Below, in pieces: positions 1-34,306 of a stretch of DNA of 34,306 nt. Within the stretch, counting starts at the first letter, position 1. The number at the start of each line of letters is the position of its first letter. This stretch comes from Octopus bimaculoides. Taxonomy: Eukaryota. The notes under the pieces were generated by a model that searched no databases, was not told the origin of the DNA, and saw only the letters and a program-made list of their open reading frames with translations. Location: assembly GCF_001194135.2 (NCBI RefSeq), contig NC_068990.1, positions 83,919,840 through 83,954,145 on the forward strand, read 5' to 3'. The position numbers were made by a program, and so were the translations under genes.

Positions 1-379
1 CATCTTAAAAAGGTCGGATGAAATATAATTAGGAGTCGAATTAGTTTGGCAAGTGATACGAGTAAAATTTAAATTGTATCAGTGATTAAGTAGCCGAATT
101 GCAACAAAAATGTTGACACCTAAATAAATGGATGAAAAATAAAAACTAAAATAGCTATAAATATATATAAATAAAATGTATTTCTAATTAATTTTACTTA
201 GTGATCATATCTGACCTATGTTCCCTGGAATTATTTCAGCAATAACCGAATGGATACTAAACCTTTTACCCATTTCATTTAGAAGGGTAGATTAAATGCC
301 TTTACATTATTGCATTCTGACCGAATAAAATTTCAGTTTAACTTAAATATACCAATACTATGGTGGATTGATTCAATCA

Positions 380-435
380 GTTACTGGAATGAGAAGTCGT
401 TACTGGAATGAGAAGTCGTTACTGGAATGAGAAGT
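380..435. repeat. 19-bp tandem repeat (gttactggaatgagaagtc) x~3
   Basis: Directly visible. Confidence 0.9.
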
Positions 436-885
436 TATTATGTAATACAATGTTTTAATTCTCAATTTAGATTATTAAATAAGTCTCGCATATCTAGAAA
501 CATTAAACAGTGAAGTGGAAGTCCGGCATAATGTTTTAGTTGTTTCCCTCATTTAAAGAATTCATCACTGCCTGAGTTCACATATCTCTACTCTCTGTTT
601 AAAACAAATTTGAACATATTTTAGTAGAATAAGACTTCATATATTTACTTTTGACATACCTGTCACCATGTAATTCCTATAAATTAGAGTTTTGTTTTTG
701 TGATTAAGCTGACATTTGAAATTACTTACTCGACCAAGCTGAGTTAAGATACTTTATTTATTTATACAAGAGACATATTTTTTTAATTTCTTCAGTTATG
801 TTATATTGGTAAGATATTACATAACATTAAGATTAATAACGATAACCTAAAACTCATGTAAAAATAAATCTCCTCTTTGATACAG

Positions 886-957
886 ATACCTGGGAAATAA
901 TATGATTACAAATTTTGAAGATGGTTCCTTGCAAGGACTCAGCAATTTACAGAATCT
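886..957 (+). CDS. LRR exon 1 (72 nt, phase 2-2): YLGNNMITNFEDGSLQGLSNLQNL
   Basis: tacag acceptor, gtaagt donor; LxxNxIxxxxxxxxxxLxxLxxL pattern. Confidence 0.9.
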
Positions 958-2102
958 GTAAGTCGAGTATATTATTCACTAACACAGTATTACATATATG
1001 TGGGGGGTACGTGCGTGTGTGTGTATGCGTGTGTGTGTATGCGTGTGTGTTTGTGCGTGTGTGTGTGTTTTCACACGCGTGTGTCTAGCAGAGACACGTC
1101 ATACATTTTTAATCTGATACAGATCCTAATCTTGTTTCATACACAAATCTCTCATCCAGCCAGCACTATATCTTTCTCAAGATGTTCCTAATTTCTTTCT
1201 TGCCTTCAGCCCCAACCGTACACTGCCATTTAATCCTGTGGTCGCTCTCTAATCAAAGCAACAAATCTGACATCTTCGTGTACCTGCATACCTTTTGACA
1301 ATTTAAATCACCTAATTAGTCGCAGTTAATACACCATCGTTTCAGTGTCATAATAAACAATTGCGACCAGGATCTTCCCATCCGCCACCTAATCAAAGCC
1401 ATAATTCAAAAAAAAACTCTCAGTTATAGTTGGGTACTTTAGTAGTTCTGGAAAGCAACCCTGTTTAACACTTGAAGAATGTTACTTTCTACTACACAGA
1501 TTCACCGTATACGATCGCAAAACACGCGAGACTATTGCCAGAAAAACAATGGACAAAGTTGCAATGGAGACATGAAGCATTATCACGTGTCCCACCATCT
1601 GTTGGTTAAGCAAGTTGCCCGGACCAAAGACACTCTTTCTCTCTGACTATTCTCGTCTTCTATGACATTTTGATATCATAAAACAGTTTTCGCTAAATAG
1701 TTAGCACAGTAAATATAGCAGTAACAGATACAAAACGTAACGTAAAATAAGGCTCAATAACTGGTGAAATTTGACACGCACAATAGACATTTATAATAGA
1801 TACTGACTGTCTGACTTTATAGTGGTCTCTCATACCTCTTTATCACGTGGGAAGAGAAGTATCATTTTCACTGCAACAAATCCGCATCGATGTATTAATG
1901 AGGTGTGCATGATTTCCGCACATCACCGTCTGCAGACGCCCATCTACATAGATATTTTCATTAATATCAATATTTATAATGATTTTTTGTTTTGTATTAA
2001 GCTTTTCTTTTTCTTTGAAACAAATTGTTTAGGCTTAACATTTTACATTTTATCACAGATCTGCTTTATATCATGTCTTGTGAACTCACTTTCATATTGC
2101 AG

Positions 2103-2171
2103 ATTACTGGAAGATAATAAAATCAACAATATAGAGGGAGCTTTCAAAGGCTTGGTCAATTTACGGATCTT
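2103..2171 (+). CDS. LRR exon 2 (69 nt): LLEDNKINNIEGAFKGLVNLRIL
   Basis: ttgcag acceptor, gtaagt donor; LRR consensus; forms the end of ORF 1822-2175. Confidence 0.9.
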
Positions 2172-2249
2172 GTAAGTGGGCTCAGAATTGTCAACATATT
2201 TTCATTAACACTACCATTTAAAATCTGTTTTCTCTCTTTACCTCTCACC

Positions 2250-2257
<8 letters not shown>

Positions 2258-2315
<58 letters not shown>

Positions 2316-2331
2316 TTCTCTCTCTCTCTCT
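2258..2331. repeat. (CT)n(TA)n(CT)n microsatellite
   Basis: Directly visible. Confidence 0.9.
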
Positions 2332-2651
2332 CCGTTCAGATATAGTGAAAGTATGGTCCATCGTTATCCAAAGCTTTAACAAATTGCTTCATAATGCCAA
2401 GTGTGAGAAGGAATGGAGGTAGGATAATTTCTCCCGGTTGAACTAAAGATTCTTCAACCTCATTAAAAGAACCTGGAACTAATGATCGCTGTGGCCATTC
2501 TTTGATCACCCAATATCTTCCCTGCTGGCCATTTTACTGAAAAAAGCATGGAAATTTGGTGCGTCTACTTTGTTGCCCAAGGAGAAAATTAACCTCATTG
2601 AAGTTCACACATATCAGCCCCGATGATTGCAGCACTTAATTCTCTCTAGCA

Positions 2652-3220
2652 CTGCTTTTACCATCTCATATTTATCTGCTAGTTTTGCAGAGTGAGCAAC
2701 TGGAACAGCAGCCAATATATATTTTCCTTATGAAGGCACATAATATTTCAAATTCTATCACATTTACATGACTGAGTGTGTAAAAAAGATTGTAAAATTG
2801 TTGCTTCAAATGTTATATAATTTTTTTTTATATTACAGAGAACTGAGAAATAATAACATTACGACCATTGACGAAGGGTCCTTCCAGTCCCTTTCCAATT
2901 TAAAAGAACTGTAAGTTAAATGCACTTATGTTTTTCTTTTCTCACTAATACTGCATTCCTAAGCTTGATCACTTTCCTTCACATCTCCCTCCCAATAAAC
3001 ATTCCTTGTCTGTCTTCAGTCCACCAGCTGATTTTCCCGTAGCTGCGCTACAGCCTGTATGGCCAATGCCATGAGAATCTCACTCACTCTTCAAAACTGG
3101 ATGGCGTTTATCCAGCTTTGCAGCTCCTGCTTTCACCAGTTCATATTTATTTGCTGGTTTTGCAGAATGAGCAACTGAAACAGTAGCCAATATATTTTCA
3201 TTATGAAGCAGAAAATATTT
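2652..3220 (+). repeat. Pair of diverged ~95-bp direct repeats (2652-2748, 3127-3220) bracketing LRR exon 3
   Basis: ctgcttt...tcatatttat.tgct.gttttgcaga.tgagcaactg.aacag.agccaatatat occurs twice. Confidence 0.8.
2839..2910 (+). CDS. LRR exon 3 (72 nt): ELRNNNITTIDEGSFQSLSNLKEL
   Basis: poly-T plus ttacag acceptor, gtaagt donor; LRR consensus. Confidence 0.92.
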
Positions 3221-3399
3221 TGTCCAGTGCGCAAAAGATACTTTCGAGCATTACACGGCCTTTAAGATTTCCCGTCTTCCAAAACCCAACCGGATTTCTT
3301 TCCTTTGCCAAACGATTTTCCGCCAACTTCGTGGAGACCTCTTTACCTCTTTTTCTGAACAATAAAGTTCTGTAAGTAGTTATCCCATGGGAAAAATTA

Positions 3400-4400
3400 T
3401 TACTATCATTGTCGTATTGTATCTAATTACAAACTACATTCTCTTGACCAATTCTTTCCAAATCTATCCCTATTCCACTACGATAATGTTCTCTTTCCTC
3501 ACACAGCATGCCAAATGTTACTTTAAACAAACAAGGCCTCTCCAATTATACTTAAATATTGCACCTCAGTTCTTGCTTCCTCACTCTGTGACTCTCTATA
3601 TGGATACGGGGATATACCGTGATATTTGGAGGCCAGCTTCAGTGTCTCATCCAAAATAAGGGGTACACCTTCCGAACCCACCATGTTACTCTCATTTCTA
3701 ATCTCTCCAAGGTTATGGAGGAGACAGTCATAAACAATGTTGTTCTCCATGACCTTGAAGATCTCTCCCACTCTCTCTCTTTCTCTCACCCTTTCTCTTT
3801 CTCTTCCCTGAATAACCACAGTACTGCTTCTGAGTGTGGGACTCAGCTAAAGCCGAGTTACTCGATATGCTTGGTTTCGCTATCGTCGGGGATCTCTCCT
3901 GGTAAAGTATATCTTCCGTAAAGACAGGAATGCATCCCCAAAGACAAGCTCGACTCTTTAGGGTCAAAAGGTATTTCAGCCTCAAGCGGTTGTAAACACT
4001 CTACAAGTCTCAGGAAAAGCCCACATGAGGGTACCGTGCGCCTGCATCTGGGACAGTGCTGCTGCTCTGCACACATCCAGTGAAGGGTCACTCACCCAAC
4101 AGGTATTCAATCACTAACAGAAACATCCCAGCTTCTGGTGCACAAGGCATACTGGCATGCTGACACCTCTCTCTGTCTTTCTTATCGCCACTATAATGTA
4201 CTCTATTCCTTGGAGCTAACTGGATTTGTACATCTACTGCCAACGTACGTCATCTCTCGTTACACTTGTTGCATCCAACTTCTCGGCTTAATGCGAACCA
4301 CGATCCCCGGACTTTTCTTACCAGAACATCAGTTCATGGCCATCATCTTTCCGCTAATGTCTTCCCTGTAACTGTTGACCTGTAACAGTTAGGTTAACGG
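3400..4400 (-). mobile_element. Possible highly degenerate Gypsy-type pol (RT-RNase H) remnant
   Basis: Minus-strand peptides FDPKE, HSCLYGRYTL, PDDSE and QYLSIIGEALFV loosely resemble Gypsy RNase H motifs; many stops. Confidence 0.35.
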
Positions 4401-4417
4401 CACTTACCCCACCGGTC

Positions 4418-4808
4418 GTGGAGGCGCAATGGCCCAGTGGTTAGGGCAGCGGACTCGCGGTCATAGGATCGCGGTTTCGATTCCCAGACCAGGCGTTGTG
4501 AGTGTTTATTGAGCGAAAACACCTAAAGCTCTACGAGGCTCCGGCAGGGGATGCTCGTGAACCCTGCTGTACTCTTTCGCCACAACTTTCTCTCACTCTT
4601 ACTTCCTGTTTCTGTTGTACCTGTAATTCAAAGGGTCAGCCTTGTCACACTGTGTCACGCTGAATATCCCCGAGAACTACGTTAAGGGTACACGTGTCTG
4701 TGGAGTGCTCAGCCACTTGCACGTTAATTTCACGAGCAGGCTGTTCCGTTGATCGGATCAACTGGAACCCTCGACGTCGTAAGCGACGGAGAGCCAACAA
4801 TACAAATG
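4418..4808 (+). mobile_element. tRNA-headed SINE, family 1, full length, 11-bp TSD
   Basis: A box TGGCCCAGTGG, B box GGTTTCGATTCC; TSD ccccaccggtc at 4407-4417 and 4809-4819; near-identical copies at 8542 and 33422. Confidence 0.9.
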
Positions 4809-5027
4809 CCCCACCGGTCTCGGAGAGACAACAAGCATTATTGGCTCTACCTCTTATTCCAGTGACTCAGCAAGTAAAAAAATTCATTGACACTTCTATT
4901 GCTGTAAATAAACGTTTTCCTTTTCTATTAAACTCTTTAATTTGAAACAAGATTATTGATGAATTCTTTTATATTTTCCATAGACTTGCACAACATCATC
5001 TCTTATAAATTCTCTTTTTTACTACAG

Positions 5028-5099
5028 ATATATGGACAGAAATAAAATCAGTAATATTGACAAAGACGGCTTCAAAGGCCTTTACAATTTAAAGGAGCT
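5028..5099 (+). CDS. LRR exon 4 (72 nt): YMDRNKISNIDKDGFKGLYNLKEL
   Basis: ctacag acceptor, gtaagt donor; LRR consensus. Confidence 0.92.
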
Positions 5100-6124
5100 G
5101 TAAGTTGCATCAGACTTAACACATTTTAATTTATAATGTTTTGGTAAAATATCTATGTATATGTCTCCGTCTTACTCTCTCTCTCTCTCTCTCTCACTCT
5201 CTCCTTTGTTTATTTCTTTATTTCTTTCTTCTGTCGTTGTCTGTATGTGTATACATGTCTATGTGCACGTAAGCGTAAAAAATGTATTTGCTTGTCCACC
5301 ATACACATGTCTCTGTAAGTCATTTTTATTGTTTAGCTCTATATCAGCGCTGAAGGAGAAGGGCTATGCTCAAACGCTTTTTAATCGTAATCATCATGAC
5401 ATATCTAAAACAGACAATATTTCTAGGTAATACAGAGAATTATGGCGCTGTTCTGTTATCTGTTCCTGGTCGATTTATTAACTAACCATTCGTGATGGCA
5501 ACGGTATTGTGTGGGGAAATGGGTAACAACTTTTAGTTAATTTTGGCTGACAAAGCAAAAAGACACCATGACATGTAATTGTCTCGCAAGGCAACCATGT
5601 AAATAAACCGAATTTTCTTAAAATAATTTTAATAAAATTCTTTATCTACAGTTAACCTTCACAGGAGTTTTTCTCTGTTTTGGTGGTTGTAGTACTAAGT
5701 ACATCATACACAGTTTTATCTATGCATATATACATATAGATATATATACATACTTAAATGTATGTATACATATGTATACATGTATATATACGCACACATG
5801 TATGTTTACGTATAGGATCGAGCCATATTTGTAGAACTTACAAAAGCACAGTCACATACGTACAGCTGAATGATAAGTATCTGCATTTTGGGAAGAAGTT
5901 ACCAATGAGTGCCTTGCTTAGAAAGCTGATTCTCATAATTTTAGGTTCTTTAGAAGTTTTCCAAAACTTGTCATAATATCTTAATAGATGACAGGTGCTT
6001 GTCGATTTATATTGATTAGCATAGAGCAAAATTTTAATCCCATCACAAATATGTTAATAAATGCCTAAAAAATTGTCTAATCGAATTTCATCTAAATTAT
6101 ATACACTTTTTTTTTATGTGACAG

Positions 6125-6196
6125 ACGTCTCGTGGCGAATAAAATTGTAACAATTGATGGAAGATGGTTCCAGGACCTTTCCAATTTAACAAGCTT
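6125..6196 (+). CDS. LRR exon 5 (72 nt): RLVANKIVTIDGRWFQDLSNLTSL
   Basis: tgacag acceptor, gtaagt donor; LRR consensus. Confidence 0.9.
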
Positions 6197-6289
6197 GTAA
6201 GTTGCATGTAGTTTTCAATTATACTGATTTCTTTTCCTTGTATGTTATATGTGTGTTTGTAAGCGTGACATTATCCTCCATCTCAGAGA

Positions 6290-7065
6290 CAGCACACTGA
6301 CAGACACAGTCCAACTACAAATGGAAGCTCCCAAAAATATCACGCTCACAGCGTTCTTCAAGCTCTGTCAAGATGATGAATTTGCTCCAAGACTGCTATA
6401 CAATGGAGTTCCACAATTCTATACCTGGTACCAAAACAAATGGAAAAGACGTGCACTTGGAGCACCCACACATCATCTGGGAATCAGACACACTTGGCAG
6501 AAGTCTATGTTCTCCATGCCAACTACTCAGAGTTCTACTATCTAATGCTTCTATTACACCATATCAAAGGACCGACATCTTTTACAGCCTTACATACGGT
6601 TGATAACACAGTATGTCAAACATATCACCAGGTTTGCCATCCATCTCAGCGGTCTTCTGGAATATGATGCACACTGGGATGCCACTCTGAAAGAGACACA
6701 AATTCAGTTATGCAGCTGAGAAACCTCTTCTCCGTCATGGCAGCATGGTGGGTGAGAATGTTTTCATTCCAAGGATACCTCTCATCTCAAATGATCTCCC
6801 CATTCAGTTCAAGAGACTGCAGTTTCCTGTCAAACTTAGCTTTGCAATGTCTATTAACGAAGCACAAGGTCAATCTCTAAAGGTGGTGGGACTTAACCTC
6901 TTTCAACCTTGTTTCTCACATGTTCAGCTGTATGTTGGATGTTCTAGAGTTGGTGATGGAAAGAACCTCTACATTCTCAGTTATAAACATGGCAAGACAG
7001 AAAACACAGTATACGAAGAAGCACTTAACATGAATAGTAGGTCCATGTCATATACAGAAGTGTAA
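6290..7065 (+). mobile_element. Helitron RepHel remnant, internally deleted and frameshifted
   Basis: TLTAFFKLCQDDEF..LLY..VPQFYTW, LLLHHIKGPTSF and FIPRIPL..FKRLQFPVKLSFAMSINEAQGQSL..CFSHVQLYVGCSRV (PIF1-like helicase C-terminus) are typical Helitron motifs. Confidence 0.9.
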
Positions 7066-7294
7066 AACCATTGAGTGTTAAAGCATTAGTATTACACTTT
7101 CACTTTTCGACTGGCATGCATGAATATATATTTGTGTGTATAAAAGTGAAACAATAACGTGATATATTCGCTGTCTGTTTGTGTGTGTATGTGTGTACTC
7201 TACGCAAAGCCTTTCATTGTTTATAATCTGTATCTATTTTTTGGTGACGAAATAGGTTAGCAAACGTGTATTTACTTTATATACATATATGAGT

Positions 7295-7703
7295 TACTCT
7301 CTTTTACTCTTTTACCGGTTTCAGTCATTTGACTGCGGCCATGCTGGAGCACCGCCTTTAGTCGAGCAAATCGACCCCGGGACTTATTTTTTGTAAGCCT
7401 AGTACTTATTCTATCGGTCTCTTTTGCCGAACCACTAAGTGACGGGGACATAAACACACCAGCATCGGTTGTCAAGCAATGCTAGGGTGACAAACACAGA
7501 CACACAAACACATACACATACACACATATATATATATACATATATACGACGGGCTTCTTTCAGTTTCCGTCTACCAAATCCACTCACAAGGCTTTGGTCG
7601 GCCCGAGGCTATAGTAGAAGACACTTGCCCAAGGTGCCACGCAGTGGGACTGAAACCGGAACTATGTGGCTGGTAAGCAAGCTACTTACCACACAGCCAC
7701 TCC
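7295..7703 (-). mobile_element. tRNA-headed SINE, family 2
   Basis: Reverse complement starts ggagtggctgtgtggtaagtagc, followed by ggcaccttgggcaagtgtc core; further copies at 21076 and 29525. Confidence 0.85.
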
Positions 7704-8325
7704 GTTCATATTTGTTTCATTTTCTCCATTTTGTGTCTTTGTACATCCGTAGATTTCTGCCACATTCACAAACATATATGCGTAATTAAGAAAGTTCAAA
7801 CGGCGACTTATTCCATTCAATATCATGTTTATTATAGAGATTTTGTAATAAATTATACATTACACTTCTATATTTAACAGTGCATGAATATTCCTTATTT
7901 TTGATTCTGGTGTCTTCTGCCTTTCTATTAAAAACGTTTACCTGGGAATTTACTTAAAGTGAAAACAAATCGTATGCAACAGATAAGTCGTCTTAGCATA
8001 TTTCTGTATATAAGACCTTTAGCTGTTATTTTTAGCATAACGAGTTTTCTTGTGAGGGCTTTATTTTCCTTCATTGCTTGTTTGTTGCTTCAGTCGAAAT
8101 CTACGGATGCACAAACCCTCAAAACGGTGAAAATGAAACAAATATGGACGACTTGTTCCGAAACACACCCGAGTGGGGAATAGTCCTCAAAAATAAACCA
8201 TAATTGTTTTCCCCTCCTCCAAAATTTCGGGCCTTGTGCCTAGAGTAGAAAAATATATTAGGAGATTGTATTTCACTTCTGTTTGCCTTTATGTCGTCTT
8301 TCATGATCTGTCTATCATTTTTCAG

Positions 8326-8397
8326 AAACCTTGGTTATAATGAAATAATAGATATTGAAAACGGTAGCTTCAAAAACCTCGACAAATTAGAGGAGCT
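8326..8397 (+). CDS. LRR exon 6, type A (72 nt): NLGYNEIIDIENGSFKNLDKLEEL
   Basis: tttcag acceptor, gtaagt donor; paralogous to 10970 and 13987. Confidence 0.92.
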
Positions 8398-8541
8398 GTA
8401 AGTTGAATCAAACTTGTTGTATATAAGTATGTATTGTATATATGTACAGTAAATTCCTTCGTATTCAATACCAATGGGCCATGCGAGTTGCTGAATAACT
8501 GAATTTTCCAATCTGATCATCACTTATTAGATGGTCCAAAG

Positions 8542-8931
8542 TGGAGGCGCAATGGCCCAGTAGTTAGGGCAGCGGACTCGCGGTCATAGGATCGTGGTTT
8601 CGATTCCCAGACCGGGTGTTGTGAGTGTTTATTGAGCGAAAACACCTAAAGCTCCACGAGGCTCCGGCAGGGGATGGTGGCGAACCCTGCTGTACTCTTC
8701 CACCACAACTTTCTCTCACTCTTACTTCCTGTTTCTGTTGTGCCTGTAATTCAAAGGGTCAGCCTTGTCACACTGTGTCATGCAGAATATCCCCGAGAAC
8801 TACGTTAAGGGTACACGTGTCTGTGGAGTGCTCAGCCACTTGCACGTTAATTTCACGAGCAGGCTGTTCCGTTGATCGGATCAACTGGAAACCTCGATGT
8901 CGTAAGCGACGGAGTGCCAACAAACAAACAA
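8542..8931 (+). mobile_element. tRNA-headed SINE, family 1, full length, 13-bp TSD
   Basis: TSD agatggtccaaag at 8529-8541 and 8932-8944; (caaa)n tail; empty sites in paralogous introns. Confidence 0.93.
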
Positions 8932-9167
8932 AGATGGTCCAAAGCACCTTACAAAACTCAAAACTTTATATATCCATCGGGATTATCAGTAATATTTTGA
9001 ACATAGTAGAAAGGAGAGAAATGGGAGAAAATATAAGTATAATTTGCGTAAAGAACAAGTTTTATTAATCTTATGAAATACAGGTATCTACAGTAAATGC
9101 TGTAAAATAAAATACTGTATTTTGAGAAGCAACACTCTATTTTAAATACAGTACGAATACTTCATTT

Positions 9168-9300
9168 AATCAAGATACCCTTGGCCTGAAGAGTACCATG
9201 TGGTATACACCTTGCTTGGAGATTTACCACTTCCGAGTTCCCACTCGCTATGAAACATATGCAGCCTGGGTTTTATCCATTCCATTCCTGAACGCTTAGA
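9168..9300 (+). mobile_element. Intronic repeat with degenerate type I hammerhead core (Penelope-like pLTR?), copy 1
   Basis: CTGAAGA at 9186-9192, GAAAC at 9252-9256, followed by ATATGCA-GCC. Confidence 0.5.
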
Positions 9301-9769
9301 TTTTCATTCAGATATCTGGCAACCATGGCTGCCAGCGGTGAAATATAAAATAATTCTTTACAGCTTCTCGTACTTCGATTGGAAAAAAAAAATCCACACC
9401 TTCCACCCCAGTAAACCACCATTGTCCTTGATGATTGTGTTTTGTTTTATCTTATACGGATTGTTTCAAGTTCACTTACTTTCTGTACCTCGGTCCTTGG
9501 GCCCTACATTTGTCTATCTACCTGACTATCTATCTAATTATTTCTCTATCTATACATGTGTGTGTGTGTATATGCATATATTTATGTACGTAAGCATGTA
9601 TGCATGAAAATACAACACACACATACATATATACACATTCATAAAAATATACATATTCATACTAACGTATACATACACAGGAACTTCTTTCATCCCATAT
9701 GGGTAAGTGAACGACGAACAACCGGTGCATTTCAATTCCGTTTGTTACATATACCCTTACATATTTCAG

Positions 9770-9841
9770 AGACCTGAGAGGCAATGGAATTAAGAACAAC
9801 GGAAATGGTTCTTGGGAACAACTTCGTAATTTAAAGAAATT
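9770..9841 (+). CDS. LRR exon 7, type B (72 nt): DLRGNGIKNNGNGSWEQLRNLKKL
   Basis: tttcag acceptor, gtaagt donor; paralogous to 11524, 13362 and 14924. Confidence 0.88.
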
Positions 9842-10018
9842 GTAAGTTGGGTGTATTTTCCTTGTGACTAAGTTTATTAGATTTTATATTTCTACAAACA
9901 TACGCACCTATACATATATCTTTATGTCATTATTCAGTTCAAAATTTCTTACCAATAGAGAAAGAGTTTGTTTCTACCCGAAATCCAAGGCTTGTGTGTA
10001 TGCATGTTTTGTATGCAT

Positions 10019-10066
<48 letters not shown>

Positions 10067-10693
10067 NNNNNNNNNNNNNNNNNNNNNNNNNNNNNNNNNN
10101 NNNNNNNNNNNNNNNNNNNNNNNNNNNNNNNNNNNNNNNNNNNNNNNNNNNNNNNNNNNNNNNNNNNNNNNNNNNNNNNNNNNNNNNNNNNNNNNNNNNN
10201 NNNNNNNNNNNNNNNNNNNNNNNNNNNNNNNNNNNNNNNNNNNNNNNNNNNNNNNNNNNNNNNNNNNNNNNNNNNNNNNNNNNNNNNNNNNNNNNNNNNN
10301 NNNNNNNNNNNNNNNNNNNNNNNNNNNNNNNNNNNNNNNNNNNNNNNNNNNNNNNNNNNNNNNNNNNNNNNNNNNNNNNNNNNNNNNNNNNNNNNNNNNN
10401 NNNNNNNNNNNNNNNNNNNNNNNNNNNNNNNNNNNNNNNNNNNNNNNNNNNNNNNNNNNNNNNNNNNNNNNNNNNNNNNNNNNNNNNNNNNNNNNNNNNN
10501 NNNNNNNNNNNNNNNNNNNNNNNNNNNNNNNNNNNNNNNNNNNNNNNNNNNNNNNNNNNNNNNNNNNNNNNNNNNNNNNNNNNNNNNNNNNNNNNNNNNN
10601 NNNNNNNNNNNNNNNNNNNNNNNNNNNNNNNNNNNNNNNNNNNNNNNNNNNNNNNNNNNNNNNNNNNNNNNNNNNNNNNNNNNNNNNNNNNNN
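10067..10693. other. Assembly gap flanked on both sides by (TA)n
   Basis: N run. Confidence 0.97.
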
Positions 10694-10969
10694 TATATAT
10701 ATATATATATATATATATATGCGTGCATATGTATGTATGATGATAAAGATGCATTTGTGGTGATGGGTGTATGTGTACATATTATATTCTTCTGCTTACA
10801 CATGTTGTTCCTTTATTCTTAGCTTATCTCAGATCTCCGGTTTCCTCTCAGTTATTCCTATTCTATACAACCCACCTTTCCTACCACAATCTCAATAACT
10901 CTTCTTCATACTTTAATGTCCACTAATGATCTGTCGTTTCATTTTATGGTTTGTCTTTTCATTTTTCAG

Positions 10970-11041
10970 AAAACTTGCTAATAATCAAATATCGAATATT
11001 GAAAAAGATAGCTTCAAATACCTTGACAGTTTAGAGGAGCT
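10970..11041 (+). CDS. LRR exon 8, type A (72 nt): KLANNQISNIEKDSFKYLDSLEEL
   Basis: tttcag acceptor, gtaagt donor; LRR consensus. Confidence 0.92.
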
Positions 11042-11523
11042 GTAAGTTGAATCATACTTGTTGTGTATGTGTATGCATTTTATATATATACAGTAAACTC
11101 CCTCATATTCAGCACCAACAGTGTCAGGGAGTTGCTGAATAACTAAATTTTCCAGATATAGGATCACTTATTAAATGGTCCAAAGTACCTTACAAAACTC
11201 ATTAAAATTCTAAATATCTAGTGCGCGGATTCGCCCTTGTATGTCATTGTGACATACAAAATGGAGTGTTGCTTCTCAAAATACAGTATTTTGTTTTACC
11301 ACACTTATTGCATGTACATGTATTTTTAAGATTAGTAAAACTTATTTTTTCTCAAACTATACTTATATACACACACATACATATATACACATTCATAAAA
11401 ATAAACATATTTATATCAATGTATACATACACACGAACTACTTTCATCCCATATACATGAGTGAATGACTAAAAACCGGTGCATTTCAATTGCCTCTGTT
11501 ACATATACTCTTACATATTTCAG

Positions 11524-11595
11524 AGACCTGAGTGGCAACAGAATTACGAACATTGGCAGTGATTCTTGGCAACACCTTCAGAATTTAAAGAAATT
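11524..11595 (+). CDS. LRR exon 9, type B (72 nt): DLSGNRITNIGSDSWQHLQNLKKL
   Basis: tttcag acceptor, gtgagt donor; LRR consensus. Confidence 0.9.
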
Positions 11596-12070
11596 GTGAG
11601 TTGAGTATATTTTTGCCTGTGATTCTATATTTATTAGATTTTATATGTTTCTACGCACATGCACACATAGATATACATATATTTTTATATGACATTATTC
11701 AATTTTATTTCAACATTTCTTGCCAATTGAGAAAGAGCTGGTTTCTAACTTAGATTTAAGACTCATGTGTATGTATGTTTATATGCATGTATATATTTGT
11801 ATATATATGTGCATGGTATGTATGTATGTATGTATGTATGTATGTATGTATGTATGTATGTATGTATGTATATATGTATGTATTAGAAGGTTTGGAGGTG
11901 ATGTATAAGAATTATATATTAGAAAAAATAATAATAAGGTACTCAGATATCTGGATGGTTGTACATTTACAGATTTTTATTAATATGTCACATGTTTTTA
12001 TAAATTAGCGCTTGCATCTATTCTTGTAGATTCTTCAGATTTAATTTTTCTTCAGAGGTGTATATTGCAG

Positions 12071-12171
12071 GCTATTCTTCAGGGTAAGGGTATTTTGATT
12101 CGAATGAAGTTTACATTGTCGTTAGGTGTCCCATGTTAACAAACGAAGGATCCGATCAGAATGCGTAGAGA
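12071..12171 (-). repeat. Truncated inverted copy of the hammerhead-bearing repeat
   Basis: Reverse complement aligns with 12614-12714 at roughly 80% identity by eye. Confidence 0.8.
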
Positions 12172-12613
12172 ACCCAGTTTGAGTGGAGTATATAACTTTG
12201 AAGAGAAATTAGGAATATAAGAAAAGAACAAAGAACAAAAATATGTATCGGGGAGACTTACAAAGACAATATCACATATAGTTTTATACCTTGGTTTGTA
12301 GCCAATTGGAAAAGATCCTGTTTGTAACTTCATTGAAATTTCGACAACACAACAGCTGTGCGTGTATGTCTCTAGTTGCAAGGATTTGGGGTGAATGCCT
12401 GTACAGATCTACATGATTGGTTTTGTGTATGCATTTTATGTATGCATACTCATACGTATACTTGCAGGTCTAGACATGTGTATATTTATTTACATATTAA
12501 AGCTTTAGAAACTATTGTACATTTTTGATAACGTCATTCATTGCTTTATCTATAGTTTTCTAATCAGCATTCCTCGTCCTGTTTTGGATGTTTGAATGAA
12601 CGTATGTATACGC

Positions 12614-12800
12614 TCTCTACGGATTCTGATCGAATACTTCACTTGTTAACATGCGCCTTCTAACGACAATGTAAACTTAATTTAATCAAGATACCCTTAG
12701 CCTGAAGAGTAGTCTATGGTACATACCTTGCTTGGATGTTTACCACTTCTGGGTTCCCACTTACTATGAAACATATGCAGCCCGGGTTTTATCCATTCCA
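12614..12800 (+). mobile_element. Hammerhead-bearing repeat, copy 2
   Basis: CTGAAGA at 12702-12708, stem GTAGT/ACTAT, GAAAC at 12768-12772. Confidence 0.5.
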
Positions 12801-13029
12801 TTCCTTAACTCTTAGATCTTTATTCAGATATCTGGCAACCATGGCTGCCAGCGGTGAAATATAAAATAGTTCTGTTTAGCCTCTCGTACTTCGATTGGAA
12901 AAAAATCCACACCTTTCTGCCCCAGTAAACCACCATAGTTCCTGATGATTGTTTTTTTTTATATATTTATATTTTCTATGCATTGCTTCAAGCTCCCTTT
13001 CACCGTGCCTCTCGATCTTTGGACCTTAC

Positions 13030-13067
<38 letters not shown>

Positions 13068-13361
13068 TTATCTATATAATATATGCGTCTGTGTGTGCGT
13101 GTGTGTGTGTGCGCGCGCGTGCGTGTGTGTGCACGTGTGCGTTAGTGTGTGTGTGTGTGTGCGCGCGCGCATATATTTATGTAAGTGTGCATGTATGTCT
13201 GAAAATATATACACCCACATATACACACATTCATAAAAATATTCATATTCATATTAATGTATACATACACACGAACTACTTTCATCCCATATACATGAGT
13301 GAATGACTAAAAACCGGTGCATTTCAATTGCCTCTGTTACATATACTCTTACATATTTCAG

Positions 13362-13433
13362 AGACCTGAGTCGCACTGGAATTACGAACATTGGCAATGG
13401 TTCTTGGCAACACCTTCAGAATTTAAAGAAATT
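13362..13433 (+). CDS. LRR exon 10, type B (72 nt): DLSRTGITNIGNGSWQHLQNLKKL
   Basis: tttcag acceptor, gtgagt donor; consensus Asn replaced by Thr. Confidence 0.85.
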
Positions 13434-13635
13434 GTGAGTTGAGTATATTTTTGCCTGTGATTCTATATTCATTAGATTTTATATGTTTCTACGCACATGC
13501 ACACATAGATATACATATATTTTTATATGACATTATTCAATTTTATTTCAACATTTCTTGCCAATTGAGAAAGAGCTGGTTTCTAACCTAGATTCAAGGC
13601 TCATGTATATGTAGCTTTATATGCATGTATATATT

Positions 13636-13720
<85 letters not shown>

Positions 13721-13986
13721 TTACAGGCGTGTATATGTGTGTATGATGAGAAAGATATCGTTGTATTGATGGGTGTAGGTGTATATATTATATTCTACTT
13801 ATATATGTGCATATATTCTTCTACTTCATTCATTTTTAGCTTTGCTCAGGTCTTCAGACACTTCTCAATTATTCCTTCTCTATACAACCCACCTTTCCTA
13901 CCACAATCTCAGTAACTCTTCTTCACACATTAATGTTCTTTAATGATCTGTCGTTTTATTTTATTGTTTGTCTTTTTATTTTTCAG

Positions 13987-14058
13987 AATCCTTACTGATA
14001 ATGAAATATCGAATATTGAAGAAGGTCAATTCGAAAACCTCGACAGTCTAGAGGAACT
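13987..14058 (+). CDS. LRR exon 11, type A (72 nt): ILTDNEISNIEEGQFENLDSLEEL
   Basis: tttcag acceptor, gtaagt donor; LRR consensus. Confidence 0.92.
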
Positions 14059-14519
14059 GTAAGTTGAATCAGACTTGTATATATATATACATGCATGGAA
14101 TATATGTACAGTACTCTCCCTCATATTCAACACCAATGGGTCCTGAGTGTTACTGAAAAACGGAATTTTCCAGATATCTGATCATCACTGATCAAATGGT
14201 CCAAAGTTCTATATAAAACTCATTAGAACTCTATATATCCAGTGGGCGCATTCTTCTTTGTATGTAATTGTGACATACAAAATGGAGTGTTGCTTCTCAA
14301 AACGTAATATTTATTTTTCCTTCATTTACTGTATATGCCTGTATTTTATAAGATTAATGAAACTTGTTCTTTATGCAAATTATGCTTATATTTTCCGCTA
14401 TTTCCCTATTTCCCGCTATTTCAAAATATTACTGATAGTACCGATGGCTATATAGAGTTTTAATTAGTTTTCTAAGCTGCTTTGAGCCATTTGATAAGTG
14501 ATGATGAAATATATGGAGC

Positions 14520-14700
14520 AGATAAGATCCGGGCTACGTACGTTTCATAGTGAGCGGAACCCCGGAAGTGGTAGACATCCAAACAAGGTGTATACCACAG
14601 GTTACTCTTCGGGCCAAAGATACCTTGATTAAATGAAGCTTATATTGTCGTTAAGAGGCAAAACACGGAAGATCCGATCTGAATGCGAAGAGAACACAGT
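14520..14700 (-). mobile_element. Hammerhead-bearing repeat, copy 3 (inverted)
   Basis: Reverse complement reads GGC-CCGAAGA...GAAAC-GTAC-GTA-GCCC (core 14535-14612). Confidence 0.5.
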
Positions 14701-14923
14701 TTAGAAGATGTGAGAGGGTGCACATACATTAAAAGGTATTATGCATATATATATATGAAAATATACAAACACACATACATATATACACACATTCATAAAA
14801 ATAAACATATTTATATCAATGTATACATACACACGAACTACTTTCATCCCATATACATGAGTGAATGACTAAAAACCGGTGCATTTCAATTGCCTCTGTT
14901 ACATATACTCTTACATATTTCAG

Positions 14924-14995
14924 AGACCTGAGTGGCAACAGAATTACGAACATCAGCGATGGTTCTTGGCAACACCTTCAGAATTTAAAGAAATT
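14924..14995 (+). CDS. LRR exon 12, type B (72 nt): DLSGNRITNISDGSWQHLQNLKKL
   Basis: tttcag acceptor, gtgagt donor; LRR consensus. Confidence 0.9.
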
Positions 14996-15656
14996 GTGAG
15001 TTGAGTATATTTTTGCCTGTGATTCTATATTTATTAGATTTTATATGTTTCTACGCACATGCACATATAGATATACATATATTTTTATATGACATTATTC
15101 AGTTTTATTTCAACATTTCTTGCCAATTGAGAAAGAGCTGGTTTCTAACCTAGATTTAAGACTCATGTGTATGTATGTTTGTATGCATGTATATATGTTT
15201 GTTTGTATATATAGTTGAAATTCACAGAAAAACAACAAATGGCTCGAGAAGGTGAGAAAGTTTCTTTCATCATCATGATATTTGAAACTGATCAGATTGA
15301 AAATAGTGAAAGTGGCCCAATAATTACAGTTATAAACTTGAACTTGTAATCTGCATAGAGTAACTGTTGATTCCTCAATAGTTCAGCGCAGGTATTCACT
15401 TTTTCGCTAATCGTCAGCTTTATTTTAACACCCGTGGGAAACTGATTTCCACAACTGTATAAGTTTTTCTTCTCAATCCCAAATCACTATGTCAGGTCTA
15501 TTATATATACATTTTATTGAGGTTTTTACTGGTATATTCCATCAGTATTTTTCATTATGAGTGGCTATGGCTTCTACCACACTGTAGGTTCTTGTATGTA
15601 TGTATGTATGTATGTATGGTTGTATGTATGTATGTATGTATGGTTGTATGTGTGTT

Positions 15657-15718
15657 GTGGAGGCGCAATGGCCCAGTGGTTAGGGCAGTGGACTCGCGGT
15701 CATAGGATCGCGGTTTCG
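15657..15718 (+). mobile_element. SINE family 1, 5' head, cut off by gap
   Basis: gtggaggcgcaatggcccagtggttaggg... runs into the N run. Confidence 0.9.
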
Positions 15719-16537
15719 NNNNNNNNNNNNNNNNNNNNNNNNNNNNNNNNNNNNNNNNNNNNNNNNNNNNNNNNNNNNNNNNNNNNNNNNNNNNNNNNNN
15801 NNNNNNNNNNNNNNNNNNNNNNNNNNNNNNNNNNNNNNNNNNNNNNNNNNNNNNNNNNNNNNNNNNNNNNNNNNNNNNNNNNNNNNNNNNNNNNNNNNNN
15901 NNNNNNNNNNNNNNNNNNNNNNNNNNNNNNNNNNNNNNNNNNNNNNNNNNNNNNNNNNNNNNNNNNNNNNNNNNNNNNNNNNNNNNNNNNNNNNNNNNNN
16001 NNNNNNNNNNNNNNNNNNNNNNNNNNNNNNNNNNNNNNNNNNNNNNNNNNNNNNNNNNNNNNNNNNNNNNNNNNNNNNNNNNNNNNNNNNNNNNNNNNNN
16101 NNNNNNNNNNNNNNNNNNNNNNNNNNNNNNNNNNNNNNNNNNNNNNNNNNNNNNNNNNNNNNNNNNNNNNNNNNNNNNNNNNNNNNNNNNNNNNNNNNNN
16201 NNNNNNNNNNNNNNNNNNNNNNNNNNNNNNNNNNNNNNNNNNNNNNNNNNNNNNNNNNNNNNNNNNNNNNNNNNNNNNNNNNNNNNNNNNNNNNNNNNNN
16301 NNNNNNNNNNNNNNNNNNNNNNNNNNNNNNNNNNNNNNNNNNNNNNNNNNNNNNNNNNNNNNNNNNNNNNNNNNNNNNNNNNNNNNNNNNNNNNNNNNNN
16401 NNNNNNNNNNNNNNNNNNNNNNNNNNNNNNNNNNNNNNNNNNNNNNNNNNNNNNNNNNNNNNNNNNNNNNNNNNNNNNNNNNNNNNNNNNNNNNNNNNNN
16501 NNNNNNNNNNNNNNNNNNNNNNNNNNNNNNNNNNNNN
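15719..16537. other. Assembly gap
   Basis: N run. Confidence 0.97.
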
Positions 16538-16545
16538 CATGCAAG

Positions 16546-16635
<90 letters not shown>

Positions 16636-17084
16636 CATACATACATACATACATACATAGAGAGAGAGAGAAAGAGAGTATGCGTGTGCCTATCTAGATT
16701 ATCTAAGATCATGTCATGTAATCATTGAGTTAGACTCCATATGTTCTATTATAATCCAAAACAGTTGCCTGAGTAGAAAATTCCTGCTATTAGGCAGATA
16801 ATCCCATGCTGCAAGTCTGTTGGCTATAATGGTCATGGAATATAAATTAAAGAATAAGACAGGAAAATATAGTGTTAAATTATTTACTGAAATCTTTTTA
16901 ATACGTGTTTCAGTTACAATTAATTCAGTCTAATCTCATGCATATATTGTTAATTATAATGGAAACGCATGTAAATTTGCCATGAATAAATAAACACTAT
17001 TCTTTCCTGAATTGAACTTTATATGTGTGTGCATCTATGGGCACGTAAGTGTGACTGTTTCTCTGTCTGTCTCTCTGTGTGTAT

Positions 17085-18030
17085 GAGTCATCATTATGGA
17101 AGGTTTCACCATTCAAAGAATTTTGCAAACTTCGAAATAAATTGTAATCTGATGGTGTAAGGTCAGGGCTATATGGTGAATGTGACATCACTCTCCAACC
17201 AAGCGTGAATAATTTTTCACAAGTTAGCAAAGGCGTGTGTGAACTAGTGTTGTCATGTTGGAAAACGATTCCTTTACGATTTGCCAATTCTGGCCGTTTT
17301 TCTTTGATTGCTTCCTCCAGTTTTATTAGTTGTTCACAGTAAACATCTGAGTTGATCATTTGGTTCCTTGGAAGTAGCTCAAAATACACAACATCTTTGT
17401 AATCCCACCAAATTGATAGCATAACCTTTTCTGGTGCAATTCAGCTTTCGATGTGGTTTGTGTTGGTTCATTATGTTTAGAGCATGATTGTTTCCGGTTG
17501 ATGCTGTTGTAGACAATCCATTTTTGATCACCAGTGATGACTCGTTTAAAAAAGAGTTCGATTTCATTGCGTTTGAGATGTATATTGCAAATATTGATTC
17601 GTTATTTTAAGTGAATATCTTTTAATTTATGTGGAGCCCAAATATCGAGCTTCTTAACGAGTCCAAGGCATTTTAAGTGATTTTCATTTGTTGTGTGTGA
17701 TACATCTAACCTCTCTGCAATCTCTCTCGCACAAGTATATGACAATCAGGTTCAATTATGGCTTTGATTCGGTCATCATCAACTTCAGAAGGTCGACCAG
17801 AACGTTGGTCATCTTCAGAACGGAATTTTTTAAACTATTTCTGACATGTGTGTTCTGTTAAACAATCAACACATAAAGTTCACATATCTCTGAGTCTCAG
17901 TTTCAGCAACTTTCTTACCTTTACGGAAATAAAAAAGCAAAATATGGTGAAAATTTTGTTCTTTTGCACTCCATCTTAAAATTGACACTGAACTAACAGC
18001 GGTAAACAAAATTACGCGCAATTTGCTTCT
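17085..18030 (-). mobile_element. Mariner (DD34D) transposase remnant; ends approximate
   Basis: ITGDQKWIVY, MLSIWWDYK, FQHDNT, HSPYSPDLTPSDYNLFRSLQNSL; frameshifted. Confidence 0.92.
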
Positions 18031-18675
18031 ATAGTGAGCTAAAAGTGACGGCTGTCAAACGTCAATAGGAAAAAAAATCATAAAGTTGACAAAAGTCATT
18101 CAAAAAGATTATAACTCTGTTTGCGAAAAACAAATTATTTTGGATCAGTTAGGATTTATTATGAAGTTACTGATAGAAATGATAGTTACTGATAGTTAAT
18201 GATAGAAAACTGGGATAACATTATGAACGAAATATTTCGCGTTAGAAATAAGTGACAGATAACTCAGAGTACAGGGAACGTATATTTTCGTTCAAATATA
18301 TATTTACTAGACATCTCTGAATGAAAATACACGGGATAATATGTTAAGAGGTTAAAGATATAATTTGTGTTATACACGAGAATGCCATGTAAAAATCAGA
18401 AACATTAATTTCAGAGATAACAGCTTTTTTTACGCAGACGTTTTTTTTTTTTATTAAATATATTTTTTATGTTCCATATTGGGTTGTAGAGGCACCACGT
18501 AAGATTTCTGTCTTAAAATATCTCAAGCAAACTTCATTTCTAAATAGACCGACAAGAACCTAAAGAGAAATGGAACACAATACTAAAGGCAGAGCAATTT
18601 ATTTTATTTGTGTTGACGAAATAGAAATACAGACGTTTGTGAAAGTTTATTTCTTTCATTTTTATTTCCTTTCAG

Positions 18676-18747
18676 AAATTTGAGGAACAACCAAATCAAA
18701 GAATATCAAGATGGCGCATTTTCATCTCTTTCAAACATAACTGGAAT
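18676..18747 (+). CDS. LRR exon 13 (72 nt): NLRNNQIKEYQDGAFSSLSNITG(I)
   Basis: tttcag acceptor, gtatgt donor; LRR consensus. Confidence 0.9.
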
Positions 18748-19473
18748 GTATGTTCAAGTCTGCTCTTCTTTTGTTTATTACAAAATGAAAACATTTTATT
18801 TGTAAAAATAAAATTCATAAATTGAGGTAAAACTATTACAGTTATTTGTTTAATATGGAGGAGGCATCCATTAGTCTCACGAAACCATGTGTCTACGCCT
18901 GGTAAATCTTGCTTCAGTCTTGTTAGCAGAGCCTCGTCTATTGTGATCATAAAGAGAACACACGTGAGTGACAGTGTCGACTGTAATGACTGCATTTGTA
19001 GGTACTGTCCAGTAGCCACATCCTGATGCTGTTTTTCTGATTCTGCAGAAAAGCTCAGCCTCTTCTCTCGTCTTTTAAAACCCTTGTCTAGTAGGAATGA
19101 TCATCAGTAATGTTCCCCAACTTTTCAACTTTCGCATAAAGCGACTTCATGACTCTATTGCAAACATTGTTGAAACGGTGACGGAGTCGTCCTTGTGTTG
19201 TATTACCGGATGCTAGTTCATAATACAACTTGTTTTTCGTGATCTTCTCATCTTACATGCAGTGTACATGGCTGGCTCAGCCAGTGGAAACGTAATTATT
19301 GCAGTAGGATGAGAAGGCCGAGGTTTTGCGCACGGGACAACATGTCATTACCGAAGAATTATTTGGGGTTACTCAGTCTACCCTCGGAAGTGTGACTAGT
19401 AATGGGTGCACGGGAAACAATAGTTTCAGAGACTTTTGTGTTGTTGTTAACCCGCTACCTGATATTCTCCCCA

Positions 19474-19516
<43 letters not shown>

Positions 19517-19789
19517 ACCTTTCTTGGTAATCGGGGAAGCAAGACTTAAAGTTGTACTTACTACCACGCGTTTAGGGATTATAGCAGATCACCAAAATAG
19601 GCGATGGACTACTTTGATACCCTTTCTCTCAAGTTTCAGTTTCTACCAGATTCAACTAAGCTTTAAGCCCCCCTTATACAATGCACATCAAAGATACAAA
19701 TACATTCCAGAAAACCATAAGCGTCAAAACTTTTAAGCATCTAAACAAAGTTTTCAATTGATCTTATACAAATTTTATTGGAATTACAG

Positions 19790-19956
19790 TGACTTGAGAA
19801 ACAATAAAGACATGGTCTGTGGATGTCATTTACCAGATCTTATCGAGCGTATAAGTAAAGCAGACAACAGGAATGTGACTGTCCTGGGCTACTGTATAGA
19901 GGCTGGAACCAACCATACCAAGTTAACCCATACGCAGAAACCTTCGCAATGTAAAA
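19790..19956 (+). CDS. LRR C-terminal cap exon (167 nt, phase 2-1): DLRNNKDMVCGCHLPDLIERISKADNRNVTVLGYCIEAGTNHTKLTHTQKPSQCK
   Basis: ttacag acceptor, gtaggt donor; CxC...C...C four-cysteine LRRCT pattern; lies within ORF 19758-19964; phases link exon 13 to 21611. Confidence 0.85.
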
Positions 19957-20210
19957 GTAGGTGAAATCTTCCTTAATTCTGTTGCAATCGTTTCTTCTCT
20001 TTATACGATCTACAGAAATCCACGATGAAAATTCCATATATTTAATATAATTTCCTCTGTTATATATTATCTCTGTAGCAGTTTGCACAACATACTTATC
20101 AATCAAATATGCGAGTTTTTATACTTTACTCCTTGCATTTTACATCAATATTTTACAGATCTTATTTATACTTAGTGTAATTGTTATCTGTATCTCTCTG
20201 GAACTTCACA

Positions 20211-20764
20211 GAAAAAAGGTTCTTCTCTCTATCTGGTGGGATTGCAAAGGAGTAATTCACTTTGAATTGTTACCACCTAATGCAACAATCAATGCTCAAG
20301 TCTACTGTCAGCAATTAGAGCGTTTGAACCAAGCTTTGAAAGAAAAAAAGACTCGCTTTAGTGAATCGAAAAGGAGTGATGTTTCATTAGGACAATGCGC
20401 GACCCCACACTGCAAAGATCACATCACAGAAGATCGAAGACCTTGGTTGGGAAAAAATTCCTCATCCACCTTATTCTCCCGACCTTGCTCCTTCATACTA
20501 CCATTTGTTTCGTAGTTTACAGAATCATTTGGGGGACATAACTTTCGCAAGCCAGGAGGAGGTCGAAACTGATATTTCAGACTTCTTCGCTTTGAAACCA
20601 AAAGAGTTTTACATTGATGGGATTAAAAAACTTGTAAATAGATTGAAGGAAGTCATAGATAATCAGGGAAAGTACATTGATAATTAAATTCCAATTAAAT
20701 ATAACACTTGATCACTTGTTTTCTTTATTCAAAATCCAGACAGAACTTATGGGATGACCTGATA
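20211..20764 (+). mobile_element. 5'-truncated mariner remnant with TIR-like 3' end
   Basis: LSIWWDCKGVIHFELLP, PHPPYSPDLAPSYYHLFRSLQNHL, GIKKLVNRLKEVIDNQGKYID; ends ...cttatgggatgacctgata. Confidence 0.92.
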
Positions 20765-21075
20765 GATTACGCTGCAAATTGATACCTTACCAGTTACAGG
20801 TTTTATAAGGGAGGTCACTCTTAAATATAGAATAAATACTTCAGAATTACGTCCCTTTTTTCGGATTATTTCAACATATTAATGCCTTGATCTGACACCG
20901 GAATTTAAAGTAAAGAGAACACGCCTTTACCTACCTTTTTATGCCCTTTTTTATGCCTTTCCAAATTGTATCAGTGATGTAACTGCAACATCCTCGTGAC
21001 GTGACTGCAAAGCGAATGTTTATAGTCTTCATTTGAAAATATGTTTATAAGCTTAATTAACTATTGGCTCCCATA

Positions 21076-21272
21076 TTCTTTTTACCTGTTTCAGTCATTT
21101 GATTGTGGCCATGCTAGAGCACCGCCTTTAGTCGAGCAAATCGACCCCAGGACTTATTGTATCGGTCTCTTTTGCTGAACCGCTAAGTTACAGGGACGTA
21201 AACACACCAGCATCGGTTGTCAAGCGATATTGGGGCGACAAACACAGACACAAACATATACACATACATACA

Positions 21273-21313
<41 letters not shown>

Positions 21314-21475
21314 GACGGGCTTCTTTCAGTTTCCGTCTACCAAATCCACTCACAAGGCTTTGGTCGGCCCGAGGCTATAGTAGAAGACACTTGCCCAAGG
21401 TGCCACGCAGTGGGACTGAACCCGGAACCATGTGGTTCGTTAGCAAGCTACTTACCACCCAGCCACTCCTACGCC
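21076..21475 (-). mobile_element. tRNA-headed SINE, family 2
   Basis: Highly similar to 7295-7703; internal (TA)n. Confidence 0.87.
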
Positions 21476-21610
21476 ATACTCACATATACAACATTCATTT
21501 ACTGAAACTACATATTCTCTATGATTTCTATATATGGTACATGTTGATTTCTTAACTTTTCTCATATTCATTAACTTATACGTACTTATATGTTTCATTT
21601 TAATGTGTAG

Positions 21611-21696
21611 GTCACACGATTAATTATGAGAGAATTCAGTGCCACGTATGTTCGGAGATGAACTGCAGATATCTGACCGACTGCCATGGTATACAG
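21611..21696 (+). CDS. Ly6/uPAR-like domain, first exon (86 nt, phase 1-0): (S)HTINYERIQCHVCSEMNCRYLTDCHGIQ
   Basis: tgtag acceptor, gtaaac donor; CxxC start typical of LU/three-finger folds. Confidence 0.82.
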
Positions 21697-22085
21697 GTAA
21701 ACAGATATTGCTTTCTCACCTTCTGCTATGATATATCACAATTAAAACTGCCCAGATATCGAGAGTCTTCTTTGAACTTGATTTAATGTTCTCTTTGTCG
21801 AAAAATATTTTGATATCTGTTTACATCTCTCTGACAATCAAAATCCTCTGCATCATAGTTCGTGTGAATTAATTAACTCTTTTTAAGCATTTCTAGATTT
21901 GCTCTGAAACCATTTCGAATTTGTAACTTTTAGAGATAAAATACAACTTTAACGAATTAAGTTTGTAATTGGTCTCATCAGCCGGTTAAAAACAAAGGTG
22001 ACTTCCTTCAGTCAGATTATTGAAACACACACGTTGTCGTCGTGTTTGTGGTATCCGATTTTTCTTTTAATATTTATCGCTGCAG

Positions 22086-22266
22086 CCTAGATGTATGACC
22101 ACAATAGCAATGCACGGTGATTCCAAGGTTGAAAAAACATGCAGCACACGCGAAAATTGCACTGAAACTGAGAGACGGAATGTGTCAAATTGCAATAATT
22201 GGACTAAAGGCAATTCTTGTGTTACTTGTTGCAACACAGGCTTATGTAACGAGAATGTTTTCGAAG
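22086..22266 (+). CDS. Ly6/uPAR-like domain, second exon (181 nt, phase 0-1): PRCMTTIAMHGDSKVEKTCSTRENCTETERRNVSNCNNWTKGNSCVTCCNTGLCNENVFE
   Basis: tgcag acceptor, gtaagt donor; terminal CCxxxxCN motif of LU domains; overlaps ORF 22095-22298. Confidence 0.88.
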
Positions 22267-22319
22267 GTAAGTTTGTTTTTTTTTCTTTTTTCATATAAAT
22301 CGTACTCGAGTTGTTAGAA

Positions 22320-22326
22320 TAGCAGC

Positions 22327-22401
<75 letters not shown>

Positions 22402-22416
22402 GGTGTTGGTGGTAGT

Positions 22417-22495
<79 letters not shown>
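22320..22495 (+). repeat. (TAG)n/(TGG)n/(CAG)n trinucleotide tract
   Basis: Directly visible. Confidence 0.95.
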
Positions 22496-22496
<1 letters not shown>

Positions 22497-22689
22497 GCGG
22501 AAATCACTGTAACAATGCGCTGCTACATCCATCATCTGTTGGTGATTGCTTACTCCTGGAGGATGACACATATGCGCCACCCAGGCAACAATCCTCCAAC
22601 CCACGGGTCTGTTTGGGCAGTCGTTGCTGGTGAGGGTTTAACAAGGTCGGAGTGCAAATCCTACTTCAACTTCTTTTCACTGTCTTTTA

Positions 22690-22976
22690 CGACATGCTGA
22701 AGAAACGTTATGTCTTTTCTTTGATATGCCGATCCCACCAGGCCATGTGTCAAAGATCGTTTCCGAGTTATATAGACTCCATGACGCATATATTCTCCGC
22801 TGGACAAGACGCCGGTCCGTTGCTGGGTTACTGAATTTTCCCAGCTGAGCAAACTGGGTCAACGTGAAATGAAGTGCTTTCCTGAAGAGCACAACGTACC
22901 TCCCGATCCACGAATCGAAACCAGAATCTTGCGGTCATCAGTCTGACATCTTAACCACTAACGCACGCCCCTCCAC
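22690..22976 (-). mobile_element. Older tRNA-headed SINE
   Basis: Reverse complement begins gtggaggggcgtgcgttagtggttaagatgtcagac...ggtttcgattcg (A/B boxes), followed by a SINE-core-like segment. Confidence 0.65.
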
Positions 22977-23209
22977 GCTGGGTTACTGTTACCAAAGGCC
23001 AATTACGGCCAGCCCCTTCTGAAAAGTTCCGATAATCTCAAGAATGAAGAATTCTTCTTCAAACTTGACATGCCATTTAAGGAAAATGACAGGTTTATTT
23101 TCTGGATATAAGAGGCACACGTGTTTCTGTCTCAGTAGGCGTCATCAGCACAACAACCGTCTCGTCTTGTTTCCAGTAGCAAAGGGACTTAGACTTTTGA
23201 AAAAGAGCG

Positions 23210-23330
23210 TGTATATATATATAAGTATGGATATGTGTGTATATGTATATGTATATGTATACTTATATATGTATGCACATTTATGTATATATACATATAT
23301 ATATGCAAACACACATACACACACGCACAC

Positions 23331-23389
<59 letters not shown>

Positions 23390-23715
23390 TATATATGCAC
23401 GCATTTTATACAAATATATTTTTATATATTATATACTTATGTATATACATACATATAAATATATATACAGACATACATAAATACCCATACATATATATGT
23501 ATATATGTATATATATTTATACACGCATATATGTATATATATGTATATATATGTATATATGTATATATGTGTGTGTGTGCGTGTGTGTACGCATATATAT
23601 TTATATGTATATATATGTATATGAATATATACATATATATATACATATATATATAAATATATATATACATATGCATATATGTATGTGTATGTATATATAT
23701 ATATATACATATATG

Positions 23716-23747
<32 letters not shown>

Positions 23748-23775
23748 TGTATGTATGTATGTACACGCATACATA
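23210..23775. repeat. Low-complexity (TA)/(TG)/(CA)/(TATG) tract
   Basis: Directly visible; source of many spurious ORFs. Confidence 0.95.
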
Positions 23776-24386
23776 GCATGCATTATCTTAGAATTTCGTA
23801 TGCCAGATTACAAATCTTTCATCTCTCATACATTACATAATACTTTATCGTGATGGTTTATAACCGAGTTTAGGCCATTGGTTTGACGAACCTTGTAGTG
23901 TTAGAATGAAGCTACTTATTTGAGTGCTTCAAAATTCTGTAGCCGTCTTAGATTTGTGATTAGCACGCATACGGTTTGCAGTAGATACGAGGTTTGATTT
24001 CTGTAGGGAATGCAGCAAAGTTTTCCATCTTCTTTATTATATATACATGTGTTTGTGTGTGAGCATATGTAAATTAGAGGTTCATGAAGCACTCGTCAGT
24101 TTTCCACTACTGCAACAGCTTACAACATGGAGTTGTTCTTGCGTTCATTACCTATTCACAGCTTGTGATAGTAGCGCTGTAACTTCAAGAACTAAGTAAC
24201 AGAATGCAAACTAACCAATCTTGGACCAAGTGCCCTGTCAACTCCACAGTCTTTGATTTGTTATTGTGAAGGAAAAAAGAATTGTATAGAAATCATGCAT
24301 TTACCAGTCGAATTAAATTAATGCCTATAATGCATGTCATGTTTATAATAGCAACGTCTCTGTTTTAATTTTATCGCTATCAACAG

Positions 24387-24469
24387 TCTGGACCAGTTCT
24401 TTTCAATTATATTTGCTTTACAAGAGGCAAGGCAACAAAAATGAAAACCTTACAGCCATATCTAAAGAA
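24387..24469 (+). CDS. SEA-like module exon 1 (83 nt, phase 1-0): (V)WTSSFQLYLLYKRQGNKNENLTAISKE
   Basis: caacag acceptor, gtaagt donor; phase-compatible with neighbours; domain identity is inference. Confidence 0.72.
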
Positions 24470-25109
24470 GTAAGTGCTTGCCTATCTAAAATCCATTTCG
24501 AACTTTCTCTCCCTCTTTTCTCCCACTACTCTCCCTCTTTTCTCCCACTACTCTCCCTCTCTTTCTCTCTCTCTGTCTTGTTGTGTATATAATACACACT
24601 CATAGACAGAAAGACAGACAGACAAACAGACTTATGTTACTCCCATAACAATGCGCAGTGACTTGTTATTGAAAGCCAAAATGAAAAGTATTAAAACGCA
24701 TTATAAGAAGTCTAATACAATCTGTAGGTTCCTCAGTGACAAGCATAATACGTACAGTCCCATTTTGAACGATAGTTAACATCACACTTTGAAAACAAAG
24801 CAGTGACGTGATAGGGAATTGTTCCATTGTACCATTTAAGATAACGAACAGAATATCTCGTCTGAAAGATATCTAACCATCTCCATTGTCATGGAGCCTC
24901 ACCAAATACAAAAAACAACGTTCTCTTCTAAACACACACACACCCCACCCCCCACAAACATCTGGTTTATATAAATGAACAAGCTGTTTGTACGTTCACA
25001 AAATTATATTTGACAAGTTCGAGAAAGGAACGAAAACGCTAATAATAATAATAAAGAAATAAAAAGACTTTTTTTCCAAAATTCTGACTACTCTTTTTCT
25101 CAATATATA

Positions 25110-25652
25110 NNNNNNNNNNNNNNNNNNNNNNNNNNNNNNNNNNNNNNNNNNNNNNNNNNNNNNNNNNNNNNNNNNNNNNNNNNNNNNNNNNNNNNNNNNN
25201 NNNNNNNNNNNNNNNNNNNNNNNNNNNNNNNNNNNNNNNNNNNNNNNNNNNNNNNNNNNNNNNNNNNNNNNNNNNNNNNNNNNNNNNNNNNNNNNNNNNN
25301 NNNNNNNNNNNNNNNNNNNNNNNNNNNNNNNNNNNNNNNNNNNNNNNNNNNNNNNNNNNNNNNNNNNNNNNNNNNNNNNNNNNNNNNNNNNNNNNNNNNN
25401 NNNNNNNNNNNNNNNNNNNNNNNNNNNNNNNNNNNNNNNNNNNNNNNNNNNNNNNNNNNNNNNNNNNNNNNNNNNNNNNNNNNNNNNNNNNNNNNNNNNN
25501 NNNNNNNNNNNNNNNNNNNNNNNNNNNNNNNNNNNNNNNNNNNNNNNNNNNNNNNNNNNNNNNNNNNNNNNNNNNNNNNNNNNNNNNNNNNNNNNNNNNN
25601 NNNNNNNNNNNNNNNNNNNNNNNNNNNNNNNNNNNNNNNNNNNNNNNNNNNN
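25110..25652. other. Assembly gap
   Basis: N run. Confidence 0.97.
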
Positions 25653-25747
25653 CAACATATTTACCGAAAGCGAGGGAATGCAGCTTAAATGTTTTTAAGA
25701 GATAAATTTTGAAAAGCTGCATTCCCTCGCTTTCGGTAAATATGTTG
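25653..25747. repeat. Perfect 34-bp inverted repeat with 27-nt spacer
   Basis: caacatatttaccgaaagcgagggaatgcagctt (25653-25686) is the exact reverse complement of 25714-25747. Confidence 0.95.
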
Positions 25748-25982
25748 CTTATTTTTGGTAGTTTTTTTTACTTATTTAGTCCCTCGATAGCGTGAGGCAT
25801 TGATACACAGTTAATGCCCTTTATATATAATTAAATATATCTATGAAGAAACGATGAATTTTTTCATTACGAAATTTTTCGTTATTTTTTCATTATGAGG
25901 TTTTTTCACGCTGACTACTTGATAAATTCTTATAAAGAATTTATCCTATATTGTATTATATATATATATCTTTCTTTTGCAG

Positions 25983-26035
25983 TTGGAGAAGAAGTTTTTA
26001 CATATGCCAGGTATTTACACAGTCAAGAATTGTGG
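25983..26035 (+). CDS. SEA-like module exon 2 (53 nt, phase 0-2): LEKKFLHMPGIYTVKNC(G)
   Basis: strong pyrimidine tract with ttgcag acceptor, gtaagc donor; phase-compatible. Confidence 0.75.
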
Positions 26036-26198
26036 GTAAGCTAAATCCTTTATCCTTTCAGGTTTCTTCCATTTTTGCTCAAAATATATTAGTGATTTTT
26101 ACCGCAGATGTAAAGTATTGTAGCGCTTAGGTATTATAAAGGTTAATTATGCTCACACAAAGGAACATACATGCGTACCTACATATACATATAGGAAT

Positions 26199-26435
26199 GA
26201 GGGCGCATGGCTTAGTGGTTAGGAAGTTGCGCTCACGATCTCACAATCGGGATTTCAATTCTTAGACTGGGTTCTGCGTTGTGTGCTTGAGCAAAACACT
26301 TCATCTCACGTTGCTCTGCGATCACTTCGATGCCTAACGCGTGGTACACCATGCACCTGTTCAGGCAACGTCGATTTGTTGGAGAGAGTGAGCTAAAATG
26401 TGTCACGAACATTTGATCATTATAAACAAACCATG
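26199..26435 (+). mobile_element. Diverged tRNA-headed SINE
   Basis: gggcgcatggcttagtggttagg A box, degenerate B box, gtgcttgagcaaaacact core. Confidence 0.65.
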
Positions 26436-26969
26436 TCATTCAGCAAAACAGCTGAACGCTCATACGTCGTCTTCGATGGGAGAGTCCATTATATATGTGT
26501 GGTGTGTGGGGGTGCCATCTTGTCAGAAAGCAAGGCAGTACCTATGACTCATTCCAAAGTCATAGGCACTGGTGGTAGTGAGCGAGGAATACATACCGAA
26601 GTTGGAGACCTGGAACGAATCTTTGCAGCAGAGTAGGGTCCGCAGAAGACACTGAAGGTACCAGATAATTGGTTTAAATTATGTGACGAATTGAGCATAT
26701 TACCTATGTATACTATAGCGAGATTTGAACCCAGAATGAAAGGATCTGATACAGAAACAATCTTCTCAGTCCAATTTTCCTAGTTCTGCCAATAACCGCT
26801 CTGAATATTTCATCTCTACACTTTAGATCTCTATCATTATGGTTAAATCACCTTCCTTTTATCCTTCTGTATTCCCACATACTAAAAGTTCTGATGAACG
26901 CCATTGAAAAACCGTTTGTTTGTTTGTTTATTTATTTAAGTTTCTTTTGTTTTGAAATTCTTGTTTCAG

Positions 26970-27109
26970 TGCGCAGAGCAAGACAGAAGTATTTATCCTT
27001 GAGTGCCATGTTCCTAAGAATGTTACAAAAGAACAAGTTAAAGATATTTTGAAAGCAAAAGCGCTACGTAGTTTAGGCTTTGAGGAAGATAGCGAAATAA
27101 GTGATAGAA
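26970..27109 (+). CDS. SEA-like module exon 3 (140 nt, phase 2-1): AQSKTEVFILECHVPKNVTKEQVKDILKAKALRSLGFEEDSEISDR
   Basis: tttcag acceptor, gtaagc donor; phase-compatible. Confidence 0.78.
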
Positions 27110-27430
27110 GTAAGCGCTGTGTCTTGTATCATCTTTATCACCTTCACCAAGCATCATCATACTCTCCCCCTCTTCTTCTTCTTCTTCCGTTTCCTCCTCC
27201 TCATCTTCCTCTCACCCTCCTCCTTATCATCATCATTATCATTGTTATTGTTATCGTCATCATCTCACAAACCGTTACTCCAACTTCCTGACGGTTGTGA
27301 CCGCAATTGTCAGATGATCAGAAATGAAAACTCAGAGCCATGGTTTCTGAACTTTAAAGCTCTCCTAAAAATATATAAATAACTTTACATCCAATATTGA
27401 TATGGCTTATAATTAGAATTTTATATCTAC

Positions 27431-27477
27431 TATGACCGCGAGTCCGCTACCCTAACCACTGGGCCATTGCGCCTCCA
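27431..27477 (-). mobile_element. Isolated 5' head of SINE family 1
   Basis: Reverse complement tggaggcgcaatggcccagtggttagggtagcggactcgcggtcata. Confidence 0.85.
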
Positions 27478-27503
27478 GAGGTGGCCTAATATATATCAAT
27501 GTC

Positions 27504-27829
27504 TACATTATTTACATTATTTATATTTGACGGATATTTGTCCTCATCTTGTATGCCCACGGGCATATGGCGTAGTGGTTAAGAGCGCGGGCTACTAACC
27601 CCAAGGTTCCGAGTTCGATTCACGGCAGCGACCTGATTAATAATAGTAATAATAATAATAATAATATAATAATAGTAACATCGTTAGGAATGAGAACCCA
27701 GGTTCGAAATTTCCCCAAGACACCTGACGAAGGCTGGAGGGTATATCAGCCGAAACAAACAAGATGAGGACAAATATCCGTCAAATGTAAATAATGTAAA
27801 TAATTCCTCATCTCTTAAATATAGAACTG
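27504..27829 (+). mobile_element. Composite non-autonomous element: inverted arm, tRNA-like head, (AAT)n, hammerhead-like core, matching arm; 12-bp flanking direct repeat
   Basis: 46-bp arms 27507-27552 and 27759-27804 (1 mismatch); A box 27568-27578, B box 27611-27621; CTGACGA-GGCTG/CAGCC-GAAAC at 27724-27756; tatatcaatgtc at 27492-27503 and 27830-27841. Confidence 0.7.
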
Positions 27830-27987
27830 TATATCAATGTCATTTGACATTTGGTTAATCTCTATTTTCTTTTTATAATAGTATTTACAGATAAAGCATT
27901 TTATCAATATTCTTGTATTTTCTTGTATATAAATCATACCAATGTATTTTCTAATGCATGTACTATATTCATGTTTAATTTATTCAG

Positions 27988-28090
27988 AGTTTTGCAATGA
28001 AAACACAAATGGCAGGTTTCAGTGGCCAGTGACAAAAATAGGAGATACCGCGTACATCTCGTGTCTTGCACATATAGCAACAAGAGACTG
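27988..28090 (+). CDS. HormR domain exon 1 (103 nt, phase 1-2): (K)FCNENTNGRFQWPVTKIGDTAYISCLAHIATRD(C)
   Basis: attcag acceptor, gttcgt donor (weaker); C...WPxTxxG...C...ATRxC HormR signature. Confidence 0.88.
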
Positions 28091-28204
28091 GTTCGTTTAT
28101 ATTATTATATTTCCTTTGAATTTTTTAAATCTTACTGTTTTAGGGAGAGAATCAGGCAACGAGCTAATAGAATTGTTAGTGTGTCGTGCAAAATGCAAAG
28201 TGAT

Positions 28205-28350
28205 ATGTCTTGCAGCTCATTACGTTCTGAATCCAAATCCCACTGGTGTTAGCTTTGCTTTTCATCCTTCTAGGGTCGATAAAAACAAGTACTAGGGACA
28301 ACAGTATTAACTTTCTCTCTTCCCTCAGAACTAATGGCCGTGTGCAAAAA
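28205..28350 (+). mobile_element. Degenerate SINE fragment related to family 3
   Basis: ctttgcttttcatccttctagggtcgataaa matches the reverse complement of the core at 30600-30630. Confidence 0.55.
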
Positions 28351-28814
28351 TTAATAAGAATTATTCTATGAAACAATCTTGCATTCTTAAATTATTAAAT
28401 AATTATTATTAAGTATTAAATTATGATAGAAGGGAATGTTTCTATATTCATCTGATGTAACACAGGTATTTTACTATTACACAGCATATAACCTAAGATA
28501 TTTTATGCACACATAGTTGATCTTCCGGTGAAAGTTCTTGAGGGTTCAGTCACGAGCAAATTACGGTCTGCGGGACTAACGAAAAAGTACTTGATGATAC
28601 ACGTGTACATGTAAATCCTCACTATCATTTATCTTTGTATTTCTCTAAATGTTTTAAGGCTTTTGTGAGGAATAAAGCAATTATTACTTCTTGTTTCGAT
28701 AGATTACGGATGAGATCGACGTAATTTTTTTTTATATTCATTTTAAGTTGATGAAATAAGATTGACCAATATCATTTTCACCTGATTTTATTTTGTTTTG
28801 CTTTGGCTTTTTAG

Positions 28815-28966
28815 TGTTCAAGGAACGGCGGCTACCACGTGTCTTAATTTGCCCAAACAATCACCTTTTACTGGTGTCTGGAAAGATGTAGACATTTCTC
28901 AATGTAATAATACTAAATGGATCATTAAAGAACTCAAGAAAATGCAAGGTCATCGTATCAATGAAT
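28815..28966 (+). CDS. HormR end / GAIN start exon (152 nt, phase 2-1): VQGTAATTCLNLPKQSPFTGVWKDVDISQCNNTKWIIKELKKMQGHRINE
   Basis: ttttag acceptor, gtgagt donor; GxWxxxDxSxC end-of-HormR motif. Confidence 0.88.
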
Positions 28967-28999
28967 GTGAGTGACCAGTCAATTGTTTCCGACACCATT

Positions 29000-29037
29000 A
29001 CAGCAGAAGCAGCAGCAGCAACAGCAGCAGTAGCAGC

Positions 29038-29096
<59 letters not shown>

Positions 29097-29097
29097 C
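29000..29097 (+). repeat. (CAG)n/(TAG)n tract
   Basis: Directly visible. Confidence 0.95.
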
Positions 29098-29194
29098 TGT
29101 TGTTGTTTCGGTTTTACTGTTTTGGGCACCCATAATAGTTGATATATAAGTGTGTGTGTGTGGATGCATAAACGTATGTATTGTGCGCATATTT

Positions 29195-29225
<31 letters not shown>

Positions 29226-29524
29226 CATAATAAAAGAGAGTTTGTATGTGTGTGTGTGCGTGTGTGAGTGTGAGCGCGTATGTTCCTTATGGATTCCAGA
29301 ACAGAGTAACCGTTTTTGACGTATGGGGTATCAAAACATTCAGTAAGTTTTTGGTTACGAACTAAACTATATTTTCATTCATTTATTAGCATTACAAAAA
29401 TTTAAGATTATCATTTTTCTTTTAATCACCTATCTTAAACGACATCTTTTACCACCACCACCACCACCACCACCACCACCACAACGACGATGACGTCACA
29501 TTCTCTGTGTTCGCATATATATAT

Positions 29525-29759
29525 ATATACACATATATACGACGGGCTTCTTTCAGTTTCCATCTACCAAATCCACGCACAAGGCTTTGGTCGGCCCGAG
29601 GCTATAGTAGAAGANNNNNNNNNNAAATCCACGCACAAGGCTTTGGTCGGCCCGAGGCTATAGTAGAAGACACTTGCCCAAGGTGCTACGCAGTGGGACT
29701 GAACCCGAAACCATGTGGTTGGTAATGCAAGCTACTTACCACACAGCCACTCCTACGCC
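29525..29759 (-). mobile_element. SINE family 2, 5' half, with 10-N gap and overlapping duplicated sequence
   Basis: Matches 7545-7703; aaatccacgcacaagg... repeated across the N run (scaffolding overlap). Confidence 0.85.
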
Positions 29760-30120
29760 TAAAGAAGTTAAAAGAATTTTACGGAAATTAACGAACAATC
29801 ATATGATCCGGTATATGTCGAGCTGACAACTTTGCTTCTTCAAACGAAAGAATGCCATAAAATACTTCGAATTCCATTGTTAAAAAAAAAACGTTTTATA
29901 ACATTTTGTAGTAATGTGTGGCACGACTATAGCAACTAAAATTATAGAGTAGAAAACACTGGATTAGATTTAGAACAATTAACGAACCAGTAGTGAACTG
30001 AATGTTTTTGGTTATTTCTGATATCTTTGTAAGCTTCCAATGACCCGATAATAGTAATGTGACGTTGAATTTTCATTCAATAAATTCTTCTCAAATTAAC
30101 CGTTCAATTTTCCATTGCAG

Positions 30121-30352
30121 GTAATATTAAAGATTTAACCAGACAACTGTTAAATATTTCCCAGAAATCAGTTTATTTCAAAGAAATCGATGTTGTCCTG
30201 GCTGTAGCTAATTATGAGAAGATAGTGCCATGTATATCGAATGTGAGTGCCAATGCAATAAAGGATGATATCCTTTCTATCATCAACAATATCATAAACA
30301 CACCAGAGAAGATTTTGATTGGAGCAGAAAAATCCAACAGAAGTGTCAGCAG
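30121..30352 (+). CDS. GAIN subdomain A exon (232 nt, phase 1-2): (C)NIKDLTRQLLNISQKSVYFKEIDVVLAVANYEKIVPCISNVSANAIKDDILSIINNIINTPEKILIGAEKSNRSVS(R)
   Basis: ttgcag acceptor, gtaaaa donor; amphipathic helical pattern after HormR as in ADGRG-like GAIN domains. Confidence 0.85.
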
Positions 30353-30393
30353 GTAAAACCTAAATCACATTTGCTGCTATTGTACTAATGTAA

Positions 30394-30394
30394 A

Positions 30395-30457
<63 letters not shown>
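30394..30457 (+). repeat. (TAG)n tract
   Basis: Directly visible. Confidence 0.95.
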
Positions 30458-30460
<3 letters not shown>

Positions 30461-30509
30461 AGATTGCGGTGGTGGCTGCTGCTACAATTACTGTTTTCTA
30501 GAATACATT

Positions 30510-30832
30510 CTTTTCTTTTCTACTCTAGGCACAAGGCTCGAAATTTTTGGGGGAAGGGGCCACTCGATTAGATCGACGCCAGTACGCAACTGGTACTTAA
30601 TTTATCCACCCCGAAAGGATGAAAGTCAAAGTCAAACTCGGCGGAATTTGAACTCAGAACGTAAAGACAGACGAAATTCCGCTAAGCATTTCGCCCAGCG
30701 TGCTAACGTTTCTTATTTCTTTATTGCCCACAAGGGGCTAAACATAGAGGGGACAAACAAGGACAGACAATGGGATTAAGTCGATTACATCGACCTCAGT
30801 GCGTAACTGGTACTTAATTTGTCTACCCCGAA
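30510..30832 (-). mobile_element. Two adjacent SINE family 3 fragments
   Basis: Shared core tcgatta.atcgac..cagt.cg.aactggtacttaattt.tc.accccgaa in both; B-box-like gttctgagttcaaattcc on the minus strand. Confidence 0.75.
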
Positions 30833-31149
30833 TAAGTTGAAGTAAGGAACAGAGGTCATAAATTCTAAATGGAATCGTTTTTTTCTGGAAATTTATACTT
30901 TCTCATAAATTACGTTTATATTAATATATTGTGGTGTTATTTTAAGTTACTCATAAAACAATTCAGAGCATCCATTATATCTCACCGGCGCTAACTAATT
31001 CTATATGCTGAACGTAATATAGTGAATAATTATTTTATTGTAGTAAAATGTAAGTACTCTATTGAAAGTAATACAAAAAGTTGTAACAGCGATTTTTCAT
31101 TAACTGCTAAAGGTTGTTCAAACTGCATATGCTTGTAGAAGAATTCTTC

Positions 31150-32100
31150 CTTTGTACAAACGTTTTATTCAACATAGTGTCCATCGTAAGCAATGCATTT
31201 GCACCATCACTAAATTCTCGAATCCATTTTAAGAACATTGTGGTGTGTATTGTTGTAAACCTTTTTACCTCGTCTGTGTCATCATATCGTTTCCTGAAGA
31301 TTGTTCTTCATTGGGCTGAACTAGTGAAAGTTGAAGGACGTCAGATACGGGTTTCCCGGTGTATGGGAACGTACTCGTCAGCCCAATTTACCGGTTCCCT
31401 GATTTGTTATCAAAGATGTGTAGTCGCGAATTATCATGGTAAATGTTAATAATCTTCAGATTGTTGTTCGATCTATTCTCCAATTTTGTGCACGCAACAG
31501 CCATATTCTAGAAAACCAAAGTAAACAAGTTTCTTATCATCCCTCAAAAAATCATTCACCATGACTTTCTGTATTCACAACACTCTTGAAGAAGCGTGAA
31601 GCTATTCCATGAACTGAGCCTCCGTTTCCGGATTATAAACATACATCTACGTTTCATCCCCTGTCACCGGAACTGCGACTTTATTGGCTTCAAACGCTTC
31701 CAGATCACGCCAGGCTTCTACTTCAAATTGAGTCTCAACTGTTGATGTATCAAATCGAGTCTCAACTATTGATGTATCAACTTTGAACGCACTTCTCGAC
31801 ACGCAGAATCTTATACCATCTTCTGTAATGCATCGTGATCACATTTCAGTTGTGCAGTGCATGCACAGGCTGTGACTCGTTTGTCCATGCAAATCAATTC
31901 TTCTGTTCACTGGCGATTCGTGTCAGCATACACAGTTCGTCTCCCGCTGCATGCTTTATCTTCAATGTAGGTTTCCTTTTCTTTAAACTTCGTCCATGTA
32001 TGTGCAGTAGTATTGTCAATAATGTCATCTACGTAACCAATATTCCATGAATGTAAGACAGCTTGCATCCCACCTTCGTCGAATAATCAATGATGGCACG
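31150..32100 (-). mobile_element. Highly degenerate mariner remnant; ends approximate
   Basis: Minus-strand VTGDET*MYVYNPETE, HDNSR and PMKNNL/KRYDDTDEVK resemble mariner DD34D motifs; stops and frameshifts. Confidence 0.7.
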
Positions 32101-33421
32101 TTGCTTCAGCTTAGAACCCATTATTTGCCTGCAACGAAGAAGAGTAGAAATAAAAGTTATTCCAGAAGAAGAATTACTCCACCAGCAGCGTGTACAAATT
32201 GGACGACATATGTCAGTAAAAAAATACTAGGCTGTCTTTGCATTACTTTTGGTGATCACTCGTAATTATTGCTCTTTAGCATGGGTACATCGTGAAACAT
32301 TTTAGTATGGAGTATACAGTCAAATGACCTGACCTCAATACTTAACATATACATTACATTACTGTTCCCAGGAAACTGAAAAGAACTCGGTGGAATGTAC
32401 AAATAATTATTACAGAAATAGCACCATGCTGTAGACTGATAAGCTGCTGCTCTCACACTTTTCAACTAGTGTGATAGACCACGAGCACAATCATCACTCT
32501 CACCAGCCTTTTACTGTCTCACATATCGCCGTCGATTTACTACAGATACTAATTATAATAAATGATACATAGATTAGGTCCAATATTAACATCTATAAAA
32601 CAAAAACAAAAGAAGATAATAAATTATAATTAAATTATAATTAAATAATTAAATAAAGACAACACTCTCGAAATAAATGTTCAGTTTTCAGTATTTTAAT
32701 AAATATTTGAATAGTGATCATATAAATGTCAGACCGAGAAAATGGTACGAAATGTCAGCATTTAGGTTTTTCTGTTCTTTTTGAGAATGTTTATTTCATA
32801 TAATTTCATACACTCAAGGACTATATTCGTTTTAAAATACACAAATGCATTCCTTGATTATTAATTCCGTTTCGTCGACCATTTATTTAATTAATCTTTG
32901 TTCTCCTAATCCTACTTATACACTTGTCCCTCCACATCATCATCATCACCATCATCATTGTCGTGATCATCATCATCGTCGTTTGTTGTAATTACAATCC
33001 GTCCAATGAAAACTAGAATAGATTACAAAGGAGAACAATTTTGAGCATAATTTCTGTTGAGCAGGAATACCAAGAGAACTTGCATCATCGTCATATCGAA
33101 AATAGCTGCAAAGTAGCCGAAACAACATGAATAATTGCAGTTATAGTATATAAACTATTTTTAATGTAGTTATTACTACTTATTGAACTTCTTCGCTCCC
33201 CTTTACGGCATTAGCGTTCAATGGCTTTTTCTCACTTGAATCCTTGTTTTCCTTTCAGATTTTGCTGTTTCACGTCATATGTTTCCCTATGGGAAGGCCT
33301 TCCTCGCCTAGCTCTTGTGCGTTTTGAATTGTCATCGATGCTTCTGTAACTTTGCTTTCTTTTTACAAGAGTTGACCCTACGCAAACTCATTGTTTTTGC
33401 TTCTGACTTAATGTACTGTTA

Positions 33422-33789
33422 GTGGAGGCGCAATGGCCCAGTGGTTAGAGCAGCAGACTCGCGGTCATAAGATCACGGTGAGCGTTTATTGAGCGAAAAA
33501 CACCAAAAAGCTCCACGAGGCTCCGGCAGGGGATGGTGGCGAACCTTGCTGTACTCTTTCACCACAACTTTCTCTCACTCTTACTTCCTGTTTCTGTTGT
33601 GCCTGTAATTCAAAGGGTCAGCCTTGTCACACTGTGTCACGTTGAATCTCCCCGAGAACTACGTTAAGGGTACACGTGTCTGTGGAATGCTCAGCCACTT
33701 GCACGTTAATTTCACGAGCAGGCTGTTCCGTTGATCGGATCAACTGGAACCCTCGACGTCGTAAGTGACGGAGTGCCAACAACAACAAC
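33422..33789 (+). mobile_element. tRNA-headed SINE, family 1, B box deleted, 12-bp TSD
   Basis: TSD aatgtactgtta at 33410-33421 and 33790-33801; (aac)n tail. Confidence 0.92.
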
Positions 33790-33968
33790 AATGTACTGTT
33801 AATGGTAATAGAGGAACTTTAGCCGTTTATTAAACACTATATATACTCTACCATGTGTACCCCTTTGTAATAAACTAAATATTAAATTTACAAGTTTAGC
33901 TTGGAAAGTGATTTGAATAAACAGAATTCAATGTCATAAATTGAACGGTTTTGTTCGCTTTCTCACAG

Positions 33969-34140
33969 AATACTGAATATTATGGGAAACGTATCAGAAA
34001 AACTTCAAGTGGAGAAGCAGCAGTTCAAAGTCTTATTTTCCAAATTTGGCATGGGTATTACCAAAGTGAATAAGAATACTTTCCGCGGTCTTTTCTATGG
34101 TATTTTACCGGCAACCAATACAACTGAAGCAGAGAATGTG
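33969..34140 (+). CDS. GAIN exon (172 nt, phase 2-0): ILNIMGNVSEKLQVEKQQFKVLFSKFGMGITKVNKNTFRGLFYGILPATNTTEAENV
   Basis: tcacag acceptor, gtaaat donor; overlaps ORF 33982-34173; helix-to-strand transition expected in GAIN. Confidence 0.85.
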
Positions 34141-34253
34141 GTAAATATTTTCTCAAGTTTACTTTGTTATTAGACCTTTGTTCTAAATACTAAAGATAAA
34201 ACCTACGGTAGTATGTGATATATCTTTATTGCTGTATGAATTAGTATGATGTG

Positions 34254-34255
<2 letters not shown>

Positions 34256-34306
<51 letters not shown>
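34256..34306. repeat. (GA)n microsatellite
   Basis: Directly visible. Confidence 0.95.

Follow-up and report, generated by a model that had tools for sequence, protein, structure and literature searches.

Architecture of an octopus adhesion GPCR with predicted LU and SEA-like domains between its LRR array and HormR-GAIN stalk

What kind of receptor is encoded by the chain of small exons in a 34,306-nt stretch of the Octopus bimaculoides genome (hereafter, the window)? A sequence-only reading had spliced 23 exons into one 767-codon frame and proposed an unfamiliar adhesion G protein-coupled receptor (GPCR). We rebuilt the chain from the sequence alone and recovered it exactly: 23 plus-strand exons, all with AG acceptors and GT donors, total 2302 nt and form one frame of 767 open codons, with the first base completing a codon begun upstream. 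The encoded segments are assigned, in order, as 13 LRRs, an LRRCT-like cap, an LU (Ly6/uPAR) three-finger domain, a SEA-like alpha/beta domain, HormR, and GAIN subdomain A. The domain borders coincide with phase-1 introns, consistent with the exon shuffling that the sequence-only reading had suggested. The features are as follows.

886..957, + strand: LRR exon 1 in the window, YLGNNMITNFEDGSLQGLSNLQN, 72 nt, phase 2/2, supported by AG/GT and frame, identical in XP_014773211.1
2103..2171, + strand: LRR exon 2, 69 nt
2839..2910, + strand: LRR exon 3, 72 nt
5028..5099, + strand: LRR exon 4, 72 nt
6125..6196, + strand: LRR exon 5, 72 nt
8326..8397, + strand: LRR exon 6, 'E' type (..NEI..IE..SF..LD.LEEL)
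9770..9841, + strand: LRR exon 7, 'K' type (DL.GN.I.N.G.GSW..L.NLKKL)
10970..11041, + strand: LRR exon 8, E type
11524..11595, + strand: LRR exon 9, K type, within a tandem block
13362..13433, + strand: LRR exon 10, K type, DLSRTGITN, consensus Asn substituted
13987..14058, + strand: LRR exon 11, E type
14924..14995, + strand: LRR exon 12, K type
18676..18747, + strand: LRR exon 13, final repeat, NLRNNQIKEYQDGAFSSLSNITG
19790..19956, + strand: LRRCT-like cysteine cap (C-x-C...C...C), 3' end at a phase-1 intron, kept in paralogues
21611..21696, + strand: putative LU domain, exon 1 of 2
22086..22266, + strand: putative LU domain, exon 2 of 2, with the ...CC....CN ending, 3' end at a phase-1 intron
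24387..24469, + strand: SEA-like alpha/beta domain, exon a
25983..26035, + strand: SEA-like domain, exon b
26970..27109, + strand: SEA-like domain, exon c, 3' end at a phase-1 intron
27988..28090, + strand: HormR, exon a, weak donor (GTTCGT)
28815..28966, + strand: HormR exon b and GAIN start, 3' end at a phase-1 intron
30121..30352, + strand: GAIN subdomain A, exon a
33969..34140, + strand: GAIN subdomain A, exon b; final exon within the window, after which the gene runs on to GAIN-B, GPS and 7TM

The window corresponds to O. bimaculoides L003 9100-43405 (GCA_001194135.2, chromosome CM046610.1; 100% identity), and both of its edges are assembly gaps. Residues 6-767 of the rebuilt frame (762 residues) form a single unbroken identical block in XP_014773211.1 (UniProt A0A0L8HDZ7; Ocbimv22016967m), an O. 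bimaculoides protein of 1204 aa whose 1204-codon frame is open throughout. The signal peptide, LRRNT, and first LRR are encoded on small contigs upstream of the window, in a signal-peptide/LRRNT exon and an LRR1 exon, and exon 886..957 is the third coding exon of the full gene. Downstream exons map to L003 45080-57065, past the window end, and beyond the window the protein contains GAIN-B, a canonical GPS (C..W..W..C..C.C.HL/TSFAILTDV), and a family-B 7TM, with Pfam matches to GPS (E=2.8e-14, in the 1132-aa isoform) and 7tm_2 (E=3.1e-29). Since the protein that carries the rebuilt residues runs into the GPS (HL/T) and the 7TM, it is an adhesion GPCR, as had been proposed from the ectodomain. 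Thus, with a probability of about 0.9, the window holds 23 internal coding exons of the XP_014773211.1 gene, encoding the greater part of the extracellular N-terminal fragment of a receptor in the ADGRG-like clade of adhesion GPCRs. The splice junctions of this gene are supported by gene models, by the collinearity of its orthologues, and by expression values from the literature.

A gap-rich assembly raises the question of whether gene prediction fused an upstream LRR-only gene, TLR-like or secreted, to an ADGRG6-like gene starting at the LU or SEA-like exons. Two models from the family would fit such a chimera, as a RefSeq fragment named 'toll-like receptor 5' comprises LRR-LU-SEA-HormR without a 7TM, and another model comprises LRRCT-LU-GAIN-A only. 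However, no stop, terminal exon, or new start lies between the LRR exons and those that follow, and both frame and intron phases are continuous. The LRR and HormR/GAIN exons are joined in independently predicted RefSeq models of three Octopus species (O. bimaculoides, O. sinensis, and O. vulgaris), the latter two having orthologues of 1250-1394 aa with LRRNT, LRR, GPS, and 7tm_2. Furthermore, an intron-free transcript contig of a homologue holds LRRNT-LRR-LU-SEA-like-HormR-GPS-7TM in one 1155-codon ORF, and one paralogue model spans signal peptide to 7TM. We consider a chimera highly improbable, and the assignment of all these exons to one gene, as first proposed, is borne out.

The RefSeq name 'adhesion G protein-coupled receptor A3' and the order LRR, HormR, GAIN, 7TM would suit an ADGRA (GPR124/GPR125-type) orthologue with a diverged region at the Ig position. 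ADGRA2/ADGRA3 (GPR124/GPR125) likewise have an N-terminal LRR block and cysteine cap upstream of HormR-GAIN-7TM. ADGRA receptors have far fewer LRRs, plus an Ig domain, whereas the octopus gene has 13 LRRs in the window and lacks the Ig domain, in place of which lie the predicted LU and SEA-like domains. In addition, its C terminus (...AEVKL) is unlike the ETTV-type PDZ ligand of ADGRA. The GAIN+7TM segment is closest to ADGRG2 (E=1.3e-51) and ADGRG6 (E=3e-46), and its best matches among solved receptors are ADGRG2, G6, G3, and G4. The 7TM is nearest to those of ADGRG2/G6/G4; every 7TM relative with a name belongs to ADGRG2/G4/G6/G7, with no ADGRA among them, and paralogues carry the names ADGRG6-like or GPR126-like. 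ADGRA orthology is accordingly very doubtful. Judged by GAIN and 7TM similarity (ADGRG2/G6), the chassis is ADGRG-like, not ADGRA-like, despite the RefSeq name. ADGRG6/GPR126 (zebrafish ectodomain 6v55) resembles the octopus protein in having a SEA-type alpha/beta domain, then HormR, GAIN with GPS, and 7TM, except that the CUB and pentraxin domains of ADGRG6 are replaced in the octopus gene by an LRRNT-LRR-LRRCT-LU head. The sequence-only reading had invoked both families; the GAIN and 7TM similarity to ADGRG2/G6 favours an ADGRG-like chassis over an ADGRA-like one.

Support for the LRR array in this ADGRG-like receptor is very strong (Pfam LRR_8 E=3e-74 for the window frame). There are 13 LRRs in the window and about 15 in the whole gene, a count made uncertain by two assembly gaps. 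The N runs at 10067-10693, 15719-16537, 25110-25652, and 29615-29624 (gaps 1-4) are all intronic in the model, remain unfilled in the GCA_001194135.2 chromosome CM046610.1, and are each flanked by exons that join in frame. At gap 3 (...ISKE|LEKK...) and gap 4 (...RINE|CNIKDL...), alignment with the orthologues of O. sinensis and O. vulgaris shows no residues missing, so no coding sequence is concealed there. Gaps 1 and 2 fall among the 72-nt, phase-2/phase-2 LRR exons, where an additional exon would keep the frame; these gaps, especially gap 2, could conceal 72-nt LRR exons.

Several features of the array might mean that this is a pseudogene or a decaying duplicate, or that the three near-identical K-type blocks are assembly artefacts and the true repeats are fewer or reordered. 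Identity among the tandem blocks near 11524, 13362, and 14924 is 92-96%, the consensus Asn is missing from one K exon, gaps fall within the array, and the E/K alternation is broken, whereas E and K repeats alternate strictly in O. sinensis isoform X1, which has a larger number of LRRs. Moreover, both 1132-aa UniProt isoforms are shorter by 72 aa (three LRRs) in the part of the array around exon 13362..13433, although isoforms differing in near-identical exons are possible annotation artefacts. Against decay or misassembly, the 1204-codon frame is fully open, the gene is expressed, and the orthologues are conserved and collinear outside the array. The 4-8% divergence of the blocks exceeds that expected of haplotype copies given octopus heterozygosity, and near-identical repeated K and E units occur in O. 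sinensis too. We regard decay or misassembly as unlikely, and on these points it would touch the LRR number only, not the identity of the gene. In the preferred reading of an intact gene, a two-exon (E/K) unit may have duplicated in tandem to enlarge the array. Because every LRR is encoded by a single symmetric exon of 72 nt (69 nt for LRR exon 2), repeats can be gained, lost, or skipped without a frame break, and such changes would give paralogues, species, and predicted isoforms different binding surfaces.

The proposed domain order LRR-LRRCT-LU-SEA-like-HormR-GAIN is upheld, with support that differs from domain to domain. The LRRCT cap is a putative assignment by position and the C-x-C...C...C pattern only, with no Pfam match in the window protein or the family members scanned. 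The LU domain, assigned to residues 367-456, is well supported by profile and model: the family profile matches Lypd1 best (E=1.1e-6), then Lypd6, SLURP1, Lynx1, CD59, and activin/TGF-beta receptor ectodomains, and all 50 of the 50 Foldseek matches listed for its AF2 model (pLDDT 75) have three-finger folds. The window's own LU sequence scores under the Pfam cut-off (16 bits vs 21.2). The family alignment has ten invariant cysteines and the CC....CN ending, a framework shared with Ly6/uPAR proteins (Lypd1/Lynx2, Lypd6, SLURP, CD59, uPAR) and activin/TGF-beta receptor ectodomains. In contrast to most LU proteins, which are small and GPI-anchored or secreted, or are tandem LU arrays, the octopus LU is single, sits in the middle of a GPCR ectodomain, and has an extra cysteine pair (C21 and C67 of the family alignment).

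The SEA-like domain is a candidate at fold level only. Its AF2 model, of moderate confidence, has a beta-alpha-beta-beta-alpha-beta order, and the zebrafish Gpr126 ectodomain ranks fifth among its Foldseek matches, within a very common fold shared by hundreds of unrelated proteins. Pfam and profile searches gave no sequence match to any SEA domain, and the SEA self-cleavage motif, which we take to be of the GSVVV type, is absent. HormR is moderately supported, with Pfam HRM matching 11 of 14 family members (best E=4.5e-6) and the window's own sequence scoring below the cut-off (22.4 vs 26.2 bits).

By sequence search, the LU-SEA-HormR module is lineage-restricted, as had been anticipated, with 34 matches among 1.84 billion representative proteins, almost only in octopods. 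The gene itself is already catalogued, as RefSeq XP_014773211.1, as UniProt A0A0L8HDZ7, and in 'group 3' of the octopus-specific adhesion-GPCR expansion of Ritschard et al. 2019 (PMC6408891). In that work, LRRs are reported in 5 of 22 group 3 members and a Death domain in one, and LU, SEA-like, and HormR are unmentioned in the text. In its InterProScan table, a single 'snake toxin-like' line (SSF57302) refers to a paralogue, and PF02793, PF00021, PF00087, and PF01390 are absent. The unfamiliarity claimed at the outset therefore applies not to the gene, which is annotated, but to the LU and SEA-like combination, of which we found no discussion; the placement of these domains between the LRRs and the HormR-GAIN stalk seems to have gone unremarked so far.

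How might such a receptor work? The LRR solenoid and LU would form a ligand-binding head, with the SEA-like domain and HormR serving as a spacer or stalk. GAIN would self-cleave at HL/T, and force or ligand acting on the N-terminal fragment could then expose the tethered agonist (TSFAILTDV...), which would activate the 7TM and G-protein signalling. According to published values, expression peaks in the axial nerve cord (the largest share, 0.25; Tau 0.73; PMC6408891 Table S2), posterior salivary gland, and brain, a pattern more in keeping with cell-cell recognition, neural or in other tissue, than with recognition of microbes. Of the recognition roles first put forward, that for microbes thus finds no support here, whereas the expression suggests recognition between cells, or between cell and matrix, in nervous and other tissues.

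A scan of the plus strand for AG-(72 nt)-GT segments identified thirteen LRR exons, one of them 69 nt long, each of which encodes a single LRR and starts at the third base of a codon. Splice sites, the phase of the introns and resemblance to paralogues served to place the remaining exons, as follows:

19790-19956, + strand: LRRCT-like cap
21611-21696 and 22086-22266, + strand: cysteine-rich (LU) domain, two exons
24387-24469, 25983-26035 and 26970-27109, + strand: alpha/beta (SEA-like) domain, three exons
27988-28090 and 28815-28966, + strand: HormR, two exons
30121-30352 and 33969-34140, + strand: GAIN-A, two exons

The 23 exons and the 767-codon open frame described in the sequence-only reading were rebuilt from these pieces, with a total length of 2302 nt. 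Residues 6-767 of the model form an unbroken identical block in P0165, the 1204-aa protein of the annotated gene (XP_014773211.1 / A0A0L8HDZ7), and the exon chain is therefore real; an independent annotation has the same one. A candidate exon in the middle of HormR (28543-28610 or 28557-28610) was discarded, since its phases fail to connect and since joining 28090 directly to 28815 yields a canonical HormR pattern, in agreement with P0165.

The window is AT-rich, repeat-laden and interrupted by four runs of N. It is 100% identical to positions 9100-43405 of a larger locus, L003 (GCA_001194135.2, CM046610.1, 83,910,741-83,977,808); the four internal gaps are likewise present in GCA_001194135.2, and assembly gaps flank the window on both sides. 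All four internal gaps are intronic, and the exons on either side of them join in frame. At gap 3, within the SEA-like domain, and gap 4, between HormR and GAIN, P0007 and P0008, the orthologues from O. sinensis and O. vulgaris, align across the junctions with no residues missing. Gaps 1 and 2 lie within the LRR array, where an additional 72-nt exon would leave the frame intact.

The window contains only subdomain A of GAIN, and the proposal that the gene encodes a GPCR was followed up by looking downstream for GPS and 7TM, both of which were found in the same protein. Specifically, P0165 continues beyond the last exon of the window with GAIN-B, then a canonical GPS (CVFWDD...HWSTSGC...VYCSCNHL/TSFAILTDV) and then a 7TM domain. 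In the 1132-aa isoform, P0006, the GPS is matched by Pfam with E=2.8e-14 and contains the HL/T(S) site, and a secretin-like 7tm_2 domain (Pfam E=3.1e-29) follows it directly; the corresponding exons are located downstream of the window at L003 45080-57065. The best PDB matches of the 7TM region are adhesion GPCRs. The orthologous RefSeq models of O. sinensis and O. vulgaris, which are 1250-1394 aa long, additionally have a signal peptide and an LRRNT. An intron-free 4.2-kb contig, L002, from an RNA run (SRR21372857) encodes P0138, a more distantly related homologue; the single 1155-codon ORF of this contig comprises signal peptide, LRRNT, LRRs, cap, LU, SEA-like domain, HormR, GPS and 7TM. This ORF is evidence from a transcript for the reality of the architecture.

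The 5′ end of the gene was recovered upstream of the window, at L003 4096-4280 and L003 2878-2949. One upstream exon (MFCVIQAQL...) encodes a signal peptide together with LRRNT, shares 82% identity with its O. sinensis counterpart and ends in a phase-2 GTAAGT donor, while the other is the 72-nt LRR1 exon. The two exons are in inverted order and lie between N gaps, and the small upstream contigs are probably misordered. The presence of these exons upstream explains the start of XP_014773211.1 at an internal Met with no signal peptide; the public model lacks a signal peptide, an LRRNT and a first LRR, and the upstream exons supply all three.

The domain order reported earlier, including the LU and SEA-like domains between the cap and HormR, is essentially right, and its parts differ in how firmly they can be named. 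For the LU (Ly6/uPAR) domain, an alignment of 21 sequences reveals ten invariant cysteines (C13, C16, C27, C34, C50, C56, C76, C79, C80 and C85) and a nearly invariant N86, forming the eight-to-ten cysteine framework of LU domains, which has an early C-x2-C and a terminal CC-x4-CN. With the family profile, Lypd1 is matched over its full length (E=1.1e-6), and Lypd6, activin receptor, SLURP1, Lynx1, CD59 and TGF-beta receptor ectodomains come next. Toxin_TOLIP is matched by seven of the 21 family members and CD59, UPAR_LY6 or Activin_recp by other members; the copy in the window alone scores 16 bits against Toxin_TOLIP (E=0.016), under the Pfam cut-off of 21.2. An AlphaFold (AF2) model of the domain has a mean pLDDT of 75, and the 50 Foldseek matches listed for it are exclusively three-finger proteins, with weak E-values of at least 0.08 and TM-scores of 0.5-0.66. 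The LU assignment is well supported by the family profile, the cysteine framework and the predicted three-finger fold.

For the SEA-like domain, the predicted fold and the position fit the label but do not establish homology. The AF2 model (mean pLDDT 74) has the beta-alpha-beta-beta-alpha-beta order of SEA, with predicted elements E5-15, H24-35, E41-50, E53-63, H68-83 and E90-92, and searches of Pfam and PDB, including a profile search, gave no sequence match to SEA. Foldseek returned 1329 generic ferredoxin-like matches, among which the zebrafish Gpr126 ectodomain ranks fifth (E=0.014; the aligned Gpr126 region is unreported). We take SEA to be the sole domain of that ectodomain with the alpha/beta fold of the model, and the Gpr126 SEA and the octopus domain occupy the same place, before HormR.

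HormR is matched by Pfam HRM in 11 of 14 family members (best E=4.5e-6), and residues C5, W15, C28, C37, W59 and C67 are invariant. The copy in the window scores 22.4-22.7 bits (E=1.4e-4), under the HRM cut-off of 26.2, and the family profile retrieved nothing from PDB. With the longer protein as query, GAIN-A aligns to the GAIN domains of ADGRG2 and BAI3; the in-window SEA-HormR-GAIN-A sequence alone retrieved no adhesion GPCR from PDB.

The RefSeq name of the gene, "adhesion G protein-coupled receptor A3", clashes with its ADGRG2/G6/G4-like 7TM and GAIN and calls for correction. The best matches of GAIN plus 7TM are ADGRG2 (1.3e-51) and ADGRG6 (3e-46), then G3 and G4, ahead of L3, D1, F1 and E5. 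In a search with the 7TM alone, all named relatives, from octopus and fish, are ADGRG2, G4, G6 or G7; ADGRA is absent from the relatives returned by these similarity searches. Paralogues bear the names ADGRG6-like or GPR126-like. ADGRA receptors have an LRR block and then an Ig domain before HormR, whereas a Pfam search for Ig between the cap and HormR gave no match here, and LU and SEA-like domains occupy that place instead. ADGRG6 differs in turn at its N-terminus, where it has CUB and pentraxin, while the N-terminal part of the octopus protein has only LRR domains in Pfam. Judged by sequence similarity, the most fitting description of the gene is an LRR-LU head on an ADGRG-type chassis of SEA-like, HormR, GAIN and 7TM domains, and the name "A3" probably reflects the LRRs alone.

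The LRR array is very strongly supported in Pfam (LRR_8, E=3e-74) and comprises 13 repeats of the typical 24-residue extracellular type, LxxLxLxxNxI. Two repeat types, E and K, alternate strictly through the 18 LRRs of O. sinensis isoform X1, whereas in the window the order before the last repeat is E K E K K E K, with alternation broken by K-K at 11524/13362. No extra E-type exon was found in the readable introns of the window, and gap 2 in particular may hide one; the LRR count is the one uncertain part of the gene model. Over about 450-515 bp, introns included, the K blocks near 11524, 13362 and 14924 share 92-96% identity, and the array has grown by tandem duplication of the E/K exon pair. 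The region with the tandemly duplicated two-exon (E + K) unit is 8299-15213, with blocks at 11365-11879, 13205-13716 and 14761-15213, and a further duplicated LRR segment pairs 10694-11368 with 13700-14391. Annotated isoforms vary by whole LRRs, the difference being 72 aa for O. bimaculoides and either 96 or 144 aa for O. sinensis, figures to be read with caution as the isoform models are distinguished by near-identical exons.

Phase-1 borders between modules are a classical signature of exon shuffling. In this gene, phase-1 introns are located at every domain border, namely after the cap, LU, SEA-like domain and HormR, and the introns within domains are of other phases. Assembly by exon shuffling, as suggested from the sequence at the outset, is reasonable because the domain borders fall on phase-1 introns.

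When 1.84 billion representative proteins were scanned in full by HMMER with LU-SEA-HormR, only 34 matched; taxa were identified for ten of them through their clusters and for those already named by a first search. Those identified are from O. bimaculoides, O. vulgaris, O. sinensis and Argonauta hians, together with the transcriptome protein P0138 and a sea-cucumber protein, P0155; several, including P0158 and P0133, are full-length LRR-LU-SEA-HormR-GAIN-7TM receptors. Nearly all identified matches are octopod, in accordance with the lineage-specific origin envisaged earlier, and on these searches the LU plus SEA-like module appears to be nearly confined to octopods. P0155 (Holothuria leucospilota KAJ8019844.1), the sole non-cephalopod among the matches identified, has four tandem LU-like repeats and matches through its LU part alone.

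The O. bimaculoides paralogue P0158 (XP_052821851.1, LOC106882527) is full-length with the same ectodomain and has, after the 7TM and a long QSTS repeat, a cytoplasmic Death domain (residues 1455-1529; Pfam Death, E=1.4e-6), an unusual ending for a GPCR. Another O. bimaculoides paralogue, P0010 (XP_052833813.1, L001 10001-72390), contains LRRs, cap, LU, SEA-like domain, HormR and a second SEA-like piece, with neither TIR nor 7TM. Its RefSeq name, 'toll-like receptor 5', needs correction, as it shares the ectodomain described here; P0010 is probably a misnamed or truncated member of the LRR-LU receptor family.

The gene is already annotated and published and is not a discovery. Ritschard et al. 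2019 (PMC6408891) described an octopus-specific adhesion-GPCR expansion, "group 3", in which 5 of 22 members have LRRs and one has a Death domain; P0158 is that Death-domain member. Their tables list the present gene (A0A0L8HDZ7, Ocbimv22016967m, Scaffold25145:77-54762) with a Tau of 0.73 and the top expression share in axial nerve cord (0.25); the shares next in size are those of posterior salivary gland (0.18), subesophageal brain (0.12) and viscera (0.12) (PMC6408891). The rows examined for the gene in their InterProScan data name only LRR, GAIN, GPS and 7TM (PMC6408891). In all three supplementary files of PMC6408891 together, one "snake toxin-like" superfamily line was found, which belongs to the paralogue A0A0L8GYR2; HRM, SEA and UPAR_LY6 have no entry there. 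What appears new is that an ADGRG-type receptor, almost octopod-only, carries an insertion of LU plus SEA-like domains. In literature searches of incomplete coverage, no adhesion GPCR was described with an LU or uPAR domain, nor did this combination come up, in which LU is flanked by an LRR solenoid on one side and a SEA-HormR-GAIN stalk on the other.

What the N-terminal domains bind is the defining property of an adhesion GPCR. The gene combines its domain order with an intact GPS motif, a 7TM domain and recorded expression, and, by analogy with established adhesion GPCRs, the receptor would cleave itself at HL/T, and the N-terminal fragment would stay non-covalently attached while the LRR-LU head binds a partner. 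The tethered agonist TSFAILTDV... would then be exposed and activate the receptor. More speculatively, variation in LRR number might tune specificity, and the partners might be neural cell-surface or matrix proteins; nothing in the analysis points to microbes as the ligand, one of the roles suggested earlier. We give about even odds (roughly 0.5) to the reading that octopods, perhaps cephalopods more widely, built a lineage-specific ADGRG-type subfamily with a variable-length LRR solenoid and a single embedded LU domain, in which exon-wise LRR expansion and skipping would provide a diversifiable recognition receptor of the arm nervous system. The family is small and almost octopod-only, lies within an expansion already tied to axial nerve cord, suckers and skin, and offers a definite starting point for finding out which partners the octopus adhesion GPCRs of this expansion recognise.

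The introns contain further sequence of their own. Trinucleotide runs and TA/CA-rich arrays form long microsatellite and low-complexity tracts at 22300-22510, 23190-23790 and 28990-29130, which give rise to long spurious ORFs on both strands. Two adjacent intronic ORFs of 105-124 aa at 6228-7065 (+), for which a Pfam search of 6228-7062 gave no match, may be a decayed mobile-element gene. Two short interspersed repeat families are present, one at 4393-4950, 8503-8950, 15650-15716 and 33412-33800, and one at 7272-7790, 21183-21555 and 29449-29725; one family, whose copies share 93-97% identity over 54-60 bp, translates as ...GGAMAQWLGQRTRGHRIAVS..., and the other as ...RRASFSFRLPNPLTRLWSARGYSRRHLPKVPRSGTE.... 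Relics of mariner/Tc1-type transposases lie at 16997-17422 (-) and 20267-20687 (+), with Pfam scores of E=1.2e-18 for Transposase_1 and E=0.0018, under the cut-off, for DDE_3.

Follow-up and report, generated by a model that had tools for sequence, protein, structure and literature searches.

The window, by which we mean the whole 34,306-nucleotide stretch of Octopus bimaculoides DNA analysed here, is 100% identical to GCA_001194135.2 and carries exons that are matched exactly by three protein records (P0133, P0390 and P0391). They belong to the gene for XP_014773211.1, which is annotated as an adhesion GPCR with leucine-rich repeats (LRRs) followed by LRRCT, a Cys-rich module, a putative HRM, GAIN/GPS and 7TM, and which NCBI names "adhesion GPCR A3". 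Seven exons of exactly 72 nucleotides, in the order A-B-A-B-B-A-B, belong to a longer series, the window containing 13 LRR exons in all.

A series of single-repeat exons in an adhesion GPCR gene

The coding features are as follows, with the bounds of the downstream ectodomain exons (exact mapping of P0390 residues 307-762) being approximate.

886-957, 2103-2171 (69 nt), 2839-2910, 5028-5099 and 6125-6196, + strand: five LRR exons of this gene that lie upstream of the array and are not duplicated, AG/GT-flanked, phase 2, matching the LRR profile
8326-8397, + strand: A1, type-A LRR exon, NLGYNEIIDIENGSFKNLDKLEE
9770-9841, + strand: B2, type-B LRR exon, the most diverged of all the B exons, DLRGNGIKNNGNGSWEQLRNLKK
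10970-11041, + strand: A3, type-A LRR exon, KLANNQISNIEKDSFKYLDSLEE
11524-11595, + strand: B4 exon (unit with homogenised flanks, 11364-11808)
13362-13433, + strand: B5 exon, DLSRTGITNIGNGSWQHLQNLKK (unit with homogenised flanks, 13205-13650)
13987-14058, + strand: A6, type-A LRR exon, ILTDNEISNIEEGQFENLDSLEE
14924-14995, + strand: B7 exon (unit with homogenised flanks, 14762-15210)
18676-18747, + strand: last LRR exon, NLRNNQIKEYQDGAFSSLSNITG, donor GTATGT
19790-34140, + strand: downstream ectodomain exons, made up of the following
19790-19960, + strand: LRRCT-like exon (CGCHLP...C), the LRRCT cap
21612-21696 and 22085-22266, + strand: Cys-rich Ly6/uPAR-like module exons
24385-24469, 25982-26037 and 26970-27109, + strand: further ectodomain exons
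27988-28090 and 28815-28966, + strand: putative HRM exons
30121-30352 and 33969-34140, + strand: GAIN exons

Each A or B exon is preceded by a pyrimidine tract and an AG acceptor and followed by a GTAAGT or GTGAGT donor, with splice sites of equal strength in all seven. Because the third base of a codon opens every one of them, the introns are in phase 2. All seven match the LRR profile with E values of 1e-11 to 1e-14, and the profile search found nothing comparable on the minus strand. Exon identity is 75-81% within type A and 82-93% within type B but only 50-57% between types, which is the level at which A and B exons resemble the remaining LRR exons of the gene. The two paralogous classes of 72-nt phase-2 exons described in an earlier note on this DNA are thus confirmed.

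The one-LRR-per-exon design extends through the whole series, in which 12 exons measure 72 nt and one measures 69 nt, with phase 2 throughout. From 886 to 18676, the first base of each exon is A and the last two are CT or TT, so that any exon-exon join reads CTA or TTA, either of which encodes Leu, and the claim that any subset of the array could be skipped in frame holds. The five upstream exons correspond exactly to P0390 residues 1-114, and all five have O. vulgaris orthologues. In the protein, the repeats follow the 24-residue periodicity LxxLxLxxNxLxxLxxxxFxxLxx (Pfam LRR_8, E=1.7e-70). An LRRNT match is present in the orthologue (E=5.6e-6); the O. bimaculoides N-terminus falls in an assembly gap.

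As judged from its predicted domains, the product is an adhesion GPCR (class B2), in agreement with the earlier assignment of the array to a receptor ectodomain. A GPS domain is recognised in XP_014773211.1 (Pfam, E=3e-14; P0390 residues 862-902, CSCNHLTSFAIL) immediately before 7tm_2 (PF00002, E=3.4e-29 for the whole protein; P0390 residues 912-1145). The sequence encoding both lies past the end of the window, which holds the first GAIN exons only. The HRM match (PF02793) is weak, with E=1e-3 and 19.8 bits against a Pfam cut-off of 26.2 bits, although it spans profile positions 2-63 of 66. It is also the sole Pfam match in the segment from LRRCT to HRM, where no Ig family scored at E<=10. Over the GAIN-region exons at 27988-30352, identity to P0121 is 49-59%. 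PDB sequence matches comprise ADGRG2, ADGRG6, ADGRG3 and ADGRL3 (E down to 3.5e-51), with ADGRG2 and ADGRG6 the nearest solved relatives of the GAIN-7TM region, but the PDB may hold no ADGRA structures. One paralogue carries the name "G6-like".

Vertebrate ADGRA proteins have about four LRRs and an Ig domain. The octopus gene shares with ADGRA2 and ADGRA3 (GPR124 and GPR125) an N-terminal LRR block with LRRCT, followed by a putative HRM, GAIN/GPS and 7TM; it differs in having at least 13 LRRs and a Ly6/uPAR-like Cys-rich module in place of any recognisable Ig domain. An HMMER search returned 29 relatives at E<=1e-30, mostly octopus paralogues with the same layout of LRRCT, Cys-rich module, HRM and GAIN, with LRR counts that range, as read from the sequences, from about 3 to at least 13. 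A search with the spliced LRR peptide, which included Logan and other run assemblies, returned short proteins alone, none from any source more than 36% identical, a result that carries little weight.

An octopus-specific "group 3" expansion of adhesion GPCRs has been described (Ritschard et al. 2019), in which 5 of 22 members carry LRRs and members are reported to be enriched in axial nerve cord, suckers and skin (PMC6408891). The array gene has the domains that define this group, namely GPS, an adhesion-type 7TM and, in some members, LRRs; by this domain content it probably belongs to the published expansion. The paper is pitched at gene families, and the text consulted describes no intragenic A/B array, between-species copy number or LRR-unit isoforms. 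Our literature search found no paper that cites the accessions.

Intronic repeats and assembly gaps

Introns as well as exons align between units, and the repetition of a block of the array that had been noticed earlier is recovered by self-BLAST. Segment 9140-10066 matches 12658-13682 with 75.7% identity, 10694-11368 matches 13700-14391 with 79.6% identity, and 11364-11808 (the B4 unit) matches 14762-15210 (the B7 unit) with 96.2% identity and 13205-13746 with 89.7%. The intronic features are listed below.

8541-8928, + strand: tRNA-derived SINE in the A1-to-B2 intron, with target-site duplication gatggtccaaag read directly
8934-9143, + strand: segment X
9144-9420, + strand: segment Y, present again at 12600-12930 (+ strand)
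10067-10693, no strand: assembly gap wholly within the B2-to-A3 intron, inside a (TA)n microsatellite with (TA)n on either side
15719-16537, no strand: assembly gap within the intron between B7 and the last LRR exon

Both gaps are intronic, and it is probable that neither conceals an exon. The flanks of the first are collinear, with order and orientation kept, both with the paralogous block, which has an unbroken (TA)n at ~13640-13718, and with the corresponding intron of O. vulgaris, which is gapless (L002 19205-20169 and 22911-23560). In the equivalent 2.7 kb of that B2-to-A3 intron there are runs of (TA)n and no reading frame resembling an LRR. Since B2 and A3 are complete and directly joined in all annotated proteins, this gap leaves the reading frame unaffected. 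The second gap is anchored by 15310-15655, which corresponds to L002 40195-40543, and by 16550-17078, which corresponds to L002 41746-42276; the O. vulgaris interval between these anchors is likewise devoid of an LRR reading frame.

The SINE is 95.6% identical to a copy at 4418-4806 and 88% identical to one at 33406-33791. It does not occupy the orthologous O. vulgaris site, where the sequences corresponding to 8211-8541 and 8932-9166 abut (L002 16230/16218). Segment X has inverted copies at 11258-11368 and 14279-14490, and Y has one at 14513-14693. RNA duplexes between the inverted segments have predicted energies of -110 to -225 kcal/mol, compared with -24 to -65 kcal/mol for shuffled sequence, and the orientation of X is unchanged at the orthologous O. 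vulgaris units.

Turnover of the array between octopus species

Variation in copy number, which the earlier note proposed to look for in other octopods, is found. The O. vulgaris gene has nine A/B exons plus a B remnant, and the longest O. sinensis isoform has at least 11, against seven in O. bimaculoides, a count that, like the adjacency of B4 and B5, rests on a gapped short-read assembly whose sequence recurs in the newer chromosome-level record. In O. vulgaris, for which the comparison assembly is independent, long-read and gapless, the order is A1 B2 A3 B4 A4' B5 A6 B7 A8 followed by the remnant.

The flanks of the A units pair one-to-one between O. bimaculoides and O. vulgaris, with 89-93% identity across species compared with 65-84% between paralogues. 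A1 is 89% identical to its counterpart in both exon and flank, A3 is orthologous to O. vulgaris A3 (93% in the flank), and the flanks of A6 are nearest to those of O. vulgaris A6 (89%). The stretch B5-A6 lines up collinearly with its O. vulgaris namesake across 1.4 kb, and collinear orthologous blocks as a whole are 85-93% identical. The one-to-one A orthologues indicate that the A/B alternation predates the split between the two species, and the proposed young duplication of block 9168-11810 is not supported. Conversely, the flanks of B4, B5 and B7 are 97-99% alike among themselves and only 83-88% identical to any O. vulgaris B unit, so that these ~450-bp tracts probably stem from gene conversion or a recent duplication. 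The description of the array as recently expanded is therefore apt for the tracts around B4, B5 and B7, which are young, but not for the older alternation.

Within B4, B5 and B7, variable sites are more frequent in the exon (9/72) than in the flanks (14/324; Fisher p=0.0125), an excess that involves only nine sites and was spotted post hoc. The exon differences are concentrated at repeat positions 8-10 and 14-17, and most of them are non-synonymous. Values of dN/dS between O. bimaculoides and O. vulgaris are 0.7-1.1.

Annotated isoforms and the nature of the array

Thirteen isoforms are annotated, all of them database models from three pipelines in three species: three in O. bimaculoides (1204, 1132 and 1132 aa), six in O. 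vulgaris (1387, 1363, 1339, 1298, 1250 and 1250 aa) and four in O. sinensis (1394, 1298, 1298 and 1250 aa). The O. vulgaris annotation draws on Iso-Seq and RNA-seq, with splice forms added by PASA (PMC10700109). Apart from one 89-aa Cys-rich module in O. vulgaris, isoforms differ by whole 24-residue units. The variable units, of which 1 to 8 are included per isoform, always lie downstream of A3, and the exon at 18676-18747 is the acceptor in every annotated skipping event. Variation by whole units, as previously suggested, is thus seen in the annotations, but the combinatorial use of any subset is not, with A1, B2 and A3 constitutive in 13/13.

On balance, and judging from sequence comparisons, we favour the view that the cassette exons at this locus, each specifying a single LRR, form a tandem array in the germline and encode part of the ectodomain of an octopus-specific adhesion GPCR, with units that turn over between species and transcripts that vary by whole repeats. 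Each 72-nt phase-2 exon supplies one typical 24-residue LRR, and types A and B were already alternating before O. bimaculoides and O. vulgaris diverged. Since the split, unequal crossing-over may have added or removed A/B units, gene conversion may have rendered ~450 bp around B4, B5 and B7 near-identical in O. bimaculoides, and amino acids within the repeats would have changed rapidly. Removal of any exon would preserve both the Leu codon and the solenoid register, such that transcripts retaining A1-B2-A3 but varying in the number of downstream units might encode LRR solenoids that differ in length by whole repeats. The isoforms may well be real and regulated, and a change in LRR number could alter ligand binding or adhesion.

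It is also possible, if rather unlikely, that the solenoid is constitutive, that the array drifts neutrally through unequal crossing-over and gene conversion, and that the short isoforms are artefacts of near-identical repeats. All variable units are near-identical repeats, whereas A1, B2 and A3 never vary, and most deletions remove whole repeat periods between homologous exons. Such a pattern would also result from collapse of a de Bruijn graph, from reads that map ambiguously or from RT template switching. In O. bimaculoides, the two 1132-aa forms, A3-B4-L13 and A3-B7-L13, match exactly the two products to be expected of a switch inside the ends that B4 and B7 have in common (30 identical nt at the 5' end and 33 at the 3' end), and so cannot be distinguished from repeat artefacts. 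Equally strong splice sites in all seven exons and dN/dS near 1, which fits relaxed constraint, agree with constitutive use. However, short forms of this kind are reported by each of the three pipelines. In O. vulgaris, the discriminating bases at the B5|A8 join are 8 nt apart and bracket the exon boundary, as expected for a real splice, despite far longer identical tracts being available for a homology-driven switch. Moreover, B4 alone is skipped in 5/6 O. vulgaris models, even though its identity to B5 is only 88%. Whole-unit differences between isoforms favour cassette splicing, although some models could be artefacts of near-identical repeats.

A wider interpretation, to which we give only a slim chance, is that rapid turnover of units between species and diversifying change at exposed LRR positions help to endow octopus neurons or chemotactile cells with graded adhesion-receptor specificities, with the conserved inverted X/Y segments helping to select the exons that are looped out. 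If true, such graded specificities would be a small-scale counterpart, based on splicing of LRRs in an adhesion GPCR, to the expanded protocadherins.

We consider it very unlikely that the units are assembly or haplotype duplicates, as the earlier note allowed might refute the array, or that short-read assembly has misrepresented the array, for instance through loss of an A exon that should stand between B4 and B5. Gaps do occur in the O. bimaculoides assembly, the chromosome-level record repeats its sequence, the ~450 bp around B4, B5 and B7 are alike enough to mislead short-read assembly, and O. vulgaris has A4' where O. bimaculoides has no A exon. Nevertheless, the B4-to-B5 interval is free of gaps, the block copies are 76-96% identical, which is far from haplotype level, and they differ in their insertions (the SINE, and segments X and Y, which vary in orientation). 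The same unit order recurs in the O. vulgaris assembly, and the full seven-exon protein is an annotated product.

Least credible is a generator of diversity like Dscam or VLR, an analogy drawn in the earlier note, with stochastic or somatic cassette choice giving individual cells distinct receptors: modular in-frame cassettes, several annotated isoforms, fast-evolving repeats, the tissue enrichment reported for the family (PMC6408891) and intronic inverted repeats that could bias exon choice would suit it, but the annotations hold 3-6 forms per species rather than thousands. Dscam1 clusters and lamprey VLR genes likewise contain tandemly duplicated cassettes that encode ectodomain segments. 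Dscam1, however, uses exactly one exon per cluster, whereas octopus isoforms carry 1 to 8 variable units and hence lack mutual exclusivity. VLRs arise by somatic, gene-conversion-like assembly from a germline gene that is incomplete and flanked by donor cassettes devoid of splice sites, whereas the octopus cassettes are canonically spliced with frame intact in one transcription unit.

The tandem exon array is real and fast-changing, and its design is already known from other LRR genes. Gonadotropin/LGR receptors, brown-algal LRR-ROCO genes and human NLRP3 likewise have one LRR per exon, in-phase introns, exon duplication or shuffling and in-frame skipping. Brown-algal ROCO exons are 72 bp, phase 2 and alternatively spliced, and have been likened to Dscam (PMC11378527); skipping of NLRP3 exon 5 is made possible by LRR exon modularity (PMC6642158). 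The octopus case differs in its adhesion GPCR context, two alternating exon types, concerted evolution and change in copy number between sister species. Among adhesion GPCRs, ADGRE5 (CD97) and the EMR receptors carry tandem EGF repeats on cassette exons, with repeat-number isoforms that differ in ligand preference. Loss of an EGF repeat removes an independent domain, whereas loss of an LRR from the octopus receptor would shorten and re-curve a continuous solenoid.

Structure and completeness of the exon array

A scan of the plus strand for open reading frames of the form AG-(72 nt)-GT yields eleven exons in the window, which is AT-rich, contains many microsatellites and is interrupted by four N gaps. 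Seven of these exons form an array of two LRR exon types in the order A1 B2 A3 B4 B5 A6 B7. All seven are preceded by a pyrimidine tract and AG and followed by a GTAAGT or GTGAGT donor. When a profile made from them is run against the window, all seven score E 1e-11 to 1e-14; it finds two additional LRR exons and has no match on the minus strand, which disposes of chance matches.

LRR exons in the window (coordinates, strand, exon, evidence)
2103-2171, +, additional LRR exon (69 nt), match to A/B-exon profile
8326-8397, +, A1, AG-(72 nt)-GT open-frame scan
9770-9841, +, B2, AG-(72 nt)-GT open-frame scan
10970-11041, +, A3, AG-(72 nt)-GT open-frame scan
11524-11595, +, B4, AG-(72 nt)-GT open-frame scan
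13362-13433, +, B5, AG-(72 nt)-GT open-frame scan
13987-14058, +, A6, AG-(72 nt)-GT open-frame scan
14924-14995, +, B7, AG-(72 nt)-GT open-frame scan
18676-18747, +, additional LRR exon, match to A/B-exon profile

Exon identities are 75–81% within type A, 82–93% within type B and 50–57% between the types. The first base of every LRR exon is a third codon position, and the introns are therefore phase 2. Because each begins with A and ends with CT or TT, any exon join restores a Leu codon, such that the proposed in-frame skipping of any subset is arithmetically right. Self-BLAST aligns 9140-10066 with 12658-13682 (75.7% identity), 10694-11368 with 13700-14391 (79.6%) and 11364-11808 with 14762-15210 (96.2%). 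These identities also lead us to reject haplotype duplication as the source of the array. The array is thus a real feature, and the earlier note was correct in describing seven 72-nt phase-2 exons of two paralogous classes, with alignable introns and a repeat of block 9168-11810.

Two gaps fall in the array region. The first, 10067-10693, lies within a (TA)n run of the B2-to-A3 intron. Both of its flanks are collinear, with no change in order or direction, with two other sequences: the paralogous block, where the (TA)n run is unbroken, and the gapless O. vulgaris orthologue, in which no LRR-like reading frame was found among the (TA)n runs of the matching 2.7 kb. Since B2 and A3 are complete and adjacent in all annotated proteins, the reading frame is untouched by this gap. 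The second gap, 15719-16537, is intronic. An eighth A exon hidden inside it was considered and rejected, because anchors place the O. vulgaris A8 exon before window position 15310 and no LRR reading frame was found in the corresponding O. vulgaris interval.

The chromosome-level O. bimaculoides record (L003) is identical to the window in sequence and gaps, and so provides no independent check on the array. Window position 1 corresponds to position 2100 of that record, and 2.1 kb of Ns directly precede it. Gene models for O. bimaculoides open at MITNFEDG, within the first visible LRR, and lack three parts present in the orthologues from O. sinensis and O. vulgaris, namely the signal peptide, the LRRNT and the first LRR. 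Their 5′ truncation is due to this gap.

Age and turnover of the repeat units

The O. vulgaris orthologue locus (L002), which derives from a gapless ONT-based assembly, carries the array A1 B2 A3 B4 A4′ B5 A6 B7 A8; between this and the last LRR lies a remnant in which just the upstream flank of a B unit survives. Non-repeat sequence is collinear between the two species at 85–93% identity. With the exons removed, A flanks pair one to one across species (89% for A1, 93% for A3 and 89% for A6), whereas A paralogue flanks within a species are just 65–84% alike. The A/B alternation and exons A1, A3 and A6 are therefore older than the species split. Likewise, we reject the idea that block 9168-11810 was simply duplicated in recent times, since A3 has one O. 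vulgaris orthologue and A6 another. The flanks of O. bimaculoides B4, B5 and B7, however, show 97–99% mutual identity versus 83–88% with any O. vulgaris B, a pattern which indicates that ∼450 bp per exon was gene-converted or re-duplicated well after the split. Thus, “recently expanded”, as the array was initially characterized, applies to the B4/B5/B7 flanks, but not to the alternation or to A1, A3 and A6.

In O. vulgaris, exons A6 and A8 are 96% identical, with 149 of 150 upstream flank positions matching, and exons B5 and B7 are 94% identical. Judged from these identities, that array shows its own recent homogenization. The extra A4′ exon (L002 30256-30327) has an intact frame, but its donor is weakened (GTAAAT), it ends in AT rather than CT, and none of the annotated O. 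vulgaris isoforms includes it. The B remnant (L002 39848-40054) retains the upstream flank of a B unit, the exon having been deleted precisely at the acceptor. Both are signs of unit birth and death. O. sinensis isoform X1 (LOC115215701, a locus of ∼102 kb) contains A1 B2 A3 followed by four near-identical B-A pairs. Orthologue counts consequently uphold the suggestion that copy number varies, with seven A/B units in O. bimaculoides, nine plus the remnant in O. vulgaris and, counted from proteins only, at least 11 in O. sinensis.

Among B4, B5 and B7, variable sites occupy 9 of 72 exon positions versus 14 of 324 flank positions (Fisher one-sided p = 0.0125). Within the exons, changes concentrate at positions 8-10 and 14-17 of the repeat, and most are non-synonymous. 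Between species, Nei-Gojobori dN/dS comes to 1.06 in the unique LRR exons and to 0.71 in the A/B exons. Although the numbers are small, these patterns fit diversifying selection, or selection opposing the homogenization of differing residues; relaxed constraint is a plausible alternative source of the changes.

For several orthologous LRR exons, identity between O. bimaculoides and O. vulgaris is lower than in the introns on either side (A3, 83% versus 93%; A6, 81% versus 89%). From the proteins read by eye, the 7TM region seems well conserved between the two species, compared with a dN/dS of ∼0.7–1.1 for the LRR block.

Annotated isoforms and identity of the receptor

We split 13 annotated proteins from three species into units. 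A1, B2 and A3 are common to all 13 models, which differ in the units that follow.

Units following A1-B2-A3 in annotated proteins (species, length, units, copies of Cys-rich module)
O. bimaculoides, 1204 aa: B4 B5 A6 B7
O. bimaculoides, 1132 aa: B4 only
O. bimaculoides, 1132 aa (second form): B7 only
O. vulgaris, 1387 aa: B5 A6 B7 A8; two
O. vulgaris, 1363 aa: B4 B5 A8; two
O. vulgaris, 1339 aa: B5 A6; two
O. vulgaris, 1298 aa: B5 A6 B7 A8; one
O. vulgaris, 1250 aa: B5 A8; one
O. vulgaris, 1250 aa (second form): B7 A8; one
O. sinensis, 1394 aa: four B-A pairs
O. sinensis, 1298 aa (two forms): two pairs each, with differing B units
O. sinensis, 1250 aa: one pair

The O. vulgaris annotation was built from PacBio Iso-Seq and RNA-seq data, with splice forms added by PASA, and has a mean of 1.36 transcripts per gene (PMC10700109), such that six forms of one gene are unusual. 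A caveat is that the short isoforms might be artefacts of the repeats, produced by graph collapse or by template switching during reverse transcription. The near-identical units are the only variable ones among the annotated models, and switching inside the ends that B4 and B7 share without mismatch (30 nt or 33 nt) would yield exactly the two short O. bimaculoides forms. In O. vulgaris, exons B5 and B7 can be told apart at positions 11, 24, 28 and 66, and exons A6 and A8 at positions 3, 12 and 33. Against a purely artefactual origin, a B5-specific base (exon position 66) and an A8-specific base (position 3) flank the B5|A8 join of this species and limit it to an 8-nt window including the exon boundary, even though identical tracts of ∼40 nt elsewhere were open to a homology-driven switch. 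On balance, cassette skipping is probably real. Hence, of the idea that ectodomain length and surface vary by copy number and combinatorial splicing, the first part holds between species, and for the second there are annotated isoforms.

The spliced LRR peptide (263 aa), used as a search query, did not help to identify the gene: no match exceeded 36% identity, and all were ≤461 aa. The identification came instead through the non-LRR exons downstream of the array (26970-27109, 27988-28090, 28815-28966 and 30121-30352), which share 49% identity with a fragment named “adhesion GPCR G6-like” from O. vulgaris. The route led from the O. vulgaris paralogue P0121 via HMMER representatives to the O. 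bimaculoides protein P0133 (UniProt A0A0L8HEX5), and an exhaustive HMMER search with the G6-like fragment reaches P0133, an exact match to the window exons. No LRR exon was found in the 10 kb upstream of the P0121 gene (L001), and this paralogue is thus of no help for repeat counts. The P0133 cluster also includes XP_014773211.1/A0A0L8HDZ7 (“adhesion G protein-coupled receptor A3”) and A0A0L8HDD6.

Pfam recognizes LRR_8 (E=2e-70), GPS (E=3e-14) and 7tm_2 (E=3e-29) in the 1204-aa form. From N to C terminus, the layout is LRRNT (visible in the orthologue only), at least 13 LRRs, an LRRCT-like cap, a Cys-rich module, HRM (a weak match in the downstream exons, E=1e-3, under the Pfam cut-off), GAIN/GPS and 7TM. 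The Cys-rich module (21612-21696 and 22085-22266), located between the LRRCT cap and HRM, ends in CCNTGLCN. Its cysteine pattern, ending CCxxxxCN, is the sole basis for calling it Ly6/uPAR (three-finger)-like, and Pfam does not recognize it as UPAR_LY6. O. vulgaris isoform proteins (P0392, P0271 and P0393) carry the module in one or two copies, with a length difference of 89 aa, which suggests tandem duplication and optional inclusion of the module in this species. Vertebrate ADGRA receptors have an Ig domain in the place of this module. Because no Ig domain was found in this gene and the nearest solved structures by sequence for its GAIN-7TM region are ADGRG2 and ADGRG6, the name “A3” is not established.

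The layout seems to fit the octopus-specific “group 3” aGPCR expansion, for which Ritschard et al. 2019 (PMC6408891) report enrichment in axial nerve cord, suckers and skin. A literature search by this gene's accessions found no citing paper. Adhesion GPCRs are among the gene families with octopus-specific expansion, and here a second level of diversification operates within one such gene, as single-repeat exons are gained, lost, homogenized and possibly spliced out. CD97 and EMR are adhesion GPCRs with spliced repeat modules, namely EGF repeats. One LRR per 72-bp phase-2 exon, the duplication or shuffling of such exons and their alternative splicing are already documented. Modular LRR exons like those of the octopus array occur in gonadotropin/LGR receptors and in brown-algal LRR-ROCO genes, the latter previously likened to Dscam (PMC11378527), and in human NLRs, including exon-5 skipping in NLRP3 (PMC6642158). 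The analogy drawn earlier to Dscam and VLR diversification is unsupported, as isoform unit strings and exon mapping lack the defining features of those systems. Sister species differ in how long the binding solenoid is, and transcripts may do so as well. Should the isoforms prove real, this gene would be a tractable case for studying how aGPCR ligand binding is tuned by LRR number. With near-identical cassette exons, both assemblies and isoform catalogues are unreliable without long reads.

Elements within the introns

Two segments, X and Y, recur in the introns of the array.

Recurring intronic segments (coordinates, strand, segment)
8934-9143, +, X
9144-9420, +, Y
11258-11368, -, X
12600-12930, +, Y
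14279-14490, -, X
14513-14693, -, Y

Their opposite orientations across the array introns give predicted pre-mRNA duplexes of 110–210 bp (-110 to -225 kcal/mol). After each of A1, A3 and A6, O. vulgaris has X in the same orientation as O. bimaculoides. Such duplexes could loop out groups of cassette exons, and might influence which exons are chosen, contribute to circular RNA formation or act as ADAR substrates.

The A1-to-B2 intron also contains a tRNA-derived SINE (8541-8928) with target-site duplication gatggtccaaag. It is absent from the orthologous O. vulgaris site, and the insertion is therefore specific to the O. bimaculoides lineage. Further copies lie at 4418-4806 and 33406-33791; copies are 88–96% alike within the window, and those in the O. 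vulgaris paralogue locus are ∼94% identical to them. By eye, mariner-type transposase remnants and a Helitron/PIF1-type helicase-like ORF are visible in introns at 16997-17422 (-), 20267-20684 (+) and 6745-7065 (+). Long trinucleotide repeats, 87–96% identical, occupy three introns (22318-22500, 29000-29115 and 30393-30480) and read as poly-Tyr, poly-Ser or poly-Val depending on frame.

Follow-up and report, generated by a model that had tools for sequence, protein, structure and literature searches.

Three LRR exons of an Octopus bimaculoides gene raise the question of how neighbouring copies of an exon can differ more from one another than do the introns that surround them. The window, which is the whole stretch of DNA analysed (34,306 nt; contig NC_068990.1, positions 83,919,840 to 83,954,145), had given rise to the original prediction that these are the youngest LRR exons of the array, that they diverge faster than their introns and almost only by amino-acid replacement, and that the cause is either diversifying selection on a recognition surface or intron-biased gene conversion with selection retaining the exon differences. 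Our analysis favours the conversion alternative. We consider it probable, at roughly 0.65, that conversion overwrote the introns of these exon cassettes and that an exon patch escaped, in which old paralogue differences are mixed with newer replacements.

The gene and its LRR exon array

The window holds part of the O. bimaculoides gene annotated as 'adhesion GPCR A3-like' (XP_014773211.1), whose encoded domain order is an LRR array, LRRCT, a Ly6/uPAR-like domain, an HRM-like domain, GAIN/GPS and 7TM. Each 72-nt phase-1 exon of the array encodes one LRR, and A-type exons alternate with B-type exons. The exons and duplication units referred to below are as follows, in window coordinates:

9770 to 9841, plus strand: exon 7 (B0), an older B-type exon with ~81 % identity to the other B exons, used as in-window outgroup
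10970 to 11041, plus strand: exon 8 (A1), A-type, with partners A0 (8326-8397) and A2 (13987-14058)
11524 to 11595, plus strand: exon 9 (B1), a 72-nt phase-1 LRR exon encoding DLSGNRITNIGSDSWQHLQNLKK(L), with AG/GT splice sites and an open frame
13362 to 13433, plus strand: exon 10 (B2), an LRR exon with product DLSRTGITNIGNGSWQHLQNLKK(L)
14924 to 14995, plus strand: exon 12 (B3), an LRR exon with product DLSGNRITNISDGSWQHLQNLKK(L)
18676 to 18747, plus strand: the last LRR exon (L13), NLRNNQIKEYQDGAFSSLSNITG
9159 to 12660, plus strand: old duplication unit 1 (B0-A1-B1), from self-BLAST, including the assembly gap 10067-10693
12661 to 15718, plus strand: old duplication unit 2 (B2-A2-B3), ending at the assembly gap 15719-16537

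Taking a tandem LxxLxLxxNxL consensus together with a match to a Pfam LRR model as the mark of such an array, the spliced 263-aa product was found to be a typical array of 24-residue LRRs (LRR_8, E=1.1e-103). Its AlphaFold2 model (pLDDT 87) has short strands at LRR positions 3-5 in every repeat and its PDB matches were TLR13, LGR4, LRRC15 and TLR3, while a protein search with the spliced array returned generic LRR proteins only, at ≤36 % identity. The 44-aa ORF that spans exon 9 had no exact match, and ARAGORN reported no tRNA.

Further downstream, the GAIN exon (30123-30353) was 100 % identical to the annotated protein P0121 in a single-exon protein search. P0121 has precomputed Pfam matches to PF01825 (GPS) and PF00002 (7tm_2), and in P0151 the GPS motif (...CSCNHLTSFAIL...) is followed by 7TM helices, as in class B2 adhesion GPCRs. 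Two spliced exons (27990-28088 and 28816-28968) aligned to PF02793 (HRM) over profile positions 3-64 of 66 with E=4.4e-4 and 21 bits, against a cut-off of 26.2 bits; no protein was matched when the HRM and GAIN exons were spliced and used as query. ADGRA receptors (GPR124/GPR125) were defined here by LRR-LRRCT, then an Ig domain, then HRM-GAIN-7TM. No Ig family is present among the precomputed Pfam matches of P0121, and the slot of the ADGRA Ig domain holds a cysteine-rich Ly6/uPAR-like module (...CVTCCNTGLCN...), for which the profile search gave no Pfam match. Judged by its predicted domains, the protein falls outside this definition and the NCBI label 'A3-like' is nominal.

Exon and flank differences among the B exons

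The B1, B2 and B3 cassettes were aligned with the older copy B0 using MAFFT, and the hand counts behind the original prediction were reproduced. Exons 9 and 10 differ at 6 of 72 nt (exon positions 11, 15, 16, 17, 36 and 39), changing five codons, every one of which replaces its residue (G/R, N/T, R/G, S/N, D/G); their flanks show 0/106 differences upstream and 1/154 downstream (at +37). Exons 9 and 12 differ at 5 of 72 nt (positions 31, 32, 35, 36 and 39), one change being synonymous (ATT/ATC), and their flanks differ at 4 of 322 nt (-138, +71, +107 and +155). All of these exon differences lie within positions 11-39, and the half of the exon that had been described as invariant is so: positions 40-72 (SWQHLQNLKK) do not vary among B1, B2 and B3. 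This invariant half had no match in a metagenome scan. The variable stretches are:

11534 to 11562, plus strand: variable island in B1, exon positions 11-39, holding all nine exon variable sites
13372 to 13400 (B2) and 14934 to 14962 (B3): the islands matching that of B1

A formal exon-versus-flank test was run over the whole homologous flank (-138 to +184). Three-way variable sites among B1-B3 numbered 9/72 in the exon and 14/322 in the flanks (p=0.013), and pairwise one-sided Fisher tests gave p=0.089 for exons 9 and 10, 0.012 for exons 9 and 12 and 0.04 for exons 10 and 12. The significance of the exon excess varies with the flank chosen, and against the core flanks only (-106 to +154) the counts were 9/72 and 3/260 (p=9e-5). 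By scan statistic, the chance that some 29-nt window holds at least 9 of the 23 variable sites is p=6e-4. These counts are small, O. bimaculoides having 9 variable sites in the exon and 14-15 in the flanks.

The statement that the exons diverge almost only by replacement is uninformative on its own, because non-synonymous sites outnumber synonymous sites by ~4:1 and random mutation would give about the same result. Nei-Gojobori pairwise estimates among B1-B3 (Sd 1-2, Nd 4-5) correspond to dN/dS of 0.6-1.3. A compensating codon indel (IGSDS versus ISDGS, through deletion of one codon and insertion of another) was also considered and set aside, as substitutions are equally parsimonious with B0/B2 as ancestor.

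Age and homogenisation of the B cassettes

Comparison with O. vulgaris overturned the description of these exons as the youngest. Outside the B cassettes, units 1 and 2 are 80-82 % identical by self-BLAST, whereas orthologous introns of O. bimaculoides and O. vulgaris are 86-92 % identical, which places the duplication before the species divergence. The same ordering is seen in A1, which is 86.4 % identical to its O. vulgaris counterpart and only 80.0 % identical to A2 in O. bimaculoides, and the stretch B2-A2 aligns collinearly with Bb-A' of O. vulgaris (84.1 % identity). On these sequence divergences, the three-exon B-A-B duplication (~20 % diverged) predates the O. bimaculoides/O. vulgaris split, and the young look of B1-B3 is a product of concerted evolution. 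The A exons took no part in this homogenisation, since their pairs differ in exon (19-25 %) and flank (15-28 %) alike.

The homogenised tract is located as follows:

11385 to 11800, plus strand: homogenised B1 cassette, with partner 14784-15200 (B3) and B2 core 13256-13587

High identity (96-99.6 %) is confined to sharp-edged cassettes of ~330-445 bp that surround exons 9, 10 and 12. In a sliding-window comparison of A1 to B1 with A2 to B3, identity is 0.73-0.85 over ~650 bp, rises to 0.98-1.00 from ~11385/14784 and collapses at ~11800/15200, at the downstream microsatellite, with the exon visible as a dip to 0.92. Between B1 and B2 there is a plateau of 1.00 across 11428-11750, in which the exon stands at 0.88-0.92. 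Site patterns conflict along the cassette, as seven sites join (B1,B3), three (E31, +71 and +107) join (B1,B2) and one joins (B2,B3), and these groupings are spatially clustered. Sharp tract edges together with conflicting phylogenetic signal point to gene conversion after speciation. The flanks are also closer within the species than to the cassettes of the sister species, B1, B2 and B3 differing by 0.4-4 % from one another and by 10-15 % from any O. vulgaris B cassette, to which their identity is no more than 85-88 %. Intron constraint was rejected as the source of the within-species identity, because the same flanks diverge between species at this neutral-like rate. A donor of the patch variants was sought elsewhere in the window at ≤4 mismatches per 18 nt and among the 39 family proteins retrieved, and none was found in either; W-type LRRs were confined to this gene.

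Part of the exon divergence is older than the homogenisation. Both alleles are present in O. vulgaris B exons at 4/9 exon variable sites (E16, E17, E35 and E39) and at 0/15 flank sites (p=0.012), although trans-specific sharing at these four transition sites could partly reflect parallel mutation. B2 retains B0-type codons (..T GGA, AAT GGT), as expected of the counterpart of B0 in unit 2, and patch divergence among B1-B3 (17-24 %) equals the level of old paralogues. Minimum-change counts for the patch over eight exons were Sd 6.0 at 6.8 synonymous sites and Nd 19 at 26.2 non-synonymous sites (omega 0.82). Synonymous change is therefore raised as much as replacement, which is the prediction for a region shielded from conversion. 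Taken together, and at the level of sequence comparison, these data establish conversion of the B cassettes and show that some of the exon differences are older than it, with parallel mutation possible at individual sites. The claim that the exons diverge faster than their introns is thus retained in part: the exon excess is real, but it mostly reflects exons that were homogenised less, and once old variation is removed the unique new changes number 4/72 in the exon and 6/326 in the flanks (p=0.087). The four unique derived exon changes (E11, E15, E32 and E36) need new mutation or unseen donors, which weighs against a conversion-island model.

The exon-versus-flank contrast is repeated in a gap-free assembly of O. 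vulgaris, in which Ovu_B0 and Ovu_Bb differ at 17/72 exon and 10/178 downstream positions (p=0.002), whereas Ovu_Bb and Ovu_Bc show no exon excess (4/72 versus 16/183), which counts against a conversion-island model. Across seven cassettes of the two species, a comparison that leaves out Obi_B0, patch positions 10-39 were variable at 18/30 sites (60 %) versus 23 % of flank sites (p=7e-5). B1 differs from its positional orthologue Ovu_Ba at 14/72 nt (10/23 residues) versus 9.8 % in the downstream flank, and patch residues are not conserved between species in positional orthologues. This lack of conservation and a dN/dS of about 1 fit poorly with an account in which simple purifying selection preserves the identity of each repeat, and count against the conversion-island model as well.

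Escape of the exon patch and its known parallels

We propose that a B-A-B block duplicated before the O. bimaculoides/O. vulgaris split, giving [B0-A1-B1][B2-A2-B3], and that the B cassettes of the O. bimaculoides lineage later underwent non-reciprocal exchange, by gene conversion or unequal recombination, which overwrote ~330-445 bp around B1, B2 and B3. After this exchange the introns beside the exons, and the 3' exon half, are 96-100 % identical, while a ~30-nt patch in the 5' half of each B exon (LRR positions 8-10 and 15-17) stayed unhomogenised. By keeping old paralogue differences and acquiring a few newer replacements, this patch came to stand as a divergence peak in a plateau of identity. 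Its escape may be due to selection against tracts that make neighbouring repeats identical at the patch residues, perhaps reinforced by the high density of patch mismatches, which could stop a heteroduplex from extending. Selection against homogenisation is the most likely cause of the escape, plausible but unproven.

An unlikely alternative holds that the copies were duplicated recently or homogenised completely, and that diversifying selection then drove replacements into a ligand-contact surface. The four unique derived replacements amount to an excess of about 3-fold over the flanks, LRR position 8 is G, R, D, K or E across the eight B exons, B1 and Ovu_Ba differ more in the exon than downstream, and omega is 0.8-1.2 across the ectodomain; branch-level accelerated evolution is moreover reported for the octopus-specific adhesion GPCR expansion (PMC6408891). 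However, the excess of unique changes is not significant, four of the nine differences are older than the homogenisation, synonymous sites of the patch vary as much as replacement sites, and dN/dS was within 0.6-1.3 in all comparisons. Nine orthologous LRR exons gave an omega of 0.92 overall, with 0.28 at scaffold positions and 0.93, 0.67 and 2.38 in the non-scaffold classes (pooled about 1). Diversifying selection in the sense of dN/dS >1 is accordingly not borne out, as the replacement rate was not significantly above the synonymous rate, although with such low counts a few sites under selection could go unnoticed. The suggestion of a recognition surface is only partly plausible: the variable residues occupy LRR positions 8-10 and 15-17, but B1-B3 do not vary at the canonical concave-face positions (3, 5 and 7). 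Snake-venom PLA2 and conotoxin genes have accelerated exons and conserved introns, with dN/dS clearly >1 and synonymous change not raised. The octopus exons resemble them in being more divergent than the introns between paralogues, but differ in a dN/dS of about 1 and in that conversion explains the intron identity.

It is improbable to a further degree that selection played no part, that conversion tracts stopped by chance at unconstrained LRR positions and that the mismatches, by blocking heteroduplex, made the divergence self-sustaining. Omega is about 1 at non-scaffold positions between species and in the patch, the differences fall in tight clusters (four within 7 nt, five within 9 nt) and the older A exons vary at the same positions, all of which such an account accommodates. 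It sits poorly with the homogenisation, in each of the three copies, of equally unconstrained introns to either side of the patch and with the recurrence in O. vulgaris B0/Bb, and neutral sites cannot exceed introns in variability (60 % versus 23 %) unless their divergence is seeded and protected. An assembly artefact, in which short-read collapse or consensus inflated intron identity and the exon patch survived as separate paths, is very improbable. The window is the same as in GCA_001194135.2, a short-read assembly with N gaps, two of which (10067-10693 and 15719-16537) flank the array, and identical stretches of 116-117 nt are common to the three copies; however, a single 5-kb contig without gaps (10694-15718) contains B1, B2 and B3, each with private intron variants, and the architecture and exon-versus-intron contrast are repeated at an O. 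vulgaris locus of 100 kb that has no gaps. Escape of the patch from conversion, with exon differences retained, is the reading we prefer, given homogenisation after the split and four differences shared with paralogous O. vulgaris exons.

The annotated proteins differ in their use of these exons, as P0151 includes B1, B2 and B3 and is the only one to use exon 10, P0121 has B1 only and P0152 has B3 only. L13 is joined directly to B1 or B3 in two short annotated (predicted) isoforms, and annotated isoforms of O. sinensis and O. vulgaris differ by whole LRRs. The LRR cassettes may therefore be alternatively included. It is a doubtful further step that B cassettes serve as alternative modules, with splicing picking B1, B3 or the whole B1-B2-A2-B3 block, conversion keeping splice-relevant flanks interchangeable and selection keeping the patches different; were it true, one octopus adhesion GPCR would show several LRR surfaces differing only at positions 8-10 and 15-17. 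In the introns around exons 9 and 10 no docking/selector complementarity was found, the inverted repeats being microsatellite or transposon arms only. Dscam1 and similar clusters contain tandemly duplicated alternative exons, and the B exons are like them in equal length and phase, in differing at few residues and in annotated isoforms that pick one or another. Unlike those of Dscam1, they are interleaved with A exons, and the longest predicted isoform includes all of them.

In sequence pattern, the closest parallel is the primate red/green (LW/MW) opsins, in which exon 5 forms a divergence peak among introns that conversion has homogenised (Shyue et al. 1994; Teshima & Innan 2008; reviewed in PMC3924837). 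Both systems have paralogue introns that are closer within species than orthologues between species, and a short diverged exonic stretch that includes linked synonymous sites. The opsins are two genes, whereas the octopus paralogues are repeat exons within one gene whose patch residues are not conserved between species. Gene conversion between LRR receptors is described for TLR1/TLR6, likewise tandem LRR-encoding paralogues with divergence limited by conversion; as far as the available text of PMC2077338 goes, it acts there between genes with single coding exons, with neither an exon-intron contrast nor intragenic cassettes. What we describe is a known pattern ('peak of divergence under gene conversion') in a new gene, and it gives no evidence of a new mechanism.

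Repeat exons that look young in a draft genome can turn out to be old paralogues whose similarity conversion has maintained. As conversion can mimic youth, exon-versus-intron contrasts in repeat arrays need comparison with a sister species before they are ascribed to selection. In receptor kind the gene resembles the octopus-specific expansion of adhesion GPCRs that forms 'group 3' in Ritschard et al. 2019 (PMC6408891); the available text of that paper describes members with GPS and 7TM, some with LRRs and one with a Death domain like P0126, and does not describe LRR exon cassettes, concerted evolution or isoforms. For work on cephalopods, our study brings to light an LRR adhesion GPCR that is lineage-specific and evolves rapidly, which is a reasonable candidate for studying the diversification of recognition surfaces. 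The number of LRR exons differs among three Octopus species.

The receptor gene and its LRR exons

A full HMMER search that used exon 30123-30353 alone as query returned a 1132-aa protein at 100 % identity and ~30 relatives, and cluster look-up identified the gene as the Octopus bimaculoides 'adhesion G protein-coupled receptor A3[-like]' (XP_014773211.1, 1204 aa). The protein comprises, in order, an LRR array, an LRRCT, a Ly6/uPAR-like cysteine module, an HRM-like domain (Pfam E=4e-4, below the cut-off), GAIN/GPS (CSCNHLTSFAIL) and 7TM. No Ig domain was recorded for the protein, and 'A3-like' is therefore a label rather than a statement of orthology. In appearance, the family corresponds to the adhesion GPCR expansion specific to octopus of Ritschard et al. 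2019 (PMC6408891). A paralogue on another O. bimaculoides chromosome (P0126/P0153) has up to 15 LRRs, GAIN/7TM and a long (QSTS)n tail, and its C-terminus reads as a putative Death domain. The Ly6/uPAR-like (three-finger) module (...CVTCCNTGLCN) lies between LRRCT and HRM, which is unusual in an adhesion GPCR; it had no Pfam match, and the longest O. vulgaris isoform (P0283) carries a tandem duplication of it.

The window is AT-rich, microsatellite-dense and eukaryotic, with four N gaps. Its + strand carries an array of 72-nt exons, all in phase 1 with AG/GT borders and each encoding one 24-residue leucine-rich repeat, in which A and B types alternate from 8326 onward. The spliced exons form a clean LRR solenoid (Pfam LRR_8 E=1e-103), for which AlphaFold2 predicted a short strand at LRR positions 3-5 of every repeat (pLDDT 87); the nearest solved structures (TLR13, LGR4, LRRC15 and TLR3) are all generic.

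LRR exons of type A (..N.IS.IE...F..LD.LEEL) and type B (DL..N.I.NI....W..L.NLKKL), and the Ly6/uPAR-like module
8326-8397, +, A0
9770-9841, +, B0
10970-11041, +, A1
11524-11595, +, B1
13362-13433, +, B2
13987-14058, +, A2
14924-14995, +, B3
21613-21696 and 22086-22265, Ly6/uPAR-like module (50074-50253 and 53077-53256 in the O. vulgaris locus)

A further 23-residue LRR exon at 2104-2172 (LLEDNKINNIEGAFKGLVNLRIL) fell outside the 72-nt exon scan and is present in the annotated protein; it explains why the original prediction numbered B1, B2 and B3 as exons 9, 10 and 12. Assembly gaps at 15719-16537 and 10067-10693 stand on either side of the array, adjoining a SINE fragment and a (TA)n tract, and could conceal an unassembled LRR exon. 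An extra A-type exon (TLSMNQISNIGESSFKNLVNLEEL) precedes the last LRR in O. vulgaris and O. sinensis, and none was seen in O. bimaculoides.

Divergence of the B exons and their flanks

B1, B2 and B3 each sit in a cassette with near-identical intron flanks, and formal alignment matched every hand count by which the original prediction had described the exons as diverging faster than these introns. B1 and B2 differ at 6/72 exon positions (11, 15, 16, 17, 36 and 39), compared to none in 106 nt upstream and one in 154 nt downstream, while B1 and B3 differ at 5/72 (31, 32, 35, 36 and 39) against 4/322 in the flanks; exon positions 40-72 are identical across all three. The outer flanks of B1 and B2 are not uniform, with five differences between -107 and -138 and a further six between +155 and +182, and the strength of the contrast therefore varies with the flank chosen. 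Pairwise comparison of exon with whole homologous flank gave p=0.012-0.089, three-way variable sites gave p=0.013 (9/72 vs 14/322), and restriction to the core flank gave p=9e-5. A window-free scan statistic for clustering of variable sites gave p=6e-4. The claim that the changes were almost only amino-acid replacements carries no weight alone, with 1-2 synonymous and 4-5 non-synonymous differences by Nei-Gojobori (omega 0.6-1.3).

The O. bimaculoides data represent one assembly, the window being identical to GCA_001194135.2 CM046610.1 (9100-43405 of the locus studied). The full protein, used as query, recovered LOC115215701 as the orthologue of O. sinensis and O. vulgaris (74 % amino-acid identity), and a gap-free O. 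vulgaris locus of 100 kb contains B0, A1, Ba, A1', Bb, A', Bc and A''. Here, the exons of B0 and Bb differ at 17/72 positions, and their downstream introns at only 10/178 (p=0.002). The pair Bb and Bc lacks an exon excess. Across seven cassettes of both species, O. bimaculoides B0 excluded, 18/30 sites at exon positions 10-39 are variable, compared to 23 % in the flank (p=7e-5). The phenomenon is thus not confined to a short-read assembly.

At 37896-38054 of the O. vulgaris locus, by synteny with window 15310-15658 the positional counterpart of B3, the upstream intron flank of a B cassette stops exactly at the expected 3' splice site and the exon is deleted; the number of LRR exons is not equal among the three species. 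The 33 nt at the 3' end of the B exon (TCTTGGCAACACCTTCAGAATTTAAAGAAATT...; 11563-11595 and equivalents) are the same in B1, B2, B3 and O. vulgaris Bb (28783-28815), synonymous sites included, compared to a neutral divergence of 10-14 %. This identity suggests that something other than the protein, for example splicing signals, constrains the sequence, or that conversion has recurred.

Gene conversion, possible selection and the divergence island

The B exons had been taken for the youngest of the array, which they are not. Self-comparison revealed a repeat unit of three exons, [B0-A1-B1] at ~9159-12660 and [B2-A2-B3] at 12661-15718, in which the upstream flank of B2 matches that of B0 and the surroundings of A1 match those of A2. 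Outside the B cassettes the units share only 80-82 % identity, and divergence is ~15-25 % throughout the A-type exons and their flanks. A1 is 86.4 % identical to O. vulgaris A1 but 80.0 % to its own A2, and B2-A2 is collinear with O. vulgaris Bb-A' (84.1 %); the duplication is therefore older than the species split, across which orthologous introns are 86-92 % identical (dS 0.12-0.16). The flanks of B1, B2 and B3 differ from one another by only 0.4-4 %, compared to 10-15 % from every O. vulgaris B cassette, and on these distances their homogenization is placed after speciation. Since flank divergence between species is neutral-like, constraint on splicing elements was ruled out as the source of the identity within species.

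In a sliding window, identity of A1..B1 to A2..B3 runs at 0.73-0.85 over 650 bp, jumps to 0.98-1.00 at ~11385/14784 and ends at a microsatellite near 11800/15200, the exon forming a dip to 0.92 within this plateau. Comparison of B1 with B2 yields a shorter plateau, at 1.00 over 11428-11750, in which the exon falls to 0.88-0.92. The groupings given by individual sites are in conflict and form spatial clusters: peripheral sites and exon positions E16-17 unite B1 with B3, and E31, +71 and +107 unite B1 with B2. Such a picture is characteristic of gene conversion between old paralogues rather than of recent duplication.

Alignment of eight B exons from both species indicated what the differences are. 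At E16, E17, E35 and E39 (four of the nine sites that vary in O. bimaculoides) both alleles also occur among O. vulgaris B exons, compared to 0/15 variable flank sites (p=0.012). Two old exon types were recognized, a B0 type (...AAT GGA...AAT/AAC GGT) and a B1 type (...AAC AGA...GAT G[G/A]T). B2, the positional counterpart of B0 in unit 2, has kept B0-type bases at E16-17 and codons 12-13 in an otherwise B1-type cassette, and B3 has kept the ancestral C at E31, where B1 and B2 share a derived T. Unique derived changes are limited to E11, E15, E32 and E36 (4/72, vs 6/326 unique in the flanks, p=0.087). The variable patch of ~30 nt differs by 17-24 % among B1-B3, the level of old paralogues, and its synonymous changes are as enriched as its replacements (minimum-change counts over eight exons, 6.0 in 6.8 synonymous and 19 in 26.2 non-synonymous sites, omega 0.82). 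All these observations fit a stretch shielded from conversion, and fit less well with faster mutation of the patch after conversion.

The original prediction had offered either diversifying selection on a recognition surface or intron-biased gene conversion with selection retaining the exon differences. Between the species, the ectodomain as a whole evolves at close to the neutral rate (gene-wide dN/dS ~0.83). Omega was 0.92 for nine orthologous LRR exons, with scaffold positions at 0.28 and three non-scaffold classes at 0.93, 0.67 and 2.38 (pooled ~1), and 1.23 for LRRCT with the Ly6-like module, giving 0.92-1.23 across the LRR, LRRCT/Ly6-like and linker regions. The HRM-like domain gave 2.66, on just 2.5 synonymous differences, GAIN 0.78 and 7TM, the sole clearly constrained region, 0.44. 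LRR position 8 is G, R, D, K or E among the eight B exons, yet neither this variety nor any omega reaches the standard of dN/dS>1. As to the surface, variation falls at LRR positions 8-10 and 15-17. In the predicted fold these residues form the loop that follows the concave strand, structural Asn included, and the beginning of the convex side. Positions 3, 5 and 7, the classical concave ones, are constant among B1-B3.

Homogenization flanking a 30-nt patch in three cassettes, and again in a second species, would hardly arise without a filter of some kind. Selection against conversion tracts that give neighbouring repeats the same patch residues would be the most economical one, and heteroduplex extension blocked by mismatch-dense DNA may help. 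Selection against homogenizing conversion is a described model for opsin exon 5 and RHD/RHCE (PMC3924837), and the same model is invoked here for the B cassettes. The contrast first noticed is real, and the earlier interpretation was half right. The case is one of concerted evolution with a divergence island, whose maintenance by selection rather than chance is only putative; a known kind of pattern is found in a new place, the intragenic LRR exon cassettes of an octopus adhesion GPCR.

Isoforms and repeats

Three annotated O. bimaculoides isoforms (P0121, P0151 and P0152) differ solely in cassette use, with exons within 10970-18747, the last LRR exon being L13 (18676-18747, +).

Cassette use in annotated isoforms
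A1-B1-L13, A0A0L8HEX5
A1-B3-L13, A0A0L8HDD6
Full A1-B1-B2-A2-B3-L13, XP_014773211.1

Whole 24-aa LRRs are also gained or lost among isoforms of O. sinensis (1394/1298/1298/1250 aa) and O. vulgaris (1387 to 1250 aa). The annotated cassette isoforms could be true alternative splicing, or transcript or gene-model artefacts in repeats.

Introns of the gene harbour mariner-type transposase relics at 17000-17600 (-) and 20051-20684 (+) (Pfam Transposase_1 E=5e-21 and 6e-23). The window also holds two SINE-like interspersed families of ~400 bp, with copies 84-97 % identical, which also occur in the O. vulgaris locus. One family starts with a tRNA-like head (GGAGGCGCAATGGCCCAGTGGTTAGGG...), in which ARAGORN called no tRNA.

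SINE-like repeats
4415-4806, 8541-8931, 33478-33788 and 15654-15718
Also 7310-7703, 21080-21469 and 29515-29759

The intron between exons 9 and 10 contains an inverted-repeat pair of ~100 nt (12072-12171 and 12614-12712, 85-86 % complementary, 442 nt apart), probably a MITE-like element, whose sequence recurs near B0 (9160-9277) and upstream of B3 (14521-14653).
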